Made by a program: the position numbers and the translations under genes. A stretch of DNA of 64,000 bases, taken from Gemmatimonadota bacterium. GTDB lineage: Bacteria > Gemmatimonadota > Gemmatimonadetes > Gemmatimonadales > GWC2-71-9. The stretch covers positions 6,008-70,007 of the forward strand of contig JBEPVA010000001.1 of the NCBI GenBank assembly GCA_041691295.1. The letters are read 5' to 3'. Positions 1 to 64,000 of the stretch are shown piece after piece. Numbering within the stretch: position 1 is the first letter of the stretch; every line of letters starts with the position of its first letter. Under the pieces are notes generated by a model. That model was not told the origin of the DNA. It saw only the letters and a list, made by a program, of their open reading frames with translations, and ran no database searches.

Positions 1-264
1 GGAGTATCGTTTCCCTTTGCCGCGACCAAACCGCCATTCACCAGCGTGACCACCGGCCAGGACGGCACCGTCTGGCTGCAGCGGGCCCGCGCCATCGAGG
101 ATTCAGTGCCGGTCTACGACGTGGTGGGGCGGCCAGGCCAGGCGGTCAGGACCTTCCAGCTGCCCAAGGGCACCAGCCTGGCGGGCGTCGGCCGTCACGG
201 CGGGATCTACGTCCTGATCCGGGAGGGGGATTTCCAGAAGGTGGGGAGGTACCAACTCAAGTAG
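1..264 (+). CDS. hypothetical protein, C-terminal fragment (5' end outside window)
   Basis: Frame 1 is open from base 1 to TAG 262-264; the ORF-track 46..264 is its tail. Third codon positions are GC-rich. No motif recognised. Confidence 0.45.
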   Translation, partial: GVSFPFAATKPPFTSVTTGQDGTVWLQRARAIEDSVPVYDVVGRPGQAVRTFQLPKGTSLAGVGRHGGIYVLIREGDFQKVGRYQLK

Positions 265-310
265 ACGGACGGTGGGATCGACGGACCGTTTGACCGACGG
301 GCCGACGGAA
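264..310 (+). repeat. short tandem repeat, 8-nt unit GACGGNCC, starting at the stop codon
   Basis: GACGG recurs at 264, 280, 296 and 304 (8/16-nt spacing). A related CGACGGACC copy lies at 401-432, behind the convergent gene's stop (441-443). Confidence 0.55.
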
Positions 311-440
311 GGATCCTCGATCGAGCGCGCCGTTCGGCGGAAATTCTACTGAATGAATGCCCAAGGGGTCTTTGCTCGAGCACAAATCTCCGCCGAGATC
401 CTAGCGACGGACCAACGTTCCGACGGTCCGACTCATATTG

Positions 441-1187
441 TCAGTCCAGCATCGGACTCGACGCATCGCTGTTCCGGGTCGGCCGCTCGCCGTCGGGGTC
501 CTCGGCATTGCCTTTGAGATCGGTCTTCCGCCGATTTCTGCGGCGCCCCTCCTCGTACCACCGACGGGTGATTTCACCGGCCAGCTCGCGGTTCCCCAGT
601 CCAAAGGCCAGGCTCACGCCGAGTGCGATGGCGCCGAGGATCAGGGTAAAGGCCGCGGTGACGATTTCCTCGGCGACGCCCACCTGCTGCAGCGCCATGA
701 ACACCGCGATCATCACCACCATACCCTTGGCGATCTTGGCCAGCGTCGGCACCCCGCTGACTCCGCCGGCTGACGCCAGGATCAATCCCCGCACGAACTC
801 CCCGACCACGATGCCCAGGATCACGATCACGATGCCGGCGATCAGCGTCGGGATGAAACCGAGCATTCGGCCGAAGACCTGATTGATGTTCTCCAGTCCG
901 AGGGCCGTGCTGGCCAGCAGAATCACGACCAGCATCATCAGCCAGAACACCAGCTTGCCCACCGCGTTAACCGGATCGAGATGCGCCCGTTCGGCGGCCT
1001 CGGTCAGTCCGCCGGCATCGGCCATTTTCTTGAACTGGGTCCGCAGCAGCGCCCGATCGACCCAGCGCTCGAGCTGACGGGCCAGCCAGTAGCCGCTCAG
1101 CAGGATGACCAGGGAGGCGATCATGGCAGGGAGCACGTCGCTCAGTTCGCTGGCGCCGAGCGACAGCCGATCCAGGATTTCATTCAC
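441..1187 (-). CDS. membrane protein with 'conserved TM helix' repeats (MscS-related family)
   Basis: 248-aa ORF with several G/A/I/V-rich hydrophobic helices and a charged R/K/D/E tail. Its start at 1187 overlaps the stop of the upstream ADH gene, so they share an operon. Confidence 0.6.
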   Translation of the reverse strand: MNEILDRLSLGASELSDVLPAMIASLVILLSGYWLARQLERWVDRALLRTQFKKMADAGGLTEAAERAHLDPVNAVGKLVFWLMMLVVILLASTALGLENINQVFGRMLGFIPTLIAGIVIVILGIVVGEFVRGLILASAGGVSGVPTLAKIAKGMVVMIAVFMALQQVGVAEEIVTAAFTLILGAIALGVSLAFGLGNRELAGEITRRWYEEGRRRNRRKTDLKGNAEDPDGERPTRNSDASSPMLD

Positions 1188-2220
1188 GGGTCACCTCGAT
1201 GATGATCTTGCCAGTCTGCGCCGCGGCACTGAGCCGGGCCACTGCAGCGGATGCCTCGGCCAGCGGGTGTATTGAATCGATGACGGGCCGCAGCAGCCCC
1301 TGCCCCGCTAGCTCAACGATGCGCCGGAACTCGCCGTCACTGCCCATGGTCGAGCCCATGATGTTCCACTGATACCAGAACAGCTTGCGGACGTCGGTCA
1401 CGCACATCGGGCCGGTGGTGGCACCACAGGTGACCAGCCGGCCCAGCCGGGCCAGGCAGCGGAGCGACTGCTCCCAGGTCTTTTCGCCGACGTTGTCGAG
1501 GACCACCTCGACGCCCCGCCGGTCCGTCACCTTCCGCACCTCGGCGGGGATGTTCTGCTCGACATGGTTGAGGCAGAGATCGGCGCCGAGCTTCTGGGCC
1601 TGGGCCAGCTTATCGGCGGAGGAACTGGTGGCAAAGACGCGGGCGCCCATCAGCTTGGCGATCTGGATGGCCGCCAGTGACACTCCACCGCCGACTCCCC
1701 AGATCAGGACCGTTTCGCCGGGCTTCAATTGGGCCCGGGTCACCAGCATCCGCCACGCTGTCAGCGTCGCGAGCGAAAAACCCGCCGCTTCGGCCCAGGA
1801 CCATCCCTCCGGCACGACCGCGAGATTGCGCTCCGGCACAGCGACATATTCCGCGATGGTGCCGCTGCAATGCTCCCCGAGCATCCGGAAGGTGGTGCAG
1901 AGCGACTGTTCGCCGTGTCGGCACCACTCACAGCTGCCGCACCAGAGACCGGGGTTGATCATGACCCGGGCGCCAGGGCCAAAGCGGGTGACCTCAGGAC
2001 CGGCCGCCTCGACGATGCCGGCGCCGTCAGCACCCATGATGTGCGGCAGCTCGAGACGGACGCTGGGCAATCCGCCGGCCACGAACAGATCGAGACGATT
2101 GAGAGCCGCCGCCTGGATCCGGATCAGGACCTGATCCGCCGCCGTCAGTCGGGGCGGCTCGACTTCCTGGACCCGCAGGTGCTCCGGTCCCCCCAGCGAG
2201 GTGAGGGTGAGCGCCCTCAC
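1180..2220 (-). CDS. zinc-type alcohol dehydrogenase / quinone oxidoreductase (MDR superfamily)
   Basis: 346 aa. Motifs PHIMGADGAGIVEAAG, Cys cluster CGSCEWCRHGEQSLC and Rossmann VLIWGVGGGVSLAAIQIAK. 4-nt overlap with the upstream gene. Confidence 0.85.
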   Translation of the reverse strand: MRALTLTSLGGPEHLRVQEVEPPRLTAADQVLIRIQAAALNRLDLFVAGGLPSVRLELPHIMGADGAGIVEAAGPEVTRFGPGARVMINPGLWCGSCEWCRHGEQSLCTTFRMLGEHCSGTIAEYVAVPERNLAVVPEGWSWAEAAGFSLATLTAWRMLVTRAQLKPGETVLIWGVGGGVSLAAIQIAKLMGARVFATSSSADKLAQAQKLGADLCLNHVEQNIPAEVRKVTDRRGVEVVLDNVGEKTWEQSLRCLARLGRLVTCGATTGPMCVTDVRKLFWYQWNIMGSTMGSDGEFRRIVELAGQGLLRPVIDSIHPLAEASAAVARLSAAAQTGKIIIEVTRE

Positions 2221-4388
2221 AGCGAGGGACTGGCCAGGTTTTCAGCGGGTTGGCCGGGCAGCGCCGCGAACGGCGCACCGGCGGCGGGGCGGAGATACAG
2301 CGTACCGTTCGGCCTGGTGCGATCACCGACCTGGGTAGTGACGTAGACCAGCTTGCCCCCATCAGGCGCGATCGAGAAGAAGGTGATCGGCTTTTCGCTG
2401 GCGACCACGACCGCGACGCTGTCGCTGCCCGCCGGACGCGTCACGATCTGATACCGGTTGGCGCCGGATTTACGCTCGACCAGATAAGCCACCGATCCGT
2501 CGTGCAGGAAACGCGGCGCGCCTTCCCGCCGGTCGCGGGCCAGCGGCGCGGTGGGCTCACTGGTCTCGGCCATGGCGCGGGTGACCACACCGCTGGTCCC
2601 TTCACGGAATACCACATACGCCAGCTCGGCGCCGTCAGCCGAAATCGCGGGCTCCTGGGTGGCAGCGGTGCCGCCGGTGAGTGCGTGGACGTCGGTGCCC
2701 TGTGTGGTCATGCTGTAGATCTGGCTGTGCCCCGCACGCGACGAGGTGAACACGATCCGCTTGCCATCCGGGGTCCAGACCGGAGTATTGTCGAGACCAG
2801 GTTCGCTGGTCAGCCGCTGCGAATTCAAGCCGTCCGCGTCGGCCACCCAGATATCGAAGTTGCCGGCGCCGCCCTTGTCCGAGCTGTACACGATGCGGGT
2901 CCGATCGGGCGAGTAGGACGCCTGCACGTTGGTCGCACCATCGGCCACGATCGGCACCCACTCACTGGACCGGTCCTGGGCCACGGCGTAGATGCCATAG
3001 CCACCGTGGCGGGACGAAGAGACCAGCAGGTCACCGGTGATATAGATCGTGCTGCTGGCGGACTTTCCTCCGGGCCCCGTGACGGTGACGATCGCGCTGC
3101 CCAGGCCCTGGGCGTGCAGGGTGCCGGTCGAGTCGGCCGTGACCACACTGGTGTCGGAGCTGCGCCAGGCCGGCCGGGGCACCGCACCGAGGCGGGTACC
3201 CTGGTCATCCATCAGCGTCGCGACGAGATGGGTGGTGCTGTCAAATCCAAGCGCCACCCGGGACCGGTCGAGGGCCACGGCGCCAGCCACGACCTCGACA
3301 TTCCAGATGGTGTGTTTGTATCCCGGCGTCGAGGCCTCGAGGGTGGTGCGGCCGATGCCACGGGCGCTGAGCTTTCCGGTGAGGGAGTCAAAGGCCGCTA
3401 CGCTCGAGTCGCCGATGCGCCACGAAAACTGGACTCCGGTGATCGGCGTCGAATCGGCCGCTTCGGCCCGGATCCCGAACTGCCGGGCGGTGCCCAGCGG
3501 AATTCGAATGGCGTCATTGGCCGGCGGACTCAGCACAAACCGGGCAATCTGAGGGCGGACGGTGACAGTTAGCCGGACATCCTGGAGAAAACCCGAGGCC
3601 GAGATCGTGGCCTGACCGGAGCCGACGGCGCGGATCAGGCCGGCCGCCTCGATTGTCACGATGGTGGAATCAGAGGTGTGCCAGACGAGGGTCGAGGCCG
3701 GCAGGCGGCGATTACCCTGGGCGGGAACCAGCACGGCCAGCGAATCGCCGTCGCCGACATTGAGAATCACGCTGGTCTGTTCAAAGGCGAGCGGGGTCAG
3801 CGCCACCGCGACTGGGACCCCGACCACCGGCCCGCTGCTGGCAAAGACTTCTATGGTGCCCTGACCCGCGCCAACGCCGAGGATCGTTCCCAGAGTATCC
3901 GACAGCACCGCTACCTCCGGCTTGGTCGATTTCCAGGTTAGATGCATCGTGGTGACTGGCAGTCCATCCGTCCGGACGCCAGTGACGGTCAGATGACCGA
4001 TTTCAGTGGGCAGGAGCGTGAGGCTGGCCGGCTGAACCGACAAGTCCTTGAGCATCGGCTCAGGAGTTCCCGCCACCAGCACGTCGATGGTCTTGGATTT
4101 CTTGCCGGCCTGGATCACGACCTTGGTGCGGCCCGGCGCCAGCCCGGTGATCGTGCCGCTCGATTCCACCCGGGCAATTCGCTGGTCCCGGACCAGGTAC
4201 TTGATGTCGAGGACCGCATCGCCCTTTTCGTCGTAGGCCTGCACACTCAGTCCGGCCCGCTGTCCCACCTTGAGCAGCACCGAGTCCTGCTGCACGAACA
4301 GCTCGCTGGCGGCCTGAGCCGAAAGGGGCGCCAGCGGCAGGCCGCTGAGCAGCAGCAATGTCAGGAGGGTGCGGACCCGGACCATCAT
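2217..4388 (-). CDS. secreted Ig-like (Big_2-type) repeat protein fused to a PD40/TolB-like beta-propeller
   Basis: Signal peptide MMVRVRTLLTLLLLSGLPLAPLSAQA if the start is 4388 (the ORF opens at 4448). Several Ig-like repeats. C-terminal PD40 repeats (SYSPDRTRIVYSS, PVWTPDGKRIVFTS, PAISADGAELAYV). Confidence 0.8.
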   Translation of the reverse strand: MMVRVRTLLTLLLLSGLPLAPLSAQAASELFVQQDSVLLKVGQRAGLSVQAYDEKGDAVLDIKYLVRDQRIARVESSGTITGLAPGRTKVVIQAGKKSKTIDVLVAGTPEPMLKDLSVQPASLTLLPTEIGHLTVTGVRTDGLPVTTMHLTWKSTKPEVAVLSDTLGTILGVGAGQGTIEVFASSGPVVGVPVAVALTPLAFEQTSVILNVGDGDSLAVLVPAQGNRRLPASTLVWHTSDSTIVTIEAAGLIRAVGSGQATISASGFLQDVRLTVTVRPQIARFVLSPPANDAIRIPLGTARQFGIRAEAADSTPITGVQFSWRIGDSSVAAFDSLTGKLSARGIGRTTLEASTPGYKHTIWNVEVVAGAVALDRSRVALGFDSTTHLVATLMDDQGTRLGAVPRPAWRSSDTSVVTADSTGTLHAQGLGSAIVTVTGPGGKSASSTIYITGDLLVSSSRHGGYGIYAVAQDRSSEWVPIVADGATNVQASYSPDRTRIVYSSDKGGAGNFDIWVADADGLNSQRLTSEPGLDNTPVWTPDGKRIVFTSSRAGHSQIYSMTTQGTDVHALTGGTAATQEPAISADGAELAYVVFREGTSGVVTRAMAETSEPTAPLARDRREGAPRFLHDGSVAYLVERKSGANRYQIVTRPAGSDSVAVVVASEKPITFFSIAPDGGKLVYVTTQVGDRTRPNGTLYLRPAAGAPFAALPGQPAENLASPSL

Positions 4389-4448
4389 TGTCCTGTGGCT
4401 ATGGAAGGCAGGAAGTTTAATCGCGACCGGAGATTTCCCAAGCATCAT

Positions 4449-6554
4449 TCAGTGGGCCTGTCGCGGCAGGCGCTCATCCCAGCTCTTTTCCCGGACTACC
4501 CGACCGCCGCTGCGGATCTGCCGCGTGAAGATGACGTGTAGCTCGGCGCTGTCGGAGACGATTTCGATCCGGGTCCGGAGGTCGAGCATTCGAGTGCCGG
4601 TGGCCAGCCGATGCCATTCCTCGCCGAGGAATCGGGAATGGCCGGGATCGGCATCGGTGGTCTGCCAGGTTTCGTGCTCGGTGTTGGTCAGCCGACGAGC
4701 GCCGACATTGTAGGCCCACGAGGTGAACAGCTGCACCGTGGTGGTCCCGGCCAGCTGATCGTGACTGATTCGGCTGACACCGGGTTCAGGCAGGGGACCA
4801 TCGCGGGAATCGGGCGCGTGTGCCCGTGGTTCCGATGCCGGCAGCGCGGCCAACTGGCCCGGCGCCCCGGGCACAATGGGCAGTTCGATGCCTGTCGCCC
4901 TGGTGCCGACGACCAGCGAAGTGCTCATGGCACGCGGTGAGGGCCACATCATCGGGAACTGGGCATTGGTCACCGCGATCCTGATCCGGTGCCCGGGGTG
5001 GAAGGTCCAGGTGGTAAAATGGAGTTCAAAGGCCAGGTCGTACCATTGGCCCGGCACCAGAGGCGTGCTGACGGTGCTGCTGTCGCGCAGGGTGCCATTG
5101 ATTCCGCCGCCGGTGACAAGGGCGACAGGTCCGTCGGGCCCCACATCCTCCAGCCGCACGATCCAGTTGGCCTGCGGCGCGGTGGCCGATACCCGGAGCC
5201 GCACCAGCGGTGTGCCCACCATCGTGAGGGTGTCCGTCAGCAGCGGCGAGTCAAAGACCAGGCTGCCGGCATCGTCGGGCCGCATATCACCGGTGGTCTC
5301 CCCCCACCAGTCGCCGCCGCGGGTGCCGCTGCCGGCCTGATAGGCCAGGCTGACTATTGACGAGTCGCGCGGCGTTGTGCCAAGTCGTCCTTCGGCCTCC
5401 GGGAAGAAGCTTCGCTTATCGAGGCCCGGAATCGGCCACTGCAAAAAGCGCCACTGCCCGGGCGTCATCTGCCGGCTGGCGTCCGGCGGATGGCCATCCC
5501 GCACGAACGTCATGAACCTCGGCTCCTGAAGCAGCCCGGTGTCCTCGTTCCGGAGCCAGTGATTCCACCAGCGCACCGCGCGGGCACGCCACTCGTAATT
5601 CGGTCCGGGAACGCCGTCATCGGGCCAGGCGTGATTCCACGGCCCGATTTCCACCTTGAGCGGCCCCGGCATCCGGTCGAGCGCCCGGATCGGGGTATCC
5701 CGGTAGCCGTCGAGCAGCCCGCCGATGAGATACGCGGGAATCGTCAGCGCGGCGTAGTTGCCACGGGGAGCGTGCTTGCGCCAGAACCGGCCGTCGATCG
5801 GCTGCTTGAGATAGGTGAGGATCCAGGGATAGGCGGTGAAGCGGTTGGCGAAGTAGGCCGAGTCGAGCGGATAGCCGGGAGTCTGCGGCAAGCCGTTCTC
5901 GTGATCGATCTGCAACAGGTAGGGATCGATGTGCAGTACGCCGTCGACGTAGTGCACATCGTCGTGGAACAGGTCGTCGGAAGCGTGCAGCGCGATGATG
6001 GCCTTGAGCGCCGGGGGATGGCGCATCGAGACCTGCAGCGCGTTGAATCCTCCCCAGCTGATCCCCCACATCCCCACACGGCCGTTACTGGCGGGGGCCA
6101 CGGCCAGCTGCCGGATGATCTCGTCAGCGTCCTCGAGCTCGAGGTCGGAATACTCGCGCGGCGGCAGATGCCCCGTCGATCCGCCGCTGCCGCGGATATC
6201 GACCTTGGCCATGATGAAGCCGCGGCGGGTGAAATAATCGTAGAGCGGAAAGTCGCGCTGATAGAATGAGTCGTCCTTGCGATAGGGCAGGTACTCGAGC
6301 AGCACCGGAAACGTTTCGCCGGGAGTGCGTGGGACTGGCCGCCACCAGGTGATGGCCAGCCTGGTGCCGTCCGGCATCGGCAGAAACGAGTGAGTGGTGG
6401 TGTAGCGGTAATCGCGGGCCACAACCGAGTCGTGCCTCAGCGCGGGGCGCGGTGGCACCGCCAGAGAACCGAGCAGCAACAGTCCGCTCACTACCATAGG
6501 TGTCGATCTCGCTGGGTTGGCTGGACGGGAACGGGGCGCAACCTGGCAAGCCAT
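4449..6554 (-). CDS. CocE/NonD family hydrolase (S15 X-Pro dipeptidyl-peptidase-like)
   Basis: 701 aa. Nucleophile elbow GMWGISWGG. C-terminal domain with GHRIRIAVTNAQFP, typical of the family. The true start may be the internal MVVSGLLLLGS, which would be a signal peptide. Confidence 0.85.
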   Translation of the reverse strand: MACQVAPRSRPANPARSTPMVVSGLLLLGSLAVPPRPALRHDSVVARDYRYTTTHSFLPMPDGTRLAITWWRPVPRTPGETFPVLLEYLPYRKDDSFYQRDFPLYDYFTRRGFIMAKVDIRGSGGSTGHLPPREYSDLELEDADEIIRQLAVAPASNGRVGMWGISWGGFNALQVSMRHPPALKAIIALHASDDLFHDDVHYVDGVLHIDPYLLQIDHENGLPQTPGYPLDSAYFANRFTAYPWILTYLKQPIDGRFWRKHAPRGNYAALTIPAYLIGGLLDGYRDTPIRALDRMPGPLKVEIGPWNHAWPDDGVPGPNYEWRARAVRWWNHWLRNEDTGLLQEPRFMTFVRDGHPPDASRQMTPGQWRFLQWPIPGLDKRSFFPEAEGRLGTTPRDSSIVSLAYQAGSGTRGGDWWGETTGDMRPDDAGSLVFDSPLLTDTLTMVGTPLVRLRVSATAPQANWIVRLEDVGPDGPVALVTGGGINGTLRDSSTVSTPLVPGQWYDLAFELHFTTWTFHPGHRIRIAVTNAQFPMMWPSPRAMSTSLVVGTRATGIELPIVPGAPGQLAALPASEPRAHAPDSRDGPLPEPGVSRISHDQLAGTTTVQLFTSWAYNVGARRLTNTEHETWQTTDADPGHSRFLGEEWHRLATGTRMLDLRTRIEIVSDSAELHVIFTRQIRSGGRVVREKSWDERLPRQAH

Positions 6555-6772
6555 ACTGACGAGGGGCGAAGAGCATGACTTAGTACTGTAAGTTATTATA
6601 TATCAGTCATTTAACAAGATTGACTGAATTCAGGGCAGTGGAGTGACCCGGGTTCTGGCAGCGACCTGTGCCGTCGGGGACTATCCGCCACTCTCTCTTG
6701 CAGAACCACCGAAGCGGTGCATCTTATTCAGCAGTTCAATCGCCGACCCGAATTCCCCCGGAGGAGATCACG

Positions 6773-7198
6773 ATGGCCGAGCTGAGCATGATGGAGATGG
6801 GCTGGTCTGGTTCCGGTTGGATGGATCCCGCCCCGATGCCGCTTGATCCGGAGCCTGTCACCCCGGCGCCGACAATGCCGCCCCGACCGGCGCCGACCAT
6901 GAGCTCGCCACCGGCGGCGGCCGCCCCGAAGAAGCCAGCGGCCAAGAAGGCAGCCGCGAAGAAGCCGGCGAAGAAGAAGCCAGCGGCCAAGAAGGCGGCG
7001 GCCGCGAAGAAACCGGCGAAGAAGAAGCCGGCCAGGAAAGCCGCCAAGAAGAAGATCGTGAAGAAGGTGGCCAGGAAGCCGGCCAGGAAAGCCGCCAAGA
7101 AGGTCAAGAAGCCGGCCAAGAAGGCCGCCCGCAAGGCGGCGAAAAAGGCCGCCAGGAAGAGCGGCAAGAAAAAGGGCGGCAAGAAGAAGAAGCGGTAG
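6773..7198 (+). CDS. histone H1-like / AlgP-like lysine-alanine-proline repeat protein
   Basis: ATG 6773 is preceded by GGAGGAG (6760-6766). The C-terminal ~110 aa are almost only A/K/P in AAKKPA/KKAARK repeats. The ORF-track start at 6668 lacks an RBS. Confidence 0.75.
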   Translation: MAELSMMEMGWSGSGWMDPAPMPLDPEPVTPAPTMPPRPAPTMSSPPAAAAPKKPAAKKAAAKKPAKKKPAAKKAAAAKKPAKKKPARKAAKKKIVKKVARKPARKAAKKVKKPAKKAARKAAKKAARKSGKKKGGKKKKR

Positions 7199-7210
7199 CT
7201 CCGCAGTCTC

Positions 7211-7245
7211 AGGCGCCCCGGTCGCGGACCGGGGCGCCTTCGTTT
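7211..7245 (+). terminator. hairpin terminator after the histone-like gene
   Basis: Perfect 13-bp stem aggcgccccggtc/gaccggggcgcct (7211-7239) with a 3-nt loop, followed by tcgtttat. Confidence 0.6.
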
Positions 7246-7317
7246 ATCCTTCCCCGTTACAGCGCGCGACATCCCGAGCAATTTTCCCTCTTGCCATCCT
7301 GGCAGGGACGCTCATTC

Positions 7318-8685
7318 ATGACCATTCCCCGTCCGATCCGCGGTAACCTCTTCCTGCTGCTGGCCGGCGTGCTGCTGGTGGCTTGCACGGCGGCACCCAA
7401 GGACCGGATTGCCCTGATCGGGGCGACGATCATCGATGGCTCGGGCAGTGAACCCCGGCCAGACATGGTCATCGTGATTCATGGCGGTCGGATCGAATCG
7501 ATCGAACCCAAGGCCGGGTTCAAGCTGCCCAAGACCGCGCGGGCGGTCGATGTCAGCGGCAAGTGGATCATCCCCGGGTTGATCGATGCCCACGCGCACG
7601 TGGCCTCATGGACCCTGCCCAGGTACCTGGCCTACGGGGTCACGTCGGTGCGGGACCTGCACGGCACCGAGGACACGATCCTTGGCCTCAAGGAAGAGGC
7701 CGGGCGCGGGGCCATCCTGTCGCCGCGGATCTACAGCGCCGGAGCCATGATCGACGGCGCGCCCAAGACCTACGCCGATGCGTCGGAAGTAAAGACCGAA
7801 GACGAGGCCCGGCGCGCGGTGGATGCGCGGGTAGTGGCGGGAGTGGACTACCTCAAGGTCTACACCCACATCACCCCGGCCTTGCTGAAAGCCGTGGTCG
7901 GGGAAGCCAGCAACTTTCACGTTCCGGTGGCGGCGCATCTCGGGCTGACCGACGCCCTTACCGCGGCCAAGCTCGGGGTTCGCAGCATCGAACACCTGAG
8001 CGGCATCCCTGAGGCCATCGCCAAGAAGCCGGAGCCGATCTATGCGGCGCACCAGTCCGGGTTCTTTGCCGGATGGACGGCGTTCGAGCATGCCTGGAAC
8101 GATCTCGACAGCACCTCGATTTCGCAGGTGGCCATCGAGCTGGCCAGGAGCGGCGTCATCCTGGTACCAACGCTCACGGTGCACGAGACGTTCAGTCACA
8201 TGGACGATTCGACCGGCCTGGCCTCTCCCGATCTCAAGAGTGTCCCTGATTCCGAGATCAAGCGCTGGGATGTGCCGGGGATGATTGCCCGGGCCGGCTG
8301 GAAGCCGGCCGACTTCGAGGCGTTCCGGAAGGCCCGGTCGCAGCAGGACCTGCTGGTCCGAGAATTCCGCAGCGCTGGCGGGATCATCGCGGTCGGCACC
8401 GATGCGTCCAATCAGCTGCTGGTCCCCGGCGCCAGCGAACACGCCGAGCTGTCACTGCTGGTGGCAGCGGGGCTGACTCCGAACGATGCCCTGATAGCCG
8501 CAACTCGGAATGGCGCCACGCTGCTCAGCGCGGATTCGATCGGCCTGCTGATTCCCGGCAAGGTGGCTGACCTGGTGGTGCTCAACAGCGACCCGCTGGC
8601 CGATATTGCCAACACCCGGCACATCGACCTGGTCATGGTGCGGGGCCTGCTGCTGAAGGCCGATTCGCTCCGCTCGAACTGGTAA
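7318..8685 (+). CDS. secreted amidohydrolase family protein
   Basis: ATG 7318 gives the leader MTIPRPIRGNLFLLLAGVLLVAC. Metal-binding IDAHAH motif plus later amidohydrolase-fold blocks (VAAHLG, GTDAS). Confidence 0.85.
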   Translation: MTIPRPIRGNLFLLLAGVLLVACTAAPKDRIALIGATIIDGSGSEPRPDMVIVIHGGRIESIEPKAGFKLPKTARAVDVSGKWIIPGLIDAHAHVASWTLPRYLAYGVTSVRDLHGTEDTILGLKEEAGRGAILSPRIYSAGAMIDGAPKTYADASEVKTEDEARRAVDARVVAGVDYLKVYTHITPALLKAVVGEASNFHVPVAAHLGLTDALTAAKLGVRSIEHLSGIPEAIAKKPEPIYAAHQSGFFAGWTAFEHAWNDLDSTSISQVAIELARSGVILVPTLTVHETFSHMDDSTGLASPDLKSVPDSEIKRWDVPGMIARAGWKPADFEAFRKARSQQDLLVREFRSAGGIIAVGTDASNQLLVPGASEHAELSLLVAAGLTPNDALIAATRNGATLLSADSIGLLIPGKVADLVVLNSDPLADIANTRHIDLVMVRGLLLKADSLRSNW

Positions 8686-8689
8686 GGGA

Positions 8690-9052
8690 GTGGCCGGTGT
8701 CCAGCTGCTGCTGGCCTGGAGCGCCGTGGGCGCCTGGTTTCTGCTCTGGCGCCTGGCTGGAGCCCGCACCGCTGCTGCCAGCAGCACATCGGCCACCACC
8801 ACTCGCCGGGTCCTCTTCCCGCTCGCCATCGAAGCATTGCTCCTGGTGCTCTTTTCCGCCCTCTGGTTCGGCAGTCTGGGACACGGCGCCTGGTGGCTGC
8901 TGTTCCTCGTCATTGGCCGGCTGATCGAAGTGCCTGCCCGCCTCAAGGCCCGGGCCGCCGATCCCGACCGAACTCCGTTCTCCTGTCCCAACCTGACCGG
9001 GTCGCTGGTCCGGCTGCTCGGCGCGGGCGCACTGCTGGCGTGGCTGCTATGA
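8690..9052 (+). CDS. small hydrophobic membrane protein
   Basis: 120 aa with 3-4 hydrophobic helices. GTG start right after AAGGGAG, which is very short spacing. Its stop overlaps the next ATG. Confidence 0.4.
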   Translation: MAGVQLLLAWSAVGAWFLLWRLAGARTAAASSTSATTTRRVLFPLAIEALLLVLFSALWFGSLGHGAWWLLFLVIGRLIEVPARLKARAADPDRTPFSCPNLTGSLVRLLGAGALLAWLL

Positions 9053-9939
9053 GTCCTGCCGAACCGACGCCGGCTGAAGCCGTCGAGAAGCTGGCCGAGT
9101 ATTTCCGGCCACTGCCCACCCGCCAGGGGGTTTTGGCCCGCCGGCTGCTCCGCCGGCCCGCACCGGGCGATGCGGAGCTGACCGTCAAGTTGCAGCGCCA
9201 GCTGGCGGCGGAGGTCGGCCCCGATGGGATGGTGGCCGGCGGCCTGGCCTTTACCGCGTTCCGCCTGATCGAACTGATCGAACTCGGTTGCGATGAGGAA
9301 ACGCCGGCGGTGCCGCGGTTGATTACCTGGCTGCTGGCCCAGCAGGACCAGCCCGGCGCCTATGGGGAATCCTGCGTCCCGACCCGGCACGAGCAGGGCG
9401 CTTGCGAGCACTACCTTGCTGGATTCCTGAGCCCCGGTCCGCTGATGATCCGGGTGGCACCGGTGACTTTCCCCAATGGCAAGGTCTTCCGGGTCGAGCC
9501 GGCCGCACGGTTTGCGCTGAGCTGCCTCGGGCTCCGTGCCCTGCAGCTCACACCGGCCCGGACCTACGCCGCCGTTCGACGGCACCTGAGCTCACTGGCC
9601 AAACTCAAGAATGCCTGGGTGACGTGGGACGGGTTCTTTCCGCCCGACCTGCTGCTCACCGCCCTCACCGCACTCGGCACCGCCGGCGACCTCGAGCGCA
9701 GCGCCACCGCCGCGGCGACCAGTTTCGTGGTGGCCCACCAGAATAGTGAAGGCGAATGGCCCGGGGCCGACCTGTTCGTGGCGCTCGAGGCATTGCTGGC
9801 CGTGGGCAGTCCGGAGGCGCTGGGCGCCATCCATCGGTCGCTACGGTGTTTGATCGAGCGCCAGCGGGCCGATGGCAGCTTCGGGCCGGCGGCGCAGCAG
9901 GAGCGGGCGCTGATCGCGTTGCGGGGGTTGGTGGCTTAG
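9049..9939 (+). CDS. prenyltransferase / squalene-cyclase-like alpha-alpha toroid repeat protein
   Basis: ATG 9049 overlaps the previous stop. Repeat signatures QDQPGAYG, QNSEGEWPG and RQRADGSFG. Confidence 0.6.
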   Translation: MSPAEPTPAEAVEKLAEYFRPLPTRQGVLARRLLRRPAPGDAELTVKLQRQLAAEVGPDGMVAGGLAFTAFRLIELIELGCDEETPAVPRLITWLLAQQDQPGAYGESCVPTRHEQGACEHYLAGFLSPGPLMIRVAPVTFPNGKVFRVEPAARFALSCLGLRALQLTPARTYAAVRRHLSSLAKLKNAWVTWDGFFPPDLLLTALTALGTAGDLERSATAAATSFVVAHQNSEGEWPGADLFVALEALLAVGSPEALGAIHRSLRCLIERQRADGSFGPAAQQERALIALRGLVA

Positions 9940-10017
9940 GGGATAGCGGACGTAATTTTGAGGATGACAGCATTAAAATGATGATGCAGATGTATGTGCG
10001 CCGGCGATCTTTGGTGA

Positions 10018-10611
10018 ATGAACGATCGATCCCAGCGGATCTTCAGACACGGCGGTGTTTGGTTCGACCGCCAATCCAACCGACATCAGGGCCACGACTA
10101 TACGAAGCCGGGCGCCTATTTCGTCACGATAACGGCAGAGAGTCGAAATCGGGTCTTCGGTGGGATGCTTGATGGCCGACTAGAGCTCAATGATATCGGA
10201 TGGCTGGTCCGTGAGGCCTGGAGCACGCTCCCCGTGCACTGCCCATGGGTAGGGATTGGAGACGCGGTGGTCATGCCAGACCACTTCCATGGCATCGTCC
10301 ATATCCTTGCATCTTCGCCTGTTAGGGAGGGCGATCACAAGGATCGCCCCTACCTTGCTGGCCGACCCAAGGGGACAGTTCCGAATTCGGTCGGGCGTGC
10401 GGTTCAGGCGTTCAAGTCCCTGACGACTCGGAGATACATCGAGAAGGTCCGGGCTGATCGATGGACGAGGTATGAGGGGAGACTGTGGCAGCGGGGATAC
10501 CACGACCGGATCATCCGTGATAACGCCGAACTGGAGCGAGCACAGCAGTACATCAGGGACAACCCTCGTCGATGGATGTCCTGCAGGCCGAGGGTCCAAG
10601 GAGAACGGTAG
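10018..10611 (+). CDS. REP-associated tyrosine transposase (RAYT; IS200/IS605 Y1 transposase-like)
   Basis: 197 aa. Motifs GAYFVTI, HUH motif HFHGIVH, and C-terminal WQRGYHDRIIRD with the Tyr. Confidence 0.85.
   Translation: MNDRSQRIFRHGGVWFDRQSNRHQGHDYTKPGAYFVTITAESRNRVFGGMLDGRLELNDIGWLVREAWSTLPVHCPWVGIGDAVVMPDHFHGIVHILASSPVREGDHKDRPYLAGRPKGTVPNSVGRAVQAFKSLTTRRYIEKVRADRWTRYEGRLWQRGYHDRIIRDNAELERAQQYIRDNPRRWMSCRPRVQGER
10329..10354. repeat. REP-like hairpin H1 (inside the RAYT ORF)
   Basis: gggcgatc-acaag-gatcgccc forms a perfect 8-bp stem and is followed by ctacc. Its reverse complement matches H2 at 24/26 positions. Confidence 0.7.
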
Positions 10612-10632
10612 GGGCGATGCTTGTCATCGCCC
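10607..10632. repeat. REP-like hairpin H2 (overlaps the RAYT stop codon)
   Basis: ggtag-gggcgatg-cttgt-catcgccc. It is the inverted copy of H1, and the only two differences are compensatory in the stem. Confidence 0.7.
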
Positions 10633-10776
10633 GACCGCCTTCCCCCTCGGGCCGGTGAGTGGCCGAACGGCAAGGCAGCCGAACCTCCGCCTGGGGGGCC
10701 AAGGGCCGAACGACAGGCCGCGCGAAGAGGTAGGCAGGGGCCATTCCCCACGGGGCAATGATCGAGGATCTGTTTT

Positions 10777-10810
10777 CGCTTACGGCTTAAGGCTTACGGC
10801 TTATGGCTTC
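10777..10810 (+). repeat. heptamer tandem repeat GCTTANG x ~4.5
   Basis: gcttacg gcttaag gcttacg gcttatg gcttcac. The tract runs into the selD ATG (10803). Confidence 0.7.
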
Positions 10811-11858
10811 ACCAATCCCCTCCCCCATCAAACTCACCGCCTACAGCCACGGCGCGGGCTGCGCCTGCAAACTCGGCCAACTCGACCTGACCGAGATCCT
10901 CCGCAGCCTGCCGGGGATCGAGGACCCGCGGGTGCTGGTGGACGCGGCCACCCGCGACGACGCCGCGGTCTACAAGCTGTCCGCCGAGCGGGCATTGATC
11001 GCCACGGTGGATTTCTTCATGCCGGTGGTCGACGACGCCAGGACCTGGGGGATGATCACCGCGACCAACGCGCTAAGCGATGTCTACGCCATGGGGGGCA
11101 CACCGCTCTTCGGCCTCAACCTGGTGGGCTGGCCGCGCGAGCTGTTGCCGTTCGACCTGCTGGGGCAGGTCATCGAAGGCGGCGCCGAGGTCGCACGGCG
11201 GGCGGGCTGCCTGGTGCTGGGCGGCCACTCGGTGGATAGCCCCGAGCCGCAATTCGGCATGGTCGTCATCGGTGAGGCCCATCCGGACCGGATCTTCACT
11301 CTGGCCAACGGCAAGCCCGGCGACCGGCTGGTGCTCACCAAGCCGCTCGGCACCGGCATCCTCACTACCGCCCTCAAACGCGGCCGGATCGACGAGGCGG
11401 AGCTGGCGGAGGCGGTGGCATCCATGTGCACCCTCAACGACGGAGCGATGCGGGCCGCCCGAACTGCTGGCGTGCGCTGCGCGACCGACGTCACCGGTTT
11501 CGGACTGACCGGTCACCTGGGCAACATGGTCCGGGCCAGCGGGCTGGCAGCCGAAATCAGGATCTCGGCGCTGCCGCTGCTGCAGGGTGTCTGCCAGCTG
11601 GCGAGGGATGGGATGGTTCCCGGTGGCACCAGGCGAAACCTCGAAGCCGCAGCGGAGGTCAAGTGGGGAGCGGATGTGAGTGACGTGGACCGGGTCATCG
11701 TGGGCGACGCTCAGACTTCCGGCGGGCTGCTCATAGCCGTGGCGGAGGAAAAGCTGGCGACGTTGCTGGAGGAGCTCAGGAAGGAGAGGACGCTGGCGGC
11801 GGCAGTTATCGGGAGGCTCACCGCTGGAACGCCAGGCGAAATCCAGATTTCGAACTAA
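10803..11858 (+). CDS. selD: selenide, water dikinase (selenophosphate synthetase), Cys-type
   Basis: 351 aa. N-terminal SHGAGCACKLG active-site loop carries Cys, with no in-frame TGA. AIR-synthase-like fold blocks. Confidence 0.9.
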   Translation: MASPIPSPIKLTAYSHGAGCACKLGQLDLTEILRSLPGIEDPRVLVDAATRDDAAVYKLSAERALIATVDFFMPVVDDARTWGMITATNALSDVYAMGGTPLFGLNLVGWPRELLPFDLLGQVIEGGAEVARRAGCLVLGGHSVDSPEPQFGMVVIGEAHPDRIFTLANGKPGDRLVLTKPLGTGILTTALKRGRIDEAELAEAVASMCTLNDGAMRAARTAGVRCATDVTGFGLTGHLGNMVRASGLAAEIRISALPLLQGVCQLARDGMVPGGTRRNLEAAAEVKWGADVSDVDRVIVGDAQTSGGLLIAVAEEKLATLLEELRKERTLAAAVIGRLTAGTPGEIQISN

Positions 11859-11860
11859 CA

Positions 11861-11925
11861 GCAAAGAGCGATCGGAGAGAGGATCCCGAGCTGCTAGGCT
11901 TTTCCCTCTCCCCTCGCCCTGCTCC
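11861..11925. repeat. purine tract / pyrimidine tract pair between convergent genes
   Basis: gcaaagagcgatcggagagagga ... cttttccctctcccctcgccctgctcc. GGAGAGAGG and CCCTCTCCC are imperfectly complementary. Confidence 0.45.
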
Positions 11926-11930
11926 TACAG

Positions 11931-12092
11931 TTACGCACTCCTGCTTTTCAACATCCGGCGAATCACTACCTGCGCGGCGGCAACCGCGGCCGCCATCGCC
12001 GCAGCCTTCATAGCTTCCTTGCCTACCGCGGCCACCTTGCGGCGGGCGATCCGGCGTTTGGCCTTCTTGACTGCCTTCTTTACGGTACCCAT
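11931..12092 (-). CDS. small basic protein (53 aa), not in the ORF track
   Basis: ATG 12092 lies 6 nt after AGGAGAG. Hand translation: MGTVKKAVKKAKRRIARRKVAAVGKEAMKAAAMAAAVAAAQVVIRRMLKSRSA, ending at TAA 11931-11933. Confidence 0.45.
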   Translation of the reverse strand: MGTVKKAVKKAKRRIARRKVAAVGKEAMKAAAMAAAVAAAQVVIRRMLKSRSA

Positions 12093-12145
12093 GTGATGCT
12101 CTCCTGATTGGGTGGTACCGGTAAGGTAGTCGAGCGCTGTGGGTC

Positions 12146-12250
12146 AGGAGTTGGAGTTTGGAATTGGGGATTCCCATTTCCCATTTCCCATTTCTCCGCT
12201 CTCCCCTCTCTGTTCTCTGTTCTCCTTTCGCCTTTCGCCTTTCGCCTTTC
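12146..12250. repeat. composite heptamer tandem-repeat tract
   Basis: ggagttggagtttggaattgggga, then TCCCATT x3, GTTCTCT x2 and CCTTTCG x4. The tract abuts the minus-strand stop at 12249-12251. On the gene's sense strand it reads GAAAGGC x4 and onward. Confidence 0.75.
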
Positions 12251-13226
12251 AGTCCAGTGACACTTCCCGGCCCACTCCCAACCGCTCTGCCTCCGCCACC
12301 ACGAACCGGGCAGCCGCCACGTCTTCGATGCCGAGTCCGAGGGACTTGAAGAGCGTGATCTCATCGGGGCGGGTCCGGCCCGGATGTTTCCGGGTCAGCA
12401 CCGCTCCCAATTCGGCGGAGATCTTGCCCGGCGCAATGCTGCGCTCGGCCATGGGAATGAGGAGATCACCCGCTTCGTTCAAGGCCGATTCCTTCGAATC
12501 GACGAACAGCGTGGCGGCGCGCACCAGGGCACTGTCGAGTTCCCGAGAGGTGGGTATGGAGGAACCGACGGCGTTGATGTGAGCCCCCGCGGCGATCCAG
12601 GCTCCCTCGACCACCGGGTCACGTGCGGCGGTCGTCGTACAGATGATGGAGGCATCGCGCACGGCGTCACGCGCCGTGTCCATCACCTCGATGGTGATGC
12701 CCCGGCTGGCCGCTTCCGCCGCGAATCGTTCGGCCCGTTCGCGAGTCCGGTTCCAGACCCGGATCCGGCGCAATGATCTCACCGAGTTGATGGCCTGCAG
12801 GTGGGTCCGGGCCTCGAGTCCCGCGCCGATCAGGGCCAGATCGTCGGCATCCTCCCGGGCCAGCCAGTCGGTAGCCACACCCGAGACCGCCGCGGTCCGG
12901 ATGGCGGTGACCGACCCGGCCTCAAGAACCGCGCTGAGCCTGCCGGAAGTTGGATCGACCAGGAGCACGGCGCCCTGATGACTGTCGAGTCCCCGTTGCG
13001 CGTTGCCGGGAAAGATGCTGACGATCTTCACGCCGAGCGACGTTGGGGTCCCGACGCAGGCGGGCATCGTGGCCATGAGACCGGAGCCATCGGGCAATCG
13101 CAGGATATTCCGCAGCGGCTGCTCGGCATTGCCCCGATCTCGCTCTTCGAGTGCTTCGGCCATCAGGCGGATGCAGTCGGTCATGGTGAGCAGTCGTTCG
13201 ACGTCCGACCGATTCAACACCCGCAT
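12249..13226 (-). CDS. ornithine cyclodeaminase / mu-crystallin family protein
   Basis: 325 aa. Rossmann LALIGAGLEARTHL and other family-typical blocks (VWNRTRERAERFA). Confidence 0.85.
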   Translation of the reverse strand: MRVLNRSDVERLLTMTDCIRLMAEALEERDRGNAEQPLRNILRLPDGSGLMATMPACVGTPTSLGVKIVSIFPGNAQRGLDSHQGAVLLVDPTSGRLSAVLEAGSVTAIRTAAVSGVATDWLAREDADDLALIGAGLEARTHLQAINSVRSLRRIRVWNRTRERAERFAAEAASRGITIEVMDTARDAVRDASIICTTTAARDPVVEGAWIAAGAHINAVGSSIPTSRELDSALVRAATLFVDSKESALNEAGDLLIPMAERSIAPGKISAELGAVLTRKHPGRTRPDEITLFKSLGLGIEDVAAARFVVAEAERLGVGREVSLD

Positions 13227-13301
13227 GTCAGCCCTCCCTCGAATGGTGGAGATGGTGGTACTCTTCGGCCAGATTCCAGAACTTCACAAGGCAACGTCCC
13301 G

Positions 13302-13529
13302 ATGGCATTCCGCTGGACCCCCGAACGGCTGGATCAGCTGGAACGCGCCGCACTAGACGGCCGCCGCGTGGCGCTGATGCGGCGAGGCACGGAATACATC
13401 GTACAGGCTTGCCGAGTCGAAAGCGATGGCCGGGGCGACGTGCTGATCGGCCGGCTCCCGATGACCAACGAAGAGATGCGGTTTGCGCTCAACGACCTGG
13501 ATTTCTTTCAGGTCGTGGGCGAGCGATAA
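13302..13529 (+). CDS. small hypothetical protein (75 aa)
   Basis: ATG 13302 within ORF 12801..13529. Divergent from the OCD gene. High GC3. No motif recognised. Confidence 0.4.
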   Translation: MAFRWTPERLDQLERAALDGRRVALMRRGTEYIVQACRVESDGRGDVLIGRLPMTNEEMRFALNDLDFFQVVGER

Positions 13530-13575
13530 CCTCCAGGCGCTTGACCTTTCCCATTCCGGGCCCCACCCTCCAGCC

Positions 13576-14451
13576 ATGTTCACCCGCCTCCTGGTCGGCC
13601 TCGACGGATCTCCGCAGTCCCGGACGGCACTGGCCCAGGCCATCAGCGTCGGCCAGCGATTCCGCTCCGCCCTGGTCCTGATCCACATCCTGCGCCCCGA
13701 GACGGTTGACCCGGTGGTCCTCCGCTCACTCGGCGGGCCGTGGCATGAGGGCCGGTCAGATCCGAAGGAGCCGGTCCCGGAAGCGCTGGCCGGACCTGGT
13801 GCCCGGATTCTCGATGAGGCGGCGGCGCTGGTGGTGGCCGCCAACCTGCCGGTGGAGCGGGTGATCCGCAGTGGTGCAGTGGTGGACGAACTCAATACGA
13901 TGGCCGCCAGCGCCGATGCCGTCTTCATCGGACGGGTGGGCCGGGCCGGCGGCGAAGATCCGCTCGGACCGGATTCTCGCGACTTGATCCGGCGGGCGCT
14001 GACCCCGGTCGTGGTCTGCGGGCTCAACGTCAGTGCCATGAACCGCTGCGCCGTGGCCTATGACGGTGAAGGCCCGAGCATCAAGGCGTTGCAGCTGGCC
14101 GCCCGGTTTGCCCAGGTGGCGGGCGCCCGCCTCGATGTCATTCACGCCGCGATCGACACTCCCCAGGGCCGCGAGATACTGGCCCGCGCCGAAATGGCGC
14201 TGTCGGAATTCCCGCTGGACTTCGAGACTCACCTGGAGGGTCCGGACATCGACCGGACCATCCCGGCCGCGCTGGCGCGACTGGGGTCCGATGCGCTGTT
14301 TGCCGGGGCCCAGCGCCAGGCCGGCAAGGTGCTGGTGCCTTCGCACATCGAAGCTATCTTGCGCGCCACCGATATTCCGGTCGTCGTCCACCACGTGCCA
14401 CAGGAAACCAGTGCCCGCCTCTCCGGTGCCCATCGCCGTCCTTCATCTTGA
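13576..14451 (+). CDS. tandem universal stress protein (UspA) domain protein
   Basis: Starts MFTRLLVGLDGSPQS. Two Usp-like halves, each ending in a ..PVVV(C/H) block. Confidence 0.8.
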   Translation: MFTRLLVGLDGSPQSRTALAQAISVGQRFRSALVLIHILRPETVDPVVLRSLGGPWHEGRSDPKEPVPEALAGPGARILDEAAALVVAANLPVERVIRSGAVVDELNTMAASADAVFIGRVGRAGGEDPLGPDSRDLIRRALTPVVVCGLNVSAMNRCAVAYDGEGPSIKALQLAARFAQVAGARLDVIHAAIDTPQGREILARAEMALSEFPLDFETHLEGPDIDRTIPAALARLGSDALFAGAQRQAGKVLVPSHIEAILRATDIPVVVHHVPQETSARLSGAHRRPSS

Positions 14452-15043
14452 TGAAAGCTGCCTCGGCAATGGCCAAGCCCGCCCCTCGCCCGGCGGCGCC
14501 GGCGGCCTGATCGAGATTCGCACGGTCGGCGCCATTCAGCGCCGCGATTTCTTCCTGCACGCTCCCGACACCACCAACAATCGCATGGCCCTGGCCGGCG
14601 CCATCGCCGCGCTGCAGCTGCTCGGCGCCAACAAGCAGCGCTGCAACATGCTGGTGGTGTCCGATTCGGAGTACCTGATCAAGGGGATGCGCGAGTGGGT
14701 GCAGGGCTGGATGAGACGGGGATGGAAACGGAAAGGCGGGGAGATCGAGAATCTGCAGCTGTGGCAGACCCTGGTGGGGTCGGCGGGCAAGCACGACGTG
14801 CAGTGGACCTGGGTGCGCGGCCATGTCGGTCATGCCAAGAACGAATACGCCAACGACCTTGCGGTCGGTGCGGCCACCCAGCAGGAAACGTCAGCGGGCA
14901 TCGTCGAGTCGGAGTTTCCAGCCTGGCTGGCCGCCAAGCGCGCCAAGGGGCAATACGGCAGTTACGATGAGGACGGGGCGTTCACCGCGTTTGAGCAGCG
15001 GCTGGCCGCCGGAGAGGCAATCCCGGGAGCCGAGGGGAAGTAG
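14426..15043 (+). CDS. rnhA: RNase HI homologue (atypical: conserved Glu replaced by Ala)
   Basis: Aligns by eye to E. coli RNase HI: LDESCLGNG, TTNNRMALAGAIAAL (E. coli has TTNNRMELMAAIVAL), VVSDSEYL, WVRGHVGHAKNEYANDLA. The start is uncertain; GTG 14426 is chosen and overlaps the Usp stop. There is a C-terminal extension. Confidence 0.75.
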   Translation: MPIAVLHLDESCLGNGQARPSPGGAGGLIEIRTVGAIQRRDFFLHAPDTTNNRMALAGAIAALQLLGANKQRCNMLVVSDSEYLIKGMREWVQGWMRRGWKRKGGEIENLQLWQTLVGSAGKHDVQWTWVRGHVGHAKNEYANDLAVGAATQQETSAGIVESEFPAWLAAKRAKGQYGSYDEDGAFTAFEQRLAAGEAIPGAEGK

Positions 15044-15084
15044 CTAGAAGCCCTCAGCCTTAAGCCGAGGCGGACTGAGCAGGA

Positions 15085-15603
15085 TCAGAGCGCGATAGCC
15101 GCCCGCTCTGCCGCACTGCTGTCGGGCCGGTCAACCGGGCGCGACTTGGATATCACGCTGATGGCCCCATTGTTTTCCAGCACCGCCACATGCACCTCGT
15201 CGATGCAGGTGCAGCCGCCCTGGCGCAGGGCCGCCTGGATTTCATGATGACTCAGGTTGGCGTTGGTCACCACTTCCTGGATCAGCTTGCCGTTGTGAAT
15301 CAGCACCTGCGGCCGCCCCTCGATCAGCGATTCCAGCTTCTTGCTGCGGAACGTCGCGTAGCCCACCGCGAAGTTGAGCGCCACCAGCGTCGCCGCCACC
15401 AGCAGCCCGCCGATCAGTGAATTATCCCCGCCATTCATCGAGTTCTGGACCGCGTTGGACAGGACCAGCAGCAGCACCAGGTCGAACGGCGCCAACTGGC
15501 CGACCTGCCGCTTGCCGGTGATCCGGAGCAGGACGAGCAGGAAGACGTAAACCACCAGTGCCCGGACGATCAGTTCCCACCAGGGGACGGCTAGCGAAAA
15601 CAT
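15085..15603 (-). CDS. DUF421 (YetF-like) membrane protein
   Basis: 172 aa. N-terminal TM helices and the LLRITGKRQVGQLAPFD block typical of the family. Confidence 0.8.
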   Translation of the reverse strand: MFSLAVPWWELIVRALVVYVFLLVLLRITGKRQVGQLAPFDLVLLLVLSNAVQNSMNGGDNSLIGGLLVAATLVALNFAVGYATFRSKKLESLIEGRPQVLIHNGKLIQEVVTNANLSHHEIQAALRQGGCTCIDEVHVAVLENNGAISVISKSRPVDRPDSSAAERAAIAL

Positions 15604-15620
15604 GCCTGGAACTCCCGGTT

Positions 15621-15661
15621 AAGGGCGGGAAAAGCGAAAAGAGAAAAGCGAAAGGGAGAGA
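15621..15661 (+). repeat. purine-rich heptamer arm (GAAAAGC family), left arm of 4HB cassette A
   Basis: gggaaaa gcgaaaa gagaaaa gcgaaag ggagaga. Positions 15634-15656 are complementary to 16112-16134. Confidence 0.8.
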
Positions 15662-15745
15662 CTCTGAGATCTATCGCGTCATTCCGACCAGCTCTCGCGT
15701 AATTGCGGTTACCCGAACGAGGTTGTCCGGTCGCATACTGTCCAC

Positions 15746-16102
15746 ATGAAGGACCACCGATCACTCAAGGCCTGGCAGGAAGCCCACCTCGTCGTAGTGG
15801 GCATTCTCAGGATCGCACGAGAATCATGGAGACCATGGGCGAGCGCAGTGTTCAGCCAGGTCCAGCGCGCCTCGTTGTCGGTGCAACTCAACATTGCCGA
15901 AGGCTGGACCTTTGGTGAATCGCCGACATCCACGCGCCACCTGAGTGTTGCCTATGGTTCAGTGGTCGAGACCCTTGACCTGCTGGATCTGATGATCGAG
16001 GCGCAGATTGCTCCGGAGGCCGAGCTTGCAACGCTGAAGAGCAATGCAGCACAATCTCAGCGCCCGCTACTCGGACTTCTCAAGCGGCGTCGACCGCTAT
16101 GA
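15746..16102 (+). CDS. four-helix-bundle protein (23S rRNA intervening-sequence protein / Avd-like family)
   Basis: 118 aa. Family pattern LKAWQEAH..., QVQRASLSVQLNIAEG, GSVVETLDLLDL. Confidence 0.85.
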   Translation: MKDHRSLKAWQEAHLVVVGILRIARESWRPWASAVFSQVQRASLSVQLNIAEGWTFGESPTSTRHLSVAYGSVVETLDLLDLMIEAQIAPEAELATLKSNAAQSQRPLLGLLKRRRPL

Positions 16103-16105
16103 GGT

Positions 16106-16143
16106 GCTTTTCCTTTTCGCATTTCTCTTTTCACTTTTCGCGC
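16106..16143 (+). repeat. pyrimidine-rich heptamer arm, right arm of 4HB cassette A
   Basis: gcttttc cttttcg catttct cttttca cttttcg. It starts 4 nt after the TGA. Confidence 0.8.
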
Positions 16144-16145
16144 TG

Positions 16146-17615
16146 TCAAGGCTTCAGGCTTTTCCCCGCCCTCATCCGGGCCTCGATATCGCTGATTTCC
16201 CGCGGCGCCTGTGACACCCGCTCCACTCCCGTTGGCGTCACGAAGTAATCGTCCTCGATCCGCACCCCGGTGTTCTTGTAGCGGGCCACTGCCACCCCGA
16301 TCTTGGCGATCATCTGCCGGTTCTTCGGCGTATCCGGCAGCCCTTCGAGGGCCGAGGCGCGGACGTAGAGACCGGGTTCGATGGTAAAGGCATCGCCGAG
16401 CTGGAAGGTGCGGGCCTCGAGGTCGCTGAACTGGGCCGGGTCGTGCACGTCGAGACCGAGCCCGTGACTGTAGCCGTGATATGAATACAGGTACCACTGG
16501 GGGCAGGCCTCACCTTCCTTGCGGTACGGCGGCCGGGTCGGACACAGTCCTTCCGGCGCGTCGAAGGTGGCATCGGCGCTCTCGATCAGCCCCAGCTTCA
16601 CCAGCCCGCGCACGATCACCATCCGGGCCGAATCGTAGGCTGCACTGCTCGTCGTACCCGGTTTGATCATCCGTTCCTCGGCCTTCTGGGCATCGAGTAC
16701 GACCTGGTAGACCGCCCGCTGGTCGGCACTGAAGACCCCGTTGACCGGAATAGTGCGGGTGATGTCAGCCGCATATCCGTCGTAGCTGCTGGCCACGTCC
16801 ATCAGGACCACTTCACCGTTCTGCATGATCCGTCGCCCGGCGTCGTAGTGCAGCGAGGTCGAGTTGGGACCCGACCCCACGATCGAGGAATAGGCCGGTC
16901 GGTCTCCGCCCAGGCGGCGAAAGGCGTATTCCGCCGAGGCCTGCACCTCGTACTCCGCCTTGCCAGCCCCGATCATCCGCAGCGCGGCCACGTGGCCCGA
17001 ATCGCTGATCTCGATGGCCTTCCGGAGCAGGGCCAGTTCGGCCGGACTGCGCTTGGCCCGCAACCGGTCGACCAGCGGCGTGCCGCGACGGACATCCAGG
17101 TTCGGGTGCGCCGCCTTGAGCCCGTTGACGATCAGCGAGCCGTAGGAGGCGGTGTCCCGGCGGGCAAACTCGTTGGCCACCGCATCGCTGATCACGTACA
17201 GGGGCAGCCCGCTGCCCGCCAGCGAATCGAGCAGCGGGGCCAGCCCGGCGCTGTACCGAACGTCCAGACCGGTCTCCTGTGCCAGCGCCACCGGATCGGT
17301 AGTCCTGCCACTGTACAGCGCCCCGCGCAGGTCGGTTGGCGGCACAAACAGCACCGCTTGCGAACTGCCGCCACGCTTGACCATGACCAGTGCGGCATCG
17401 GGATCGAGGTAGCCGGTCAGGTATCGGAATCCGGCGAGCTGCACAAAGGCGGGATAGTGAGCCAGCGGCTCCCGGGCCCCGGCGGAGAAGACGATGCCGC
17501 TGTCGACCTGCGCCAGCACCGCAGTGCGACGGGCGGCATAATCGGCCTGCGGAATCTGGGCCTGAAGAGCGGTAGCGGCCACCGCCGCCGCGCCGGCCAG
17601 GAGAGCGAGTCTCAT
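16146..17615 (-). CDS. Xaa-Pro aminopeptidase (M24B family), secreted
   Basis: Pita-bread metal-ligand blocks DVASSYDGYAADITRT, HGYSHGLGLDVHD and GVRIEDD. ATG 17615 forms an ATGA overlap with the upstream stop and gives the signal peptide MRLALLAGAAAVAATALQAQ. Confidence 0.85.
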   Translation of the reverse strand: MRLALLAGAAAVAATALQAQIPQADYAARRTAVLAQVDSGIVFSAGAREPLAHYPAFVQLAGFRYLTGYLDPDAALVMVKRGGSSQAVLFVPPTDLRGALYSGRTTDPVALAQETGLDVRYSAGLAPLLDSLAGSGLPLYVISDAVANEFARRDTASYGSLIVNGLKAAHPNLDVRRGTPLVDRLRAKRSPAELALLRKAIEISDSGHVAALRMIGAGKAEYEVQASAEYAFRRLGGDRPAYSSIVGSGPNSTSLHYDAGRRIMQNGEVVLMDVASSYDGYAADITRTIPVNGVFSADQRAVYQVVLDAQKAEERMIKPGTTSSAAYDSARMVIVRGLVKLGLIESADATFDAPEGLCPTRPPYRKEGEACPQWYLYSYHGYSHGLGLDVHDPAQFSDLEARTFQLGDAFTIEPGLYVRASALEGLPDTPKNRQMIAKIGVAVARYKNTGVRIEDDYFVTPTGVERVSQAPREISDIEARMRAGKSLKP

Positions 17616-18481
17616 CGGCCGGGCTTCCCGGCCTTGAACACCCAACTCAGCATCACCCGGCCGGTGATCGCGTCGGCCGGCGCCGTGTACGCCTCGGCGC
17701 TGATGAGCAGCCGGGGACTCGGCACGAAGCTGAAGCCGCCGTGGGCGGTGAACCGGGTCATGTTTGCCTCGATCTTCGTATTGTCGGTGGTTGAATCGGC
17801 CGTGACGTGACTGACCTGGAACCGCGGCCGGAGGAACGAAATACCGAGGCCCAGGTACGGAATGAAGCGGCCACTGGCCATCGTCCGGGCGACGCTAAAG
17901 TCGCCGCCGAACATCGTCGGCTTGAACTTGTCGTTCGAGACCTGGCTGTTGAAGCACTCGGAATTGGTGGGGCTGGCCACATCACCGGCCGAGCAGGTAA
18001 AGGCCCCTTTGACCGAGCCAAGCACGCCGAACAGCCGCAGGCGGGCCAGCCCGTTCTTGCCGGTCTGGGTGCTGCGACCGATCGCGAAGCTGACCAGATT
18101 CGACTTGACTCCGTTGACCCTGACCGGCGGAATCCAGCTCAGCTCGATGAACAGCCCCCGCTGACCGGACAGCAGCAGCCGGGGCCGGAACAGCACATTT
18201 TCCTGGTTGGTGTTGAGCGGTCCCTGGCCAGGCTGGCAGACGGTGGGGGTTCGACCGGCGGCGTTGAGATCCGGCACGTAGGTGGCCTCGAGCCCGAGTC
18301 GGATGCTGGCCAGCCGGTACGGCGCCGGCGCCTCCGCGGCATCAAAGGCGATCGGCACCATGTAATGGCCGAACAACTTGACCTCGTTCGAATTCTTGGC
18401 CGGTTTGCAGGCGTCTTGTGCCGAGGCGGCAATGGGCCAGGCGGCCGCGCCGACCAGCAGCGCGAGCAGGATCCTTCGCAT
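17612..18481 (-). CDS. secreted hypothetical protein, possible outer-membrane beta-barrel
   Basis: Signal peptide MRRILLALLVGAAAWPIAASAQ. Alternating hydrophobic strands. Family not recognised. Confidence 0.55.
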   Translation of the reverse strand: MRRILLALLVGAAAWPIAASAQDACKPAKNSNEVKLFGHYMVPIAFDAAEAPAPYRLASIRLGLEATYVPDLNAAGRTPTVCQPGQGPLNTNQENVLFRPRLLLSGQRGLFIELSWIPPVRVNGVKSNLVSFAIGRSTQTGKNGLARLRLFGVLGSVKGAFTCSAGDVASPTNSECFNSQVSNDKFKPTMFGGDFSVARTMASGRFIPYLGLGISFLRPRFQVSHVTADSTTDNTKIEANMTRFTAHGGFSFVPSPRLLISAEAYTAPADAITGRVMLSWVFKAGKPGR

Positions 18482-18494
18482 TCGCTCTCCTTGC

Positions 18495-18523
18495 TTGACA
18501 GTGTACGGTGGTACCTCTAACCT
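18495..18523 (+). promoter_or_regulatory. sigma70-like promoter candidate
   Basis: TTGACA (18495-18500), a 17-nt spacer, then TAACCT (18518-18523). It lies ~30 nt upstream of GTG 18555. Confidence 0.35.
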
Positions 18524-18554
18524 GTCACTTCCTTACCATTATTGCGAGAGCCAC

Positions 18555-19355
18555 GTGACCGATCTTGAGCGGCTGTTCCGATTGATGGTGCAGCAGCTCG
18601 CCGCCACCGATCCCGCCCGGCTGCACCGACCCCTGACCGTGGCCGAACTGACCGGTGACGTGGTTCCATACCGCAGCAGCCGCCGGGTGCTGGCCATCGA
18701 GACCGCCGAGGACCACGACGCGCTGCTGCTCCGGTTGCTCTCCGGCGAGGGCAACTTTGTGCACCTGATGCACGACGATGTCCGCCGACGGTTCGAGCTC
18801 GAAGCCAGGAGCGCCAACGCCGAGCTCGACGTGCTCCGCGAGTTCAGCAAGGCCCAGTTCCTGATCACGGCTGAAGCGCTGGCCCGGACCCTGGGAGACG
18901 GCATCATCGTCGCGCCGATCCCCCAGCCACCGGCACCACCGCCAAGACCGCCAGCCCCGCTGCCACCGGCCGCGGCTTTCGTTTCAAGTACCGCAATCAC
19001 TCCCCCAGCCCGGCCCAGCATCCCCAAGCCGGTCATCGGCGCGGTCGTCGACATTCCACTCGACGCCGTCCGGCTTTCGATGCCTGAGCTCGATGACCTT
19101 GTGGCCCGCCATACCAAGCCCCCCACGCCGCCATCACGTCCCAGCCGGCCGGTGGAACGAAACACCCGGCCGGTGGAGCGAATCGTTCCGGCCGCGACCA
19201 GCTGCAGCTATTGCGGTGGCGGCTTGCCTGCAGGACGCGCCGTGCATTTCTGCCCGCACTGCGGCCAGAGCCAGACCGTCACCCTCTGCCCCGGCTGCGG
19301 GTCGGAGGTGGAAATCGGCTGGCGGCACTGCGTGAATTGCGGATCGGCGGTTTGA
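18555..19355 (+). CDS. proline-rich protein with C-terminal double zinc ribbon
   Basis: GTG 18555. Linker PIPQPPAPPPRPPAPLPP. Cys pairs CSYCGG..CPHCG..CPGCG..CVNCG. Confidence 0.65.
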   Translation: MTDLERLFRLMVQQLAATDPARLHRPLTVAELTGDVVPYRSSRRVLAIETAEDHDALLLRLLSGEGNFVHLMHDDVRRRFELEARSANAELDVLREFSKAQFLITAEALARTLGDGIIVAPIPQPPAPPPRPPAPLPPAAAFVSSTAITPPARPSIPKPVIGAVVDIPLDAVRLSMPELDDLVARHTKPPTPPSRPSRPVERNTRPVERIVPAATSCSYCGGGLPAGRAVHFCPHCGQSQTVTLCPGCGSEVEIGWRHCVNCGSAV

Positions 19356-20527
19356 GCAGGGCCTCAGGCGGACAGGCGGACGGGCGGACAGAAACAGCCA
19401 GATCCTACCGTAAGATCGCGGTCATTCCCGGCGACGGGATCGGGCCCGAGGTCATTGGCGCTGCGGTACCCATCATTGCTGCCGCGGCCGATCTGGCCAG
19501 CGCTCGCCTCGATTTCGAATTCCTCCCCTGGTCAGCCGAACACTATCTCCGAACCGGCGAAACACTGCCCGAATCGGGCTTGGTCCATCTCCGCGATGAT
19601 GTCGACGCCATTCTCCTCGGCGCCCTGGGTGATCCGCGGGTGCCGGGCCACGAGCATGCCCGCGACATTCTGCTGAGGCTGCGGCAGCGGCTGGATCTAT
19701 ACGTGAATTTTCGGCCAGTGAAGCTCCTAGCGCCGCAGTTGGCGGCGCTGAGGGGGGGCCCTAAAGGACTTCCTCGCGGCGAGGGCGCCAACAACCGCGC
19801 CCTGATGCCGCTCGGTCGCCGGGGGGCAGCGGGGCAGGAAACCACCGCCATCGACCTGGCAATCTTCCGCGAAAATACCGAGGGCCAGTACGTCGGGCGT
19901 GACCGTGTCGAAAAGGCCGCGACACCTGAGGAACTGCACATTTCAGAGGAGGTCAACTCCATTCGGGGAGTGACCCGCATCATCGAAGCGGCGTTTGACT
20001 GGGCCCGGCTTCACCGCCGCACTCGAGTGACGCTCTGCGACAAGAGCAACGCGATTGCCGCCCAGCGGATCTGGCCCCGAATATTCGAATCGATTGGCTC
20101 GCAATATCCCGCCATCGAGCGCGAGCATCGCTACGTCGATACCCTGGCCATGGAGCTGGTCCAGGACCCTTCACGATTTCAGGTCATCGTCACCACCAAT
20201 CTCTTCGGCGACATTCTGTCCGAGCTGGGCGCCGGCCTGGTAGGAGGGTTGGGCATCGCGGCCAGCGCCAACCTGCATCCGGGGCGGCCGGGACTGTTCG
20301 AACCGGTCCACGGATCGGCGCCGGCGCTGGCCGGCACCGGCAAGGCCAATCCCATAGCGACGATTCTGGCCGGGGCGCTGATGCTGGAAAATCTCGGAAT
20401 CACCGAGGCCGCGGGACGAATTGAAACCGCGGTCGAGCGGGTGCTGAATGACGAAGTGCTGACGCCGGATCTGGGCGGCACCGCGACGACGACGATGGTG
20501 GCAGATTCCATCCTCACGCTTCTCTGA
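19352..20527 (+). CDS. tartrate dehydrogenase / 3-isopropylmalate dehydrogenase family enzyme
   Basis: Motifs KIAVIPGDGIGPEV, DAILLGALGDPRVP, NFRPVK, FRENTEGQY, NLFGDILSELGAGLVGGLG. The only canonical start near the conserved N-terminus is TTG 19352, which makes a TTGA overlap with the upstream stop. Confidence 0.8.
   Translation: MSRASGGQADGRTETARSYRKIAVIPGDGIGPEVIGAAVPIIAAAADLASARLDFEFLPWSAEHYLRTGETLPESGLVHLRDDVDAILLGALGDPRVPGHEHARDILLRLRQRLDLYVNFRPVKLLAPQLAALRGGPKGLPRGEGANNRALMPLGRRGAAGQETTAIDLAIFRENTEGQYVGRDRVEKAATPEELHISEEVNSIRGVTRIIEAAFDWARLHRRTRVTLCDKSNAIAAQRIWPRIFESIGSQYPAIEREHRYVDTLAMELVQDPSRFQVIVTTNLFGDILSELGAGLVGGLGIAASANLHPGRPGLFEPVHGSAPALAGTGKANPIATILAGALMLENLGITEAAGRIETAVERVLNDEVLTPDLGGTATTTMVADSILTLL
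19366..19395 (+). repeat. 8-nt tandem repeat GGCGGACA x3
   Basis: caggcggacaggcggacgggcggacag, 11 nt after the zinc-ribbon gene stop. It would be translated (GGQADGRT) if TTG 19352 is the real start. Confidence 0.6.
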
Positions 20528-20543
20528 TTCTCTCACTGGAACA

Positions 20544-21521
20544 ATGATGAAATTCGCGCTCTTTGTGCTGCTCGGGCTTTCGATGGGCACCCTGGCGGCG
20601 CAGGTGCCGGCCGACAGCACCAGCCCCCCGGCCGACTCGGTCATCCGCCGCAAGGGCGCGACGAACCTTGAGGTGCCGATCCTGGATCACACCTTCAATG
20701 GCGAAGGCGAGTTCGTCCGGTTCAGGATGAGCGGCGGCATTGTGTACCGTGCGGTGGTGGATCGCGAGGATGTGCGCCTCATTGTCGAACCGGTGGAACC
20801 GGAGGGGCCGTCGGTGACGGTGACCGAACTGCAGCGCTTCCACGACGTCAGCGGTGAGCGGCGTTACCTGATCCGGCCGGTCGCTGATGCGGAATATCAG
20901 CTTCGGGTTCCGTTCGTCGGGTCACCGACCGACACGACGACTCGTGGCCTGCCGAACTCCGCTCAGAGCGGTGCCAGCCACTTACGGCTCTATCGCGATG
21001 ACCGGGAAACCGACCGATGGAACGCCACCGGACCGGTGGCCTGGGCTTTCGGCCTGGTGGTCTCCGGCGGCCGAGGCGGGGAATATCCGATTGCCGGTAT
21101 CCCGGCACCCAGTGGTGCATCCAGCGACATCGAGGGCTGCCTGGAGGTGAAGTACGGCCCTGGCTTCGGCGGCTATATCAGTGGATGCGTGCTCGGCATC
21201 AGCCACGAATCCCGGCCAGCCTCCAAAAGCGCCACCTGGGTATTTATCGAACCACGCCTGAGGCTGATCGGCTCCGGCAAGCGCTGGCAGCAGCGGCTTG
21301 ATGCCGGGGTGCTGCTGCGCGCCGGACTGGGCCAGATCGATGGCCTCAATCAGCAGCCCGGTGTGATAGCTCCCGGCGTCTATCTATCCTACCTCCTGAT
21401 CCATCACCAACATTGGCCCCGCCTGGTATTGGAAGGGGCGGTGCGGTACAGCTACGTGGTGCCCAGCGATCAGCCAAGCCAGACCTCGGCCCAGGGCATG
21501 GTCGGACTCGGAATCTTCTGA
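20544..21521 (+). CDS. secreted hypothetical protein, OMP-like C-terminus
   Basis: Signal peptide MMKFALFVLLGLSMGTLAAQ. Ends ..GMVGLGIF with a terminal aromatic residue. Confidence 0.6.
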   Translation: MMKFALFVLLGLSMGTLAAQVPADSTSPPADSVIRRKGATNLEVPILDHTFNGEGEFVRFRMSGGIVYRAVVDREDVRLIVEPVEPEGPSVTVTELQRFHDVSGERRYLIRPVADAEYQLRVPFVGSPTDTTTRGLPNSAQSGASHLRLYRDDRETDRWNATGPVAWAFGLVVSGGRGGEYPIAGIPAPSGASSDIEGCLEVKYGPGFGGYISGCVLGISHESRPASKSATWVFIEPRLRLIGSGKRWQQRLDAGVLLRAGLGQIDGLNQQPGVIAPGVYLSYLLIHHQHWPRLVLEGAVRYSYVVPSDQPSQTSAQGMVGLGIF

Positions 21522-21613
21522 TCGCCAATCCTTGCGCCCCCGCCGTTGGCGGTGAATGATGCGTAAGCCAGCCTGCGGTGCCTCACCGCGCCACCTCGTC
21601 CACCGGTTCCATC

Positions 21614-22402
21614 ATGCAGCAGATCGCCCTGACCCGCCCCGTCAGCCAATCGATCAACCAGTGCGAGTTGAGCTTCATGGCGAGGGACCCGATCGACGTC
21701 GGGCGGGCCCAGCAGCAGCACGACGCCTATAACGCGCAGCTAGTCCGGCTGGGGCTGACGGTGGTGCATCTGCCGGCACTTGACCAGCTCCCCGATGCGG
21801 TGTTCGTGGAAGACACGGCGGTGGTGGTCGACGAAATTGCGGTGGCGGCACACCCCGGCGCCAGGTCCCGTGAGCCGGAGGTCGAAAGCACGGTCGAAGC
21901 TCTCAAGCGCTGGCGGAAGATTGCCCGGCTGCCGGCAGGCGCCACCCTCGACGGCGGCGATGTGCTCCGGATCGGACGCAAGTTTCTCGTCGGTGTCGCC
22001 AAGCGGACCAATCTGGCTGGCGTGGCGGGACTCGGTGCCGCCCTCGCTCCATTCGGCTACACCGTGGCCGCCGTGCCAACCCGCGACTGCCTGCACCTCA
22101 AGACGGCCTGCTCGGCCCTCGATGACCACCGGCTGCTGGTGCACCGGCCATGGGTCGACGTGTCGGCGCTGTCGGGCTACGAACTGATCGACGTTCCGGC
22201 CGGTGAGGCCTGGGCCGCCAATGTCCTGGTGCTCGGACGCGACGTGATCATGCCGCTGGGATTTCCCGAAACCCGGGAACTGCTCGAGCTGCTCGGCTTC
22301 CGGATCCACGCCGTCGACCTGTCTGAACTGCTCAAGGCCGAGTCGGGGGTGACGTGCAGCAGTATCGTCTTCTCGGGGGCCGCCACCGCACCGGTTGCTT
22401 GA
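21614..22402 (+). CDS. dimethylarginine dimethylaminohydrolase-like (amidinotransferase/pentein fold)
   Basis: Motifs FVEDTAVV, LDGGDVLR, HLKTACS, and the C-terminal nucleophile block ESGVTCSSIVF. Confidence 0.8.
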   Translation: MQQIALTRPVSQSINQCELSFMARDPIDVGRAQQQHDAYNAQLVRLGLTVVHLPALDQLPDAVFVEDTAVVVDEIAVAAHPGARSREPEVESTVEALKRWRKIARLPAGATLDGGDVLRIGRKFLVGVAKRTNLAGVAGLGAALAPFGYTVAAVPTRDCLHLKTACSALDDHRLLVHRPWVDVSALSGYELIDVPAGEAWAANVLVLGRDVIMPLGFPETRELLELLGFRIHAVDLSELLKAESGVTCSSIVFSGAATAPVA

Positions 22403-22457
22403 ACCCCCTACTCTCCCGGGCGATATTCCCGGTCCACCCCCGGAGAGTCTCCCGCCG

Positions 22458-23663
22458 ATGAAGACGCAGGGCCAGTCGCAGGATGTCTATTTCCTCTCGG
22501 GAGTCCGAACCGGATTCGGCTCCTTCGGCGGTACCCTCAAGGATCATTCGGCCACCGACCTGGGCGTCATCGCGGCCGGCGGCGCCATCGAGCGCAGCGG
22601 GGCGCCGGCCCAGGCATTCGATCATGTCGTTTTCGGCAACACCCTCCAGACTAGTGCCGACGCCATCTACCTCGCCCGCCACATCGGCCTCAAATCCGGG
22701 CTTCCGGTCGAGACCCCGGCGGTCACCGTGAACCGCCTGTGCGGTTCGGGATTTGAATCGATCATCCAGGGCGCTCAGCAGATCCTGCTCGGCGAATCGA
22801 CTGTCGTGCTGGCAGGCGGCACCGAATCGATGAGCCAGGCGCCTCACGTCCTGCGGGGCGCCCGCTGGGGCCTGCGGCTCGGACCCGCACCGCCGATGGA
22901 AGACCTGTTGTGGGAAGCGCTGCGCGATCCGCAGTGCGGGCTGTCGATGGCGGAGACCGCCGAGAACCTGGCGGACCAGTACAAGCTGAGTCGGAGCGAG
23001 GTGGATGAGGTGGCGCTGTCCAGTCAGCAGCGGGCCCGGGACAGCTGGGCCGCCGGTCATTTCGCGGTTGAGGTCGTGCCAGTCTCCATTCGCAACCGGA
23101 AGACCAAAGCCGACGAGCCCTGGGCCGCCGATGAACACATGCGGCCAGATTCCACTCTGGAAGGTCTTGCGAAGCTGGCGCCCTATTTCAAGAAGGACGG
23201 CGTGGTCACCGCCGGCAACGCATCCGGTATCTGCGATGGCGCCGCCGCGGTCGTACTGGCCGGCGAACAGGCGGTGGCCAAACTCGGACTCAAGCCGATC
23301 GGCCGGCTGGTGGCATGGGCTGTCGTGGGTGTCGATCCGAAATACATGGGTATCGGTCCGGCGCCGGCCGCCCGAAAAGCCCTGGCCAAGGCGGGCATGA
23401 AGCTGGAACAGATGGACCTGGTCGAGATCAACGAGGCCTTTGCGGCCCAGTACCTGGCGGTCGAGCGCGAACTCGGGCTCGATCGCAGCCGCACCAACGT
23501 CGATGGCGGCGCTATTGCCATCGGCCATCCGCTGGGCGCCAGCGGCACCAGGCTCACTCTGCACCTGCTGCACGCGCTCCGGCGGCGCGGCGGTCGATTC
23601 GGGCTGGCCAGCGCCTGTATCGGCGGCGGCCAGGGTGCGGCCGTCATCGTCCAACTGACATGA
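22458..23663 (+). CDS. acetyl-CoA C-acyltransferase (thiolase)
   Basis: Motifs VNRLCGSGFESI, NEAFAAQ, GGAIAIGHPLGASG, CIGGGQG. Confidence 0.9.
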   Translation: MKTQGQSQDVYFLSGVRTGFGSFGGTLKDHSATDLGVIAAGGAIERSGAPAQAFDHVVFGNTLQTSADAIYLARHIGLKSGLPVETPAVTVNRLCGSGFESIIQGAQQILLGESTVVLAGGTESMSQAPHVLRGARWGLRLGPAPPMEDLLWEALRDPQCGLSMAETAENLADQYKLSRSEVDEVALSSQQRARDSWAAGHFAVEVVPVSIRNRKTKADEPWAADEHMRPDSTLEGLAKLAPYFKKDGVVTAGNASGICDGAAAVVLAGEQAVAKLGLKPIGRLVAWAVVGVDPKYMGIGPAPAARKALAKAGMKLEQMDLVEINEAFAAQYLAVERELGLDRSRTNVDGGAIAIGHPLGASGTRLTLHLLHALRRRGGRFGLASACIGGGQGAAVIVQLT

Positions 23664-24508
23664 CCCATCCCCAGGGCGGCTCGGTGCTACCGGCACAGTG
23701 GGACCGCGAGGCGCTCGACCGGATCCTCAAGCGCGCCGCGGAGCTCCAGGCCCATGAGCGGGATACCGGCGAATCGATGACACCGGACGAGGTCCTCAAG
23801 CTGGGCCGCGATGTGGGGATTCCCGGCCAGTATCTCCAGCAGGCCATGCTGGAGGAACGAGTCAGGACCACCGCCGCCACCCCGAACGGAATCCTCGACC
23901 GCTGGGTCGGCGCGGCCGAATGCTCGGCTGGGCGAGTGGTGCGCGGTGAGCCCGCCGTGATCGAGCAGGCCATGGTCGACTGGCTTGAGGCCAATGAACT
24001 GCTGGCCATCGAGCGGCGCCAGCCGGGCCGGATCAGCTGGGAGCCGCTGCGCGGCATGGCCAGCGCCCTGCGCCGTTCCGCCGCCGCACTGGGCCGGACC
24101 CAGCGGCCATTCATGCTGTCCCGGGCCAGCCGAGTCACCGGCGGGGTCATTTCCCTCGAGCCCGGATACTGCCACGTGACCCTGGCGGCGGATCTCGGTC
24201 CGGTACGAAGCGGATACGTCGGGGGCATCGCGGGAATCAGCGCGGCCGGAGTGGCTACCGCGGGCATCCTCACCGTCATGACCCCGTTTCTCGCCATCGC
24301 GCTGGCTCCGATTCCGCTGGTACTCGGACTCGGCTGGATCATCGGACGGCAATACGGCCCGGTGCACGACCGAACCCAGCTCGGCCTCGAGCGGGCGCTC
24401 GACCATCTTGAGCAGCACGGTGGCCTCCAGCGACCGGAGGTCGGCCCCGGCAGGCCGGGAATTGTGGGGATGATTGCGGAGGAACTGAGGAAGGCACTCA
24501 AGCCATGA
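23660..24508 (+). CDS. hypothetical membrane protein
   Basis: ATG 23660 overlaps the thiolase stop (ATGA). Soluble N-domain, then TM helices (GGIAGISAAGVATAGILTVMTPFLAIALAPIPLVLGLGWII). Confidence 0.55.
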   Translation: MTHPQGGSVLPAQWDREALDRILKRAAELQAHERDTGESMTPDEVLKLGRDVGIPGQYLQQAMLEERVRTTAATPNGILDRWVGAAECSAGRVVRGEPAVIEQAMVDWLEANELLAIERRQPGRISWEPLRGMASALRRSAAALGRTQRPFMLSRASRVTGGVISLEPGYCHVTLAADLGPVRSGYVGGIAGISAAGVATAGILTVMTPFLAIALAPIPLVLGLGWIIGRQYGPVHDRTQLGLERALDHLEQHGGLQRPEVGPGRPGIVGMIAEELRKALKP

Positions 24509-24628
24509 AGAGTTGGGAGTTTGGAGGCGGGAGTTGGGAGTTTTCGAGGCAATATAGGACGCCAGACATCCTACTGATTGCTGCGCTTCATTTGCGAGCC
24601 CCTAACTCCACACTCCTGACTCCTAACC
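24509..24628 (+). repeat. gene-less purine arm / pyrimidine arm pair (GAGTTGG family)
   Basis: Arm 24509-24544 reads gagttgg gagtttg gaggcgg gagttgg gagtttt and starts right after the TGA. A 53-nt spacer follows. Arm 24598-24628 reads cctaact ccacact cctgact cctaacc. About 18/25 positions are complementary. Confidence 0.7.
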
Positions 24629-24629
24629 G

Positions 24630-25532
24630 ATGACTGAGGACCGCCCACACGTCGGCATCCTCGGCGCCGGCCTGATGGGCTCAGGCATCGCGCAGGCATG
24701 CGCCGTGGCTGGGTATCAGACCACCGTGCGGGATATTTCCGACGAGCTGCTGGCGCGGGGGCGGGCGGGGATCGTGAAGTCGCTGGGCAAGCTGATCGAG
24801 AAGGGGAAGTTGACCGCGGCCGAGCGGGATGCCGCGCTGGCTCGGCTCAGCTTCACGACCGAACTCTCGGCGCTGGCGGACTCGGGGCTGGTCATCGAAG
24901 CGGTGACCGAAGATCTGGCCGTCAAGAATGAGCTATGGCGGGCACTCGACCGGTTGTGCGGTCCGGAGGCGATCTTCGCCTCCAACACGTCGAGCCTGTC
25001 GATCGCCTCGATGGCGGCGACCACCCGGCGGCCGGATCGATTCGTCGGGCTGCATTTCTTCAATCCAGTCCCGTTGATGCCGCTGGTCGAGGTGGTCCGA
25101 ACCGCCACCACCAGTGACGAGAGCTTTGACCGGGCCATGGCGTTCGGCAGCAGCCTCGACAAGGAGGTCGTGGCGGCCAGGGACACCCCGGGCTTCATCG
25201 TCAACCGGCTGCTGGTGCCCTATCTGCTGGATGCCATGCGCGCCGTTGAACAGGGCACCGCGTCGACCGCCGATATTGATACCGCCATGAAGCTCGGCGC
25301 CGGTCACCCGATGGGGCCGCTCCTCCTGGCCGACCTCGTCGGCCTCGACACCCTGGCCAGGGTCGCCGGGATAATGTTCGCCGAGTATCGGGAAGACCGT
25401 TATGCTCCACCAGCGATACTCGAACGGATGGTCGGGACCGGGATGCTGGGCCGGAAGAGCGGAATGGGATTTTATGACTACGCTACAGATCCGCCCATGC
25501 CCGTCGATCGCAACAAACTGCGTGAGAGGTAA
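24630..25532 (+). CDS. hbd: 3-hydroxybutyryl-CoA dehydrogenase
   Basis: Motifs GILGAGLMGSGIAQ, ASNTSSLSI, HFFNPVPLMPLVEV, PGFIVNRLL. Confidence 0.9.
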   Translation: MTEDRPHVGILGAGLMGSGIAQACAVAGYQTTVRDISDELLARGRAGIVKSLGKLIEKGKLTAAERDAALARLSFTTELSALADSGLVIEAVTEDLAVKNELWRALDRLCGPEAIFASNTSSLSIASMAATTRRPDRFVGLHFFNPVPLMPLVEVVRTATTSDESFDRAMAFGSSLDKEVVAARDTPGFIVNRLLVPYLLDAMRAVEQGTASTADIDTAMKLGAGHPMGPLLLADLVGLDTLARVAGIMFAEYREDRYAPPAILERMVGTGMLGRKSGMGFYDYATDPPMPVDRNKLRER

Positions 25533-25610
25533 GAAGTGAGAGGTGAGAGGGCACTGAGATGAGCCTCCTTTTACCTGTTACCTCTCACCTGTCACCCCTC
25601 ACCTCAACCC
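25521..25610 (+). repeat. gene-less purine arm / pyrimidine arm pair (GTGAGAG family) overlapping the hbd stop
   Basis: Purine arm: cgtgaga ggtaaga agtgaga ggtgaga ggg. Pyrimidine arm: ttacctg ttacctc tcacctg tcacccc tcacctc. Positions 25522-25539 pair with 25571-25588 at 15/18. Confidence 0.75.
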
Positions 25611-25622
25611 GACTCGCACCCC

Positions 25623-26222
25623 ATGCTGCTCCTCCACGGCGATCACCCCTCCGGCTTCTCGATCTTCGGCTACGACCTGCCCCGACTCCATGCGGCGATC
25701 AACGACCTGCCCCCGGCCCTGCTGCTGGCCGCGCTGATCCTGGAGCTGCTCTACCTGCTGCGTCACCGCGAGTCGTTCCGCTCGGCCTCATACTGGACCC
25801 TGATCTTCGGCACCATCGGCACGGCGCTGGCCGTGGGATCGGGACTGCTGGCGGAAGATGCCGCGGCGCATTCCGGTGAGGCTCACGAGCTGATGGAAGT
25901 CCACAAGACGTGGGCCCTGGTCTCGCTGGGGCTGTTCGTGGTGCTGGCCGGATGGCGGATCTGGCGGGAACGGGTCATGGCCCGCGCCGAACGGTGGGGA
26001 GCGCTGGTGGCTACGCTGTTCGCCTTTTCGATTCTGGCCCGGACCGCCGCCCACGGCGGCGAGCTGGTGTTCGGCCACGCCACCGGAATCAGCAGCGACG
26101 TCCTCAAGGACGAGCTCGACGACCGGGCCAAGGGACCACACGATGCAAATGGCATGATCATGGGCGGCGAGCACGACGACCATGCCGATTCGGCCGTAGC
26201 CCACGAGCATGATTCACATTAG
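25623..26222 (+). CDS. DUF2231-like membrane protein
   Basis: 199 aa with 4 TM helices. The GGELVFGHATG block is typical of the family. His-rich tail. Confidence 0.6.
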   Translation: MLLLHGDHPSGFSIFGYDLPRLHAAINDLPPALLLAALILELLYLLRHRESFRSASYWTLIFGTIGTALAVGSGLLAEDAAAHSGEAHELMEVHKTWALVSLGLFVVLAGWRIWRERVMARAERWGALVATLFAFSILARTAAHGGELVFGHATGISSDVLKDELDDRAKGPHDANGMIMGGEHDDHADSAVAHEHDSH

Positions 26223-26733
26223 CACGAGGTGGCGGGTGCTGGGGCTGGTGGCACTCGGCGCCTGTGCGCCGGGTTCAACCAGGCCGCCGTTCAATCCGTC
26301 GCCGGCGTCGCCGTCGATCGAGCTGGGGTTGGTGCGGGCCGATGCGATTGGAAAGGTGGCCGACGCGCTCAAGGCCGACAGCATTCCGCTGGAACGGGTC
26401 GAGACCCGTGATGCCTGGCTCGAAACGCCCTGGTTCAACCAGGCCACCAACAAGCCGGAGGGAAAGCGGGCAGCCGGCTACAACGCCGTCCGGATTCGGG
26501 CCTGGGCCGAGCCGGGCCGGGCACTGCATAGCGAAGTGATCATCGAGGCCGTCTACAAGCCGGCCGCCGATCCTTCAGTGCCCGGGCGTTCGCTCGAGCG
26601 GCTCCTGCCAGCGAGTCATCCCATGGCCGTCCGTCTGGCCGCGATCGTGAAGGAACTGGTCAAGACCTACGGGGATCCGACGGCGGCGGACAGCACGGCG
26701 CCGGGGCTTCCGAGTCGCAAGCCGAAAACTTAG
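26209..26733 (+). CDS. hypothetical lipoprotein
   Basis: Leader ..VLGLVALGAC with a lipobox. No family recognised. Confidence 0.55.
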   Translation: MIHISTRWRVLGLVALGACAPGSTRPPFNPSPASPSIELGLVRADAIGKVADALKADSIPLERVETRDAWLETPWFNQATNKPEGKRAAGYNAVRIRAWAEPGRALHSEVIIEAVYKPAADPSVPGRSLERLLPASHPMAVRLAAIVKELVKTYGDPTAADSTAPGLPSRKPKT

Positions 26734-26760
26734 GAGAGAGGAAAGCAGAGAGGAAAACCT
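26734..26760 (+). repeat. purine-rich heptamer-like tract directly after a stop codon
   Basis: TAG then gagagag gaaagca gagagga aaacc. Confidence 0.5.
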
Positions 26761-26818
26761 GTTCCGCCCTTTTCATTTGTGCAGCTCCTTGAGCTGCGTC
26801 AGTTCAAGCTTTCTGAAG

Positions 26819-28144
26819 TCATTCTGTCAACTCTGGAGGATTGCCGCTTGGGGGCGAATGCGGCGGTCTCTGCACCTCCATGTCAGGCTTATGAACAACC
26901 TGCATTAGTGCGCGGCCCAAGAAGCGGTCGTCAATCCCAAGTTCAAAGCGGTATTGCCCAGCGACCAGAAACCGTGGATTCCCAAGCGGGACCTTAATAA
27001 AATCTGTTGTGTCCATTCCAGAAATGTCGGAAATCACATAATTGCGGTGCGATTCAAAGACGGCAATCAACATGCCTTGGGGGTCAATTATTCGGAGCTG
27101 AACCGTGTGGCTTCCGGTGGAATCCGCAGGGATCGTCAAACGCGCCAAGAAAGACAAGTCTCCCGCTTCGACTGGAAGAAGTATGGTCTCGATTAAGTCA
27201 ATCTCGGAGAAAATAGTCATCGCGCCCCCCGGCTCGTGCCTGAACTTGCGACAGATCACAGCATAAGAGCAGTTTATCCTCAGCGCATTGATGGGCTGTC
27301 CTCCCGCACCGACGAAGTGTACAGGTTGCCCCGCAAACATTTCTATTCGGCTAAGGCTCGGATAGGTTGTAATGGCTTTAACATTTCGACCCGGCAGGTC
27401 ATAGGTGGTCGACCATTGCCCACCGTGGAAGTCCCAGCACCTAATCCGGATCGCGCTGCCGACGCCGACCAACTCGAGATGTTTTTTATCGGCCAAGCCC
27501 AGAAACCTCCCGACCCTTGTTTCACCGCGGGGAATCGCACCAACTGTCCGTTCTGCAATTGTCTCGGACAGAGGGACAACTCCGGTCATATCTCCGCCTA
27601 ACACAATGCCATCACCGGTCGCGGAGGCCGTGAGCTCGATTGGCTCATGACCGGGCGCGAATAGATGACACTCCCATCTGCTCACCGATCCTGTCTCACC
27701 CAGATTGGTTACGGCAACGGTGGCGGCGAGCGCCATGGCTACCCGTCCATCCTGATATACGGCGTGGCCCGGCATAACTCTGTCCGGGAAACTCAGAATG
27801 AGATTCGGGCGTCGGGTTAGCTTCGCCAGCTCGCGCTCCAAGTTCTCGTTTTTCACTTCCGCGGACGTCAGAAGGTTGTACCAGCCGCGGAAGCTCCGTC
27901 CGACCAGCGCAGCAACGATGATTAAACCGGTAATCCAAATGCTATAAGATTGGGCTCTCTGCTCGTCCACTTGGCCATAGTACCTCTTCCAGTTTAGGAG
28001 CCAAATGGCGAGTGCGCAGAGGCCAGCGAACAAGTCGGCAGAGCCGCTTTGAGCGCTAAGTGACGCAGCGATCCATCGTCGTGCAATCGACGGTCTATTA
28101 CTCGTTGGTGGCGTGTCAACGCGACGACTGTTTGTTAGTGGCAA
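26819..28144 (-). CDS. membrane-anchored protein of unknown function (lower-GC gene)
   Basis: TTG 28144 lies 8 nt after GAGGAGG. 441 aa. Two N-terminal TM helices, a short coiled segment EVKNENLERELAKLTRR, then ~330 aa with no motif recognised. Confidence 0.6.
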   Translation of the reverse strand: MPLTNSRRVDTPPTSNRPSIARRWIAASLSAQSGSADLFAGLCALAIWLLNWKRYYGQVDEQRAQSYSIWITGLIIVAALVGRSFRGWYNLLTSAEVKNENLERELAKLTRRPNLILSFPDRVMPGHAVYQDGRVAMALAATVAVTNLGETGSVSRWECHLFAPGHEPIELTASATGDGIVLGGDMTGVVPLSETIAERTVGAIPRGETRVGRFLGLADKKHLELVGVGSAIRIRCWDFHGGQWSTTYDLPGRNVKAITTYPSLSRIEMFAGQPVHFVGAGGQPINALRINCSYAVICRKFRHEPGGAMTIFSEIDLIETILLPVEAGDLSFLARLTIPADSTGSHTVQLRIIDPQGMLIAVFESHRNYVISDISGMDTTDFIKVPLGNPRFLVAGQYRFELGIDDRFLGRALMQVVHKPDMEVQRPPHSPPSGNPPELTE

Positions 28145-28294
28145 GAGCGAGTCCTCCTCTTGTCTCTGCTTTGGGTAGCGAAATGGGCTCCCGAGTGGTG
28201 TGTAGGCTGGATGCGCCGTTGCCGAATTAACCTACACAGTGGTGACCTACCAAGGCTCAGCCTGCCTGATAGCGCATCCTACCACTCTGTGCCT

Positions 28295-29281
28295 TCAGTT
28301 GGTCGCAACCGTGCCCATAGCCACCACCTCGAAGCTGCTCCCCTTCACACCCTTCAATTCGTTGAGCTCGTCGTCGCTCCAGCGGGGATCGGGAGCGCCG
28401 GAGAAATACCAGTTACTGCCGTTGTCGGCCACGATCATCCCGTAGGTCTTCATGGCCTGGAGGATGACCCGGGCGGTCGGCGAAAATCCGCTGATATCGT
28501 AACTGGCCTTGAGCCGGACCCGCATGCCCATCGGCGGCAGGTTGACGCTGGTGGAACTGCTGGCCGCGTGGCGGGCCGGCGCGATGAAGCCGTGGCGTGA
28601 GTGGACCACCGTGAACCGGATGGCGTGGTTGATCGCGCCGGCGGTCACGGCCTCGTCATACCGCACCAGCCCCGGAAAGATCGGCAGCCCGGCGGCATCG
28701 GCCGAGGTCCAGCCGGCCGGGCGGAGGCTGTTGCTGGCGAGGTCGAAGACGGCGCCACTTCCGGCGGTCCAGCCGCCATGCCCGTCCGGGTAGGCGGCGT
28801 ACAATTCGTACAGCTTCCAGGCGTCCCGGTCGATGATCAGGATATGGCGGTCGCCACCGCTCGAGGCGCCCCCTTCGATCGGCGCACCGGCCGGGATCGG
28901 GTACGGCCCGGGATCGCTTTCGTCAGCATAGTCGAAGGACACCGGCACCCAATGGGTCGAGTCGCTGACGACGATATACGGAATGCCGAATGGCGAGCCA
29001 CCCAGATCGGCCCCGAAGTCGGGATGCAGCCCGGTATTGAGCCCGATGCCGGCGATCAGGTTGTCGGAGTTGGGGTCGACGGGCCGGCTGTCGATGGCGG
29101 TGTTCCAGGGATTGTCATCGGGAAAGGGCCGCCGGCCGTTGAGGCTGGCATTGATCCCGATTCCCGTGGTGTCGGTGTCCGGGTGGTGATTGATGCCGGT
29201 GCTGCCGCCGTCCTGCCCGCAGCCGATCAAGCCGAACAGACCCAGAAGCGTCAACAGGCGGTATGGAGTCATGGGGTGCAT
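28295..29281 (-). CDS. conserved-looking secreted lipoprotein, family not recognised
   Basis: Leader MHPMTPYRLLTLLGLFGLIGC. RBS GGAAGG. Conserved-looking blocks GWTSADAAGLPIFPGLVRYDE, HAIRFT and YGMIVADNGSNWY. Confidence 0.7.
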   Translation of the reverse strand: MHPMTPYRLLTLLGLFGLIGCGQDGGSTGINHHPDTDTTGIGINASLNGRRPFPDDNPWNTAIDSRPVDPNSDNLIAGIGLNTGLHPDFGADLGGSPFGIPYIVVSDSTHWVPVSFDYADESDPGPYPIPAGAPIEGGASSGGDRHILIIDRDAWKLYELYAAYPDGHGGWTAGSGAVFDLASNSLRPAGWTSADAAGLPIFPGLVRYDEAVTAGAINHAIRFTVVHSRHGFIAPARHAASSSTSVNLPPMGMRVRLKASYDISGFSPTARVILQAMKTYGMIVADNGSNWYFSGAPDPRWSDDELNELKGVKGSSFEVVAMGTVATN

Positions 29282-29525
29282 TTTGCCTTCCATTGGTCGG
29301 TGATACGATCCCGGCCAGAGGCCCGAAATGGCCCGAAACCTTGCCATTCGGCCTCCGACCGGACAACTTGTAAGCGCGGGTGTAGCAAGTGATTATCCCG
29401 CCTCGCCTTCGCAGTTATGTGGTCGGTTTCCGCATCCTCGAAATCGAGAGTACCTGACCTCCGTTTCAAGACGCGGACCGGTACGGTTCTGCCCGGACGG
29501 AGCGACTTCAGCCCAAGGACCCAGG

Positions 29526-31145
29526 ATGCGCCAACTCCGGATCGGGATTCTCGATCTCGTCACCAAGAGTCCCAACCCGTCGCTGTATGGGCGGATGATG
29601 AATGCCAATCTCGCCAGCATCATGCCGCAGGTCCTGGGCGTCTGGTGCCAGCAAGCCGGTCATAAAGTCACCTTCGTCTGCTATACCGGTCTCGAGAACC
29701 TGCTCGAGGAGCTGCCGGCCAACCTCGACATCCTTTTTATCGGCGCCTTTACGCAGTCGGCCCAGCTGTCGTATGCCCTGAGTAACGTGTTCCGGAAGCG
29801 CGGCGCCATCACCGTGATCGGTGGTCCCCACGCCCGCTGCTACCCCGAGGATGCGGCCAAGTACTTCGACTACGTCCTCGGCTTCACCGACAAGAGCCTG
29901 GTCAACGAAGTCCTGACCGAATGCGCCCAGCACCGGCCGTTCGGACGCCAGATGGCGGCGGCCAACCAGCCAACCGACCTGCCCTCGGTCCAGGAGCGCT
30001 GGGACTTCATCGAACCGACGCTGGCCAAGGCGCCGACGATCAAGATCGTCCCGATGATCGGCAGCCTGGGCTGCCCCTACACCTGCAGTTTCTGCATCGA
30101 TTCCACGGTCGACTACCAGCCGCTCAGCTTCCAGCAGCTGCGGGACGACCTGACCTTCATCCAGACCAAGTTCAAGAACCCGATCCTCGGCTGGCACGAT
30201 CCGAACTTCGGGGTGCGGTTCGAGGACTACATGGATGCTATCGAGGCCACGGTCAAGCCGGGCCGGATCCGGCATATCGCCGAGAGCAGCCTGTCGCTGC
30301 TGTCGGAGCCGCACCTCAAGCGGCTCAAGGCCAATGGCTTTCAGGCCATCCTGCCCGGCATCGAGTCGTGGTACGACCTGGGCAACAAGTCCCGGACCCG
30401 TAACACCGGCATGGACAAGGTCAAACTGGTGTCGGATCATGTGAACATGATCCTGCGCTACATCCCCTATATCCAGACCAACTTCGTGATGGGCCTGGAT
30501 GGAGATATGGGGCCGGAGCCGTTCGAGCTGACCAAGAAGTTCATCGACCTCTCGCCGGGCGCCTTCCCGGCCTACTCGCTGCTCTCGTCCTTCGGGCGGG
30601 CGGCGCCGATGAACCTCGATTACCAGCGGGCCGGACGGGTCATGGCGTTCCCGTTCCACTTCCTGAACAACAACCACGCCATGAACGTCCGGCCCAAGAA
30701 CTACTCCTGGACCGACTTCTACGACGGGTTGATCGACGTGACCCGCTATTCGTTCTCCTGGAAGGCCATTGCCAAGCGGATCCCCGCCACCGACGGCGCC
30801 ATCCCGAAGTGGATGAATGTGGTCCGGGCCATGAGCTCGGAAGGCTTCGGCCGGATCAAGTACCACACCATGCTGCGTAAGCGGCTCGACACCGACAAGG
30901 AGCTGCGCAGCTTCTTCGACGGCGAGACCACCAAAATCCCGCAGTTCTACGTCGACCGGATCAAGGACGACCTCGGGCCGTTGTTCTCCGAGCTGCCGGC
31001 CGGCGCCATCGAGCACGATCCCAACGCCTGGCTCAAGCTGCAGACGCCGGATACCGTCGTACTCAAGGCCGCACCGGGGCGGCGGGCCAATCGGCCGGCG
31101 CCGGAAGCCCAGGTACCGGCGCCGATGTCGCCGAACGACGCCTGA
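29526..31145 (+). CDS. B12-binding-domain radical SAM protein (class B-like)
   Basis: ATG 29526. N-terminal Rossmann-like region. Cluster motif GCPYTCSFC (CxxxCxxC). Long C-terminal region of unknown function. Confidence 0.85.
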   Translation: MRQLRIGILDLVTKSPNPSLYGRMMNANLASIMPQVLGVWCQQAGHKVTFVCYTGLENLLEELPANLDILFIGAFTQSAQLSYALSNVFRKRGAITVIGGPHARCYPEDAAKYFDYVLGFTDKSLVNEVLTECAQHRPFGRQMAAANQPTDLPSVQERWDFIEPTLAKAPTIKIVPMIGSLGCPYTCSFCIDSTVDYQPLSFQQLRDDLTFIQTKFKNPILGWHDPNFGVRFEDYMDAIEATVKPGRIRHIAESSLSLLSEPHLKRLKANGFQAILPGIESWYDLGNKSRTRNTGMDKVKLVSDHVNMILRYIPYIQTNFVMGLDGDMGPEPFELTKKFIDLSPGAFPAYSLLSSFGRAAPMNLDYQRAGRVMAFPFHFLNNNHAMNVRPKNYSWTDFYDGLIDVTRYSFSWKAIAKRIPATDGAIPKWMNVVRAMSSEGFGRIKYHTMLRKRLDTDKELRSFFDGETTKIPQFYVDRIKDDLGPLFSELPAGAIEHDPNAWLKLQTPDTVVLKAAPGRRANRPAPEAQVPAPMSPNDA

Positions 31146-31154
31146 AGGCGTCGT

Positions 31155-31180
31155 GCCGTTAGCCGTTAGCCATTAGCTGA
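31155..31180 (+). repeat. heptamer tandem repeat GCCGTTA x3
   Basis: gccgtta gccgtta gccatta gctga, 10 nt after the rSAM stop. Confidence 0.65.
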
Positions 31181-31193
31181 TCGGATAGAAAAC

Positions 31194-31230
31194 GACCCTC
31201 CGGTGGCTGGTGCCGGAGGGTCGATTTCTT
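31194..31230 (+). terminator. intrinsic terminator after the rSAM gene
   Basis: Stem gaccctccgg/ccggagggtc (10 bp), loop tggctggtg, then gatttctt. Confidence 0.6.
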
Positions 31231-31345
31231 CCAGGATTCGGTATTGGCGTTAGGAGCTGGCTTACTTGACGCGACTGCGGAACAACACAGTAAGTCAGTC
31301 GACTTTCCATGTGGCCCGAGCTCTGTCGACATTCCTGGATAGCAG

Positions 31346-31377
31346 AAACCCGGCGCCGAATGGCGCCGGGTTTTTTT
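31346..31377. terminator. bidirectional intrinsic terminator
   Basis: aaacccggcgcc-gaat-ggcgccgggttt followed by tttt, with an A-tract upstream. It can terminate the minus-strand rhs operon and plus-strand read-through. Confidence 0.7.
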
Positions 31378-31450
31378 ACGGGCCACTGGCCCATCCAGCG
31401 GAAGGTTACGCTTCGTGCTAGGTATCGGCACGGGCCATCGCGAAGCAAGC

Positions 31451-31888
31451 CTACATGTCAGAGGTGATGCTGGCCGCACAAATGGTCCACCGGTCCGCCT
31501 TGCGGACGAAGTTCACGCTCAATTCAGCCCACGCATTCCCGGCCCGCGAATACTGGAAGACCACTGCTGCACTGTCCGGATGCCGCTGGGTTATCTGCTC
31601 CGCAATGAGCTTGGCCAGATTGGGGTGAGCAAGCACAGTATCATTGGCAACCAGGGCGAGCCCTACAGTCATTGCGCGCTCATTGCAGCTTAATTCGAGT
31701 ACAGTCGATGTATCGCGCTTTGCAGATGCATTCAAGAATTGCCCTAACACGAAGGTTAAGGTGACAATCGGCTCTCCGCCTGGAAGCGGGCCTGAGTGTC
31801 GAGTCCTACCACTCGCGCAATCCATCAGAGACAGCCCTATGATCGAGAAGAGGCCGGCAATTCGAAGTCTGGCTCGGCGCCGGCTCAT
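31451..31888 (-). CDS. exported lipoprotein, candidate immunity protein for the orphan rhs toxin
   Basis: The start overlaps the orphan toxin stop by 4 nt. Leader MSRRRARLRIAGLFSIIGLSLMDC. No family recognised. Confidence 0.55.
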   Translation of the reverse strand: MSRRRARLRIAGLFSIIGLSLMDCASGRTRHSGPLPGGEPIVTLTFVLGQFLNASAKRDTSTVLELSCNERAMTVGLALVANDTVLAHPNLAKLIAEQITQRHPDSAAVVFQYSRAGNAWAELSVNFVRKADRWTICAASITSDM

Positions 31889-32715
31889 GGGGTTCCCCTA
31901 TCATCGCAACGCTTGTCCTGGCCCGCAGCAGCGTGATATTGGTTTTCTACGCGGATCGCACGGTTCTGGTAAAGCAGTCTCGCGCGAGGGTCTGATCCGG
32001 TATAGGCTCCGGTCGAGCTTTCCGTCTGGTGACCGAGGAGTTCATGCGCGGCCATTACGCCGAGGTCAAACGTGTGTTGGCCGTTTGGATCCTCGGGACA
32101 TGCCGCGTAATCGACCATTTGCATCATATCGATTGTCGAGGCAAACCCAGCGGATGAGGACCGCCCATTTCCAATGGTCACGGTAAGCGTGTGGTCCTTG
32201 TCGTCGTTGATCAATTCTCTAAGAGTCTCCTGGAGTCTTTCGTACCCCTTCCCCCCTTGGGGGATGGAACCAGTGGCACAGTGATTCTTGTCCACCAAGA
32301 TGATCGTGTTCGTGGCCTTTTCGGCAGCTTTCTGAGCTAGCCGCTGCTCGCCAACGTCTTTTCCAGTAAAGCATAGCTTCAGCCCAAATGGATCAGTCAA
32401 TGAAGACGGATTGTTCCCGTTGAACTGATAGAGGTTGAGGCCTTCGCTAACACCAAGCGGAGCCTCCTGCAGCCAGCGCCCGGTACGGCTGTCGTAGGCC
32501 CGGTTGCGGAACAGGGCGATCTCGGGGGTTTCCGGAACATTCATCCGGCTGCTCTGGAAGCTGGCGGAATTGGCGTTCCCGCCGGTCCACTGCCAGCCGG
32601 TGGTGATCCCGAGGTTGTCGGGATTGCTATCCAGCGAGCCATTGGAGTCGCTCGTCGCCAGCAATCCACCTCGACCGTCGGTGACGTAGAAGTACGAGCG
32701 CCAGGCGGCAAAGCC
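31885..32715 (-). pseudogene. orphan rhs C-terminal cassette (5'-truncated core end plus HELLGH metallopeptidase-like toxin)
   Basis: AWRSYFYVTDGRGGLLATS...RNRAYDSRTGRWLQEAPLGV..LNLYQFNGNNP..DPFGL parallels the end of the full RHS gene. It shares the identical 28-nt cctgcagccagcgcccggtacggctgtc. A unique ~165-aa tail carries AAHELLGHQ. There is no own start; the upstream junction is about 32712-32720. Confidence 0.75.
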
Positions 32716-32894
32716 CCCGCGAGGAGCTGATCCTTCCGCGCGGTGATCTGACCGGGATGGACATCAAAGCGCTTGGCCAACTCGGCCAGCGTGCTTTCCG
32801 CCCGGACGGCGGCCAGGGCCACCTTGGCCTTCAATGCGGGGGCATGGGTACGACGGGGACGTTTCGACTTCAGGAGCTCCTCGGCTATGGGCAT
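32716..32894 (-). mobile_element. IS3-family orfA N-terminal remnant (~60 codons)
   Basis: MPIAEELLKSKRPRRTHAPALKAKVALAAVRAESTLAELAKRFDVHPGQITARKDQLLAG resembles the HTH N-terminus of IS3 OrfA. No orfB and no inverted repeats were seen. Confidence 0.6.
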
Positions 32895-32993
32895 ACTCTC
32901 GCCGGGGGGGGCTCGCGTGTCCACTGATCCCGCCTGTTCAGAATACCGGAGCCACTTCTCTATGTCCTGCACACGACCGAAATGCGGTCACGC

Positions 32994-33677
32994 TTATGGA
33001 GCAAACGGCGGACTTTCTCGATGCGACCAGGCCACGAGTTCGCCATGCGAAAAAGTGAGAGCGTACGCCATGGCGACCCACGATCTCTCAAAACCACCGA
33101 GGTTTCTTGTTAGCACTGTAATGACAGCAGTTGCCCCTTTGTCAGAGTTGTCAAGAGGATGGTCGAATGGCCAGTCCCCGGGACGGGCGAGATCCCACGC
33201 GGCCATGACACCCGGCCGCGTAGTGGAGTCCACACCCGGGAGAACAATCTCAACTGCGCCGAAAGGATCGGCCAAGAGCGCAAGGCATTTCACTTTGTCC
33301 TGGTTCGAACGACACCCGGAGCCGCTCGTGACTATCTTCGCGATTGCTCCAAGGTCTTGCTGCTGAAACCCGCCGGCCCGAAATACTGAATCGCCTGCAT
33401 GGACGAGCAAGAACACTTGATCGCTCGCTCCAATTCGCCAGACAGTAAATTCATTCGAAAGGTGCGGGCCTCGTTCAATCCTCAATCCTGCAGGATCCAC
33501 AACCGCGTCCTGGGTCACGCTAGAAAGCGAAAGCTCATTCGTCGCGTTTTGGCTGACCAGTAGTCTGATACGCTCGATCGTGCCTAGGGACTGTGCCTTC
33601 AACACCGACTGTCCCGGTATAGCAAGTAGAGAGGCGATGGAGAATGCCTGCAGAACACACGATTGCTTTAACATCAA
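32994..33677 (-). CDS. exported protein, candidate cognate immunity for the RHS toxin
   Basis: Its start overlaps the RHS stop by 4 nt. Signal peptide MMLKQSCVLQAFSIASLLAIPGQSVLKAQS. Lower GC. Confidence 0.6.
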   Translation of the reverse strand: MMLKQSCVLQAFSIASLLAIPGQSVLKAQSLGTIERIRLLVSQNATNELSLSSVTQDAVVDPAGLRIERGPHLSNEFTVWRIGASDQVFLLVHAGDSVFRAGGFQQQDLGAIAKIVTSGSGCRSNQDKVKCLALLADPFGAVEIVLPGVDSTTRPGVMAAWDLARPGDWPFDHPLDNSDKGATAVITVLTRNLGGFERSWVAMAYALTFSHGELVAWSHRESPPFAP

Positions 33678-36600
33678 GGCTGCCTTTGCCCGTATTCGGG
33701 TCCGAGTTCCGCACGAATGATATTCTCATTCGCCAATGTACAAGGATCCCCATCTGTACAACCAGTCCCTGCTGATGTCACCGTTAGGGCGTGAGCTGTT
33801 TCATGTCCGAGAACGATTACGCCATCAACCTTAACGTGAATTCGACCCTCCGAACCCGCGAAGTCAGACGGTTTAATCTGGATTTCGACCTGATTGTGCA
33901 CAACTTGTCCAGACGTGGCCCCCGAGAATTTGCCTCGCGGCAATGGATCCTTCGGACCAAGCTCGACGATATGATAGACGATCTTTGATTTTTCGAGCTT
34001 GGCCAAATTGGCGTTACAAGTACCCGACTTTTGTCGGCATAGATCCACATACATCTGTGCTCCTGCTTCGACATCCAATTTTAGACCGAAGGGGTCGGTG
34101 TACATGGCCGGATTGTTCCCATTGAACTGATACAGGTTGAGCCCCCCGCTCACGCCGAGGGGGTCTTCCTGCAGCCAGCGCCCGGTACGGCTGTCATACG
34201 CCCGATTTCTGAACATTGACACCTCGGGCGTCTGCGGAATGTTCATGCGACCAGCCGCAAATGACGTGGAGTTCGACGTACCCCCAGAATACTGCCAGCC
34301 AGATACCGTGCCGTTGTTATCCGGATTGCTCTGAAGATTCCCGGTGGAGTCACTGCTGGCCAGCAGCCGTCCCTGGCCATCGGTGACGAAGTAGTACGTC
34401 CTCCATTCGGGGAAGCTACCGACAACTGGGTACTGGCCGACAGCCATCAGCGGATCGTCGAGGCCTGGACCCTGGATCACCTGGTAGACTCGGGTGGCAA
34501 AGATTCCCGCAACGTTGTCGCCATCATACGCAAGCTTCGGAGCCGCCCCGCACGGATTGGACAATTGGCCGTCCGGGTAATACTGACAGCTGTTCAGACC
34601 AGTAGTGTTGAAAGCTAGATTGGTTTCTGCCCAGGCCATCCCGGACATCCGGCCACTGGCGTCATAGAACTGAATCCTTGAGCGGGTATCGAGCCCGGCC
34701 CCACCACCACCAGCATGGGCGCTGTCGATTTCCCGGGCCCCGTTGGCGTCATAGCTCATCAGGATGAGAGGATAGCGCGGGACCCCTGAGGTGGAATCAG
34801 CCATCGAGAGTACACGGTTATGGCCTGTGGCAACCTGGAAGTTCTTCAGGTCAACGTAGGCCCCACCAGAATCCTTTGACCAGACCATGTTCCCTGACGC
34901 GTCGTATTGCTTCCATTGGCTGACATAGTCGAGCCGGCTCTGCTGCTTGGTCAGCATGTTGCGCCAGTTGTACAAATAGTCGTCATTTTCATTGAGACTT
35001 GATGACGTGTGGCACTCGGAGCCCATCCAGGTCTGAGCGCGATCGCAGGTCATGACTCGATTGGTCAAACGGCCTATTGCGTCGCGATTGTCGCTGAGGC
35101 TGAATTTGAGAATGTCGCCGTGCATGTTGCTGGCCGGGGGTGGATCGCCAGGCAGAGAAACGACACGTCTCACGACCCCTCGAATGTCATGATCATAGGC
35201 CACCACCATGTGCCTGACGGGATAATATATCGAGTCCCGCCTCCCGAGCTCGTCGGGTATGAATGTAAAGGTCTGGCTGGTCGCCCAGGCGGCCGTATTC
35301 CCTCTTACTAGATCGAGAAATGTGGTAATCGTGTATAGGTCGCCTTGCGAATAGTAGCCGTAGGCCAGACTGTCCCGTACCGGGTTGTGGTTATTGAAGT
35401 CGTTCGATTGAATCGCGTGGTACATGGAGGTGCGAGCACCTCCCAGGTCATACGTATAGCGTATCGTATCAATTGGAGCGAACGCGGATGTACTCGCGAT
35501 GATCTTGCTCTTCAACGCACCGTCGGCAAAGTAGGTCTGAATTAGTTTGGCATTCCTATTCTGCGTCGTCAGCACTCGCCCGATCAAGTCATAGGTGTAG
35601 TTAGTTGTATCCCCGGGCGTGGTTAGAGAGTTCCTCGTGACCGATCCAAACCACCTGCTCATCAGACGACCAGAGGCGTCGTAGCTAAAATGGATCACCT
35701 GACCAGTCCGGAGGGTGGTGGTTTGAAGCAACCCATCCGTTGAATAGAATGAGATGTTGGATGCCCCGTAATCGTCCTGTTCGCTGCTCAACAGCGCGCG
35801 GGCATCCCTCCGGTAAGTGCGTGCGACTGCGCGCGGGTCAGATACCTGTGTAATCCCGACCCGGCCCTGAGTGTAGTTGGTTATCAGACTGTCCGGGATC
35901 GTATCTTGTGACCATTCGTTCAGAGTGCAGATGACCTGAGCCGCATTGCAGGTTGACAGACTGGCCAGCGCCGACGGGATGAGGTAGTTGGGCACCGGCT
36001 TGGTAACAGCCCGGGCCTGGGTTACTCGATTTAGTGCATCGTACTTGTACGACGTCCGCATTTCGGCTGGGTCATATATATCAAGAGCGCGACCTACATT
36101 GTCGTTGACGTATCCGGTTGCCATCCCTGCGGCATCCCAGGTCACCTGCAGATTCCCCACTGAGTCGTATCTGAATCTCACGGTCTGGTCGATCACCGAA
36201 GTCGTCCCGAAGTACTGGGACCAGGTGGTCACTGACTTATCAACCACGCTGTCCAAGACACCCCGGTTGAGGCCGGCACCGTGGACGGCGTATTTGGTGA
36301 TGTGAGTTCGCGGGTCGAGCGTGTGCTCCAGAAATCCCAGCGAGTCATAGAAAAAGCTCGTGACCCGCCCCATCGGATCGGTGACGGACTTGGGAGAATC
36401 GGGCACCAGGCTGGTGGAAACAGTGTCATAGGCATAGGTGGAGGTCCGATTGCCACGCCCGTCGAGCGCCTTGGTGCTGTCCTTGACCTGGGTCAAGTTG
36501 CCGCGGGCATTCCACGACATCCGGATGACCCGACCCGTGGCCCCCGCCGTCGTCGGGTGCGGATAGACCACCTTGGTGACGAGGGCAGGGGTCTTGGTAC

Positions 36601-38407
36601 TGTCATGGTAGAACCAGGTCTTGGTGCCCAACCCCAAGTGCATTGACCGAGTGGGCTGCCCGAACCGGTCCACCCAGAAGGTGACGGCATCGGACAGCCC
36701 GCTCAGGGGGCCATCATATTGAGTCGTCAGCCCCAGGCTATCGGTCGTCAGGGCCAGTGCCCCCAGCCCGTTCTCGTCCCAATTCGTGATATACGAGGTC
36801 TGGAACTGAGCCCCGGCTGAATCAGCCTGCACCTCCACCTTGGTCAGTCTGGCGGAGTTGGCATAGGTGAACCTGGTGACTGCGGTATCAGCCAGGGTGG
36901 TATGCGCCTGTCTGGGATAGGACCGCCAGGTCATCCGGCCACCGGCGTCGTACCCGAACCGAGTGGTGTCGGTGGCACCCGGCTGAATCAGGCTGGTCAG
37001 CCGGCCACTTGCGATCGTCGCCTTGAGCTGTCGCCCGGTCGGATCGGTAATCCCCTGGAACACCGCCGTCCCGCTCCATTGCAGCGTGTATTTCAGGGAG
37101 TCGGTGCCGTTCGGCGGCACCACGATCGAAATCAGACGGGTTTGGCCATTGACGGTGCCCCAGTTGAAGGTGGTCACCGCCTTGGCACGATTCGTCGTTG
37201 ACCGGTGACGCCCGGTCGGGTCGAATCGGACCGATGCGCCATGCTTGAGGTTGCGGAGATACCACTTGCCCCCGGTGCCGGTGTAGTAGATCAGGCTATC
37301 GGGCGCATCCCCCGGCGCCGCCTGGAATACGGTGTCCCCCGGCAGTTTCTTGCTGTAGACGCGCAGCGAGCCATCGCCCGCTGCCCAGATGCGCTTCGTC
37401 GAGTCCCCTGGGACGGTCAGGATCTGCTCCACACCCAGGAGCGACCATCCCTGCCCGTACTCGCTGGCCGAGCGATTCAGCACCAGAACTTTGCCGGTGG
37501 CGGTATCGATCCTCGGACCCGACGCATAGGTATTCGTGACGATGAGCGTGTCGGGATAGTAGCCAGTCGCAATCCCCGTCATCGATCGACCGAAGACGAC
37601 CTGTTGGGAATCTGACCACGGCGCGCAAGGCGAGCCGGTGCAATTCGAATTGTAGGCCGGCGGGGCCATGAAGAACGAGTCCTTGAGCCCCGCCAGTTTC
37701 AGCACTCCGATGACATTGGTCGGCAATGCGATGGTGCTGGCCTCCACCACCCGCGCGGGCACCAGCACCAGCCCGACCGCAGCCGCGGAGTTATAGTAGA
37801 GGGTGGGACTCCGGTCCTTGCCGAGAGTCCGGTAGGCTGGCAGGCTGGCGGTCACGAAGAGATCTCCACACGAAATCCCCGCACTCTCCCCGGCGCCGAG
37901 CGTCAGGCAGAGACCCCGATCAACGTTGGCCACATTGGTATCGACCAGCCGGATCGACGCGTACCCGCTCGCGGCCACGACAATGGTCCGCGATCGGTTG
38001 GGCCCGCCGGCATCGTTCACGGAGACCGAGGCACCGGCGTATCCGGAACCCGTGGTCGCTGAGGTGGCATAGGTGATGGTAAGGGTGATGACCTGACCCG
38101 CGGTCAACGTCGCCGTGGCGGGCGTCACCGAGCTGCAGGTCACGGGGCCGCTCTGGACGCAGCTCATATCCACCGACCGGCCGCCGGTCGACACATTCTT
38201 GATCTGTTCCTGAAAGGTGAACGGTCCCGAACTCGGCAGGCGGTTGGGCTCGTATTGCGGCGTGCCACCCACGAAAACCACGTCATCGCCGAGGGCGTTG
38301 GTGTGAACTTGTGCGGCAATCGGTCCTGGCGCCAAGGCAATAAGAAGCCCCAAGAGCCTCAGCGAGACCCCACCAGACCAGACGGGTCCGCCCGCGCGAC
38401 GTGTCAT
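33674..38407 (-). CDS. RHS / YD-repeat polymorphic toxin with C-terminal HExxH metallopeptidase-like domain
   Basis: 1577 aa. Sec signal. Many YD repeats (FGYDAGGRM, YKYDALNRV, FRYDSVGNL, FSYDASGRL, YTYDLIGRV). Core end is RNRAYDSRTGRWLQEDPLGV...DPFGL. The ~135-aa tip contains LGHETAHAL. Confidence 0.9.
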   Translation of the reverse strand: MTRRAGGPVWSGGVSLRLLGLLIALAPGPIAAQVHTNALGDDVVFVGGTPQYEPNRLPSSGPFTFQEQIKNVSTGGRSVDMSCVQSGPVTCSSVTPATATLTAGQVITLTITYATSATTGSGYAGASVSVNDAGGPNRSRTIVVAASGYASIRLVDTNVANVDRGLCLTLGAGESAGISCGDLFVTASLPAYRTLGKDRSPTLYYNSAAAVGLVLVPARVVEASTIALPTNVIGVLKLAGLKDSFFMAPPAYNSNCTGSPCAPWSDSQQVVFGRSMTGIATGYYPDTLIVTNTYASGPRIDTATGKVLVLNRSASEYGQGWSLLGVEQILTVPGDSTKRIWAAGDGSLRVYSKKLPGDTVFQAAPGDAPDSLIYYTGTGGKWYLRNLKHGASVRFDPTGRHRSTTNRAKAVTTFNWGTVNGQTRLISIVVPPNGTDSLKYTLQWSGTAVFQGITDPTGRQLKATIASGRLTSLIQPGATDTTRFGYDAGGRMTWRSYPRQAHTTLADTAVTRFTYANSARLTKVEVQADSAGAQFQTSYITNWDENGLGALALTTDSLGLTTQYDGPLSGLSDAVTFWVDRFGQPTRSMHLGLGTKTWFYHDSTKTPALVTKVVYPHPTTAGATGRVIRMSWNARGNLTQVKDSTKALDGRGNRTSTYAYDTVSTSLVPDSPKSVTDPMGRVTSFFYDSLGFLEHTLDPRTHITKYAVHGAGLNRGVLDSVVDKSVTTWSQYFGTTSVIDQTVRFRYDSVGNLQVTWDAAGMATGYVNDNVGRALDIYDPAEMRTSYKYDALNRVTQARAVTKPVPNYLIPSALASLSTCNAAQVICTLNEWSQDTIPDSLITNYTQGRVGITQVSDPRAVARTYRRDARALLSSEQDDYGASNISFYSTDGLLQTTTLRTGQVIHFSYDASGRLMSRWFGSVTRNSLTTPGDTTNYTYDLIGRVLTTQNRNAKLIQTYFADGALKSKIIASTSAFAPIDTIRYTYDLGGARTSMYHAIQSNDFNNHNPVRDSLAYGYYSQGDLYTITTFLDLVRGNTAAWATSQTFTFIPDELGRRDSIYYPVRHMVVAYDHDIRGVVRRVVSLPGDPPPASNMHGDILKFSLSDNRDAIGRLTNRVMTCDRAQTWMGSECHTSSSLNENDDYLYNWRNMLTKQQSRLDYVSQWKQYDASGNMVWSKDSGGAYVDLKNFQVATGHNRVLSMADSTSGVPRYPLILMSYDANGAREIDSAHAGGGGAGLDTRSRIQFYDASGRMSGMAWAETNLAFNTTGLNSCQYYPDGQLSNPCGAAPKLAYDGDNVAGIFATRVYQVIQGPGLDDPLMAVGQYPVVGSFPEWRTYYFVTDGQGRLLASSDSTGNLQSNPDNNGTVSGWQYSGGTSNSTSFAAGRMNIPQTPEVSMFRNRAYDSRTGRWLQEDPLGVSGGLNLYQFNGNNPAMYTDPFGLKLDVEAGAQMYVDLCRQKSGTCNANLAKLEKSKIVYHIVELGPKDPLPRGKFSGATSGQVVHNQVEIQIKPSDFAGSEGRIHVKVDGVIVLGHETAHALTVTSAGTGCTDGDPCTLANENIIRAELGPEYGQRQP

Positions 38408-38704
38408 AAGGAACTCCGATGGGAGGCGGTGGAGGAACCGGGCCGCTCAGCCACTCATCCGGCCAAGCACGACAGACCGCACATTCAGTTGACTCACGAA
38501 TCGACGCCACGATATTGCGTCGTGAGCCTCCGGAGAACAACTACCGTCGATGGTAGGGAAGAAAAACCGAACAAGATGCCATTCCGAGAACAGCGGCGGG
38601 AGCAGGATTTTTCGTCGTTCCAGGGCTTCCGGGATCAGGCCATCTCACTCTCTGCGAAACCCGGCTGGCGGAATCTGCGCCGATAATCACAGGAGCTCCT
38701 CTTC

Positions 38705-39094
38705 ATGGCAACCACCACCGACCAGAACAAGCAGAACGTCTGGGCCTTCTACGACCTGGCCTTCAACCAGCAGCAGCCCGAGCAGGCGGTCCAGCGCTAC
38801 CTCGGCGCCAGCTACAAGCAGCACAACCCGATGGCCGCCGATGGACCCGAGCCGTTCATCGGCTTCGTCCGCTGGATCACCGGTGAGAATCCCAAGCTGC
38901 GATTCGAGAAAAAGCGGATCATCGCCGAAGGGGATCTGGTCACGGTGCACTCACACCTGGTCCCGGCCCCCGGCGCCCGCGGCACCGCGGTCATGGACAT
39001 CTTCCGGCTGGACGGGGACGGCAAGATCGTGGAGCACTGGGATGTGCTGCAGGAGGTGCCCGAGACGGCCAAGAACGGCAATACGATGTTCTAG
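38705..39094 (+). CDS. SnoaL-like / NTF2-fold protein
   Basis: 129 aa. Pattern ends ..DIFRLDGDGKIVEHWDVLQ. Confidence 0.75.
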   Translation: MATTTDQNKQNVWAFYDLAFNQQQPEQAVQRYLGASYKQHNPMAADGPEPFIGFVRWITGENPKLRFEKKRIIAEGDLVTVHSHLVPAPGARGTAVMDIFRLDGDGKIVEHWDVLQEVPETAKNGNTMF

Positions 39095-39127
39095 GAGCGC
39101 CCGTTAGCGGCAGTTAATCGTGCAGGG

Positions 39128-40285
39128 CTAGTTCGGAGGAAAGGCGAAGGCGCGGATCAGATACTTCGTGAAATAGTCTGTATAGAGGTAGTAAAAACGC
39201 TGCAGCATCGCGAATGCGATGCCGAGGAACAGTGGTGGGATAACAAGAAGCGCGAAACGCTCATCCACTGAAGTCCCACCAAGTAGGTCACCTTGGGAAT
39301 ACCACCAGATGAGTCCGTATAGGAAGGCAAGGTAGAACGCAGTCGCGATGTTCCTGGCAAAGCTGTATAACCGCAACCAGTTCAGCAGCGCCGGTACAGT
39401 TGCCGGATCGGACCGGCGCAAAAATATGAAGGCATTCCAGAAGGCGGAAGAGCCGTCACCGGTCCAGGCCGCACCAAGGAGCTTTGAAAGATTCTCGACA
39501 AATTTCTCCTGCGTGAGAGAATCGATCAAGCGAGTACTTTCTGATGCTGCGCCCAAGATCCTGGTAATCACCCGAGAAGGCCAAGAAAATGCACGTAAGG
39601 CCGTCCGCGCGGCCAATAGGGCCCAGTTCGCGATAGACAACTGAAGAAGCTGCGCCCGCCTATAGGAATCAGCCGTTGAGAAAAGCTTCGTTATCCCCCT
39701 ACACACAATCGCAGCTACAAGGACTATTGCAAGCACGAGAGCGGTCGTTTGAATCGGGTCTCCATTCCAAGTTGGCAGCAAATTCTCAAGGGGCGCCGGG
39801 ATCAGGACCCTAAGCGGCTTGGCACTCGCTGGGCTGAGGTAGCGAACCACAAGATAGAAATTCAACCAGAACATCATCCCACGGTAGAAGTCACGGCCGT
39901 CGAGCTGGTCTTGGCTTGGCTTGTCTCTCCCCAAGAATTGAAGTATCGGGTACCCGTGTCCTTTCGCGATGTACATGCGGTCAATTGTTATTGCGGAAAT
40001 AGATGCAATCACGTGGCCGACGACGTAGGCGAGTAGAAGCAGTGAACCAACGATCAGGGCGTCGGTGAGCCAGGAGCTACTTGTGTTAACTAAGAAAAGC
40101 GCACCAACCGTGGAGTAGAGGGGCGTCTTAGGCGCACAGTGTGCTGCACAGACGTGTGCCGCCGCAAGCCATTCGAAGGCCGTCACACACGCAAGAAAAC
40201 ACGCCCCCGGAACGAAGTATCCAAGGACGTCATACGCGTCAAACGGAGATTTGGCCGCTGAAATAGCCGAGTCGTCTGTACTCAA
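39128..40285 (-). CDS. polytopic membrane protein of unknown function (lower GC)
   Basis: TTG 40285. 385 aa. At least 6 hydrophobic helices. No motif recognised. Confidence 0.6.
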   Translation of the reverse strand: MSTDDSAISAAKSPFDAYDVLGYFVPGACFLACVTAFEWLAAAHVCAAHCAPKTPLYSTVGALFLVNTSSSWLTDALIVGSLLLLAYVVGHVIASISAITIDRMYIAKGHGYPILQFLGRDKPSQDQLDGRDFYRGMMFWLNFYLVVRYLSPASAKPLRVLIPAPLENLLPTWNGDPIQTTALVLAIVLVAAIVCRGITKLFSTADSYRRAQLLQLSIANWALLAARTALRAFSWPSRVITRILGAASESTRLIDSLTQEKFVENLSKLLGAAWTGDGSSAFWNAFIFLRRSDPATVPALLNWLRLYSFARNIATAFYLAFLYGLIWWYSQGDLLGGTSVDERFALLVIPPLFLGIAFAMLQRFYYLYTDYFTKYLIRAFAFPPN

Positions 40286-40342
40286 GCAGGGGTCCTGTTG
40301 ATGACAGCCGAGTGTGATCAGTCTCGGACTTGCTCGATCCGA

Positions 40343-40633
40343 TTACTCGACCTTGGGCACGTTTCCCAAATTGTCATTGGATCGATCGAGAATTCGACGA
40401 TACACATTGTGTGCGATTGGCCAGGACATGCCACCTGTCACGAGTCCTATTGGGCCACTCAACAAGCTGCCAAGCACAGCAAAGAGAAGCGCCCCTCCAG
40501 CGATATCCGCTGCAGAGGACGGGGTGGGGCCCATAAGCGAGCGTTGAGTTTCGATTGGTTTCGAACCAGTACCAGGGCCCGAGGTACTTGCAGTCGAACC
40601 AGTGGAGGGCTTATCGATGAGGCCGGTAGCCAT
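40343..40633 (-). CDS. small protein with glycine-zipper-like TM segment
   Basis: ATG 40633 lies 6 nt after GGGAG. 96 aa. S/T/G/P-rich N-terminus, then IAGGALLFAVLGSLLSGPIGLVTGG. Confidence 0.45.
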   Translation of the reverse strand: MATGLIDKPSTGSTASTSGPGTGSKPIETQRSLMGPTPSSAADIAGGALLFAVLGSLLSGPIGLVTGGMSWPIAHNVYRRILDRSNDNLGNVPKVE

Positions 40634-40819
40634 ACATTGCTCCCGAATGATCCTGTGAGAACGCTCAGAGAAACGCGGGGCCCCCAATAATGGGGTGCCG
40701 GCCAAGATTCCGAAAGGGTAAGGGGGTATCGTCGACACGTCCGGCGATCAAGCGCCCAGGTTGTCCCCAATTTGGGCGCCTTGTAGGTCCCCCATCCCCA
40801 ATTGGGTTTAGGAGTTGGT

Positions 40820-41437
40820 TCAGACCGTGGCCGTCGAATGCCGCCGCCGTGCCACCTGGTCCCCGATGGCCCGCAGATCGACCATGGCTCTGGCATACGG
40901 ACGGAGCTGTTCGGAGACGATGTCCAGGTTGCCGATCAGGAGCACCTTCACGTTGTCATGCTCCACCAGGTGCTGCACCACCTCGGCAAAGTCACCGTCG
41001 CCGGCAGCCAGGAGCAGCGTGGTCCAGCCCCGCCTGGCATGGGACCGCACCAGGTGGAATGCAAAGCCGATATCGGCCGCCTTCTGATGAATGAATTCGT
41101 AGGGCACCCCGGACTGGGGATGCACCACCGTGCCGCCACCCATGCCAAGCGGCCAGTTCAGCCGGCGCTTCTCGGAGGGATACAGCTTGACCCGGAGCCC
41201 TGGCCCGTTGGGCGGCGGAAAGGCCAGGGCGTTGTGAAAGGCGCTCTGCCGGGCGGACAGCGGATCGCCCTCGGCGTGGAAGTAATAGGCATCCTCGATG
41301 CCGTCGGGGGTACCCGCCGCGGCACACTGCGATTCGAGATACTGCCGGAGCTTCAGGTAATCGAGGTGATCATTGCGCTGGAGCCTGCTCCAGCAACGAT
41401 GCACAAAAGCGCCATCGACGAACCATGCCACCGACAT
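40820..41437 (-). CDS. NYN domain (LabA-like, PIN-related) protein
   Basis: ATG 41437 lies 7 nt after AGGGAG. Motifs VAWFVDGAFV, QKAADIGFAFHLV, LLAAGDGDFAEVVQHLVEHDNVKVLLIG. Confidence 0.75.
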   Translation of the reverse strand: MSVAWFVDGAFVHRCWSRLQRNDHLDYLKLRQYLESQCAAAGTPDGIEDAYYFHAEGDPLSARQSAFHNALAFPPPNGPGLRVKLYPSEKRRLNWPLGMGGGTVVHPQSGVPYEFIHQKAADIGFAFHLVRSHARRGWTTLLLAAGDGDFAEVVQHLVEHDNVKVLLIGNLDIVSEQLRPYARAMVDLRAIGDQVARRRHSTATV

Positions 41438-41545
41438 GACGCCGCTCCCTGGGGGGTCGAACCGTCCGACCGGATATGTATACGGGTTATCTAGCTGGTA
41501 CACCGGAGGGAGCTCAACTGCTGGCCGGCAGGGCGCCGGCCCCGA

Positions 41546-42346
41546 TCAGGCGACGTACGACTTGACCCACTGCTCCAGCTGGGCCAGGTCCAGCCCGGCA
41601 TCCTTGCAGGGGCCGCTGGGCAGGGTCATGGTCAGCCCCAGGACCGGCACCTTTCCGGCCACATCGTGCAGACCGCTGACCATATCCCGCTCGCAGGCCA
41701 CGGCCACCACCGCCCGGGGCCGCCGCTCCCGGATAACCCGGCGGGCCAGCTGGCCCCGGGTGGCCACGAAGACCGGCACCTCGTACTTGCCGGCAATGGC
41801 CAGCACCCCATCGAGTGCCGCCTTGGACAGGCAGCGCGGAATCAGCAGCAGCAGTTCCCCCCGTCCCACCTTCCGCCCCCGCTCGGCGGCCAGTGCGTTG
41901 TAGACCTTGACCGAAGCGTTCTCCACCCAGTCTCGACGTCCGAAACGCTCGGCAACCCGCGAGGTGAGCCGCATCAACCGGAGAAAGGGACCACGCTCGG
42001 CCAGCCGCTCGGGCAGCAGCGGATGACGAAACGCAAAGGAGAGCACCAGCAGCAACCACCAGAGCCAGAGCAGTCCGCTGATTACTCCGAGCGAAATCCA
42101 GGCTACCGATGGGAGTATGGGATTGAGGAGCGCCAGCCGAGGGGCGAGCAGGAACAGTACGAGTGCGGCCAGGCCGAGGGCGGTCGCCATGGCGGCGGCG
42201 GACCAGAGGAAGAAGAGAGGCGGCGCCGAATCGTAATTGCCGCCATCGGGAAGGGGCTGACCGTCCCACTCGTCCCATTCGTGGCCGAGCCGGCGGTCAA
42301 CGTCGATATGGATGAGCTGGGCCCGGGGTGCGCTGTCGGTTGTCAC
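41546..42346 (-). CDS. DUF116-like membrane protein
   Basis: N-terminal TM helices, then LLLLIPRCL...AVVAVACERDMVSGL, as in DUF116. GTG start with no clear RBS. Confidence 0.65.
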   Translation of the reverse strand: MTTDSAPRAQLIHIDVDRRLGHEWDEWDGQPLPDGGNYDSAPPLFFLWSAAAMATALGLAALVLFLLAPRLALLNPILPSVAWISLGVISGLLWLWWLLLVLSFAFRHPLLPERLAERGPFLRLMRLTSRVAERFGRRDWVENASVKVYNALAAERGRKVGRGELLLLIPRCLSKAALDGVLAIAGKYEVPVFVATRGQLARRVIRERRPRAVVAVACERDMVSGLHDVAGKVPVLGLTMTLPSGPCKDAGLDLAQLEQWVKSYVA

Positions 42347-42415
42347 AGGGTGAAAGGGTTTCCCCCAAGCCGTTGCTTGTCAAGGGAGAATCGGGCCGCC
42401 TAGCTTTCCTTATAT

Positions 42416-44074
42416 ATGCCGAGACCACCAATACTTCGGGGTTTGTTCCGGAATGACCCCCGGGCCAGGGCCGCGTACTCCGAAGGGGCTGGAATTCACC
42501 GGATCATCCCAGAGGCCATTGCCCGGCCGGCCGACATCGCTGATCTGCAGGCACTGGTGCGCTGGGCGGCCGACCATGCAACCGCGTTGATCCCGCGCGG
42601 CGCCGGCAGCAGCATGGCTGGCGCAGCCATCGGCGAAGGCATCATCGTCGATCTCACGGCCATGGAGCCGCGAGTCCTCACCATCGATCCGATCGCTCGC
42701 CGGGCGCGGAGTTCCGGCGGAATGACCGTGGCCGAACTCAACTCCAGAGCCGCAGAGCACGGATTGCGGATGCCGGTCGAGCCGTCGAGCAGCCGCTGGG
42801 CCACGCTGGCGGGAGTAGTGGGGACCAATGCTGCCGGCGCCCGAAGCCTCCGCCTGGGCAGCGTCCGCCGCTGGGTCAGGAGTCTGGAGCTGGTGACCGC
42901 CGATGGAGCGATCGACCGCACGACTCGCGATGTGACTGACAAGCCGGCGAGTGGAATCGTCAGTCAATTCGAGCGGCAGACCGCACCCGGCCTCAGGGCC
43001 AGCAGCAATCTGATCGGCCACGCCTTTCCTCACACCCACAAGAACTCGGCTGGCTACGCGCTCGATGCCTGGCTCGAGAGCTGGCAGGCCATTGACCTGC
43101 TGGTCGGCAGTGAAGGAACGCTGGCCGTTACTACTGGAATCGAATGGGAACTCGAACCGATTCCTCCCGCCCGCAGCGCGGTCCGTGTCGCCCTCGATGA
43201 CCTGACCACCCTGGGTGACGCCGTCAGCGCCCTGCTGGCGCTCGATCCTTCGGCGATCGAACTGCTCGATCGCACCTTTCTGGACCTGGTTCGGCAGCAC
43301 CGCGGCAGCGCCGCACTGCCTGAGCTTTCAGCCGGCACCGAGGCCATCCTGCTGGTCGAGTTCGAGGGCACGACGGGGGAGGCAGTCCGGCAGCGGGCCC
43401 AATCGGCGGTGGCCCTGGTGGCGCCCTGGTCGCGTGATGTGTCGATCGCGCTCACGCCGGCGGCAGAGGAACAGCTCTGGCACCTGCGCCACGCCGCCAG
43501 TCCGATCCTGGCGGGGCTGTCGGAACGGCGCCGCTCGGTCCAGGTCATCGAGGATGGCTGTGTGCCGGTGGCCAGGCTCGGGGCCTACATCGAAATCGTC
43601 CGTGCCGAGGCGCTGGCTCGCGGGCTGCAGGTGGTTATCTTCGGCCACGCCGGAGACGGCAACATCCACGTCAATCTGCTGCCGGACCTCGACCGGGCCG
43701 ACTGGACCCGGCAGCTCACCAGTCTGTTCGAGGCGGTCAATGCCGCCGTGATCCGCCTCGGCGGTACCGTGAGCGGTGAACATGGCGTTGGCCGGCTCCG
43801 GGCCGGATGGATGGAGCGGCAGTACGGGCCTGAGGTCGTGGCACTGTTCCGACAGATCAAGCAGGGGTTCGATCCGCGGGGAATCCTCAATCCGGGTGTC
43901 ATCCTGCCGGACGGGCAGCCGCCGATTGCCAGGCTCAAGTTCGACCCCGGTGCCCAGCCGATTCCGGCCGATATCGTCCGGGCACTACGCAGCATCGAGC
44001 GGGACGGGGGCTATGCCCTGTCCCGGATGGCCATAGCCGACCAGACCACCGACCCTCACCCAGCCGCGTCATGA
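42416..44074 (+). CDS. FAD-linked oxidase (GlcD / D-lactate dehydrogenase-like)
   Basis: Motifs LIPRGAGSSMAGAAIG, GTVSGEHGVGR, FDPRGILNPG. Confidence 0.85.
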   Translation: MPRPPILRGLFRNDPRARAAYSEGAGIHRIIPEAIARPADIADLQALVRWAADHATALIPRGAGSSMAGAAIGEGIIVDLTAMEPRVLTIDPIARRARSSGGMTVAELNSRAAEHGLRMPVEPSSSRWATLAGVVGTNAAGARSLRLGSVRRWVRSLELVTADGAIDRTTRDVTDKPASGIVSQFERQTAPGLRASSNLIGHAFPHTHKNSAGYALDAWLESWQAIDLLVGSEGTLAVTTGIEWELEPIPPARSAVRVALDDLTTLGDAVSALLALDPSAIELLDRTFLDLVRQHRGSAALPELSAGTEAILLVEFEGTTGEAVRQRAQSAVALVAPWSRDVSIALTPAAEEQLWHLRHAASPILAGLSERRRSVQVIEDGCVPVARLGAYIEIVRAEALARGLQVVIFGHAGDGNIHVNLLPDLDRADWTRQLTSLFEAVNAAVIRLGGTVSGEHGVGRLRAGWMERQYGPEVVALFRQIKQGFDPRGILNPGVILPDGQPPIARLKFDPGAQPIPADIVRALRSIERDGGYALSRMAIADQTTDPHPAAS

Positions 44075-44823
44075 AGATCCTTCGCGATCCCCTGATCACC
44101 CTGCTTGCCCGCCCCCAGTTCATCGAACCGGAGCATCTGCCGGTCCAGTGGAGGGGGGAATCGACCGACGGCGAGCGGCTGGCCGAGTTCGCCGGCCGGC
44201 TCTGCTACATGAGCCAGCACAATCCGGCGGAGCGGACCACCGCGGAGTACCTCGGCAATATCCTCAAGCAGGGGCATGGCTCGGTCTTCGAGCATTCGGT
44301 CTACGTGCTGCTGATCGAGGGGATTTCGAGGTCCTGCAGCCACGAACTGGTCCGCCACCGGGCCGGATTCGGCTATTCGCAGCTCTCCCAGCGGTACGTG
44401 GACGAGTCTGATGCCGCCTTCGTGATGCCGCCGGCCATTCAGGGGGAGGGCACCATGGAAGACGAGTGGCAGCGGCAGGTCGAGTCAGCCCAGGCGGCCT
44501 ATATCCAGGGCGTCGACCGGTTGATGACCAAGTACGAGTGGGTCGAGAGCAAGGTCCATCGCCGGAAGATGGCGCGGGAAGCGGCCAGGAGCGTGCTGCC
44601 CAATGCCACCGAGGTGAAGATCGTGGTCAGCGCCAATGTCCGGGCCTGGCGCACCATGCTCGAACTCCGGCTTGGCGAGGGTGCGGAGCTCGAGATCAGG
44701 CGGATGGCGGTCGCCTGCCTGCGGATGCTGCAGAAGGAGGCGCCTGCCCTGTTTGCCGACTTCGAGATCTACCGGGCGGCGGACGGGACGGAGTGCGGGA
44801 GAGTCGGGTATCACAAAGTCTAG
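44071..44823 (+). CDS. thyX: FAD-dependent thymidylate synthase
   Basis: ThyX signature ELVRHRAGFGYSQLSQRY. ATGA overlap with the upstream gene. Confidence 0.9.
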   Translation: MKILRDPLITLLARPQFIEPEHLPVQWRGESTDGERLAEFAGRLCYMSQHNPAERTTAEYLGNILKQGHGSVFEHSVYVLLIEGISRSCSHELVRHRAGFGYSQLSQRYVDESDAAFVMPPAIQGEGTMEDEWQRQVESAQAAYIQGVDRLMTKYEWVESKVHRRKMAREAARSVLPNATEVKIVVSANVRAWRTMLELRLGEGAELEIRRMAVACLRMLQKEAPALFADFEIYRAADGTECGRVGYHKV

Positions 44824-44880
44824 AGTCGAGGGTCGAGGAGCCTGTCCCGAGCGCAGCGAGGGATCGAGGGTCGAGCGAAA
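44821..44880 (+). repeat. heptamer-periodic tract (GTCGAGG family) beginning at the thyX stop codon
   Basis: tagagtc gagggtc gaggagc ctgtccc gagcgca gcgaggg atcgagg gtcgagc. The first 18 nt are the exact reverse complement of 58020-58037. Confidence 0.75.
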
Positions 44881-45285
44881 AATCGGCGGATTGACTGAGA
44901 AATCACCGCATCGGGGGGCTTCGGAGGTCGAGGTCTCCCGTTTTTTGCATCATTGAGCCTCATCTTGCCGATTTTTCGGAGTTGGAAGCCGTCTTTCAGG
45001 GTGATTCAGGCATTTCGAAGGGTCCGAATCCTACTTTCCCCGATGAAATGATCGATCGCACGACGAAATTTCTTCGAGTTGGAGCCCTGCTTTTCGCTTC
45101 GGACCATCGATTGATCGCCTTTTGAGCGTGAAATGGTCGCAAACTCAACAAAATCAACAACAAAACTATTGTGCGATCAGACACTATTTCTTAAGTTAGT
45201 AGTGCAACAGCTAATGAAGCTCGCGTTCGAGCGCTAACACGCTGATAACTTCGGAACGCGGCGGCCATCCTCAACGAGGGATCGA

Positions 45286-46395
45286 TTGGCAGTTCGCATC
45301 GGACTAGCCTTCAATCTCAAACCCCAGGGCCTGGCGCAGTCAGCCGGGGCAGCTTCCTCCCCCCCACATACCAACTCGACGACCGCAGGCAGGGCGCTCC
45401 GCTACGATCTGGAGCAGCCTGACCTCTATGCCGAGTGGGATGAACCCGAGACCATCGACGCCGTCGAGCATGCGCTCCGGCCGCTGGGCAAGGTCATCCG
45501 TCTCGAGGCCGATCAGGACTTTCCGGCCAGGCTGGCCAAGGCCCGGCCGGATTTCGTGTTCAACATCGCCGAGGGACTGTATGGCCCCAACCGCGAGGGC
45601 CATGTCCCGGCCATCTGCGAATTCCTGGGCATTCCCTACCTGGCTTCCGATCCGCTCACGCTGAGCCTGGCCACCCACAAGGGGCGGGCCAAGGAAATCC
45701 TCCAGATCAACGGCGTTCCAACGGCGGCCTTTGCCATGGTCCGCACTGCCGCCGAGGCCCGGTCCGTCGATCTGCCGTTCCCGTTGTTCTGCAAGCCGGC
45801 CTTTGAAGGCTCCGGCAAGGGCGTCAGCGTCAAGTCGCTCTGCCACAGCCGCAAGGAGCTGGTCAAGCAGTTCGAGTACCTGATGGCCACCTACTCGGAA
45901 CCGGTCCTGGTCGAGACCTACCTGCCCGGGGCCGAGTATACCGTCGCCATCCTGGGCAACGGCAAGGACGCCCGCTGCCTGCCGATCGTCGGAATGTGCT
46001 TCGACGACCTGCCGCAGGGCGCCCCGCCGATCTACGGCTACGAGGCCAAGTGGCTGTGGGACAGCCCGACCGATCCGCTGGAAATCTTCGAATGCCCGGC
46101 CCGGATCCCCCGCGCCCAGGCCCAACTGATCCGGAACGCTGCACTGGGGGCCTTTCATGCCCTGGAGTGCCGCGATTGGTGCCGGGTCGATATCCGCTGC
46201 GATGCGGCAGGACTTCCCATGGTTGTCGAGCTCAACCCGCTGCCCGGCATTCTTCCCGATCCCCGGGACAACAGCTGCTTCCCCAAGGCAGCCAGGGCGG
46301 CCGGTCTGTCATACGATGAGCTGATCCGGAACGTGGCCGATATTGCGTGGCAGCGGATCAGCGGACAGCGGCTCCAGGCCGTGGCGGCCGCATGA
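45286..46395 (+). CDS. ATP-grasp protein, D-alanine--D-alanine ligase-like (paralogue 1)
   Basis: TTG 45286 lies after GAGGGA. Ddl-like blocks FNIAEGLYGPNREGHVPAICEFLGIPY, LFCKPAFEGSGKGV, RVDIRCD, VVELNPLPG. Confidence 0.8.
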   Translation: MAVRIGLAFNLKPQGLAQSAGAASSPPHTNSTTAGRALRYDLEQPDLYAEWDEPETIDAVEHALRPLGKVIRLEADQDFPARLAKARPDFVFNIAEGLYGPNREGHVPAICEFLGIPYLASDPLTLSLATHKGRAKEILQINGVPTAAFAMVRTAAEARSVDLPFPLFCKPAFEGSGKGVSVKSLCHSRKELVKQFEYLMATYSEPVLVETYLPGAEYTVAILGNGKDARCLPIVGMCFDDLPQGAPPIYGYEAKWLWDSPTDPLEIFECPARIPRAQAQLIRNAALGAFHALECRDWCRVDIRCDAAGLPMVVELNPLPGILPDPRDNSCFPKAARAAGLSYDELIRNVADIAWQRISGQRLQAVAAA

Positions 46396-47414
46396 GGGCG
46401 GCCATCCTGTTCGATGCCGGCGCCGATCACTGGGACCAGAAGGACATCGCCAACGTGGTGGACAACGCCCGGGAAATTCAGGCCTGCCTGCAGGCCCGGG
46501 GTTACCAGACCACCCTCATTCCGATCAAGCTGGGCCAGTTCGGATGGCTCAACCGCTGCCGCAAGGCGGACGTGGTCTTCAATCTCTGCGAAGGGATCGA
46601 CGGTCATTCCCGCTATGAGGATTACGTCGTCGGCACCCTCGAACTGACCGATACGCCGTATACCGGCTGCCGCCCCTGGGCGGTGGCCGTGTGCCACAAG
46701 AAGCATGTGGCCAACACCCTGCTGGCCCGCAGTGGCGTGCCGATCCCGACCTTTGCGCTGGCCAACGGCAACAAGGTGCCGGCTGACCTGACCCTGCCGG
46801 TGATCGTGAAGCCCGCGGCGGAGGATGCCAGCCTGGGCATCGATGCCGGCGCGGTGTGCACCACCAAGAAGGCGCTGCGCAAGCGGCTGGCCGAGATGAC
46901 CGAGCAGTACGATGACGTCATCGTGCAGGAGTTCGTGGCTGGCCGGGAGTTCAACGTCGGGTTCGTGGGCAAGCAGGCGCTGCCCATCGCCGAGCTGTGC
47001 TTCGACAACATGCCGGAAGGATCCTGGCCCATCCTGACCTACTCGGCCAAGTGGGATGTGGGCAGCCCCGAGGATCTGGGTTCGGTACCGGTCTGCCCCG
47101 CCGACCTGCCCACCGACCTGGCCAAGCGGATCGTAGCGGTGGCGCGCCAGGCCTGGGACCAGCTCTGCGGCAGCGAAGGGTACGGCCGGGTGGACCTCCG
47201 GGTCGATGCCAATGGCCAGCCCTTCGTGCTCGAGGTCAATCCCAACCCCGACCTGTCGGACTGCGCCGGGCTGAGCCGGATGGCCAAGGTGTATGGCTGG
47301 GACTACGACGAACTGATCGGCCGGATCGTGGATGAGGCACTGAGCCGGAGCAACCGGACCCAGGCCGCCGCTGCCCTGGCCGGCGAGAATACCGAAAAGA
47401 GCACTGCCGCATGA
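46392..47414 (+). CDS. ATP-grasp protein, D-alanine--D-alanine ligase-like (paralogue 2)
   Basis: ATG 46392 overlaps the upstream stop. Blocks FNLCEGIDGHSRYEDYVVGTLELTDTPY, VIVKPAAEDASLGI, RVDLRVD, VLEVNPNPD. Confidence 0.8.
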   Translation: MRAAILFDAGADHWDQKDIANVVDNAREIQACLQARGYQTTLIPIKLGQFGWLNRCRKADVVFNLCEGIDGHSRYEDYVVGTLELTDTPYTGCRPWAVAVCHKKHVANTLLARSGVPIPTFALANGNKVPADLTLPVIVKPAAEDASLGIDAGAVCTTKKALRKRLAEMTEQYDDVIVQEFVAGREFNVGFVGKQALPIAELCFDNMPEGSWPILTYSAKWDVGSPEDLGSVPVCPADLPTDLAKRIVAVARQAWDQLCGSEGYGRVDLRVDANGQPFVLEVNPNPDLSDCAGLSRMAKVYGWDYDELIGRIVDEALSRSNRTQAAAALAGENTEKSTAA

Positions 47415-47911
47415 CCAACGTCGCGCTCCAACCGCTGATCCGGGACCTCGCTCCCCAGGATCGCGGCCGGATCGAGGCGATTACCCGCGCCACCGGTATA
47501 TTCCGCGAAGACGAAGTGGCTGTCGCCCTCGAAGTGTTCGATGCATCCTGCCGCCGTGATCAGACCGACTACTACACCGCGGGCGCCGAGACTGGCGGCC
47601 GGCTGGCGGGATGGATTTGCTGGGGCCAGACGCCCTGCACCGAGGGCACTTGGGACCTGTACTGGATGGCGGTCGATCCGACCGTCCAGGGCAGCGGAAT
47701 CGGGTCGGCACTGGTGGAACGGCTGGAAGCCCGCCTGGCCGGCAAGGCTCGGCTGATCATGATCGACACCTCGGGCCGGTCCGACTATGCCAACACCCGG
47801 GCTTTCTACCAGGCCAGGGGCTACAGCATTGCTGCGGTGGTGCCGGACTTCTACGCCCCGAATGACGACCAGGTCATCCTCTTCAAGAAGCTGGCGGCGC
47901 CGGAGGAATAG
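47411..47911 (+). CDS. GNAT family N-acetyltransferase
   Basis: ATGA overlap with the upstream gene. Acetyl-CoA pocket VDPTVQGSGIGSALV. Confidence 0.8.
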   Translation: MTNVALQPLIRDLAPQDRGRIEAITRATGIFREDEVAVALEVFDASCRRDQTDYYTAGAETGGRLAGWICWGQTPCTEGTWDLYWMAVDPTVQGSGIGSALVERLEARLAGKARLIMIDTSGRSDYANTRAFYQARGYSIAAVVPDFYAPNDDQVILFKKLAAPEE

Positions 47912-48024
47912 CCGGGCCGCCTGAGCGCCATCCCCAACCGCATGCCATTGATCCCACCGTCAGCGCCCTCGGCCCCTGCGGCCTTGATTGCGCCGGCTCC
48001 GTCCGCCAGAATGGGTAACCCTGG

Positions 48025-48396
48025 TCACTGGACCACGAGTGTGGAGTGGGCCAGCGACAGTTCGATAGTCCAGGTAATCACCTGATCGGGCTGGACCAGG
48101 ATCGGATCGGTGGTGACGGGCTGCGAGTTCCCGACCAGGGTGGCGCGCAGCCGCACCGTGGCTCCCGAGGAAAAATTTCGACCCGGCAGCATGAAGGTGG
48201 CCTCGGAGGCGGAGGCGACCAGGCCGAGTCGCTGAGCGATGCCATCGTGCAGCAGGTAGATCCGGGCATCGCTCCAGTTGTGGTTGACGACCGTGAGTCC
48301 GATCTCGGCCTGGCTCCAGGCCGGAGCCGGGACTACGTCAGCCGGATGGCGGCAGGCCACAGCCAGCAGCAGGAGCGCGATCAGGGTTCGAGGCAT
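48025..48396 (-). CDS. small hypothetical lipoprotein
   Basis: An internal start gives MPRTLIALLLLAVAC with a lipobox. No family recognised. Confidence 0.5.
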   Translation of the reverse strand: MPRTLIALLLLAVACRHPADVVPAPAWSQAEIGLTVVNHNWSDARIYLLHDGIAQRLGLVASASEATFMLPGRNFSSGATVRLRATLVGNSQPVTTDPILVQPDQVITWTIELSLAHSTLVVQ

Positions 48397-48504
48397 ATGG
48401 GCAATGGATGTACCATGGCAACCCGCACGACGCCAGATCAGAATTGACAACCGGACCGGCGGGCTGCACATTCGCTTTGATACCACCTTCCTGAGAGCCA
48501 ATTC

Positions 48505-51500
48505 ATGCATTCACTCCATGTTGGCCCGCCGCGGGCTGCCGCGGCCATCGGGCTTTTCTGCCTGGCCATTCCCAGCCTGCTCCTGGCGCAGCAGGGCCGG
48601 CTGAGCGGCCACATCACCGACAAGGAAACCGGCAAGCCGCTGGAAGCGGCCCAGATCCTGGTCGTGGGTACGACGCTGCTCGAGACCTCCGGCGCCGACG
48701 GCCATTACACCTTCCGCAGCATCGCGCCCGGGCATTACCAGGTCCGGGTCATACGGATCAGCTATGCCGCCAGGCTGGATTCGGTCACCGTCGCGCCCGG
48801 TGAGTCCGCGGTGCTCGATTTTGCGATGAGCAGCGCCCCGGTGCAGCTCGATGAGATCGTCTCGACCGCCACTGGTCAGCAGCGCAAGCTTGAGATCGGC
48901 AATGTGGTGTCCAAGATCGACGCCGCTTCGATCACCAAGGAGGCGCCGGTCACCGAAATCGGGAACATCATCTCGGGACGGGTGGCCGGTGTCCAGGTGC
49001 TCAAGAGCGGAGGCACCACCGGCACCGGCACCAGGATCCGGATCCGCGGCTCCAACAGTCTCTCGCTATCCAATGAGCCCCTCTACTATATCGATGGGAT
49101 CCGGATGGAGAGTTCGTCATCCGGGCTCTCGCTGGACATCGGCGGCGGCATCGGTGGCGGCTCGACCTCCCGGATCAACGATATCAATCCCGACGATATC
49201 GAGTCGATCGAAATCGTGAAGGGACCCGCCGCGGCCACCCTGTACGGCATCCAGGCCGCCAATGGCGTGGTCCGGATCACGACCAAGAAGGGGACGGCCG
49301 GCCGGGCCAAATGGAATGTTTCCACGGAGGGGGGCTCGGTCAGCGATCACAATGCCTACCTGCTCAACTATTTCCCGACCTTCGACATCCTGCCTACCGC
49401 CAGCCCCGAATACCTGGCCAACGGCTTTACCTGTACCCTGCAGGATCAGTTCCTGGGCAACTGCAATATCACCGGCCTCACCAAGTACTCCCCGCTGGTC
49501 AACAAGGACACCAAGCCGCTCAAGGCCGGTTTCCGCCAGCAGTACAACACCAGCGTGTCCGGCGGCACCGACCAGGCCAACTACTTTCTGGCGGCTGGCT
49601 ACGAGAGCGAAGATGGTGTGTTCCGCCTGCCTAAAATGGAAGAGGACTCGGTACGCCAGGCCAACGGCGGGATCATGGCCAGCCAGATCCGGCCCAACAC
49701 CCTGCGGAAGCTGTCGGTTCGGGCCAACGTCGGCGCCAACGTTTCCAAGACGGCGGATATCCAGGCCACGATGGCCTATGTCAGCAGCACCACCCGGCTG
49801 GTCGAGAACGACAACAGCTTCCTGACCATTACCGGCAGCGCCGAGGCCAGCGCCAACACCCCGGATATCAACCGGGGATGGTTCTATACCCCGGCGCAGC
49901 TGTTCGCCGAACTGGCGGAGCAGAACATCGGCCGGTTCACCGGCGGATTGACCACCAACTGGCGGCCCCGGACCTGGCTCACTACTCGGGCCACCGTGGG
50001 GTTTGATGCCACGGCGGAGAACGACAAGAATTTCTTCCCGACCGGCCAGGTGGCAGACTATTCCAACAACCTTCGAGGTGTGCTGCGGCTGAACAAGGCG
50101 AACATCACCCAGACCTCGATCGACCTGGCCGGCACGGCCAACTACAAGTTCAGCGAGGCTCTCACCGCCAAGACCTCGGTCGGGGCGCAGTGGTTCCGCA
50201 ACCTGGTCCGCGGCACGCTTGTGACCGGGACCGGATTGTCGCCGGGGCAGGAAAACCTGGCGGGCTCGTCGGTCGAGGCACGGGATACGTCCTTTGAATC
50301 GCGCACCGCCGGCGCCTTTGTCGAGGAAGCGGTGGCCTACAAGGAGCGCCTGTTCCTGACTGCGGCCGCACGGCTCGATGGCGGCAGCTCGTTCGGCAAG
50401 AACTTCCAGGATGCCATCTATCCCAAAACCAGTGTGTCCTGGCTGACCTCCAACGAACCGTTCTGGCACCTGTCGTGGATGAACACCTTCCGGCTCCGGG
50501 CCGCCTTGGGCGCCTCGGGCCAGATTCCCGGCGCCACCGACGGGCTCAAGTCGTATGTCGGCGTGCCCGGGGTGAAGAATGGGCAGGGATTCAGCGGGGT
50601 ACAGCTGTCCAATAGCGGGAACGACAACCTCAAGCCGGAACGGTCCACCGAGTTCGAAGCCGGGTTTGATGCCGGGCTGGCCCACGACAAGGTCACGGTC
50701 GAATTCAGCTACTACACCAAGACCACTTCGGACGCACTGATTGCGGCCGAGGTGGCCGGTTCGGGCGGCACCCAGCAGATCCAGTTCCGCAACCTGGCCC
50801 GGGTCCGCAATCATGGCCTCGAGCTGGCCATCAGCGCGGCCCCGATCAACACCCCGAATTTCAGCATGGATTTCACCATCAGCGGCTCGATCACCAAGAA
50901 CAAGGTGCTGGCCCTCGGCGCCGGCGACACGGCCCTGGTGTTCGGCTTCTACCAGCAGGACCGGCCCGGCTATCCAGCGGGCGGATTCTGGGGTCTGCCG
51001 CTGCTCGGATACAGCGATGCCAACCATGACGGGATCATCGACCAGTCCGAGATCCGGGTCGGTGACCACGCGGTGTACCAGGGCAGCGCGCTGCCGACCC
51101 GGGAGCTGGCGCTCAACAGCGGGTTCAACTTCTTCCACGACCGGATCCGGCTGGCCAGTCAGTGGGACTATCGCGGTGGCAACATGGTCGACAACTCGAT
51201 GGAAAACTTCCGCTGCAGCGCGGTGTTCAACTGCCGGGCCGAGTTCGACCGGACGGCACCGCTCGAGGACCAGGCCAAGGCGCAGGCCGCCCTGGTGTAC
51301 GGTGGCAACCAGTTCGCATTCATCGAACCGGGCTGGTTCATCAAGTTGCGGGAAGTGTCGCTGACCTTCTACGGCACGCCAAAGATTGCCCACGCCCTCG
51401 GGACCTCCAGCATCAGCCTGACGCTGGCCGCCCGGAACCTGCTCACGATCACCAACTACACCGGCGTCGACCCCGAGGTCAACGCCTTTGGCCAGGACAA

Positions 51501-51573
51501 CTTCGCCGCCAGCGATTTCGAGTCCCAGCCGCAGGTGCGGTATTTGATCGCCCGCATCAACGCCAGCTTCTGA
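48505..51573 (+). CDS. SusC/RagA-type TonB-dependent outer-membrane transporter
   Basis: Signal peptide. Carboxypeptidase-regulatory-like N-domain (GHITDKETGKPLEAAQILVVGT). Plug (DIESIEIVKGPAAATLYG). Barrel ends ..ARINASF. Confidence 0.9.
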   Translation: MHSLHVGPPRAAAAIGLFCLAIPSLLLAQQGRLSGHITDKETGKPLEAAQILVVGTTLLETSGADGHYTFRSIAPGHYQVRVIRISYAARLDSVTVAPGESAVLDFAMSSAPVQLDEIVSTATGQQRKLEIGNVVSKIDAASITKEAPVTEIGNIISGRVAGVQVLKSGGTTGTGTRIRIRGSNSLSLSNEPLYYIDGIRMESSSSGLSLDIGGGIGGGSTSRINDINPDDIESIEIVKGPAAATLYGIQAANGVVRITTKKGTAGRAKWNVSTEGGSVSDHNAYLLNYFPTFDILPTASPEYLANGFTCTLQDQFLGNCNITGLTKYSPLVNKDTKPLKAGFRQQYNTSVSGGTDQANYFLAAGYESEDGVFRLPKMEEDSVRQANGGIMASQIRPNTLRKLSVRANVGANVSKTADIQATMAYVSSTTRLVENDNSFLTITGSAEASANTPDINRGWFYTPAQLFAELAEQNIGRFTGGLTTNWRPRTWLTTRATVGFDATAENDKNFFPTGQVADYSNNLRGVLRLNKANITQTSIDLAGTANYKFSEALTAKTSVGAQWFRNLVRGTLVTGTGLSPGQENLAGSSVEARDTSFESRTAGAFVEEAVAYKERLFLTAAARLDGGSSFGKNFQDAIYPKTSVSWLTSNEPFWHLSWMNTFRLRAALGASGQIPGATDGLKSYVGVPGVKNGQGFSGVQLSNSGNDNLKPERSTEFEAGFDAGLAHDKVTVEFSYYTKTTSDALIAAEVAGSGGTQQIQFRNLARVRNHGLELAISAAPINTPNFSMDFTISGSITKNKVLALGAGDTALVFGFYQQDRPGYPAGGFWGLPLLGYSDANHDGIIDQSEIRVGDHAVYQGSALPTRELALNSGFNFFHDRIRLASQWDYRGGNMVDNSMENFRCSAVFNCRAEFDRTAPLEDQAKAQAALVYGGNQFAFIEPGWFIKLREVSLTFYGTPKIAHALGTSSISLTLAARNLLTITNYTGVDPEVNAFGQDNFAASDFESQPQVRYLIARINASF

Positions 51574-51584
51574 GGAACGCGACC

Positions 51585-52916
51585 ATGAAATCCTCCCTGC
51601 TCATGAGCGCGGCCGCCGCCCTGACCCTGTGCGCCTGCGGCCTGCTCGACACCACCCAGCCAGGCGTCATCAAGCCGGGCGACCTCGACAATTACATCGG
51701 GGCCCAGGCCAAGGCCAAGGGCGCCATCGCGGCCTACGGCTTTGCGATCGACGGTGACGGCAACTTCGACACCGACTCGACCGACGGGATGATCCTGAGC
51801 ACCGGATTGATGTCGGATGAGTTTACCTACGTTGGACCGAATCCGACGCCGCAGGAGTTCAACGCCCATGCCGTGTCCTCGATCAACTCCAGCCTGAGCG
51901 TCCTGTATTTCTACGTCCACAAGGCGCGGATCTCGTCGGAGGCCGCCGCCGTAGCACTCGAGCGGTTCACGCCAGACACGGCGAACGAAACACTGATCCC
52001 CGAGGTACTAAGCCTGGCCGGGATGAGCATCATCAGCCTGGAGGAGAATTTCTGCTCCGGGGTGCCGCTCAGCTACCTGCAGGCGGATACGGTGGTGCTG
52101 ACGTCCGGCTCAACCACCGCCGCGGGGCTGGACTCCGCCATCCTCCGGTTCGACGCGGCACTGGCCCACCCGGCCGTGGCTGTTGACCTCAACATCCAGT
52201 ACCTGGCCCAGGTTGGGAAAGGCCGCGCCCTCCTCGACCTCGGCCAATATGCCGCCGCCGCGACCGCGGTCTCGGGTGTGCCAGATGATTTCCAGTACCT
52301 GTCGGAGCACTCCACCTCCCGGAGCCGACTGCAGAATGCGATCTTCGAGTACAGCACCACCAGCACCGGACTGTTCTCAGTGGCGGACAGCAGCGGCAGC
52401 AATGGCATTCCTTACCGAACGCTGAACGACTCCCGAGTGCCATTTGTGGATACCGGAATCAACGGGCTCGACCTCATCACCCCGCTGTTCTCCATCATCA
52501 AGTATCCCGACGCCGGCAGCCCGATCCCGATCGCCAGCGGGATTGAGGCCCGCCTGATCGAAGCCGAAGCGGCGCTCACTGCCGGTGGTCCGGCGGCCAT
52601 GAATACGATCCTGAATAATCTGCGGGCCGAAAGCGCTGACACCGCCATCAGCAACAACCCGCTGCCGGTGCCGGCCGCCGGGGTGGCGGCCCAGGATCAG
52701 CTGTTCAGCGAGCGGGCGCTGTGGCTATATGCCACCGGCCACCGCCTCGGGGACATGCGGCGCCTGGTGCGGCAGTACGGACGGGCCCGGGACAGCGTGT
52801 TCCCGACCGGACCGTTTCCGAAGGGCGGCAACTACGGAACGGATGTGAACTTCGTGATTCCGGAGAGCGAAGATCACAATCCGCACTTCACGGGGTGTGT
52901 GGATCGGCTGCCCTGA
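51585..52916 (+). CDS. SusD/RagB-like lipoprotein
   Basis: Leader MKSSLLMSAAAALTLCAC. It lies immediately downstream of the SusC-type gene. Confidence 0.75.
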   Translation: MKSSLLMSAAAALTLCACGLLDTTQPGVIKPGDLDNYIGAQAKAKGAIAAYGFAIDGDGNFDTDSTDGMILSTGLMSDEFTYVGPNPTPQEFNAHAVSSINSSLSVLYFYVHKARISSEAAAVALERFTPDTANETLIPEVLSLAGMSIISLEENFCSGVPLSYLQADTVVLTSGSTTAAGLDSAILRFDAALAHPAVAVDLNIQYLAQVGKGRALLDLGQYAAAATAVSGVPDDFQYLSEHSTSRSRLQNAIFEYSTTSTGLFSVADSSGSNGIPYRTLNDSRVPFVDTGINGLDLITPLFSIIKYPDAGSPIPIASGIEARLIEAEAALTAGGPAAMNTILNNLRAESADTAISNNPLPVPAAGVAAQDQLFSERALWLYATGHRLGDMRRLVRQYGRARDSVFPTGPFPKGGNYGTDVNFVIPESEDHNPHFTGCVDRLP

Positions 52917-52923
52917 CGGGCTA

Positions 52924-52978
52924 GGCGGGCGGGCGGGCGGGCGGGCGGGCGGGCGGGCGGGCGGGCGGGCGGGCGGGC
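52924..52978. repeat. (GGGC)n tetranucleotide tract, ~13 units; distal arm of 4HB cassette B
   Basis: ggcgggcgggc... spans 55 nt and starts 8 nt after the SusD stop. It is complementary to 53521-53535, allowing one G:U pair. Confidence 0.85.
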
Positions 52979-53005
52979 CGAAGCTGCCTGCACCGCCACA
53001 AACCA

Positions 53006-53437
53006 TCAAGTCATCGATTGGGCAGGTGGAGTCTTCGACTCCCCGGCCCTTTTGGCTACAGCGGCGTAAAGGCCCCAAGTTAGCCGAGTCGCATGATCCC
53101 TGAGCGCCTCAATCTCACCGTATTTCTCGGCACTTGTGTATTCCAAGTCTCTAGAGAGCAAGAGAAGGTAGGAAAGTTCGGACAATGAGCCGAGCGAAAT
53201 ATCCAAGTATCGACGAAACTCTCGGCTCCCGCGTTTGGCGCAACCCTCGGCGATATTGACCACGGCCGAGACTGCGGCACGGCGAGCCTGGGAAGTCAGT
53301 CCGTAGACCTCGAATTTCGGCCACGACTCGGTCGCGCGGTACGTCGCCAGCGCAAGGTCGTGGCAAGCGACCCAGGCAGTGAATCGCTCGTATGGCTTGC
53401 CAGGGCGTTTCTTAGAAGACTTGATCGTATTGAGCAT
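53006..53437 (-). CDS. four-helix-bundle protein (23S rRNA IVS protein / Avd-like family), second copy
   Basis: The start is taken at the internal ATG 53437. Family pattern FTAWVACHDLALATY, SQARRAAVSAVVNIAEG, GSLSELSYLLLLS. Confidence 0.8.
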   Translation of the reverse strand: MLNTIKSSKKRPGKPYERFTAWVACHDLALATYRATESWPKFEVYGLTSQARRAAVSAVVNIAEGCAKRGSREFRRYLDISLGSLSELSYLLLLSRDLEYTSAEKYGEIEALRDHATRLTWGLYAAVAKRAGESKTPPAQSMT

Positions 53438-53518
53438 ACGATACAGTAGGACCGCCGATGACACTCCGCATAACCGAAACTTTGCGCTGATACCCAAAAC
53501 AACGCCGTAGTCGTCTTT

Positions 53519-53544
53519 CTGCCCGCCTGCCCGCCTGCCCCCCC
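53519..53544. repeat. GCCCGCCT repeat; proximal arm of 4HB cassette B
   Basis: ctgcccgcctgcccgcctgccccccc. On the gene's sense strand this is a purine arm ~80 nt upstream of the ATG. Confidence 0.8.
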
Positions 53545-53568
53545 AAGGTATCCGTTCTCGCCGAATGC

Positions 53569-54579
53569 CTAGGTGGCCGCTAGCCACCCCATCCCTCCCG
53601 CCTCCGCCATCCTCGACTGGTGCGGCTGGAACATGTAACGCCCCCGCACCGGCAGCCGGAACTCGAGAATCGCCCGCTCACTCGGACCCAGCGTCACGGT
53701 GTCGGTCCGCTCATCGGGAACGAGCCGAGTGCCGCTGCGGTACAGATCAAACGCCTGGGCGTGCAGATGAAACGACACGGATGGATCGGAGGCGCTGAGG
53801 TTGACCAGGTAGATCCGCACCAGCTCACCGACGGGCACCTTGATCGGATAGCGGGCAAAGAACCCGGCCACCCCATTCCAGGCGTACAGATCGTTTTGAC
53901 CGTCCCCGTCCAAGTCGAAACCGGAGAGTGCCAGCACCAGCTCATGGGCCGCTGGCCGCCCGCCCGGCGGATCGACGATCATGGTGCCGTACAGCCCGTG
54001 CGCCATATGCTCGGACACCGGCAGCGCGTGACAATGATACGGATGCACCCCGAACGGCTCGGCCGTAAACCGATACGTCGTCTCACCGCCGACCGGCACC
54101 GGTTCCCAGCCATCCTGGTTCACATCATGGGTGCCGTGGAAATGAACGTTGTGCGGGTGACTGCCCTTGTTGGTGAAGTGGACCGCCAGCTGATCCCCTT
54201 CGGTGGCCCGGAGAATCGGACCCGGCACCGTCCCGTTGTAGCTCCAGGCCTGGAAGGTCCGGCCTCGGGCCACTTCGATGGGCATTTCGACCGCAGTCAG
54301 TTCGAACTGCCTGGCCCTTCCCCGGGCCCCCGGTTCGAATGGCGGCGGGATGGTCAGCCCATCGAGCGCTTGCGGCCCCAATGACTCGGGTGGCTCGACC
54401 CCATGAGAATAGAGCGAATCGCCGGGCATCATCGCATGAGGATTCGGGCCCATCGGAGTGACCATCTGGTGCCCGCCATTTCCCGCCCGTCCGGCGAGAT
54501 ACCCGCCCAGCGCTCCCGCACCGCCAATCACGCCGAGTCGCAGCAGCTCCCGGCGCGTGATCCCGAAGGAATCGTTCAC
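53569..54579 (-). CDS. Tat-exported multicopper oxidase domain protein
   Basis: GTG 54579 makes a GTGA overlap with the upstream stop. Tat leader RRELLRLGVIGGAG. Copper motifs HPHNVHFHG and HCHALPVSEHMAHGLYG. Confidence 0.8.
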   Translation of the reverse strand: MNDSFGITRRELLRLGVIGGAGALGGYLAGRAGNGGHQMVTPMGPNPHAMMPGDSLYSHGVEPPESLGPQALDGLTIPPPFEPGARGRARQFELTAVEMPIEVARGRTFQAWSYNGTVPGPILRATEGDQLAVHFTNKGSHPHNVHFHGTHDVNQDGWEPVPVGGETTYRFTAEPFGVHPYHCHALPVSEHMAHGLYGTMIVDPPGGRPAAHELVLALSGFDLDGDGQNDLYAWNGVAGFFARYPIKVPVGELVRIYLVNLSASDPSVSFHLHAQAFDLYRSGTRLVPDERTDTVTLGPSERAILEFRLPVRGRYMFQPHQSRMAEAGGMGWLAAT

Positions 54580-56420
54580 CGGTGACCGTAGGTGATGGCA
54601 CCCAGCACCACGGCCCCAGCGTAGAGCAACAGGGGCAGCAGGATGACCGCAAGCCATCCGAGTACTCCCCGGCGCGCTGCCACCTGCGGCTGACCGGCCA
54701 TTCTGGGGCCGCGACTGTGCAACTGGCGGTATATCACGGTCACCCAGAAAATCACGGTCAGGAACAGGATGAAATAACTCCAGCGGCCCAGCACGACTGC
54801 CACAATCCCCGGGCCCATCATCTCTGGTGGCGCCGCCGCCAGGTAGTCCGCCGCCTCGGCCGGCAACTCCGCCTTGGTCACGTCGAAATGGAGGCCGTCG
54901 AAGACATGCATGGCCGGAATGACTGGCGCGGCAATGCCGCCCGGCATCTCGGTCTGGGCTGGTGGCACCGGCTGGGTCTGATAGCTCGGATGGGTGGCCG
55001 GCATTTCGATGGGCGCCCGCACAAACAGGGTACCACCGAGTGCAATGGGATCGAATCCCATCGGCAACCGGAAACCGCCGCATCCCTGGGTCATCTCGAG
55101 GCCGGCCGGCGCCGAGGTGGAGAATTCGTTGCCGGTGAAGCAGTTGCCCCAGCTGCCAGGGCCGCCCAGGTGCAGGTCCGCGCGACCGGAGCGGAACACC
55201 CGGTTGTTGCGGACCACGTTGTTGGTCGCCCGCCAGAAGTTGCGGTCCATCATCGGGATGACCGCGATGCCATCGAGCGGATGATCGGCGACCACGTTGC
55301 GCTCGAAGGTGTCCGCCACCGACCCGACGGCCAGGATGCCGCTACCAAAGGCGATCGACGGCAGCGGTGCCGCGGGCGCATTCCGGTTGGCTTTGTTGAC
55401 GATCAGGTTGGCGGCAAAAACCGCCTCCCGCTGGGGCGGCACCAGCTCGATGTCGAGTGAGCTCGGCACGATCCCGACCCGATTGTTGCGCCAGATCGAA
55501 CTGACCACGTACATCTGGCCGCCCGAATTGGTTCCTGAATACCCCAACGCATTATGCTCCGCCACCACTCGGCGGACCACGATCCGGCAGGGGTAGCACT
55601 CGCCGATGTAGAACCCGGAATCGGGGGAGCCCGACGCGTAGGAGTCCTCGAACAGGCCATCGGTGGCGCCGAAGGCGTACACGCCGTAGTCGCCGTTGTT
55701 GTAGGCGGTGAGCCAGGAACCGCGGAACCCGGTGACCCCGGTCCAGTAGAAGCCGTTGAGCACCGCGTTGCGGGCCGTCATGTTCTCGACCGCCACCGCA
55801 TCGGCGTAGACGGCAATTCCGTTGCCCCGAACAAATTCGCCATCGACGATGGTGGCGTTGCGGCTTTCTCCCCGGATCACGATCGAGGGGGTGGTGACCG
55901 TTACTTCTTCTTTATAGACGCCAGGGGCGATGAGGATGAGGTCGCCGGGGTTGGCGGCGTCCACCGCGGCCTGGATCGTGGGATAGTCCTTCGGTACATG
56001 ACGGGTGATACCACTCGCCACGGCCACCGGCGTGAGAGCGCCACCGCGAGGCCCCGGGTGGTAGGATACGTCGCCCACCACCACGACGCCGGCCATCCCT
56101 TTTCCATCCCTGGTCCCGTGGTAACTGCAGTAGTACTGGTACACCCCCGCCCTGGGAAACCGTGCCGACACCTCGGCGCCGACCGGTATGTCATTGCCGT
56201 TGGCGCCTTCAATGTGCCAGCTGCTGTCCGCCGCCATGACATTGTGAACTACATGACCGACGTGCATCCAGCGGACCAGTCCGTTCTCCGGTATCCGGAT
56301 GACCGAGGCGGAGAAGCTGTTGTCGTAGATCGAGACGAAGTTGCCGCCGCTGCGGTCGGCAGGTGCACCGCAGGATGCGAGCAGGGCCAGCAGAAGGGGC
56401 AGGAATCGACGAACGGTCAT
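54576..56420 (-). CDS. cupredoxin - NosD-like beta-helix - TM fusion lipoprotein
   Basis: Leader MTVRRFLPLLLALLASC. Type-1 Cu ligand pattern (HVVHNV ... YYCSYHG....GM). Central parallel beta-helix repeats. Two C-terminal TM helices. Confidence 0.8.
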   Translation of the reverse strand: MTVRRFLPLLLALLASCGAPADRSGGNFVSIYDNSFSASVIRIPENGLVRWMHVGHVVHNVMAADSSWHIEGANGNDIPVGAEVSARFPRAGVYQYYCSYHGTRDGKGMAGVVVVGDVSYHPGPRGGALTPVAVASGITRHVPKDYPTIQAAVDAANPGDLILIAPGVYKEEVTVTTPSIVIRGESRNATIVDGEFVRGNGIAVYADAVAVENMTARNAVLNGFYWTGVTGFRGSWLTAYNNGDYGVYAFGATDGLFEDSYASGSPDSGFYIGECYPCRIVVRRVVAEHNALGYSGTNSGGQMYVVSSIWRNNRVGIVPSSLDIELVPPQREAVFAANLIVNKANRNAPAAPLPSIAFGSGILAVGSVADTFERNVVADHPLDGIAVIPMMDRNFWRATNNVVRNNRVFRSGRADLHLGGPGSWGNCFTGNEFSTSAPAGLEMTQGCGGFRLPMGFDPIALGGTLFVRAPIEMPATHPSYQTQPVPPAQTEMPGGIAAPVIPAMHVFDGLHFDVTKAELPAEAADYLAAAPPEMMGPGIVAVVLGRWSYFILFLTVIFWVTVIYRQLHSRGPRMAGQPQVAARRGVLGWLAVILLPLLLYAGAVVLGAITYGHR

Positions 56421-56470
56421 GATCATCCTTTCGAGTTCGATTCGATTTGCCGAAGATCAACGCGGTGGCA

Positions 56471-56500
56471 CGCAGTTAAATGCAGTTAAACACAGATAAA
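56471..56500 (-). promoter_or_regulatory. three tandem 10-bp repeats upstream of the cupredoxin/NosD-like operon
   Basis: cgcagttaaa tgcagttaaa cacagataaa, one helical turn apart, 45-75 nt upstream of the start codon. Confidence 0.3.
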
Positions 56501-56527
56501 CGCAGGAACAATTGGCGGCCTGCGTTT
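56498..56527 (-). terminator. hairpin terminator candidate after the amidohydrolase gene
   Basis: Stem aaacgcagg/cctgcgttt (9 bp) with a 12-nt loop. T-rich sequence follows on both strands. Confidence 0.5.
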
Positions 56528-56582
56528 TGTCGGGATTGCTTTCTCCGGAACCATGCTATTGATCCGCCCCCAGCTGGAGGGA

Positions 56583-56665
56583 GCCTTTTCGCTTTTCGCT
56601 TTTCGCTTTTCGCTTTTCGTTGTTCGCCCTCTCACCTCTTACCTCTTACCTCTCACCTTTTACGA
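56583..56665 (-). repeat. composite heptamer tract (GTGAGAG family then GAAAAGC family on the sense strand), overlapping a stop codon
   Basis: The plus strand reads CTTTTCG x4-5, then ccctctc acctctt acctctt acctctc. Positions 56626-56656 are 29/31 identical (as reverse complement) to 25522-25552. Confidence 0.8.
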
Positions 56666-57965
56666 TCACCCCACCCTTCATCACAAACCCCATCCCCATC
56701 ATCCGGTGCAGATCGGCCAGCGCGTCGCCATCGACCGCAATGATGTCAGCAAACTTGCCGGCTGTGATCGAGCCGACCCGGTCATCCCACCTCATCAGAC
56801 GCGCGGCGTCGAGAGTGGCGGACTGGATAGCCTGCATCGGCGTCATGCCGTACTTCACCATGTAGGGCAGCTGCGCCGCGTTGAGCCCGTGGGGATACAC
56901 TCCGCTGTCGGTTCCGTAGGCGATGTGAATGCCCAGCGCCACGGCCTTGCGGAATGCGACACGCTGGGTCTCGGTGGTTTCCCGGTTCTTGCGCAGGATC
57001 TCGGCCGGCCAGTGATCGCGGGTGCCGACCGAATCGATGTAGTCGCCGTTGTAGATATCGGCCACCAGCCAGGTGCCGTGCTCCTTCATCAGGGCCAGCG
57101 CTTCGTCATCGGCCAGTGAGCCGTGTTCGATCGAGCGGACTCCGGCCCGGACCGCCCGCTTGATACCCTCCGGGCCGTGGGCATGGGCCGCCACGAAGGT
57201 TCCGTAGTTGGCCGCTTCATCTACCGCGGCCTTGATCTCTTCTTCGGTGAACTCCGGCGCTCCGGGCTGAGTTCCGGCGGCAAGCACTGCCCCGGTCGCG
57301 ATGACCTTGATGAAATCGGCGCCGCCATTGAGCAGCTCCCTGACCCGCTGCCGCACCTCCGGCACCGAGTTGGCCACCCCTCGTCGCATATCGGCGGGAA
57401 GAATGACATCGGGCGCGAGGCCGGTCACCTCGCCCCCGCCGCTAGAGACCGTGATGTAGGCCCCGGCCACCTTCATCCGTGGTCCGATGACCGTACCGTC
57501 GTTGATCGCATCACGGAGCGCAACGTCGACAAAGGCTCGATAGGTGCCGACATCCCGAACAGTGGTAAACCCGGCCAGCAGTGTGGACCTGGCATGCTGG
57601 ACGCCGAGAAAGGCGTACTGGGCTTCGGAATAGAGCAGCGGGTCGGCCACATTGGAGGTCTCGACGACGTCAGCCAGATGGGTGTGGCAGTCGATCAGCC
57701 CGGGCAAGACCGTGGAGTTGGACAGGTCGATGACCTTGGCGCCCTTCGGAATCGGCGCTGAGCCCGGCTGGACCGATTCGATCCGTTCGCCGCGGATCAG
57801 GATGACCTGGTTCTGAATGACGGTGCCGTGCTCGACATCGACCAGTCGGCCGGCTCTGATCGCGATCAGCGGCTGGGGCGTGGTCTGGGCACCGGCAACT
57901 ACAACAGACAACGCGGAGGCGCTGAGGACGCAGAGGGCGCGGAGGGCAGATTTGATGCGGTTCAT
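56646..57965 (-). CDS. secreted amidohydrolase family protein
   Basis: Signal peptide. Motifs LIDCHTHL, AAHAHG, AYGTDSG, and the amidohydrolase fold. Confidence 0.85.
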   Translation of the reverse strand: MNRIKSALRALCVLSASALSVVVAGAQTTPQPLIAIRAGRLVDVEHGTVIQNQVILIRGERIESVQPGSAPIPKGAKVIDLSNSTVLPGLIDCHTHLADVVETSNVADPLLYSEAQYAFLGVQHARSTLLAGFTTVRDVGTYRAFVDVALRDAINDGTVIGPRMKVAGAYITVSSGGGEVTGLAPDVILPADMRRGVANSVPEVRQRVRELLNGGADFIKVIATGAVLAAGTQPGAPEFTEEEIKAAVDEAANYGTFVAAHAHGPEGIKRAVRAGVRSIEHGSLADDEALALMKEHGTWLVADIYNGDYIDSVGTRDHWPAEILRKNRETTETQRVAFRKAVALGIHIAYGTDSGVYPHGLNAAQLPYMVKYGMTPMQAIQSATLDAARLMRWDDRVGSITAGKFADIIAVDGDALADLHRMMGMGFVMKGGVIVKGER

Positions 57966-58004
57966 GGGCAGATCGGCTTCCCGTGGCTATTCAATAGTCA
58001 GTGA

Positions 58005-58046
58005 CCCTCGACCCTCGACCCTCGACCCTCGACTCTAGACTCTACA
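58005..58046 (-). repeat. heptamer tandem repeat CCCTCGA x4 + CTCTAGA + CTCTACA (GTCGAGG family on the sense strand)
   Basis: Overlaps the TAG stop (58042-58044) of the DUF3565-like gene. Confidence 0.85.
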
Positions 58047-58230
58047 CTCCGCCACAGAGCCGACATTCCAGCTCCATCCCAATCTTGCCGTCGCGCCCAT
58101 CCGGCGTGGTGACCCATTCCCGAACCTGCCACGGCGGATCGTGCCTCACGTGCTGGTTGTGGCCACACTCAAGCTCAGCCACCCACTGTTGCTCGGCATC
58201 GAGATGAAACCCGGTGATTTTCCGGCGCAT
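58042..58230 (-). CDS. DUF3565-like small protein
   Basis: 62 aa from the internal ATG 58230. WVAELECGHNQHVRHDPPWQVREWV...ELECRLCGG matches the family pattern. Confidence 0.6.
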   Translation of the reverse strand: MRRKITGFHLDAEQQWVAELECGHNQHVRHDPPWQVREWVTTPDGRDGKIGMELECRLCGGV

Positions 58231-58236
58231 AGCTAT

Positions 58237-58272
58237 TCGCCCGTCTCGCCCGTCTCGCCCGTCTCGCCTGTC
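58237..58272 (-). repeat. 9-nt tandem repeat TCGCCCGTC x4
   Basis: Fills nearly the whole 49-bp spacer between the upstream stop (58280) and the DUF3565-like start. Confidence 0.8.
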
Positions 58273-58279
58273 CTCCCCC

Positions 58280-60811
58280 TCACTCCGCCCTATCCGCAAA
58301 CACCTTCCGCGCCACCGTCAGCTGGACCTGCACCTTGTCCCGTTCGATCTCGCTATTGAACTCGGGATACCGCTTGACCCCTTCGATCAACCGGTCGATC
58401 CAATCACGAAAAAAGGCCGCGTCAGCCTTTGACCGGATAAGCTGACCGCCGACAAAGAGATAGATTGGACTGGTGGTCCCGTAGGGATAGACATCCAGCA
58501 CTGGAAAGCGAACGCTGTCCCCGATGGCCCGGACCAGGTACCAGCCGCTCCCGGTAACCGGCAGGACCACGGTGCCGCGGAACCGCATCCTGGAACCGGT
58601 GAGTGGAAATGTGGCCACCACCTTCCCGTTCCCCACGATTTCGAGCCGCTCGACCGGGACGTACGACGTCAACGAAACTCGGGCGACGACCGACCTGGTG
58701 CTGGCGTCAACCTTGACATCACTGCCGATCGGCTGACCATTGAGCGCAAAGTCGAGCAACGGCCCATTGGTGGCAAAGGTACGGCCCGCGGTGAGTCCCG
58801 CATAGAACCGGTCCCGATCGAGCCCGCCAGGTCCCGCCTTTACATAAACCCGATCCATCCCGACCGGTCCTCGCATGCTGGCATAGTTGGCCATCGCGTC
58901 GGTACCCGCGCCCGCCGGCAGCTTGAAGCCGCAGTTGAGCGCCTTGTACCAGATCACGGCGTTCGCCATGTAGTCGTCGACGAAGCCCAGGGCCTCGAAA
59001 TAGTCGATCTTGCCGAGGGCCAGGTCGGCCGGGAACTCGTCCTTGAGTGCGACCGTCGTGTCGGCCGGATCGATGGGACCGTCGAACGGATGCACATACC
59101 CCGTGATTCCACCCTGCGCCCTGGCCTGATCATGTACCTCGGCGTTGGTGGGCCAGAGACTCGAAGCGGCGGTATGGGTGTAACCCGCGTAGCCAGGCAG
59201 GATGATGTTGTGGCGCAGGCCGAGCAGGCCGGTGTGTCCCCAGTAGCTGGTGTGGTACTCCTGATCGTGCAGGATCAGCGTCTCAGGATCGGAAACCTTA
59301 TCGGGCTTGCCGGTGAACAGCTCGATGTCCGGCACCCGGCCTTCCTTGTTGACGATCAGGTCCTCGACGACATGGAGATCCTCCGCCTTGGCCTGGAGTG
59401 CCAGGTGGCCAGCCGTATTGTGATACCAGCCGCCGTAGTTCATGTGGACGTGCAGGTCGCCACCATACCACCCGAGGGCGGGAAGGTTGGTGAGGCGGCG
59501 AAGCCGGATCGAAAGCAGCCTGGGGCTGGTACCGATTTCGATTGTGCCGCGCGCGGGGACATACTCCGGGCCGCGCGATATCTCGTACTGATAGTGGCCG
59601 GCCGGCAGGGAAATTCTGGCGGTGCCGGTGGTGTGGAAGTAGCCGTACTCCATCTGCTGGGTCCTGGGGTCGGAACTGTCATCGGCGTGGCGCCAGGCAT
59701 CGTCGGGCACCCAGCTCCGTCCGTTGGCGCCAAGCAATGATACGCGCGCAGGGGTCGGCTTCCCGGTCGCCGCATCCACCACAATAAGCGATAGCAAGGT
59801 GTGCGGCTGCAGGAACCGGCGCTCCTTGATCACGAGCGTGTCGATCCGCCCGCCTGGAACCGTCACGAATCGGAGGGAGGTGTTCCCCTCCTCGTTGCCA
59901 ATGAAGCCGATCTTCGTCCCGTTAGGAGACCAGCGCGGATTCACGGCGTCGAATTCGCCGAAGGTCAGCTGAAACGGGTTGAGGCCCGTGGCAGGCATGA
60001 TCCAGAGCTGGTGCCATTGCCGCCCCTGGTAGGAGGCGTACACAATCCGGCCATCCCGCGCCCAATCGGGATGGGTCCGCCAGTTGGTTTCCTCGTCGTG
60101 GACCAGGCTCAGCTCGGCACCACTATCGGCCTTCATCCGCCAGAGTGCACCGGTGCCCCAGATGTGCCCCTGATTGGAGACGACCAGCAGCTCCTTGCCG
60201 TCGGGCGACCAGGCCGGCGACAGGTAGTGGTCATACACGCTGTAGTAGTACCTGGGCAGGGTGCTGTCATGGCGGTCGGTCAGGCGGACAGGCGGGCGGG
60301 CGGACCGATCGGCCAGGTAGATGTGCCAGCGGCCTTCGAACAGGGTGGAGACGTACACGATCTGCGTGCCATCCGGTGACCAGCGCGGCTCGACATTGAC
60401 CGCGCCGTTCTCAACCAGCGCCGAGTCCTGGCCATTGGTCAGATCGAGCAGCCGGAGACTCATGGTCTTGCCGTCGTATCGCACGAACACCACGCGTCTC
60501 CCGTCGGGTGACCAGTCCGGCTGATAGTCGTAGCCAGGCCCGTCGCTGAGTTGGAGGGCCGTCGTGGTGCCAACCTTCTGCCGCCACAACGTCCCCTGCA
60601 TCGAGTAGATGATCTCGGTCCCGTCCGGCGACCAGGCCAGGGCACTCGGACCACTGGTGGCCTGGGGGAGATACATCTCGCGGAAGTAATAGGGGTGCGG
60701 GACCTTGATTTGCGGAAGCACGTAGGCGCGCTGCCCGTGAGCCACCGCGGGAAACAACCACAGCAGCAGGCCGCAGAAGCACGCGGACGAGCGCGGACCG
60801 ATCAGTCTCAT
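58280..60811 (-). CDS. PD40/TolB-like beta-propeller fused to a PHP/CehA-type metallohydrolase domain
   Basis: Signal peptide MRLIGPRSSACFCGLLLWLFPAVAHG. PD40 repeats (WSPDGTEIIYS, WSPDGRRVVFV, WSPDGTQIVYV, WSPDGKELLVV, WSPNGTKIGFI). GGDLHVHMNYGG block. Confidence 0.8.
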   Translation of the reverse strand: MRLIGPRSSACFCGLLLWLFPAVAHGQRAYVLPQIKVPHPYYFREMYLPQATSGPSALAWSPDGTEIIYSMQGTLWRQKVGTTTALQLSDGPGYDYQPDWSPDGRRVVFVRYDGKTMSLRLLDLTNGQDSALVENGAVNVEPRWSPDGTQIVYVSTLFEGRWHIYLADRSARPPVRLTDRHDSTLPRYYYSVYDHYLSPAWSPDGKELLVVSNQGHIWGTGALWRMKADSGAELSLVHDEETNWRTHPDWARDGRIVYASYQGRQWHQLWIMPATGLNPFQLTFGEFDAVNPRWSPNGTKIGFIGNEEGNTSLRFVTVPGGRIDTLVIKERRFLQPHTLLSLIVVDAATGKPTPARVSLLGANGRSWVPDDAWRHADDSSDPRTQQMEYGYFHTTGTARISLPAGHYQYEISRGPEYVPARGTIEIGTSPRLLSIRLRRLTNLPALGWYGGDLHVHMNYGGWYHNTAGHLALQAKAEDLHVVEDLIVNKEGRVPDIELFTGKPDKVSDPETLILHDQEYHTSYWGHTGLLGLRHNIILPGYAGYTHTAASSLWPTNAEVHDQARAQGGITGYVHPFDGPIDPADTTVALKDEFPADLALGKIDYFEALGFVDDYMANAVIWYKALNCGFKLPAGAGTDAMANYASMRGPVGMDRVYVKAGPGGLDRDRFYAGLTAGRTFATNGPLLDFALNGQPIGSDVKVDASTRSVVARVSLTSYVPVERLEIVGNGKVVATFPLTGSRMRFRGTVVLPVTGSGWYLVRAIGDSVRFPVLDVYPYGTTSPIYLFVGGQLIRSKADAAFFRDWIDRLIEGVKRYPEFNSEIERDKVQVQLTVARKVFADRAE

Positions 60812-60924
60812 GATTTGGCGCCAAACGCCGGTCGTTTCAATGGTTGACAGGTAAATGAACTGGCTTGCCAACTCAGCATGACCAGCCAACCTTCAAGGCC
60901 ACGCCTTCCCACCCTCATATCCAG

Positions 60925-62322
60925 ATGAAAATGCTGACCAGAAAAGTCTCCGCAATCCTCTGCGTCCTTTGCGCCTTGGCGGTGCCGGTTGCCTTTGCCC
61001 AGACCGCAATCGGAACCCAGTACAAGGAAACAGCCGACCGGATCATCAAGGCCGCCCAATCGGATAGCGCGGCCTGGAACCGCCTTGCCCTGATGACTGA
61101 CACCTTCGGTAACCGGATCAGCGGCTCTGTCGCTCTGGAGCGGACCATCGACTGGGTGCTGGCCCAGATGAAAGCGGATGGCCTGGCCAATCCGCGCACT
61201 GAGCCGGTCATGGTCCCCCACTGGGTCCGCGGGCATGAATCCGCCGAACTGATTCAGCCGCGCCCCAAGCCGCTGCCAATGCTGGGACTGGGCGGCAGCG
61301 TGGCTACGCCCAGGCAGGGCATTACCGCCGAGGTGCTGGTGGTCAGCAGCTTCGACGATCTCACCGCTCATGCGGTCGATGCCAGGGGCAAGATCGTGCT
61401 GTTCGATGTGCCCTTCACCGAGTACGAACAGACGGTGGCCTATCGCTGGGGCGGCGCATCCGCTGCCGCCAAGGTGGGTGCCGTGGCCAGCCTGGTCCGC
61501 TCGGTCGGGCCTGCCAGCATAGCGTCACCCCATACCGGCGGCATGGGCTACGATTCCACCGCCGCGAAGATTCCCACCGCCGCACTGACGGTCGAAGACG
61601 CCATGATGCTGCACCGGATGCAGAATCGTGGCGACAAGATCGTGATCCACCTGACCATGGAAGCCCGCACCCTGCCTGATGCCCCGTCACGCAATGTCAT
61701 GGCCGAGCTGGTGGGGCGCGAGCACCCGGATCAAGTCGTGGTGCTGGGCGGTCACATCGACAGCTGGGACGTCGGTCAGGGTGCCATGGACGATGGCGAC
61801 GGGCTCGTGGTCTCCTGGGAGGCCCTCAAGCTGCTCCAGAAACTCGGCCTCCACCCTCGCCGGACCATCCGGGTAGTCGGCTGGACCAACGAGGAGAATG
61901 GCACCCGTGGCGGCACGGCCTATCGCGATGCCCGCGGCGCCGACGTCGACAAACATGTCCTGGCCATCGAATCCGACGGCGGCACCTTCAAGCCCGTGGG
62001 CTTCGACTTCGTCGGCAGCGATTCGGCCTTTGCCATACTGCAGCAGGTCATGCACCTGCTGGCACCAGTCGGCGCCGACAGCATCGTCAAGGGCGGCGGC
62101 GAGGCGGACGTCGGCCCGCTGCTGGAACGGGGCGTACCCGGACTCGGCCTCCGTACCGATCCCACCCGGTACTTCTGGTATCATCACACCAACGGCGACA
62201 CGATGGACAAGCTGGATCCGGCGGACATGGCCAAGGATGTCGCAGTGATGGCCGTCATGGCCTACATCGTGGCCGACCTGCCGGAGGCGCTGCCGCGGGG
62301 AGCACCGCCAGCCTCTCGCTAA
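60925..62322 (+). CDS. M28 family metallopeptidase, secreted
   Basis: Leader MKMLTRKVSAILCVLCALAVPVAFAQ. Zn-ligand blocks GGHIDSWDVGQGAMDDGDG, NEENG, YHHTNGD. Confidence 0.85.
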   Translation: MKMLTRKVSAILCVLCALAVPVAFAQTAIGTQYKETADRIIKAAQSDSAAWNRLALMTDTFGNRISGSVALERTIDWVLAQMKADGLANPRTEPVMVPHWVRGHESAELIQPRPKPLPMLGLGGSVATPRQGITAEVLVVSSFDDLTAHAVDARGKIVLFDVPFTEYEQTVAYRWGGASAAAKVGAVASLVRSVGPASIASPHTGGMGYDSTAAKIPTAALTVEDAMMLHRMQNRGDKIVIHLTMEARTLPDAPSRNVMAELVGREHPDQVVVLGGHIDSWDVGQGAMDDGDGLVVSWEALKLLQKLGLHPRRTIRVVGWTNEENGTRGGTAYRDARGADVDKHVLAIESDGGTFKPVGFDFVGSDSAFAILQQVMHLLAPVGADSIVKGGGEADVGPLLERGVPGLGLRTDPTRYFWYHHTNGDTMDKLDPADMAKDVAVMAVMAYIVADLPEALPRGAPPASR

Positions 62323-62395
62323 CCCGGCGGCGGGCCGTACGGGCATCGGCGCTGGCAGGTCAGCAGGGGCGCAGCCGCGAGGCGTACGGACGGGG

Positions 62396-63850
62396 TCAGC
62401 TGGGGCGTAGCCCCTGTGACCCGCCACTGCCGCCCCGCCGCATCGCCCGCCAATACAACACCCCTCCCAACGCCACGAAAAACAGCGCGCCGCCAGCCAC
62501 CTTGAGCTCGAACAGCACCACGCTCGGCGTATCGGAGGGTGGGACCATCGCCACGACCATGGCCAGGATGGTGAGCAGCAGCCCCGATCCAGCCACCAGC
62601 CAACGCTTGACAGGGCCGGCGGTCGAGCTCGAATGCAGCCGGGTGAACTTGAGGTACGCGAGGAACATGTAGATGTAGGGAATGAAATAGATCAGCAACA
62701 TCGTATCGAGCACGATCAGGTACGCCTTTTCGACCGTCGTTCCCTTCCCCAGCACCGACACGAACAGCACCACGGTCGCAAACAGTGCCTGGATCAGGAT
62801 GGCCATGTACGGCGTCTTCCATTTGGGGTGGATCTTTCCGAACGCCGGCGGGAAATACCGATCGAGCCCGATCATCAGCGCCACCCGAGCCGGGCCGGCC
62901 AGCCAGGCCCCGATTCCCCCGATATTGCCGATCACCACCAGCGCCGCGCACGCCGCCGCCAGCCAGCCGGCCGCGATCCCGACCTTGCTGGCACCGGCAC
63001 CAATCGCCTGTAATGCCCCTGAGACGATATTTACGTCGTGGCTCGGCACCAGAATCAGCACCGATATGGTTCCGGCGATGTACAGCACCAGGATAAAGGG
63101 TGCCGCGATCAGGATCGACCGGCGCAATGTCCTGCTCGGGTCGAGGGTCTCCCCAGCCATGACTCCCGCCAACTCCAGCCCGGCAAACGCAAAGGCGATC
63201 GAGGCCCACAGATTGATCTCGGAGAAGTTGCCGAGGTCAGGCACCAGGTTCTTGAGGTGCAGCGGCGTGGCACTGGGCCCCAGGGTCAGGGCATAGAGGC
63301 CGAGCCCGATCAGGATGAAGCCCGGGATGAAGGTGCCGAATGCGCCGATATTCTGGAGCCATTTGCCAGTGCTGACTCCCACGATGTTGATCGCCACGGC
63401 AAACCAGAGGATGCCAAGCGTCATCGGGAGCACGTAGGACCAGCTGGACGCGAGGGGGCTGTCTCCCTTGCCGATGGCAAAGGTGGCAATGACCGCGGTC
63501 GCCATCAGGATGTTGGGCGGGTACAGGACGTTGTTGACCCAGTAGCACCAGCCGCAGAGAAATCCGTGGCCCTCGCCGTAAGCCCGCTTGGTCCAGGCGT
63601 AGATCCCGCCGGCATCGGGGTAGCGGGTGGAGAGTTCGCTGACCGCCAGCCCCTGGGGAATGAAAAAGAACAGAGCGGCCAGGATCCAGAGCGTAATCGA
63701 ACTCGGTCCCGCCGCCCCGGCCGTCGCCAGCCACCGGAGGCTGACCACGGCAACGATATGGAAGAGAACGAGGTCCCGCAGGGTCAGGCTTCGGATCAGT
63801 CCCGGTGCGGTGATGGCGCCGGTCGGTTGCGGCTCTGCGAGTTGGCTCAT
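62396..63850 (-). CDS. APC superfamily amino-acid permease
   Basis: 484 aa with ~12 TM helices and an APC-like N-terminal block. Confidence 0.8.
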   Translation of the reverse strand: MSQLAEPQPTGAITAPGLIRSLTLRDLVLFHIVAVVSLRWLATAGAAGPSSITLWILAALFFFIPQGLAVSELSTRYPDAGGIYAWTKRAYGEGHGFLCGWCYWVNNVLYPPNILMATAVIATFAIGKGDSPLASSWSYVLPMTLGILWFAVAINIVGVSTGKWLQNIGAFGTFIPGFILIGLGLYALTLGPSATPLHLKNLVPDLGNFSEINLWASIAFAFAGLELAGVMAGETLDPSRTLRRSILIAAPFILVLYIAGTISVLILVPSHDVNIVSGALQAIGAGASKVGIAAGWLAAACAALVVIGNIGGIGAWLAGPARVALMIGLDRYFPPAFGKIHPKWKTPYMAILIQALFATVVLFVSVLGKGTTVEKAYLIVLDTMLLIYFIPYIYMFLAYLKFTRLHSSSTAGPVKRWLVAGSGLLLTILAMVVAMVPPSDTPSVVLFELKVAGGALFFVALGGVLYWRAMRRGGSGGSQGLRPS

Positions 63851-64000
63851 CAGCCCTTGAGGAAGAGGCGATCGGGATCCAGCACCTCGCGCAGCAGCCG
63901 AAGCTCTTCCGGAGAAGGCGGCGTCACGACCGGCCGCAACTCGCGGCGGACCTTGATGGCCCAGCCGACGTTGGCTTTGACATCCTCAAGGGTGACTCCG
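63850..64000 (-). CDS. CoA-transferase subunit B-like protein, C-terminal fragment (rest outside window)
   Basis: Hand translation of the minus strand gives ..GVTLEDVKANVGWAIKVRRELRPVVTPPSPEELRLLREVLDPDRLFLKG then stop. The stop TGA overlaps the permease ATG by 1 nt. Confidence 0.55.
   Translation of the reverse strand, partial: GVTLEDVKANVGWAIKVRRELRPVVTPPSPEELRLLREVLDPDRLFLKG

Follow-up and report, generated by a model that had tools for sequence, protein, structure and literature searches.

Stop-adjacent tandem repeats with 7-base units are a known kind of bacterial repeat. Xanthomonas is a high-GC genus, and heterocystous cyanobacteria carry STRR repeats with units of CCCCAGT and the like. 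GGGAATC heptamers in Xanthomonas and related units (GGGGAYT) in Nostoc lie close to stop codons, follow a strand rule and typically comprise about four units; each genome contains 70–75 convergent inverted pairs, few repeats separate divergent genes, and repeat length differs from species to species (Rehm et al. 2015, PMC4692102). Large high-GC genomes have an excess of heptamer SSRs in general, for which that paper refers to Mrazek (2007). TAACTGA repeats of Beggiatoaceae, cyanobacteria and Bacteroidetes are located mostly just upstream of start codons, with one inverted set, and repeats that contain stop triplets close all three frames and so are located at ORF ends (MacGregor 2015, PMC4679880). 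Like the arrays described here, STRR and TAACTGA repeats are tandem heptamers scattered over intergenic DNA and found sporadically across the phylogeny. Their units differ from ours, however, and the host here belongs to Gemmatimonadales, so the arrays are not cyanobacterial STRR.

A second group of related elements interrupts ribosomal RNA. S23p is the pentameric four-helix-bundle protein of 23S rRNA intervening sequences (IVS), and the elements that encode it occupy helix 9, 25 or 45 of 23S rRNA. The Coxiella burnetii IVS forms a 28-bp stem with the S23p ORF in its loop; the 5′ arm of the stem contains 2–3 tandem GACAGAT heptamers, depending on the strain, and RNase III has been shown to cleave where the first of them begins (Warrier et al. 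2016, PMC4990558).

Tandem arrays of the window

The window, that is, the whole 64-kb stretch of DNA analysed, comes from a Gemmatimonadales bacterium and has a GC content of about 64%. The wider sample comprises the window and 45 Gemmatimonadales loci (801 kb, 8.7% of it intergenic by our own gene calls). Genes were mapped with our own codon-usage caller, which gives firm stop positions and approximate start positions. An earlier note on this DNA had proposed that the repeats are a real, non-random family in which 7-nt periods prevail and which is tied to stop codons, with a purine- or G-rich sense strand; all of this was borne out. The window contains 14 arrays of period 7 with three or more copies, whereas 50 third-order Markov simulations of it gave 0.46 on average; a chance origin of these arrays is excluded. 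In the wider sample, 49 of 64 period-7 arrays are intergenic, as are 64 of 122 when periods 7–9 are pooled (binomial p = 3e-35). Array density per kb is 2.1 in convergent, 0.94 in tandem and 0.18 in divergent spacers. Stop-side arrays of tandem spacers lie a median of 4 nt from the stop codon and those of convergent spacers 9 nt, and in several cases the stop codon lies inside the array itself. Among arrays within 30 nt of a stop, 29 of 39 are purine-rich on the sense strand of that gene (p = 0.003).

Sixteen of the 20 intervals listed earlier were recovered by Tandem Repeats Finder (TRF) at or near their positions, while 11861–11925, 26734–26760 and 44821–44880 are non-tandem by TRF. Two arrays lie at or before a start codon and not past a stop: the array at 15621, upstream of a minus-strand gene start, and the solo (GCTTACG)×4.6 array at 10777–10810 (plus strand; TRF 10778–10809, period 7), which has no strand skew and extends over the ATG of selD at 10803. 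In L001, L005, L028 and L045, too, selD is immediately preceded by arrays, built of other units. Directly 3′ of the selD stop there is a hairpin of a purine and a pyrimidine arm (11861–11925, plus strand; no TRF row; −26.9 kcal/mol, z = −2.2). A composite element on the minus strand (12146–12250) is located 3′ of an ornithine cyclodeaminase-family gene (stop 12249–12251) and contains three period-7 TRF blocks (12171–12194, 12193–12225 and 12220–12250); in minus-strand order it reads (GAAAGGC)n, (GAGAACA/GGAGAGC)n, (ATGGGAA)n and a short complementary arm (12146–12170), and its distal part folds weakly.

Further solo repeats lie on both strands. A G-rich 8-nt array (19366–19395, plus strand; TRF 19365–19391, period 8 or 16) begins 10 nt after the stop at 19355; its intergenic position follows from the next gene, whose Iso_dh domain begins ~85 residues into the long ORF. 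A weak two-copy purine-rich repeat (26734–26760, plus strand), directly 3′ of the stop at 26733, is below the TRF threshold and was seen in sequence only. On the minus strand, two adjoining purine-rich solo arrays (56583–56665) consist of (GGTGAGA/GGTAAGA)×4.4 (TRF 56628–56658) and (GAAAAGC)×6.1 (TRF 56585–56627), and the TAA stop of an amidohydrolase gene (56646–56648) lies inside the former. The solo (GAGGGTC)×4.4 array, G-rich on the minus strand (58005–58046; TRF 58003–58033 and 58031–58049, period 7), is 40 nt upstream of a start at 57965, and the 9-nt array (GACGGGCGA)×4 (58237–58272, minus strand; TRF 58237–58272, period 9) follows the stop at 58280 by 8 nt.

Two plus-strand arrays bear on the function proposed earlier, that of 3′-UTR elements for RNA stability or processing, or of terminators without a T-tract. 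Such elements would act by binding a protein or by adopting an unusual RNA fold. Solo (GCCGTTA)×3.3 (31155–31180; TRF 31155–31177, period 7) lies 10 nt after the stop at 31145, and interrupted GAGGGTC repeats (44821–44880; no TRF row) start at the thyX stop codon. Canonical hairpin and T-tract terminators are found downstream of both (31193–31223 and 44912–44940). Therefore these arrays sit between stop and terminator, probably in the mRNA 3′UTR, and are not themselves the terminator. Nor are the array pairs intrinsic terminators, as they have no T-tract and the canonical terminators are separate from them. The 3′-UTR explanation agrees with the position of arrays just past stops, with their purine-rich sense strand and with the literature, in which most Xanthomonas heptamer repeats are transcribed, but we regard it as unlikely. 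Some nine solo arrays of the window are incapable of forming stems, the solo-array region 56575–56670 being unstructured (z = +1.2), and the units are too diverse for one sequence-specific binder beyond a loose GKGAR core.

Unit sequences had been said to differ between loci, yet several families recur in the window: GAAAAGC at 15629, 16107 and 56585, GGTGAGA/GGTAAGA at 25522, 25573 and 56628, GGGAGTT at 12146, 24510 and 24601, and GAGGGTC at 44821 and 58003. At least six families, the majority without G-tracts, are present within 64 kb, whereas Xanthomonas and Nostoc have one dominant unit per genome. The unit consensus has a loose core G-K-G-A-R, with a median of about 4.6 units per array; its log-likelihood (−431 vs a null maximum of −435) is a modest gain for loci that are phylogenetically non-independent. 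The median resembles the four-unit preference of the repeats in Xanthomonas and Nostoc, whose GGGAATC and GGGGATT units have been proposed to be regulatory and to form G-quadruplexes. Four or more GGG tracts are carried by (GGGC)×13.8 at 52924, (GAGGGTC)×4.4 at 58003, (GACGGGCGA)×4 at 58237 and the array at 53519, that is, by only about 4–5 of 18 window arrays. Most units have no G-tract, among them GAAAAGC, GGTGAGA/GGTAAGA, GCTTACG, GCCGTTA, AATTGAC (Bacteroides) and GACAGAT (Coxiella). Quadruplex formation is therefore not the common denominator, and as an explanation of the family it is very improbable.

In their excess over chance, non-coding bias, scarcity between divergent genes, stop proximity with a strand rule, and inverted pairs, the arrays match the long simple-sequence repeats (LSSRs) of Rehm et al. 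Both have 7-nt tandem units, an intergenic excess, convergent inverted pairs and few copies between divergent genes, and in both, relatives differ in copy number but retain the same type, single or paired. The earlier note had supposed a genome-specific class and knew of no description for a high-GC genome or of a stop-codon association; equivalent heptamers close to stop codons had already been described in Xanthomonas and Nostoc (Rehm et al. 2015, PMC4692102; Mrazek 2007).

Inverted pairs and enclosed S23p genes

Many arrays are arranged as inverted pairs: 15621/16106, 24509/24598, 25521/25571 and 52924/53519 in the window, and 77 pairs over all loci. Pairs fold with z-scores of −3.5 to −4.5. 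The palindromes at 15621–16143 and 52924–53544 each enclose a PF05635/TIGR02436 gene (S23p, 23S rRNA IVS protein). In the first cassette, all on the plus strand, the purine-rich (GAAAAGC)n arm (15621–15661; TRF 15629–15653, period 7) is located 18 nt upstream of the start of a minus-strand gene (15085–15603). The S23p gene (15746–16102) encodes a four-helix-bundle protein of 118 aa (PF05635 E = 5e-16; TIGR02436 54.5 bits, cutoff 24) with 2GSC (XCC0516) as its best PDB match. It is followed by a pyrimidine-rich (GCTTTTC)n arm (16106–16143; TRF 16107–16139, period 7), an arm that is also 2 nt past the stop codon of minus-strand gene 16146–17645. The inverted match to 16107–16139 scores 40–43 against a null maximum of 18, and the joined arms fold at −50.7 kcal/mol.

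The second cassette is on the minus strand. Its G-rich GGGCAGGC-type arm of period 8 (53519–53544; TRF 53519–53540) lies 25 nt after the stop of a minus-strand multicopper oxidase gene, and its C-rich arm (52924–52978), which reads (GGGC)×13.8 on the plus strand (period 4, TRF score 110), lies 8 nt after the stop of a plus-strand gene ending at 52916. The enclosed S23p four-helix-bundle gene (53006–53437) likely starts at M51 of the ORF 53006–53587 (local HMM match 53078–53398; PF05635 E = 7.9e-28; TIGR02436 92.7 bits), and the joined arms fold at −82 kcal/mol. Gemmatimonadota cassettes seem to have a promoter of their own, judging by 75 aligned cassette spacers, which contain TTGGT or TTGAT and then TAnnnT ending about 6–8 nt before the ATG; in the first cassette the putative promoter, with −35-like and −10-like boxes near the ATG, falls within 15662–15745 on the plus strand.

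Several pairs have no ORF. The plus-strand pair 24509–24628 consists of a purine arm (GGGAGTT)n (24509–24544; TRF 24510–24542, period 7) that starts 1 nt after the stop at 24508 and a pyrimidine arm (24598–24628; TRF 24601–24627, period 7) that ends 1–2 nt before the ATG at 24630; it folds at −51.7 kcal/mol on the plus and −51.5 kcal/mol on the minus strand (z about −3.9). In the plus-strand pair 25521–25610, the purine arm (GTGAGAG/GTAAGAA)n (25521–25553; TRF 25522–25550, period 7) contains the stop 25530–25532, and the pyrimidine arm (25571–25610; TRF 25573–25604, period 7) precedes the next ATG at 25623 (inverted score 30 vs null 16; −38.3 kcal/mol on the plus and −46.5 kcal/mol on the minus strand). 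A G-rich 8/16-nt array in a convergent spacer (264–310, plus strand; TRF 264–304, period 16, 2.6 copies), starting at the stop of a plus-strand gene that ends at 264, pairs with an 8-nt CGACGGTC-like array (401–432, strand unspecified; TRF 405–432, period 8, 3.5 copies) 8 nt from the stop of the minus-strand gene 441–1187, and the entire spacer 256–445 forms a long hairpin (−70.5 kcal/mol). The loops of ORF-less pairs have no homology to the cassette interior, and an S23p gene is found inside only 2 of about 20 window loci. Neither the inverted pairing of many arrays nor the S23p genes inside two pairs had featured in the earlier note.

The polarity of the pairs is fixed: the purine arm comes first and the pyrimidine arm second in all 56 cassette pairs and all 16 strand-skewed ORF-less pairs (72 to 0). 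In inverted pairs the purine bias of the sense strand follows automatically from this polarity, and no 3′-UTR function is needed. All three frames are closed on the purine-rich strand of 91 of 181 skewed arrays, and the pyrimidine-rich strand has zero stops in 170 of 181. Arm mismatches comprise 128 of G:U type on the sense strand vs 145 of A:C type (p = 0.33); this lack of strand asymmetry gives no signal of selection on sense-strand RNA pairing, and the mismatch data are explained equally well by DNA-level pairing or by pairing on both strands.

Recurrence in relatives and other phyla

S23p cassettes are also present in relatives, one in L005 and two in L006. Between the two copies of L006, identity is ~95% over the whole stretch of arrays and interior, and homology goes no further than the outer array ends; a discrete unit bounded by arrays was thus duplicated. 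A metagenome scan with the S23p protein, blind to arrays, gave 80 loci, the cassettes examined being mostly from soil-metagenome contigs. Complementary arms (array, S23p gene, reverse-complement array) were found in 73 of 77 evaluable cassettes, with a median of 39 nt paired, and the upstream arm was purine-rich in 69 of 69. Period 7 predominates in both upstream (50/59) and downstream (59/66) arrays. Units vary from locus to locus, and the two arms of one cassette always match.

An XCC0516 homologue lies between accB and accC in Xanthomonas, Rhodanobacter, Dyella and Lysobacter, with GGGAATC-type arrays of four units on either side, and in the Rhodanobacter spacer both arms have switched to GGGATTC/GAATCCC. 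The description by Rehm et al. (2015, PMC4692102) omits the four-helix-bundle gene that we find nested in a Xanthomonas array pair. In Bacteroides, (AATTGAC)4 and (ATTGTCA)4 stand on the two sides of 2RLD homologues, so that the architecture recurs in three phyla. Although short-read contigs often end inside arrays (e.g. L109 and L115), an assembly artefact is hardly credible: the same architecture appears in independent assemblies, including Gemmatimonadales MAG contigs of at least 1 Mb and a 4.9-Mb Xanthomonas record, and at orthologous positions across different genera, and the array pairs are internally complementary.

Copy number changes fast. Unit-number variation in orthologous intergenic regions, a point raised earlier, is seen on comparing L005 with L006, which are 96.9% identical in the coding flanks: orthologous arrays have 3.4 vs 17.6 copies in one case and 4.9/11.4 vs 10.9/3.1 in another, the two arms shifting independently. 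Such sharp gaps would suit plain heptanucleotide SSRs that arise by replication slippage with an intrinsic preference for 7 nt and survive only in unconstrained DNA, just past stops and not in promoters, with arm complementarity produced by quasi-palindrome template switching and S23p genes as passengers in hairpin loops, all without function. Slippage has been put forward in print (Mrazek 2007, cited by Rehm et al. 2015, PMC4692102), adjoining blocks of related units at 12171–12250 resemble mutation followed by re-amplification, and the symmetrical arm mismatches and the few arrays in divergent spacers also agree with it. This account, a serious if doubtful one in our view, fails to explain the 72-to-0 polarity, the near-obligate array flanks of this S23p clade in three phyla, the four-unit arms kept around the accB–accC gene across Xanthomonadales genera, and the duplicated unit of L006 bounded exactly by arrays.

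Array palindromes and rRNA intervening sequences

The cassettes share with Coxiella and Leptospira IVS an S23p-family (PF05635) ORF in the loop of a terminal inverted-repeat stem, purine-rich tandem heptamers in the 5′ arm and a similar size (about 520–620 nt here, about 430 nt for the IVS). IVS are inserted in 23S rRNA, whereas the arrays described here occupy mRNA spacers directly past stop codons; no rRNA was found in the window with Rfam, and both of its cassettes lie between protein-coding genes. The present elements also differ in their longer arrays, cassette arms reaching 17–19 units, in the apparent promoter of their own and in the many ORF-less and solo copies. REP/BIME sequences and MITEs are likewise dispersed intergenic palindromes at gene 3′ ends, with ORF-less copies beside a protein-coding relative. 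They have a conserved palindrome, however, in place of arms made of variable-unit arrays; the elements described here lack a RAYT or transposase, and no duplication of the target site was seen. S23p is not known to have a transposase-like function.

We propose, with a probability of roughly 55%, that the arrays form a family of intergenic 'array palindromes', IVS-type selfish stem-loop elements residing in 3′ intergenic space instead of rRNA helices. An element would consist of a purine-rich array at or over a stop codon, joined in about half of the cases by a complementary pyrimidine-rich array, the pair folding as a long stem-loop. The full-length form would have an S23p gene between the arms, as in the two window cassettes, which stand beside several ORF-less pairs, and solo arrays may be decayed halves. 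ORF-less pairs and solo arrays are tied to the cassettes by shared architecture, polarity and, in some contigs, units, and not by demonstrated descent. Arm complementarity and array length may be kept by replication slippage and template switching. If transcribed, the paired arms would form double-stranded RNA and, as in the Coxiella IVS, be cut by RNase III, trimming or separating transcripts at gene ends. Orientation may be filtered, given that the purine-rich strand often closes all frames and that a C-rich arm would never be exposed before its partner, which may avoid Rho.

What is new here is that many heptamer arrays serve as the arms of purine-then-pyrimidine palindromes, some of which enclose S23p genes, and that Gemmatimonadota is a new phylum for such repeats.

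Heptamer arrays at gene ends

Stop-anchored arrays of short tandem repeats, mostly with 7-nt units, are a genuine and statistically strong feature of this DNA. From the list of 20 window intervals in the earlier note, Tandem Repeats Finder recovered 16, while three turned out not to be tandem arrays: 11861-11925 is a hairpin of a purine arm and a pyrimidine arm, and 26734-26760 and 44821-44880 contain weak or interrupted repeats. The reported dominance of the 7-nt period is real, as the window holds 14 period-7 arrays of at least three copies against 0.46 expected from third-order Markov simulations. The gene map comes from a caller based on codon usage, with the window itself as training set; its stop codons are firm and its starts approximate.

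Position and strand were evaluated in a pooled set comprising the window and 45 Gemmatimonadales loci fetched around selD (801 kb, 8.7% intergenic). Intergenic DNA contains 49 of the 64 period-7 arrays and, for periods 7-9 combined, 64 of 122 (p = 3e-35); period-9 arrays are mainly coding, as expected for a multiple of three. Convergent spacers contain 2.1 arrays per kb, tandem spacers 0.94 and divergent ones 0.18. The median gap between array and stop codon is 4 nt in tandem spacers and 9 nt in convergent ones, and in several cases the stop codon lies inside the array. Among arrays no more than 30 nt from a stop, 29/39 are purine-rich on the sense strand (p = 0.003). Thus, both the anchoring at stop codons and the sense-strand purine bias proposed previously hold true. 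The accompanying statement that units differ between loci does not, since GAAAAGC, GGTGAGA/GGTAAGA, GGGAGTT and GAGGGTC families recur across window loci.

A role in termination without a T-tract, also suggested before, was rejected for at least the repeats starting at 31155 and 44821. Canonical terminators lie downstream of both (31193-31223 and 44912-44940), which argues that arrays are components of 3′-UTRs rather than T-tract-less terminators. The whole terminator scan did not rise above its shuffles. A G-quadruplex was rejected as a common property because most units have no G-tracts. Shine-Dalgarno-like repeats or CsrA-type GGA sites seem unlikely, being absent from many units (GAAAAGC, GACGGACC, GGGC).

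Several further repeats were observed. A period-10 array (ACGCAGTTAA x3.6) at 56470-56505, absent from the earlier list, shares a spacer with the heptamer arrays at 56583-56665 and lies nearer to the start of the downstream gene. Arrays with unrelated units are located directly upstream of selD in several Gemmatimonadales loci and two Actinomycetota loci; such arrays are found at 10777-10810 of the window and, among comparison loci, at L001 2353-2404, L005 8585-8745, L028 3198-3228, L045 9977-10003, L053 1003-1085 and L069 9949. In L058, L073 and L078 an array follows just after selD, and the few period-7 arrays of the Actinomycetota set adjoin this gene in about half of the cases. This may reflect sampling bias, every locus being selD-centred, or a real hotspot. 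The plus-strand ORF at 6668-7198 is packed with 15/30/48-nt coding repeats of the AAGAAGCC type; its product is Lys/Ala-rich and histone-H1-like and has no Pfam match, and a strong canonical terminator follows at 7211-7239.

The window has a GC content of about 64%. Its SelD is nearest to those of Gemmatimonadales MAGs (best identity 77%), and its SusC/SusD-type, TolB-peptidase and amidohydrolase genes are typical of Gemmatimonadota. Exact-protein look-up found no identical gene to a window protein, and tRNA and Rfam scans of the window gave no matches. A lower-GC island at 26000-40000 (0.56-0.63 vs about 0.65 elsewhere) was probably acquired horizontally; it carries minus-strand genes for a 1577-aa RHS-repeat protein (33674-38407) and a DUF6941 protein (26819-28144), a B12-binding/radical-SAM-like gene (29328-31145), and a single array (31155).

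For annotation, arrays are useful as flags of gene 3′ ends and at times provide the stop codon itself. Short-read metagenome contigs often end in or beside them (L109 3126-3163, L115 1-26 and other contigs among L081-L160); such repeats fragment assemblies and are probably under-counted in MAGs.

Inverted pairs and S23p cassettes

Many arrays are arranged as inverted pairs. Window examples are 24509-24544 paired to 24598-24628, 25521-25553 to 25571-25610, and 12146-12170 to 12171-12194. Long stems form on either strand from the former two (z = -3.5 to -4.5), the distal part of 12146-12250 gives only a weak fold, and solo (unpaired) arrays, for instance 56575-56670, have no structure. A pair in a tandem spacer runs from the stop codon, where its purine arm starts, to the next start codon or its vicinity, where its pyrimidine arm ends; in convergent spacers one stop codon adjoins each arm. 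At 24598-24630 and 25571-25623 the pyrimidine arms reach to 1-12 nt before predicted starts and no Shine-Dalgarno sequence is left, so either these starts are mispredicted or initiation proceeds without one.

Two window pairs enclose a gene for S23p (PF05635/TIGR02436), the four-helix-bundle protein of 23S rRNA intervening sequences (IVS). The first gene (15746-16102; PF05635 E = 5e-16, above the TIGR02436 cutoff) lies between (GAAAAGC)n at 15621-15661 and (GCTTTTC)n at 16106-16143. The second, divergent one, on the minus strand at 53006-53437 (PF05635 E = 7.9e-28), is flanked by (GGGC) x13.8 at 52924-52978 and a complementary 8-mer array at 53519-53544. The two cassettes agree in layout, with about 81 nt between the G-rich arm and the ORF and about 27 nt between the ORF and the C-rich arm. 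Among 80 selD-centred loci, S23p genes are carried only by L005 and L006, two Gemmatimonadales loci that are also the richest in arrays (9 in 14 kb and 11 in 21 kb, respectively).

An array-blind scan, in which metagenome contigs were searched with the S23p protein, returned 80 soil loci; together with the window and other fetched cassettes they form the cassette set. Arms are complementary in 73/77 evaluable cassettes (paired length: median 39 nt, maximum 149 nt), and the upstream arm is purine-rich in 69/69. Period 7 is found in 50/59 upstream and 59/66 downstream arms; the median unit number is 4.6 upstream and 4.7 downstream. The unit varies by locus (GCGAAAA, AGACGGG, GTGAACG, GGTRAGC, AGGGAAC and others) around a loose core, G-K-G-A-R, common to units on the purine strand, and the downstream array is always the reverse complement of the upstream unit. 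Cassette arms adjoin the stop codons of neighbouring genes. Gemmatimonadota cassette spacers share -35-like and -10-like boxes that end 6-8 nt before the ATG, suggesting that the cassette has a promoter of its own and a near-leaderless mRNA. At L006 12886-12915, and at the equivalent position of L005, a perfect hairpin with T5 behind it (CGCGAGG...CCTCGCGTTTTT) lies between the purine arm and the putative S23p promoter. It resembles an intrinsic terminator serving the host gene upstream, and is not obvious in the first window cassette.

Across all loci the purine arm comes first and the pyrimidine arm second in every strand-skewed pair, 56/56 with an ORF and 16/16 without; two seeming exceptions consist of adjacent arms belonging to different pairs. 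This polarity reads identically on both strands by symmetry, so whichever side of a pair a gene ends on, the sense strand after its stop is purine-rich. All three reading frames are closed on the purine-rich strand of 91/181 arrays, and the pyrimidine-rich strand is free of stops in every frame in 170/181. The array as an invariable three-frame stop was rejected, as this holds for half of the arrays.

Mismatches in the arms were compared for a sign of selected pairing in the sense RNA. The 73 cassette stems contain 128 of the G:U type and 145 of the A:C type (p = 0.33), an absence of asymmetry consistent with a process that acts on DNA or on both strands. Fold energies of window pairs (sense vs antisense: -51.7 vs -51.5 and -38.3 vs -46.5 kcal/mol) show no consistent sense-strand advantage either; selection for sense-RNA pairing is thus not demonstrated.

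Comparison of L005 with L006, whose flanking coding DNA is 96.9% identical, revealed the unit-number variation at orthologous sites that the earlier note had raised: 3.4 vs 17.6 units at one array, and 4.9/11.4 vs 10.9/3.1 units elsewhere. One orthologous empty (ORF-less) pair has unrelated loops in the two genomes. The view of empty pairs as simple internal-deletion derivatives of a cassette was rejected because their loops are not homologous to the cassette interior. Identity between the two cassettes of L006 is about 95% across the stretch from first to last array unit. Since homology stops exactly at the outer array edges, arrays bound a discrete, duplicated unit. We conclude that the arrays form the ends of cassettes of an IVS-like family; their polarity is fixed and their length changes rapidly. 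ORF-less pairs and solo arrays are relatives of these cassettes, either through descent or merely through a shared mechanism.

Cassettes in other phyla and published heptamers

The best PDB relative of window S23p is XCC0516 of Xanthomonas campestris (2GSC). All its homologues in Xanthomonas, Rhodanobacter, Dyella and Lysobacter (L161-L170) lie between accB and accC, where a four-unit GGGAATC-type array begins about 4 nt after the accB stop and a complementary array extends as far as the accC ATG. In Rhodanobacter both sides have changed, to GGGATTC in one arm and GAATCCC in the other. Xanthomonas has been named among bacteria with IVS-encoded S23p (PMC4990558), yet in these genomes the gene is sited in this spacer and not in rRNA. 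Bacteroides homologues of 2RLD, the second PDB relative, have (AATTGAC)4 and (ATTGTCA)4 flanks in two different operon spacers. The S23p-encoding 23S rRNA IVS of Coxiella has a 28-bp terminal stem and, in its 5′ region, two or three tandem GACAGAT heptamers, strain-variable in number; RNase III cuts at the start of the first repeat (PMC4990558). Apart from that paper, the library that we searched held no literature linking PF05635, S23p or 'four helix bundle protein' with heptamer repeats.

The repeats themselves are not the genome-specific class that the earlier note had inferred, nor are they undescribed. Heptamers are known from Xanthomonas (GGGAATC) and Nostoc (GGGGAYT) (Rehm et al. 2015, PMC4692102), a study with no mention of the four-helix-bundle gene. 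Like window arrays, they are intergenic, scarce between divergent ORFs and present as convergent inverted pairs (70-75 per genome there), and their length differs between species, with single arrays staying single and paired ones paired. Window arrays follow every positional rule of the Xanthomonas case, the G-quadruplex unit being the exception (PMC4692102). Mrazek 2007, as cited in PMC4692102, noted that heptamers are generally in excess in large high-GC genomes, and put forward polymerase slippage, and TAACTGA heptamers occur in Beggiatoaceae, cyanobacteria and Bacteroidetes (MacGregor 2015, PMC4679880). Window arrays add a phylum to a repeat class already published; the added value lies in the link to S23p and in the rule that palindromes read purine first.

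Possible origin and significance of the arrays

Arrays may be made, and their arms kept complementary, by slippage and template switching at the DNA level. Once transcribed, paired arms could form double-stranded RNA cut by RNase III, by analogy with Coxiella, and such cutting would shorten transcripts at gene ends or split them there. Reading frames might act as a filter on orientation, the purine-rich strand closing all three in half of the arrays and the pyrimidine-rich strand mostly leaving them without stops. A second filter may be that purine-first order never exposes a C-rich, Rho-attracting arm ahead of its partner.

A bolder reading, to which we assign a probability of roughly one in four, is that S23p and its flanking heptamer arrays make up an unrecognised, widespread class of element that is mobile or propagates itself. 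In this view 7-nt arrays would be recognised by the toroidal S23p pentamer, which would promote their formation or spread, with ORF-less pairs and solo arrays as the element's non-autonomous progeny. S23p might recruit a polymerase for reiterative 3′-end synthesis on both sides of a break, which would give inverted arms of the same unit and purine-first polarity. If true, this would explain the long-noted heptanucleotide excess in many bacteria (GGGAATC of Xanthomonas, perhaps the cyanobacterial STRR) and provide the orphan IVS protein with a function.

Two puzzles have stood apart for decades: the intergenic heptanucleotide excess of many large bacterial genomes and the role of rRNA-IVS S23p. 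The layout of array, S23p gene and reverse-complement array joins them in Gemmatimonadota, Xanthomonadales and Bacteroides, and the literature adds an rRNA IVS with heptamers in its stem (PMC4990558). The S23p link and the polarity rule connect dispersed heptamer repeats to rRNA IVS elements and make both experimentally approachable.

Follow-up and report, generated by a model that had tools for sequence, protein, structure and literature searches.

The window analysed here is a stretch of 64,000 nucleotides from a Gemmatimonadota bacterium (contig JBEPVA010000001.1). It contains a gene of the RAYT (TnpA_REP) type, with a prenyl-cyclase-like gene and selD as neighbours and without tnpB, together with two short hairpins of the REP type, designated H1 and H2. 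The following features were assigned:

9935-10818, no strand: cassette with the RAYT gene and both REPs, its leader being lower in GC and its trailer carrying repeats (from GC, an alignment and a blastn comparison of L242 with the window)
10018-10611, plus strand: RAYT/TnpA_REP gene of 197 aa, HUH-Y1 ssDNA nuclease of subclass 2.4 type (ORF, profiles and fold)
10273-10293, plus strand: HUH motif block MPDHFHG with H89 and H91 (both His invariant in an alignment of 42 sequences)
10306-10383, plus strand: variable linker, residues 97-122, from strand beta3 (HUH) to helix alphaC, predicted to be disordered
10329-10353, minus strand: REP copy H1, GTAG GGGCGATC cttgt GATCGCCC in minus-strand reading
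10486-10518, plus strand: WQRGYHDRIIR block, equivalent of the GTAG-recognition region of E. coli TnpA_REP (aligned to residues 91-123 of 4ER8)
10549-10566, plus strand: YIRDNP, the Y motif, with Tyr178 and Asn182 as presumed catalytic residue and metal ligand (4ER8 has YIYINP at the aligned position)
10608-10632, plus strand: REP copy H2, GTAG GGGCGATG cttgt CATCGCCC

The cassette (9935-10818) had no DNA homology to the sister genome in the blastn comparison with L242, whereas its flanks were about 91% identical, and in the same slot the sister genome carries a different RAYT without any REPs. The GC content was 0.555-0.62 in the region 9900-10600, versus 0.68-0.725 upstream and 0.68-0.71 downstream.

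An earlier, sequence-only reading of this DNA had identified the ORF as a RAYT, and this was supported by the Pfam profile, the predicted fold and the catalytic residues. The protein exceeded the cut-off of Pfam Y1_Tnp (26 bits, cut-off 23), while it stayed under those of the NCBIfam profiles REP_Tyr_transpos (61.4 bits, cut-off 80) and transpos_IS200 (20.4 bits, cut-off 55). E. coli TnpA_REP (4ER8) was the sole match of the PDB profile search, with E = 4.6e-8. The AlphaFold model of the 197-aa protein had a pLDDT of 84, and its comparison with Foldseek returned 4ER8 (TMq 0.52, rmsd 4.4) and the TnpA proteins of ISDra2 and IS608 (E ~5e-6). In the 42-sequence alignment Y178 and N182 were invariant, like H89 and H91, and W157, Q158 and R167 were invariant or almost so. 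H89 and Y178 are 89 aa apart and the last helix ends at residue 189. The Y motif was taken as defined in Table 1 of Quentin et al. (2018, BMC Genomics 19:475), who also list W94, Q95, E100, H101 and R104 as the GTAG-recognition residues of E. coli TnpA_REP. The protein encoded at 10018-10611 has the catalytic residues and, in the predicted model, the fold of the HUH/Tyr nucleases.

As read on the plus strand, the two 26-mers are GGGCGATCACAAGGATCGCCCCTACC (H1, 10329-10354) and GGTAGGGGCGATGCTTGTCATCGCCC (H2, 10607-10632). The reverse complement of H2 has two mismatches with H1, located at the two partners of the base pair that closes the loop (C-G in H1 and G-C in H2), and the perfect 8-bp stem is retained in both. 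H1 and H2 are thus inverted copies with compensatory differences, as the earlier reading had described them. The loop has 5 nt in the two hairpins (ACAAG/CTTGT). The GTAG foot occupies positions 10608-10611 on the plus strand in H2 and 10353-10350 on the minus strand in H1; this tetranucleotide was absent from the earlier description of the hairpins. With their GTAG foot, three G-C pairs at the base of an 8-bp stem and CTTGT loop, H1 and H2 are canonical REPs. According to Di Nocera et al. (2013), GTAG REPs often provide TAG stops and fall into sub-families whose stem changes compensate each other. The C-G/G-C difference between H1 and H2 would be ordinary sub-family variation of this sort with pairing preserved.

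A repeat search of a 2-kb region gave the H1/H2 pair, extended to 31 nt at 87%, as the top inverted repeat by length. In single-stranded DNA folding of either strand both form predicted hairpins, with z values of -3.8 to -4.9 relative to shuffled sequences. When the 64-kb window was scanned for GTAG followed by a perfect hairpin with a stem of 8 bp or more, only H1 and H2 were recovered, in agreement with the previous statement that the window has no further copies. The mean number of GTAG hairpins was 0.07 in a set of 200 first-order Markov simulations of the window, none of which contained two or more. The hairpin-only pattern allowing up to 2 mismatches had at least two matches in 9 of 100 shuffles and is not significant alone; the significance of H1 and H2 comes from the GTAG head, the exactness of the copies and the copies found outside this genome.

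The pair differs from a REPIN, in which inverted REPs lie nearby and form one long hairpin, as the H1-H2 spacing is 254 nt and the GTAG feet point inward. A giant REPIN or RNase III site formed by a long-range H1:H2 duplex in the mRNA was considered and rejected, since both MFE and centroid folds keep two local hairpins (z = -1.0). Two further REP candidates were also discarded. The first, TTAGGGGAT at 9936-9944 upstream of the RAYT gene, resembles a REP head and overlaps the TAG stop of the upstream gene, but it is without a hairpin and not significant; the second, GTAGGCAGGGGCC at 10731, is without a proper stem. Nor was there evidence that the segment 10354-10607, which lies between the inverted REPs, has undergone inversion, its orientation being the same in L001, the only independent assembly. 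The one contig retrieved in a search for contigs encoding the protein was a Logan contig of 2.1 kb, whose sequence is identical to that of the window.

Reading of the ORF and of the sequence placed H1 within the coding linker and the stop codon within H2, as had been proposed. H1 is in frame and translates on the plus strand as G105-Y112 (GDHKDRPY), and the TAG stop of the RAYT gene (10609-10611) is the TAG of the GTAG of H2. The AlphaFold pLDDT was 51-60 over residues 101-120, below 50 for the H1-encoded residues 106-112, and no secondary structure was predicted there. The sequence-only reading had suggested aligning RAYT homologues to see whether the segment encoding H1 is an insertion. In our alignments the linker columns were gapped in short-linker homologues, so that relative to them this segment is indeed an insertion. 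The possibility of GDHKDRPY being a protein motif was discarded because relatives read the same hairpin family in other frames or on the other strand, and because the 25 nt are identical also at synonymous positions. The layout in which the stop codon belongs to GTAG was found in 6 of 75 homologous loci. H2 was also considered as an intrinsic terminator, and this was rejected as it is followed by GACCGCCTTCC, without a T-run. The promoter and terminator scan of 9800-10900 found nothing, and the Rfam search gave no family match at E up to 1.

A scan of genome contigs with GTAGGGGCGATSCTTGTSATCGCCC, in which the source contig is absent from the matches listed, showed that at least 120 genome stretches, belonging to many phyla, contain the identical 25-mer. 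The groups among the matches listed include Geobacter, Latescibacterota, Armatimonadota, Nitrospira and Manganitrophus, as well as others. Among these listed matches, 122 of 124 copies are not near a RAYT, and the closing pair is C..G in 110 copies, G..C in 13 and unpaired in one. In L002, L004 and L008 the identical 25-mer is in the linker, in the same frame and position, although their proteins are 45-49% identical in the conserved cores and the flanking DNA has diverged. A search of the accessible part of Table S1 of Quentin et al. (2018) and of the Di Nocera et al. (2013) text did not find the exact variant, with its GGGCGAT[CG] stem. The GTAG foot, the GGG/CCC base, the presence of the same 25-mer in homologues and dispersed elsewhere, and the resemblance of in-gene REPs to the extragenic REPs of their own locus support the earlier suggestion that H1 and H2 are the cognate REPs of this RAYT.

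The earlier reading had also named, as evidence against itself, homologous RAYTs that encode the same linker without hairpin potential. This was not what we found, as 54 of the 75 homologous loci (72%; probably about 85%) have one or more GTAG hairpins in the linker, and approximately 11 of the 21 loci scored as negative still encode REP-derived peptides. Over the 75 loci, the density of GTAG hairpins was 9.5/kb in the linker versus 0.08-0.18/kb in the far flanks and 0.55-0.6/kb in the rest of the gene. The 60 nt adjoining the start and stop codons had 3.3 and 4.6/kb, respectively, the linker being 2-3 times richer. Scrambled control heads gave mostly 0.1-0.2/kb, apart from GGTA (1.33/kb), which overlaps GGTAG. 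The linker REPs of 57 loci comprise 36 different stems, paired in every case. On the plus strand they are read in frames 0 and 1 and on the minus strand in any of the three, and they may be single, paired as doublets or arranged as double-foot units; true REP doublets are present in linkers of homologues, and some functional-looking family members have short, REP-free linkers. Within a locus the best identity between in-gene and extragenic REPs had a median of 0.92, compared with 0.60 between loci. In addition, in-gene REPs were correlated with the RAYT phylogeny (Mantel rho 0.25, a value reached in 0 of 2000 permutations). These data demonstrate that the in-gene REP layout is the norm in this family and that the in-gene copy follows the sequence of the extragenic REPs at the same locus.

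A REP inside the RAYT linker has been described as unique to TnpA_REP subclass 2.4, which is equivalent to Bertels group 4 (Quentin et al., 2018). Consequently, the previous view of the in-gene copy as unusual is right for RAYTs in general, but within subclass 2.4 this layout is the rule and was already published; the element capture, self-targeting or regulatory role that it put forward for the copy is speculative. The locus is a new Gemmatimonadota example of that layout and not a new kind. Agreement with the subclass extends to the length of the protein (197 aa against about 194, both near 195 aa), the HuH-Y distance (89 aa, class median 88), the WQ and YIxxNP motifs, the lack of a C-terminal extension, and the insertion between beta3 and alphaC, variable in length and sequence, with a REP within this coding linker (here H1, residues 105-112). 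Likewise, in the REPs the 5' GTAG is followed by a stem whose base consists of three G-C pairs (GTAGGGGC...), as expected for subclass 2.4, whose REPs are either canonical with three such pairs or of the double-foot type (Quentin et al., 2018). In Table S1 of that work GTAGGGGC occurs 105 times, the sampled rows being all of subclass 2.4. A patchy occurrence among phyla is also shared and, to judge from the two copies in 64 kb, probably so is a low number of REPs, which was reported for group 4 RAYTs (Bertels et al., 2017).

Some differences with respect to the subclass were observed. In the signature NH[IFV]H...WQ...YIxNNP only WQ is matched by the window protein, since the other two motifs each have Asp for Asn (DHFH instead of NH[IFV]H and YIRDNP instead of YIxNNP); relatives from the same homology search vary between D and N in the HuH motif. 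The window has only a 3' flanking REP, with no intact upstream REP, and its linker contains one REP in place of the common convergent doublet or double-foot unit. Finally, a Gemmatimonadota host and the GGGCGAT[CG] stem were absent from the accessible part of Table S1 of Quentin et al. (2018).

Comparison with E. coli TnpA_REP (YafM/RayT, 4ER8; group 2, subclass 2.2) revealed the same HUH/Tyr fold, a GTAG-headed hairpin as presumed substrate, conservation of W-Q...R in the GTAG-binding region and a single-copy gene with inverted REPs. However, structure-based identity between the two proteins is about 17%, and the window protein is under the NCBIfam equivalog cut-off (61 vs 80 bits). E. coli REPs are also longer, bulged and extragenic, with hundreds of copies and none inside the E. 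coli gene. Short palindromes lying in frame within protein-coding genes are reportedly also found in Rickettsia, as the Rickettsia palindromic elements. Intragenic GTAG/CGTC REPs are likewise short in-frame palindromes tolerated in surface loops, and their GTAG termini give TAG stops (Di Nocera et al., 2013). Both the intragenic REPs and the Rickettsia elements are sporadic and reside in unrelated housekeeping genes, whereas in subclass 2.4 the host is the gene of the REP's own nuclease and the insertion is near-universal at one loop.

From these results, we consider it quite probable that the locus is a small Gemmatimonadota REPtron, with an intact subclass 2.4 RAYT and two cognate REPs. By analogy with the E. 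coli and Marinomonas TnpA_REP proteins, the enzyme would bind the hairpin and GTAG on single-stranded DNA, in H1 on the bottom strand and in H2 on the top strand, and would cleave and rejoin nearby between C and T or between C and A. If so, H1 and H2 would be substrate copies of a low-copy REP family. The cleavage mechanism of TnpA_REP is known from biochemical tests on groups 2 and 3 only (Corneloup et al., 2021). The in-gene copy may persist because it is located in a peripheral loop in which any stop-free frame is tolerated, and RAYT-mediated renewal from other REPs, selection, or both could have kept H1 perfect at the DNA level. Against the REPtron interpretation, the protein departs from the published motif signatures and stays under the NCBIfam RAYT cut-off, both REP copies seen in the 64 kb sit at the RAYT gene, and the RAYT in the same slot of the sister genome is devoid of REPs. 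Moreover, the idea of a tolerated passenger is strained by the linker density, by the prevalence of 72-85% and by the perfect 25-mer despite 45-49% identity of the protein cores, and these three observations hint at selection or targeting rather than mere tolerance.

The alternative that best survives, although we judge it considerably less probable, is that the in-gene REP is a selected component, either a protected master copy or an operator in the gene or mRNA by which the RAYT senses itself or limits its expression. As a master copy, it would ensure that the RAYT always carries a REP seed, lost only by exact in-frame deletion. This agrees with the prevalence across phyla (72%, or about 85% with decayed copies), with a linker density above even that of the adjoining intergenic DNA (9.5 vs 3.3-4.6/kb), and with the complete (100%) identity of the 25-nt REP, in unchanged frame and position, in genes whose neighbouring codons have diverged. 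The concerted evolution of in-gene and extragenic REPs points in the same direction, but it could result secondarily from the action of the RAYT on whichever REPs lie nearby. Likewise, the enrichment could be explained by survivorship, as loop insertions alone spare the gene, together with preferential action near the RAYT's own gene. The orientation, number and frame of the linker REPs vary so widely that they resemble repeated insertion and not one conserved device, and the functional-looking members with short REP-free linkers also stand against it. We thus keep only as a tentative possibility that the linker REP is a maintained part, serving as seed copy for joint inheritance and transfer of RAYT and REP or as a site of self-regulation. 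If this were true, selection would account for the near-universal occurrence of linker REPs, for their 50-100-fold enrichment relative to distant flanks and for their concerted evolution with extragenic REPs, and the sister genome, in which a REP-less RAYT takes the place of the whole cassette, would show RAYT slots to be exchangeable loci.

It is improbable that the main action of the hairpins is on RNA, with H2, which begins one base past the stop codon, stalling terminating ribosomes or blocking 3' exonucleases, H1 pausing translation and the REP nature being secondary. In E. coli, a REP that lies no more than about 15 nt from the stop codon reportedly lowers protein yield through ribosome stalling and tmRNA. 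The predicted mRNA fold, in which H1 and H2 remain local stems, and the recurrence of GTAG as stop in 6 of 75 loci are also consistent with an action on RNA. However, H1-type copies occur in both orientations among homologues and most copies elsewhere are far from RAYT genes, and for these reasons RNA effects on the RAYT cannot explain the REP family. In addition, of the three frames in which a GTAG can be inserted one yields a stop (Di Nocera et al., 2013), and therefore its overlap with the stop codon may be incidental. The lack of a T-run and of an Rfam match and the ordinary overall fold of the region (z = -1.0) also argue against this explanation.

Much less probable still is that H1 and H2 are the left and right ends of an insertion sequence of the IS200/IS605 type with the ORF as its TnpA. 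Such elements (IS608, ISDra2) share with the window the Y1 HUH fold and the recognition of a subterminal single-stranded DNA hairpin with a 5' tetranucleotide guide; the fold of the window protein matches their TnpA as well as 4ER8, and hairpins near a Y1 transposase gene are their hallmark. Nevertheless, their ends are on one strand outside the gene, whereas the window hairpins do not flank the gene on one strand, being on opposite strands with one of them intragenic. Furthermore, the foot is the REP-specific GTAG, the hairpins occur without the gene in other genomes, the element is single-copy in the window, the transpos_IS200 score (20 bits) is far from its cut-off of 55, and the neighbours are the prenyl-cyclase-like gene and selD, with no tnpB. 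As for a functionless likeness due to chance or local duplication in GC-rich DNA, to which the presence of only two copies in 64 kb and the non-significance of the 2-mismatch hairpin-only pattern might point, it is refuted, to a negligible residual probability, by the simulations (0.07 GTAG hairpins expected per window and two in 0/200), by the exact copies that unrelated genomes carry in at least 120 stretches and by those in the same protein loop of distant homologues.

To our knowledge, function is known for no RAYT. If the in-gene copy were functional, this built-in substrate site would provide a direct experimental handle on the role of these domesticated nucleases. The locus described here adds a Gemmatimonadota example and a cross-phylum REP variant to the documented oddity of subclass 2.4. 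The comparison also gives a guide for annotation, as the peptides GDHKDRPY, RGE(S/P)C(I/V)RP, VGAPLVGA, (A/T)TTRVAPT and GQ(P/T)QG(I/L)(A/P)(P/L) are one GTAG hairpin translated in different frames and strands. Such strings occur in proteins labelled transposase or hypothetical and are not protein motifs.

The REP-associated tyrosine transposase (RAYT) gene of the window carries one hairpin inside its ORF (H1) and a second on its stop codon (H2):

10018-10611, plus strand: RAYT ORF, 197 aa
10329-10354: H1, with GTAG on the minus strand (10353-10350), reads GGGCGATCACAAGGATCGCCCCTACC
10607-10632: H2, with GTAG on the plus strand (10608-10611), reads GGTAGGGGCGATGCTTGTCATCGCCC

Re-reading of the sequence confirmed that H1 and H2 are inverted near-copies, as claimed by the sequence-only reading, since 24 of 26 positions match after reverse complementing. 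The mismatches are the two sides of the loop-closing pair, and each hairpin keeps a perfect 8-bp stem with a 5-nt loop. A repeat search gave this pair as the longest inverted repeat of the surrounding 2 kb (31 nt, 87%), and both copies fold as ssDNA hairpins on either strand (z-scores from -3.8 to -4.9). H1 is in frame and translates to GDHKDRPY (residues 105-112), and the TAG stop codon of the gene (10609-10611) falls inside H2. In addition, GTAG lies directly at the foot of both hairpins, a diagnostic feature that had been overlooked; H1 and H2 are canonical REPs. The earlier statement that the window holds no further copies also stood, as a scan of the 64 kb for GTAG followed by a perfect stem of 8 bp or more gave exactly two sites, H1 and H2. 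Markov simulation of the window (200 runs) gave 0.07 such sites on average, and no run had two. These values, together with the dispersed copies found elsewhere, ruled out a chance origin, and the observation of H1 and H2 is confirmed.

The H1/H2 25-mer was searched in 185,579 species genomes and at least 120 stretches with matches were obtained. The matches listed came from Geobacter and other Desulfuromonadales, Thermodesulfobacteriota, Latescibacterota, Armatimonadota, Nitrospira, Manganitrophus, Aminicenantes, Tectomicrobia, Chloroflexota and others, often with the 25-mer on several contigs of one genome, and for 122 of the 124 copies among them no RAYT-like ORF was anywhere near. The 25-mer is a genuine dispersed repeat. 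The possibility that H1 and H2 are IS200/IS605 ends was ruled out by the IS200 model score of the protein, the GTAG-hairpin scan and the copies lying away from RAYT-like ORFs. At the two degenerate positions of the pattern, the closing pair was C..G (H1 type) in 110 of these 124 listed copies, G..C (H2 type) in 13 and unpaired in one. The difference between H1 and H2, initially described as compensatory, does preserve pairing, but these counts make it ordinary sub-family variation under selection for pairing; stem changes of this kind have been described for GTAG REPs generally (Di Nocera et al., 2013).

The RAYT protein scored 26 bits with Pfam Y1_Tnp, just above the threshold of 23, 61 bits with the NCBIfam model of E. 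coli-type RAYTs (cut-off 80) and 20 bits with the IS200 model (cut-off 55). A profile of 42 homologues matched a single PDB sequence, the E. coli TnpA_REP 4ER8 (E = 4.6e-8), which the AlphaFold model (pLDDT 84) also resembles (TMq 0.52, rmsd 4.4 A), as it does the IS608 and ISDra2 transposases. Residues H89, H91, W157, Q158, Y178 and N182 are invariant in the homologue alignment. With the motifs as defined by Quentin et al. (2018), the catalytic tyrosine would be Y178, in YIRDNP, and the GTAG-recognition region would correspond to the WQRGYHDRIIR block. The gene looks intact. The product of the adjacent selD clusters at 90% identity or above with proteins labelled Gemmatimonadota bacterium, so that a Gemmatimonadota MAG is the most probable source of the window. 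In the AlphaFold model, the residues encoded by H1 sit in a loop without secondary structure between an HUH strand and helix 125-147, and residues 106-112 are its lowest-confidence stretch (pLDDT <50). Short-linker relatives lack these alignment columns, which agrees with the initial idea that the H1-encoding segment could be an insertion. The core of that interpretation was correct and the finding is real: the data show an intact HUH/Tyr nuclease gene with two canonical cognate REPs, in a layout found across the family. We consider the identification of the RAYT and its cognate REPs highly probable.

The TnpA_Y1 superfamily was divided into subclasses by Quentin, Siguier, Chandler and Fichant (BMC Genomics 2018, 19:475). 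These authors have already reported REPs inside the gene as unique to subclass 2.4. This subclass, which corresponds to Bertels group 4 and is scattered over phyla, comprises proteins averaging 194 aa, with a median of 88 aa from HuH to Y, the motifs NH[IFV]H, WQ and YIxNNP and no C-terminal extension; its REPs are either "double foot" units or have three G-C pairs at the base of the stem (Quentin et al., 2018). The window RAYT is alike in length (197 aa), H89-Y178 distance (89 aa), WQ and lack of extension; unlike the signature, it has Asp for Asn in both other motifs (DHFH and YIRDNP). Table S1 of Quentin et al. (2018) places GTAGGGGC-headed REPs under subclass 2.4, such as GTAGGGGCGAAAAATTTTTCGCCCCTAC, a unit also present in comparison loci L045 and L054. 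GTAG REPs often supply the TAG stop to adjacent ORFs and can lie within genes (Di Nocera et al., 2013). Since the 16-mers flanking group 4 RAYTs occur at only about 14 copies per replicon (Bertels et al., 2017), the lack of extra REPs in 64 kb is unremarkable. The locus very probably belongs to a documented kind, in which a subclass 2.4/group 4 RAYT has one REP in frame within the gene and another on the stop codon. The phylum and the REP variant are new, neither having been listed before; the stem GGGCGAT(C/G) is absent from the available portion of Table S1 of Quentin et al. (2018) and from the text of Di Nocera et al. (2013).

Comparison with the sister Gemmatimonadota MAG GCA_040002715.1 (locus L242) revealed about 91% DNA identity as far as the stop codon that ends the prenyl-cyclase-like gene upstream and again from about 16 nt into the selD ORF of the window, with no DNA homology in the intervening 0.9 kb or so (window 9935-10818, L242:1630-2538). 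The GC content is 0.555-0.62 in 9900-10600 of the cassette, 0.68-0.725 upstream and 0.68-0.71 downstream. Because this slot lacks homology between flanks that are about 91% identical and is lower in GC, the whole REPtron (the RAYT with its REPs) was exchanged and did not evolve in place. The L242 slot likewise encodes a RAYT of the same family (181 aa, 33% identical, short linker) and contains neither H1 nor H2, which shows that a REP-free allele fills the same slot in a close relative. The swap extends into selD and replaces its first 7 or so codons, the product beginning with MASPIPSPIKL in the window and with MTNTAASPIKL in L242. A tandem heptamer GCTTACG (10778-10809, 4.6 copies, 88% matches), not found in the sister genome, abuts and enters the selD start (ATG 10803). 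In the RAYT-selD spacer, two direct copies of GGCCGAACG(G/A)CA... 43 nt apart (10661-10726) and GTAGGCAGGGGCC at 10731, without a proper stem, may be decayed repeats. At the exact left edge of the cassette, the stop codon of the upstream gene lies within TTAGGGGAT (9936-9944), similar to the REP head GTAGGGGCGAT; not significant alone, it may be a vestige of an upstream REP. Repeats of another sort lie in the trailer of the sister RAYT (L242:2323-2502), namely a direct repeat of 39 nt whose copies are 53 nt apart and two inverted repeats, one of 35 nt with 74% and one of 23 nt with 83% complementarity. Unrelated to GTAGGGGC REPs, these could represent another associated family of repeats. Directly after selD, the sister genomes L242 and L245 have an extra 347-aa gene (L242:3682-4725), without a match in Pfam and missing from the window.

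Even the nearest homologues share just 40-47% identity with the window protein, yet the peptide GDHKDRPY recurs in several of them within an otherwise unalignable linker, the stretch between strand beta3 and helix alphaC (residues 97-122 in the window protein). The identical 25-mer GTAGGGGCGATCCTTGTGATCGCCC occurs in the linkers of comparison loci L002, L004/L005 and L008, in the orientation, frame and position of H1 and with diverged adjoining nucleotides. These loci carry a convergent doublet: its first arm is a GTAG-GGGCGAA(C/T)-hairpin, translated as RGE(P/S)C(V/I)RP, and the 25-mer is its second. More copies of the same hairpins or doublets lie immediately outside the gene. Other recurrent linker peptides, among them VGAPLVGA, ATTRVAPT and GQTQGLPL, are hairpins of this kind translated in a different frame or from the opposite strand. 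GTAG hairpins were then located relative to the HUH and WQ motifs in 80 metagenomic loci with relatives at 31-43% identity, 75 of which were scorable.

GTAG hairpins per kb in and around RAYT genes of metagenomic loci
Linker: 9.5
Remainder of gene: 0.55-0.6
Up to 300 nt from gene: 1.45-1.8
Up to 60 nt from start / stop: 3.3 / 4.6
Distant flanks: 0.08-0.18
Most scrambled control heads, in linker: 0.1-0.2
Control head GGTA, in linker: 1.33 (overlaps GGTAG)

At least one GTAG hairpin was present in the linker of 54 of the 75 loci (72%). In about half of the 21 negative loci imperfect hairpins still encode REP-derived peptides (e.g., GQPQGIAPT, VGAG...), so the true prevalence is nearer 85%. The 86 linker REPs have 36 different stem 8-mers, with large variety between loci; as the scan demanded near-perfect pairing, stem counts alone are no test of pairing. 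Plus-strand linker REPs use frames 0 and 1 and never the frame reading TAG; minus-strand ones use all three. Linker and extragenic REPs had a median best identity of 0.92 within a locus (9/31 identical) and of 0.60 between loci (1% identical), and REP similarity tracked RAYT core similarity (Mantel rho 0.25, reached by none of 2000 permutations). GTAG at the foot of a REP provides the RAYT stop codon in six loci, precisely the situation of the window. In L019, L027 and L052 the layout agrees completely, with a single minus-strand REP in the linker and a plus-strand one on the stop codon; L010 is arranged likewise, its plus-strand REP lying just within the end of the ORF.

By analogy with the TnpA_REP enzymes of E. 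coli and Marinomonas (Messing, 2012; Ton-Hoang, 2012; Corneloup, 2021), the window enzyme would bind the REP hairpin and GTAG on single-stranded DNA and would cut and rejoin at a C|T or C|A close by; the bottom strand would present H1 as a substrate and the top strand H2. In the simplest account, REPs would first pile up near the RAYT gene, which mobilises them, and the gene would stay intact only where they inserted into the permissive loop and in a stop-free frame; the RAYT would then act on the in-gene copy, which would stay identical to the REP population. The view of this copy as a mere passenger is weaker, because REP density in the linker is 2-3 times that immediately beside the start and stop codons, prevalence is 72-85%, and the 25-mer is perfectly conserved between proteins 45-49% identical even in their conserved cores. 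Selection of the in-gene REP, whether as a protected seed copy or for self-regulation, is a rather doubtful alternative. A secondary role of the hairpins at the RNA level is possible but quite improbable. Both persist in the predicted mRNA fold; no T-run follows H2, and Rfam gave no match.

Several of the loci with RAYTs of this family showed further arrangements. At L009:56-681, a 69-nt unit that carries a GTAG-GGGCGAAC REP is repeated nine times in tandem (93% matches), immediately upstream of a RAYT that lacks an intact hairpin in its linker; a CRISPR-like array was rejected, as the whole unit repeats and forms a head-to-tail REP array. In the 10-kb locus L056 (1969-9752), at least four distinct GTAG REP families form inverted doublets around a single RAYT, which suggests several REP populations in one genome. 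At L002:1059-5875, three REPs separate the RAYT from a type I-C cas3-cas5d-csd1 operon that directly follows it, and in four independent metagenomes (L004-L007) the P0012 RAYT comes directly after an RHH/PemK toxin-antitoxin pair. Finally, the REP family GTAGGGGCGANNCTTGTNNTCGCCC was found in 34 stretches of contigs classed as viral (L088-L121, IMG/VR), which may be true phages or host fragments, with up to 7 copies in the 37.5-kb contig IMGVR_UViG_3300036761_001330.

Follow-up and report, generated by a model that had tools for sequence, protein, structure and literature searches.

What is a gene of a family known from rRNA intervening sequences (IVSs) doing between two protein-coding genes, enclosed by complementary heptamer repeats? 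The PF05635 family has thousands of members and solved structures, and we know of no function for it outside DGRs. ORF-bearing 23S rRNA IVSs, such as those of Leptospira and the helix-45 IVS of Coxiella burnetii with its S23p ORF, have posed a puzzle of origin and function since 1993. In a 64-kb stretch of a Gemmatimonadota contig (the window, the whole of the DNA analyzed here) we studied such a gene and its surroundings, termed cassette A. On balance we take cassette A to be a non-rRNA copy of the ORF-bearing 23S rRNA IVS element, a PF05635 gene within heptamer arms, a reading that we consider fairly probable.

Cassette A is a four-helix-bundle gene closed by complementary arms

The features of cassette A and of its two flanking genes are as follows.

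15085 to 15603, minus strand: YetF/DUF421 membrane protein gene, flanking host gene (Pfam)
15625 to 15657, plus strand: 5′ purine-rich arm, about 4.5 heptamers (GAAAAGC GAAAAGA GAAAAGC GAAAGGG)
15658 to 15745, plus strand: leader from the arm to the ATG, 88 nt, without a Shine-Dalgarno sequence, with a GGTTAC-type motif
15746 to 16102, plus strand: gene for a four-helix-bundle (4HB) protein of 118 aa, PF05635/TIGR02436 by profile matches
16111 to 16143, plus strand: 3′ pyrimidine-rich arm of CTTTTCN heptamers, beginning 8 nt past the TGA
16146 to 17645, minus strand: aminopeptidase P (M24) gene, flanking host gene (Pfam)

An earlier note on this DNA had assigned the 118-aa ORF at 15746-16102 to the IVS/Avd family, and profile searches confirmed this: the protein scores above the cut-offs of both PF05635 (E 5e-16, 59.2 bits; cut-off 33.8) and TIGR02436 (E 1e-14, 54.5 bits; cut-off 24). 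Its residues 2-113 also match XCC0516 (PDB 2gsc; profile E 1e-20), a pentameric four-helix-bundle protein of solved structure. The family motif Q/GxxRxxxSxxxNIAEG is present; an alignment of 19 sequences shows no variation at Q38, R41, S45, N49, I50, or G53, and conservation of at least 90% at E52. The protein ends in a basic KRRRP tail, and its homologues at 50-70% identity all belong to the Gemmatimonadales. The motif in the leader (TTGG/GGTTAC) recurs about 40 nt 5′ of the ATG in related cassettes. We claim no promoter for it because its spacing to a −10-like element misfits a standard promoter, and a consensus scan of 15000-16800 found neither a sigma-70 promoter nor an intrinsic terminator.

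The two arms form an inverted repeat of 33 nt that is 88% complementary, with 29 Watson-Crick pairs and one G:U. As in IVSs, the terminal complementary sequences are thus predicted to form a long closing stem, with 30 pairs in 33 bp. The arms that the earlier note had placed at 15621-15661 and 16106-16143 are real, with their limits now refined to the coordinates above, and the 23-nt pairing that it had reported between 15634-15656 and 16112-16134 has exactly the 20 Watson-Crick pairs and one G:U counted there. Tandem Repeats Finder (TRF) gave a period of 7 for both arms, with 3.6 copies in the purine arm and 4.9 copies in the pyrimidine arm (at 16107-16139). A weaker outer extension (15614-15633 with 16161-16180, 85% complementary) has its 3′ half within the adjacent coding region.

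The minimum-energy fold of 15600-16160 is closed by the arm stem on the plus and minus strands alike, and the arm duplex has predicted energies of −64.6 kcal/mol (gene strand) and −63.6 kcal/mol (opposite strand). Comparison of this fold with shuffled sequences, a check proposed in the earlier note, went in favor of the stem, with z-scores of −3.45 (plus strand) and −4.38 (minus strand) and 0 of 100 shuffles as stable. The arm score was 46, against 14.9 ± 2.7 (maximum 25) for 1000 composition-preserving shuffles of the pyrimidine arm. The pairing of the arms in cassette A is not due to chance.

Cassette A lies outside rRNA, and a second cassette shares the window

Cassette A fills a co-directional gene junction, since the YetF and aminopeptidase P genes are both antisense to the cassette gene. 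The ATG of the YetF gene is 10-20 nt from the purine arm, with a GGGAG Shine-Dalgarno sequence retained between them, and the stop codon of the aminopeptidase P gene is 2 nt past the pyrimidine arm. The insertion is therefore next to protein-coding genes and not in helix 25 or 45 of 23S rRNA. We found no rRNA or other Rfam family in the whole window at the gathering threshold, nor in 15000-16800 at a permissive threshold, and no reverse transcriptase or transposase domain in the five nearest neighbor genes (12.2-18.5 kb), whose Pfam domains are YetF, M24 peptidase, OCD, Usp, and RNase H; for these genes and the window, this upholds the earlier observation that no reverse transcriptase, transposase, or rRNA lies nearby. 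There is no direct repeat longer than 20 nt within 15500-16300. The cassette protein resembles the DGR protein Avd in its family (PF05635, cited for Avd in PMC10053308), its four-helix-bundle fold (predicted to be pentameric, as in Avd), and in being a small basic protein working with nucleic acid, but cassette A has neither a reverse transcriptase nor a template/variable repeat pair and is not a DGR. A metagenome scan with the aminopeptidase returned 7 loci, among which no empty site for cassette A was found; the best (76% and 70% identity) have no cassette downstream, but they do not count as empty sites because synteny is not conserved there.

The window contains a second cassette of the same design, cassette B, whose arms are given as read on the gene strand.

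52920 to 53545, minus strand: cassette B
53517 to 53544, minus strand: upstream G-rich arm
53006 to 53437, minus strand: PF05635 ORF (E 4e-28; phmmer E 7e-7 to the protein of cassette A)
52920 to 52982, minus strand: downstream C-rich arm, (GCCC)n

Its arms (28 nt, 86% complementary) have a repeat period of 4/8 and a unit unrelated to that of cassette A. The earlier note would have withdrawn its proposal if other copies lacked arms; cassette B is armed, with a different repeat. Solo arrays in the window match one cassette each, (CGAAAAG)5 cassette A and (GGCG)8 cassette B. Because gene-less and solo heptamer arrays also occur in the window, arm-type repeats are not exclusive to the PF05635 gene.

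Homologous loci share arms, spacing, and polarity

The question whether family members in general are flanked by self-complementary arms, also raised in the earlier note, has a clear answer among the homologous loci: 61 of 69 testable stand-alone loci, nearly all from Gemmatimonadales, are armed. In these loci the ATG follows the purine-rich arm at a distance of about 84 nt, and the pyrimidine-rich arm follows the stop codon at about 13 nt. By the medians over the 61 loci, a cassette measures 542 nt in all, with arms of 34 nt, a leader of 84 nt, and a tail of 13 nt; the repeat period is 7 in 50 of them. The repeat unit varies among loci and matches between the two arms of one locus. The best partner of a purine arm is its own pyrimidine arm in 43 of the 61 loci, and the own arm ranks among the top three in 59; the mean arm score is 56 for own and 16 for cross-locus combinations, and in cassettes A and B alike the own arm comes first. 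Cassette A has every feature common to the 61 armed loci and to the copies from other phyla described below: a purine arm 5′ and a locus-specific pyrimidine complement 3′, together filling an intergenic spacer.

Arrays of period 7 abound, making up 252 of the 668 tandem repeats found in 486 kb, with 101 arrays outside cassettes, and gene-less hairpins exist, as would suit a gene that merely happens to lie between two abundant heptamer repeats. However, matched arms at fixed distances accompany these PF05635 genes and almost no other gene, own-partner specificity is high, and seven phyla show the pattern. Nor does a conventional transposon or MITE with terminal inverted repeats fit any better: arms differ among copies in one genome, those of cassettes A and B being unrelated repeats, and we saw neither a transposase nor a target-site duplication. 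We regard coincidence or such a transposon as very improbable.

The cassettes occupy intergenic spacers, including junctions within operons, and are never found between divergent genes: the neighbor orientations were (+,−) in 26 cases, (−,−) in 23, (+,+) in 8, and divergent in 0, and the downstream neighbor is convergent with the cassette gene in 51 of 59 loci. The polarity is fixed: in every cassette and gene-less hairpin examined, either strand reads with the purine arm 5′ and the pyrimidine arm 3′. Arrays beside a stop codon are purine-rich on the sense strand of that gene in 53 cases and on the opposite strand in 4. Absence from divergent junctions, fixed polarity, and the bias at stop codons would all suit a transcription insulator, in which outgoing transcripts would carry a C-rich, G-poor Rho-loading repeat and incoming transcripts the G-rich repeat, the arms isolating the gene. 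We give little credence to this idea, which is wholly inferential and finds no terminator-like signal; cassettes cannot be strong barriers to transcription because operons with an essential or needed downstream gene host them (accB|accC, cas6|cas4, cas10|cmr3). An intrinsic bidirectional terminator was rejected, as its loop would measure about 450 nt. As most copies are antisense to or convergent with their neighbors, the gene probably has a promoter of its own in the leader of about 84 nt in the Gemmatimonadales clade.

A true 23S rRNA IVS and seven phyla show the cassette design

The cassette design was seen in seven bacterial phyla. Beyond Gemmatimonadota, armed cassettes were found in Cyanobacteriota, Bacteroidota, Spirochaetota, Chloroflexota, Xanthomonadales, and an Azospirillum 23S IVS; the carriers of the design include Anabaena, Calothrix, Pseudanabaena, Geminocystis, Stanieria, Picosynechococcus, Nostoc flagelliforme, and Planktothrix, as well as in Bernardetia, Riemerella, Treponema, Chlorohelix, and Gemmatirosa. 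The p2 plasmid of Azospirillum lipoferum carries a true 23S rRNA IVS (Rfam LSU match) with a PF05635 ORF enclosed by a purine heptamer arm and the pyrimidine arm that complements it. The IVS-like stem-gene-stem architecture outside rRNA, as put forward in the earlier note for cassette A, therefore stands and generalizes, both to the 61 armed loci and to a true 23S IVS. We found no prior description in the literature of heptamer arms outside rRNA. A scan of viral contigs found no relatives.

The Coxiella IVS, which RNase III cuts, is closed by a terminal stem of 28 bp and carries GACAGAT heptamers in tandem at its 5′ end (PMC4990558). Cassettes and 23S rRNA IVSs share the PF05635 ORF, a terminal stem of 28-33 bp, a size of about 430-540 nt, and 5′ purine-rich tandem heptamers with a 3′ pyrimidine complement, the copy number varying among strains. 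They differ in that cassette A lies outside rRNA, between the aminopeptidase and YetF genes and antisense to both, and has an 88-nt leader, whereas the heptamers of Coxiella and Xanthomonas abut or contain the start codon. Excision by RNase III has been demonstrated solely for rRNA copies of the element.

In Xanthomonas, Lysobacter, and Dyella a cassette lies at accB|accC, with unit and site conserved across the three genera; in Xanthomonas campestris the gene there is XCC0516. The arms on either side of the 4HB gene in Xanthomonas are of the GGGAATC type. Rehm et al. (2015) described the GGGAATC and GGGGA(C/T)T arrays of Xanthomonas and Nostoc, with the GGGAATC heptamer at about 186 Xanthomonas sites, 70-75 of them as convergent pairs, and read them as G-quadruplex formers; PF05635 and XCC0516 go unmentioned there (PMC4692102). 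Like the cassette arms, these heptamers and the cyanobacterial STRR are tandem, mostly of 4-5 units, intergenic, often in convergent inverted pairs, transcribed, and variable among close relatives, and GGGAATC is itself the arm unit of the Xanthomonas 4HB gene. Many cassette arms, including that of cassette A, are however incapable of forming quadruplexes. We therefore rejected the G-quadruplex as a general explanation of the arms, many units being devoid of G-runs (CGAAAAG, GTGAACA, GAGAAGT).

PF05635 genes were also recovered in cas contexts of the cas6|cas4, cas10|cmr3, and cmr2|cmr3 types, where the embedded copies carry heptamer arms. Two further junctions are occupied as well: DrmD|PglX by a copy that has arms, and hsdS|hsdR by one that shows no clear arms. 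23S_rRNA_IVP genes between cas6/cas4 or cmr2/cmr3, which belong to the same gene family as the cassettes, have been read as a functional cas-linked component (Zhang et al., 2013; Altae-Tran et al., 2023; PMC3936711, PMC10910872). In contrast, the armed cas copies together with those at DrmD|PglX and hsdS|hsdR allow an alternative reading, opportunistic insertion at operon junctions. If the cassette design is general, the PF05635 genes in CRISPR-Cas, restriction-modification, and DISARM/BREX operons may be tolerated junction insertions and not components.

The cassette is a discrete unit that is copied, replaced, and inverted

Comparison of loci showed that the cassette is a discrete unit, present or absent, copied to unrelated sites, and flipped between its arms, whose protein is kept by selection. 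Two pairs of cassettes, one in different genomes (L002/L003) and one in the same genome (L017/L024), are about 90% identical over 522-620 nt within unrelated flanks, and the homology stops at the arms. Such cassette-bounded homology in unrelated contexts supports the mobile cassette that the earlier note had offered as one option. The search for empty orthologous sites that it had suggested yielded one junction: the cassette site of L006/L021, with antisense flanks arranged like those of cassette A, is an overlapping ATGA stop/start in the related genomes of L016/L044. In the latter the operon junction has neither the gene nor the arms; arms kept independently of the gene would, by the earlier note, have spoken against its proposal. 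Comparison of the filled and empty sites shows no target-site duplication, though their sequences are too diverged for a precise junction. The 4HB protein is under purifying selection, with dN/dS of 0.06-0.15 in nine orthologue pairs.

Inversions were seen between L040 and L041, with flanks 89% identical and the cassette reversed, and between the orthologous sites of L018 and L012/L028. They would be expected of a feature that acts as DNA only, an invertible segment or cruciform in which the arms flip the gene (phase variation) and RNA pairing is irrelevant. The symmetric arm mismatches (G:U-compatible in 73 cases on the gene strand and in 70 on the other) agree with such a feature, and because of this symmetry RNA pairing on the gene strand is not specifically supported. 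Both arms also appear to evolve in concert; in L016/L044 and L036/L049, however, this may be whole-cassette replacement instead, because the 4HB protein (just 66-73% identical) is far more diverged than the flanks (84-89% identical). We nevertheless consider a DNA-only feature improbable. There is no recombinase gene nearby, the arms are variable simple repeats and not conserved recombinase sites, and the design also occurs inside 23S rRNA, where inversion would be lethal. Most orthologous groups keep their orientation, and free switching is disfavored since it would erase the strong bias toward convergent downstream neighbors.

The protein may be a partner of the repeats

Another explanation, possible but in our view rather unlikely, is that the pentameric 4HB protein binds tandem heptamers in trans through a GNGA core, one subunit per heptamer. 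The arms would then serve as binding sites for the very protein encoded between them, with the stem secondary, and the solo and hairpin arrays across the genome would be other targets, with action on mRNA 3′ ends or on DNA. Such a partnership resembles REPIN/RAYT systems, in which, as here, one protein gene lies within inverted short repeats that are also dispersed intergenically as gene-less hairpin doublets, and the element is inherited vertically over long periods. The cassette protein differs in being PF05635 only, not a Y1/HUH transposase, and the repeats differ in being tandem heptamers without a fixed palindrome, the units varying within one genome; the cassettes are thus not REPIN/RAYT elements.

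Several observations point to a partnership. The Xanthomonas arm unit is dispersed genome-wide (PMC4692102), and unit and site are conserved across the three xanthomonad genera. Of 54 arrays lying outside the arms in the Gemmatimonadales loci, 23 have the same unit as the local cassette, whereas permuting the loci gives 9.5 ± 3.7; this match may just reflect the dominant repeat unit of a genome; the two solo arrays in the window likewise match cassettes A and B. The modal array has 4-5 units and the protein is a pentamer (XCC0516), and strong purifying selection and the basic KRRRP tail are in keeping with binding. Of 50 units, 35 contain a G-N-G-A-[AG] core, where 17 ± 2.8 are expected under a null that ignores shared ancestry. 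On the other hand, units shift within orthologous sites while the protein stays similar, two cassettes of one 64-kb window have unrelated units, and Coxiella has one IVS.

In its widest form, which we put forward tentatively and do not expect to hold, PF05635 pentamers would be dedicated partners of tandem heptamers across bacteria, and 23S IVSs, STRR, GGGAATC arrays, and cas-associated genes would be one family. Gene-bearing cassettes would be autonomous and gene-less hairpins and solo arrays non-autonomous, forming a system like REPIN/RAYT around a non-enzymatic ring that binds RNA or DNA, with about one heptamer per subunit and a GNGA core. A partnership of protein and repeats can coexist with the origin of cassette A as a non-rRNA copy of the IVS element.

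How an IVS-like cassette could persist and move

For the IVS-like element that we favor, a transcript crossing the whole cassette on either strand would carry both arms, which could pair as a stem of about 33 bp. RNase III of the host would cut this stem, as in the Coxiella IVS, and so remove the insert from the host transcript or insulate it. We propose that the flanking cistrons stay usable because of such cutting, and that insertions are tolerated in rRNA and operons alike because the insert would be cut out or insulated. As DNA, the arms could be substrates for homologous recombination, leading to inversion, to replacement at a fixed site, and perhaps to capture into gene-less heptamer hairpins of like unit; such recombination would explain mobility without a transposase. 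Both the RNase III cutting of the cassette stem and the mode of movement are steps that we infer.

Some observations count against this reading. Maintenance at the DNA level would account for the arms equally well, and a promoter in the leader would leave the gene's own mRNA without the 5′ arm. Stem cutting leaves the heptamer period, the fixed purine-to-pyrimidine polarity, the semi-conserved GNGA core, and the many solo arrays unexplained. In Xanthomonadales the accB|accC cassette is retained vertically across the order, which suggests a host function more than a selfish insert, and cassette A itself is without a known empty site.

If the design is general, rRNA IVSs, the over-abundance of heptamers in cyanobacteria and xanthomonads, and the role of PF05635 become one puzzle that is directly testable, and the cassette would exemplify how a gene can persist inside operons and rRNA without a transposase. 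Separately, a highly conserved Nostocales 4HB clade was seen to adjoin an ISL3 transposase gene; we set this clade aside as evidence from multiple copies, the ISL3 neighbor being a different vehicle.

Cassette A: a PF05635 gene between complementary arms

Cassette A lies between two minus-strand genes and is made up as follows (arms located with a repeat finder):

15085-15603, minus strand: neighbouring YetF/DUF421 membrane protein gene, ATG at 15603
15625-15657, plus strand: purine arm, 33 nt, 88% complementary to 16111-16143
15746-16102, plus strand: four-helix-bundle (4HB) ORF, 118 aa; PF05635 E 5e-16, TIGR02436 E 1e-14
16111-16143, plus strand: pyrimidine arm, 33 nt, partner of 15625-15657
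16146-17645, minus strand: neighbouring M24 aminopeptidase P gene, stop at 16146

The gene belongs to PF05635/TIGR02436 on sequence grounds, and the HMM search agrees with its earlier prediction as an IVS/Avd-family ORF. Its product, protein A, matches the solved pentameric protein XCC0516 (PDB 2gsc; profile E 1e-20). The pairing that the earlier note had counted between 15634-15656 and 16112-16134 (20 Watson-Crick pairs and one G:U over 23 nt) was exact on recount, and the full arms form 29 Watson-Crick pairs and one G:U among 33 positions; a weaker outer extension given by the repeat finder (15614-15633 with 16161-16180) reaches into the adjacent coding region. The minimum-energy RNA fold of 15600-16160 is closed by the arm stem; its z-score is -3.45 for the gene strand and -4.38 for the opposite one, with no equally stable shuffle of either. 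The arm duplex by itself has a predicted energy of about -64 kcal/mol whichever strand is taken. Because base composition alone makes a purine and a pyrimidine tract partly complementary, we also shuffled the pyrimidine arm 1000 times with its base composition kept. The observed arm score was 46, against 14.9±2.7 in the shuffles (maximum 25), and chance is the less likely source of such arms. The 4HB gene between complementary arms is a real feature of cassette A.

With the cassette gene taken as plus, the arrangement of the neighbours is (-,-). The pyrimidine arm ends at 16143, next to the aminopeptidase stop at 16146; the purine arm starts at 15625 (15614 with the extension), and a GGGAG Shine-Dalgarno sequence stands between it and the YetF ATG. 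Ornithine cyclodeaminase, Usp protein and RNase H genes lie farther out. The domains of the neighbouring genes included no reverse transcriptase or transposase and the Rfam scan of the whole window gave no rRNA or any other family, in agreement with the absences claimed before. Cassette A was rejected as a diversity-generating retroelement, a RAYT system (dispersed repeat hairpins with a REP-associated transposase) or an insertion sequence, having no reverse transcriptase or transposase nearby, and a classical transposon is likewise a less likely reading.

The design is general in Gemmatimonadales

Every homologue of protein A at 50-70% identity came from Gemmatimonadales. A scan of one genome per species gave 79 loci, nearly all from Gemmatimonadales MAGs, and at the 69 with sufficient flank, both window cassettes included, we aligned 300 nt upstream to the reverse complement of 200 nt downstream and counted arms at a score of at least 30. 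Complementary arms were present in 61/69 loci, both window copies among them; direct-orientation controls scored at most ~24, except at one repeat-rich locus. Median values for the 61 loci were 34 nt for the paired arm, 84 nt from arm to ATG, 13 nt from stop to arm and 542 nt for the cassette.

The upstream arms are purine-rich (G 1108, A 730, C 248, T 232), with a repeat period of 7 in 50 and of 8 in 5 of the 61 loci. Their units vary by locus (CGAAAAG, GGGAGAC, GTGAACA, CGGTGAG, GGTGAGA, GAGAAGT and others), and the two arms of a locus agree: the own pyrimidine arm was the best partner of the purine arm in 43/61 loci and among the top three in 59/61, with mean scores of 56 for own partners and 16 across loci. 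This locus-specific matching amounts to arm-arm covariation across the family. Unit similarity follows protein similarity (Spearman -0.22; 0/500 permutations as extreme), which means that arms and gene are inherited together, though the arms drift fast.

Neighbours were called by a GC3 heuristic, again with the cassette gene as plus. The arrangements were (+,-) at 26 loci, (-,-) at 23, (+,+) at 8 and divergent (-,+) at none, and the downstream neighbour was convergent in 51/59 loci. Arms usually start within ~20 nt of a flanking stop or start codon, so that the cassette fills the spacer. A Rho-based insulator placed between such neighbours is a less likely role for the cassette.

Cassettes as discrete, movable units

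Flanks and interiors were compared among the 61 armed loci. Two loci from different genomes (L002 and L003) are 90% identical over 522 nt, from purine arm to pyrimidine arm, with unrelated flanks, and two contigs of one MAG (L017 and L024) share an arm-bounded 90% identity over 620 nt. At L006 and L021 two co-directional genes are separated by the cassette. The same pair of genes in L016 and L044 overlaps in an ATGA stop/start, with no cassette gene, arm or repeat in between. Gain or loss of a ~600-nt unit has therefore taken place at one site, an operon junction with translational coupling in genomes without the cassette. These comparisons mark the cassette as discrete and able to move, and they support the mobile-cassette option of the earlier note and supply the empty orthologous site it had asked after.

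Cassettes also invert. L040 and L041 have 89% identical flanks on both sides and cassettes that are 84% identical yet opposite in orientation, with breakpoints within the arms, and the L018 cassette is inverted relative to L012 and L028; the layout is regenerated by inversion because the two arms are reverse complements. A switch working solely through DNA inversion would draw on these pairs, and we consider it less likely. In L016/L044 and L036/L049 the flanks are 84-89% identical, the 4HB proteins 66-73% (dS 1.6-2.2), and every repeat in the two arms shows a one-base difference; on these alignments, the cassettes at these fixed sites were either replaced or changed at an accelerated rate. 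The dN/dS of the 4HB protein was 0.06-0.15 in each of the nine orthologue pairs with estimable dS; this purifying selection indicates a working gene, not a relic.

Cassette B and the repeat arrays of the window

A second family member was sought by phmmer over all six-frame ORFs of the window, and cassette B (52920-53545) was found between SusD-like and multicopper oxidase genes. Its parts, with arms read on the gene's own strand, and the other arrays are:

53517-53544, minus strand: cassette B upstream G-rich arm
53006-53437, minus strand: cassette B ORF (phmmer; PF05635 E 4e-28)
52920-52982, minus strand: cassette B downstream (GCCC)n arm
24509-24549 with 24600-24629: gene-less hairpin, (GAGTTGG)n, loop ~50 nt
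25520-25551 with 25569-25606: gene-less hairpin, (GTGAGAG)n, loop ~18 nt
12171-12251, 26724-26761, 56584-56661, 60271-60303, 10778-10809, 31155-31177: solo arrays, no complementary partner nearby

The cassette B arms (28 nt, 86% complementary) are built on a (GGGC)n-type repeat of period 4/8 without heptamers, which differs from the unit of cassette A. The gene-less hairpins 24509-24629 and 25520-25606 exactly fill the spacers among three co-directional genes, the second overlapping the upstream stop codon, and both fold with z of -3.6 to -4.9 on either strand; they may be non-autonomous relatives of the cassettes. Two solo arrays repeat cassette units, (CGAAAAG)5 at 56585 that of cassette A and (GGCG)8 at 60271 that of cassette B, and across the Gemmatimonadales loci 23/54 arrays beyond the arms had the unit of the local cassette, against 9.5±3.7 with loci permuted. 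Where checked, solo arrays start directly after a stop codon and are purine-rich on that gene's strand; across 486 kb, period-7 arrays next to a stop codon were purine-rich on the gene's sense strand in 53 cases versus 4. All hairpins and cassettes that we examined read purine first, whichever strand is taken.

Copies in other phyla and inside 23S rRNA

To survey other lineages, we ran tblastn on plasmid records and then inspected the flanks of the matches:

Anabaena sp. 90: between cas6 and cas4, (GGTGACA)n / (CTGTCAC)n arms
Calothrix: (GGGTGTA)n / (TACACCC)n arms
Pseudanabaena: between cas6 and cas4, repeats partly direct, not inverted
Geminocystis and Stanieria: same cassette design
Picosynechococcus: between cas10 and cmr3, same cassette design
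Nostoc flagelliforme: (TAATTCG)n arms, score 65
Planktothrix: between DrmD and PglX, same cassette design
Bernardetia and Riemerella (Bacteroidota): same cassette design
Treponema and Chlorohelix: same cassette design
Gemmatirosa kalamazoonensis (cultured): arm score 61

On flank inspection an inverted arm pair was absent or unclear in Monoglobus, the Nostoc PCC 7120 gamma plasmid, Oscillatoria and Calothrix PCC 7716. The Oscillatoria locus has purine-type arrays on both flanks in direct orientation, and in Chlorohelix a ~100-nt composite block with a small heptamer hairpin is a direct repeat on both sides of the gene. Copies in other phyla are mostly in sense orientation inside operons and without a leader.

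In Azospirillum lipoferum, the plasmid match proved to be a true 23S rRNA gene (Rfam LSU_rRNA_bacteria, 1024 bits). Its intervening sequence (IVS) carries a PF05635 ORF between CAGAGGACGGATGACAGAGGACGGAGGACAGAA and CCGTCCTCTGTCTTCTGTCATCCGTCTTCTG, arms of the same purine/pyrimidine heptamer type as those of the stand-alone cassettes. In Coxiella, RNase III cuts the 28-bp terminal stem of the helix-45 IVS, whose 5' end has 2-3 tandem GACAGAT heptamers, strain-variable in number (PMC4990558). Cassette A resembles these elements in the way it would work, but the location in rRNA that defines an IVS is missing; we accordingly class it with them as to kind, in a new setting, and do not call it an IVS. 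An IVS-like stem-gene-stem module outside rRNA, as proposed from the first reading, is supported in structure by the arms, the fold, the PF05635 gene and the Azospirillum IVS.

In Xanthomonas the accB|accC junction is occupied by homologues of the crystallised XCC0516, with ~4 GGGAATC-type units after the accB stop, a GTG start inside that arm, and ~4 CCCATTC-type units ending at the accC ATG; Lysobacter and Dyella have the same site and GGGAATC-type unit. The arm likewise abuts or contains the start codon in N. flagelliforme and Picosynechococcus. Xanthomonas genomes have the GGGAATC heptamer at ~186 sites, of which 70-75 are convergent pairs, according to a study that makes no mention of the 4HB gene (Rehm et al., PMC4692102). 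Papers exist on the Coxiella IVS, on heptamer repeats and on cas-associated 23S_rRNA_IVP genes. In the full-text literature, with subscription journals thinly covered and an earlier account possible, we found no description of complementary heptamer arms around stand-alone PF05635 genes and no link of dispersed heptamer repeats to PF05635.

PF05635 genes also occur at internal defence-operon junctions of six plasmid loci (L088, L090, L105, L098, L108 and L099), namely cas6|cas4 (twice), cas10|cmr3, hsdS|hsdR, DrmD|PglX and DUF1156|Swt1-HEPN. 23S_rRNA_IVP genes have been listed as cas-associated (PMC3936711, PMC10910872). Because most of the defence-operon copies have heptamer arms, our data suggest junction insertions instead of CRISPR-associated genes. 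A 116-aa PF05635 clade, 90-97% identical across many Nostocales genera (L102, Nostoc PCC 7120 pGamma; L114-L123, Nostoc punctiforme-type contigs), has only a downstream pyrimidine heptamer array and, in all copies fetched, an ISL3-family transposase gene immediately upstream; it is apparently an insertion-sequence passenger.

A proposed model of stem cutting and arm recombination

RNase III substrates have stems of at least ~22 bp. By analogy with the Coxiella experiments and from these substrate needs, we propose, as the most likely mechanism, that the ~33-bp stem would form in a cassette-spanning transcript of either strand and be cut by RNase III, which would release the insert and leave the flanking cistrons usable. 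Such cutting would account for tolerance in rRNA helices and operon junctions, as well as for the avoidance of divergent promoter regions. Arm mismatches are symmetric between strands (73 vs 70) and do not point to the sense RNA in particular. In the Gemmatimonadales clade, the ~84-nt leader probably supplies a promoter for copies antisense to their neighbours; a sigma-70 consensus scan of 15000-16800 and inspection of the leader motif identified no promoter upstream of the cassette A gene. Movement and replacement would probably proceed by homologous recombination through the arms, with gene-less hairpins of the same unit as natural landing sites, which fits the lack of a transposase, the inversions and the units common to cassettes and nearby arrays.

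The heptamer period, the fixed polarity and the solo arrays are left unexplained by stem cutting. The chief alternative, or complement, is a putative role of the 4HB pentamer as a binder of the heptamers themselves; it is compatible with stem cutting, and we consider such binding rather doubtful. The Xanthomonas 4HB gene is flanked by its genome's own dispersed unit, kept order-wide, the modal array length of 4-5 units recalls the pentameric protein, and the protein is strongly conserved with a basic tail, yet arm units change while proteins stay alike and one genome can hold cassettes with unrelated units. A G-N-G-A-[AG] core in 35/50 units (null 17±2.8) and GTGA in 25/50 (null 4.2), both uncorrected for shared ancestry, speak for binding.

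Other repeats in and around the window

A 53-aa Lys/Ala-rich ORF (11931-12092, minus strand) and a ~62-aa Cys/His-containing ORF (58042-58230, minus strand) have purine-type arrays on both sides, direct and not inverted, the latter with a period-9 array (58237-58272) on one side and a heptamer array (58003-58033) on the other; neither ORF had a Pfam match where tested. A low-GC island (26750-28400; GC 0.52-0.59 vs 0.64-0.70 around it), which may be horizontally acquired DNA, starts immediately after the solo purine array 26724-26761. Long tandem repeats at 6923-7165 (15 nt x 7.2 copies and 12 nt x 8.8 copies) run on to 7198 (…AAGAAGAAGAAGCGGTAG) and may encode a repetitive basic protein tail. 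Finally, the metagenome contig L084, a relative of the window's aminopeptidase locus, has three tandem CTCCCGA heptamers at ~760-800 inside an apparent thiC coding region, and heptamer arrays can therefore also be in frame within genes.
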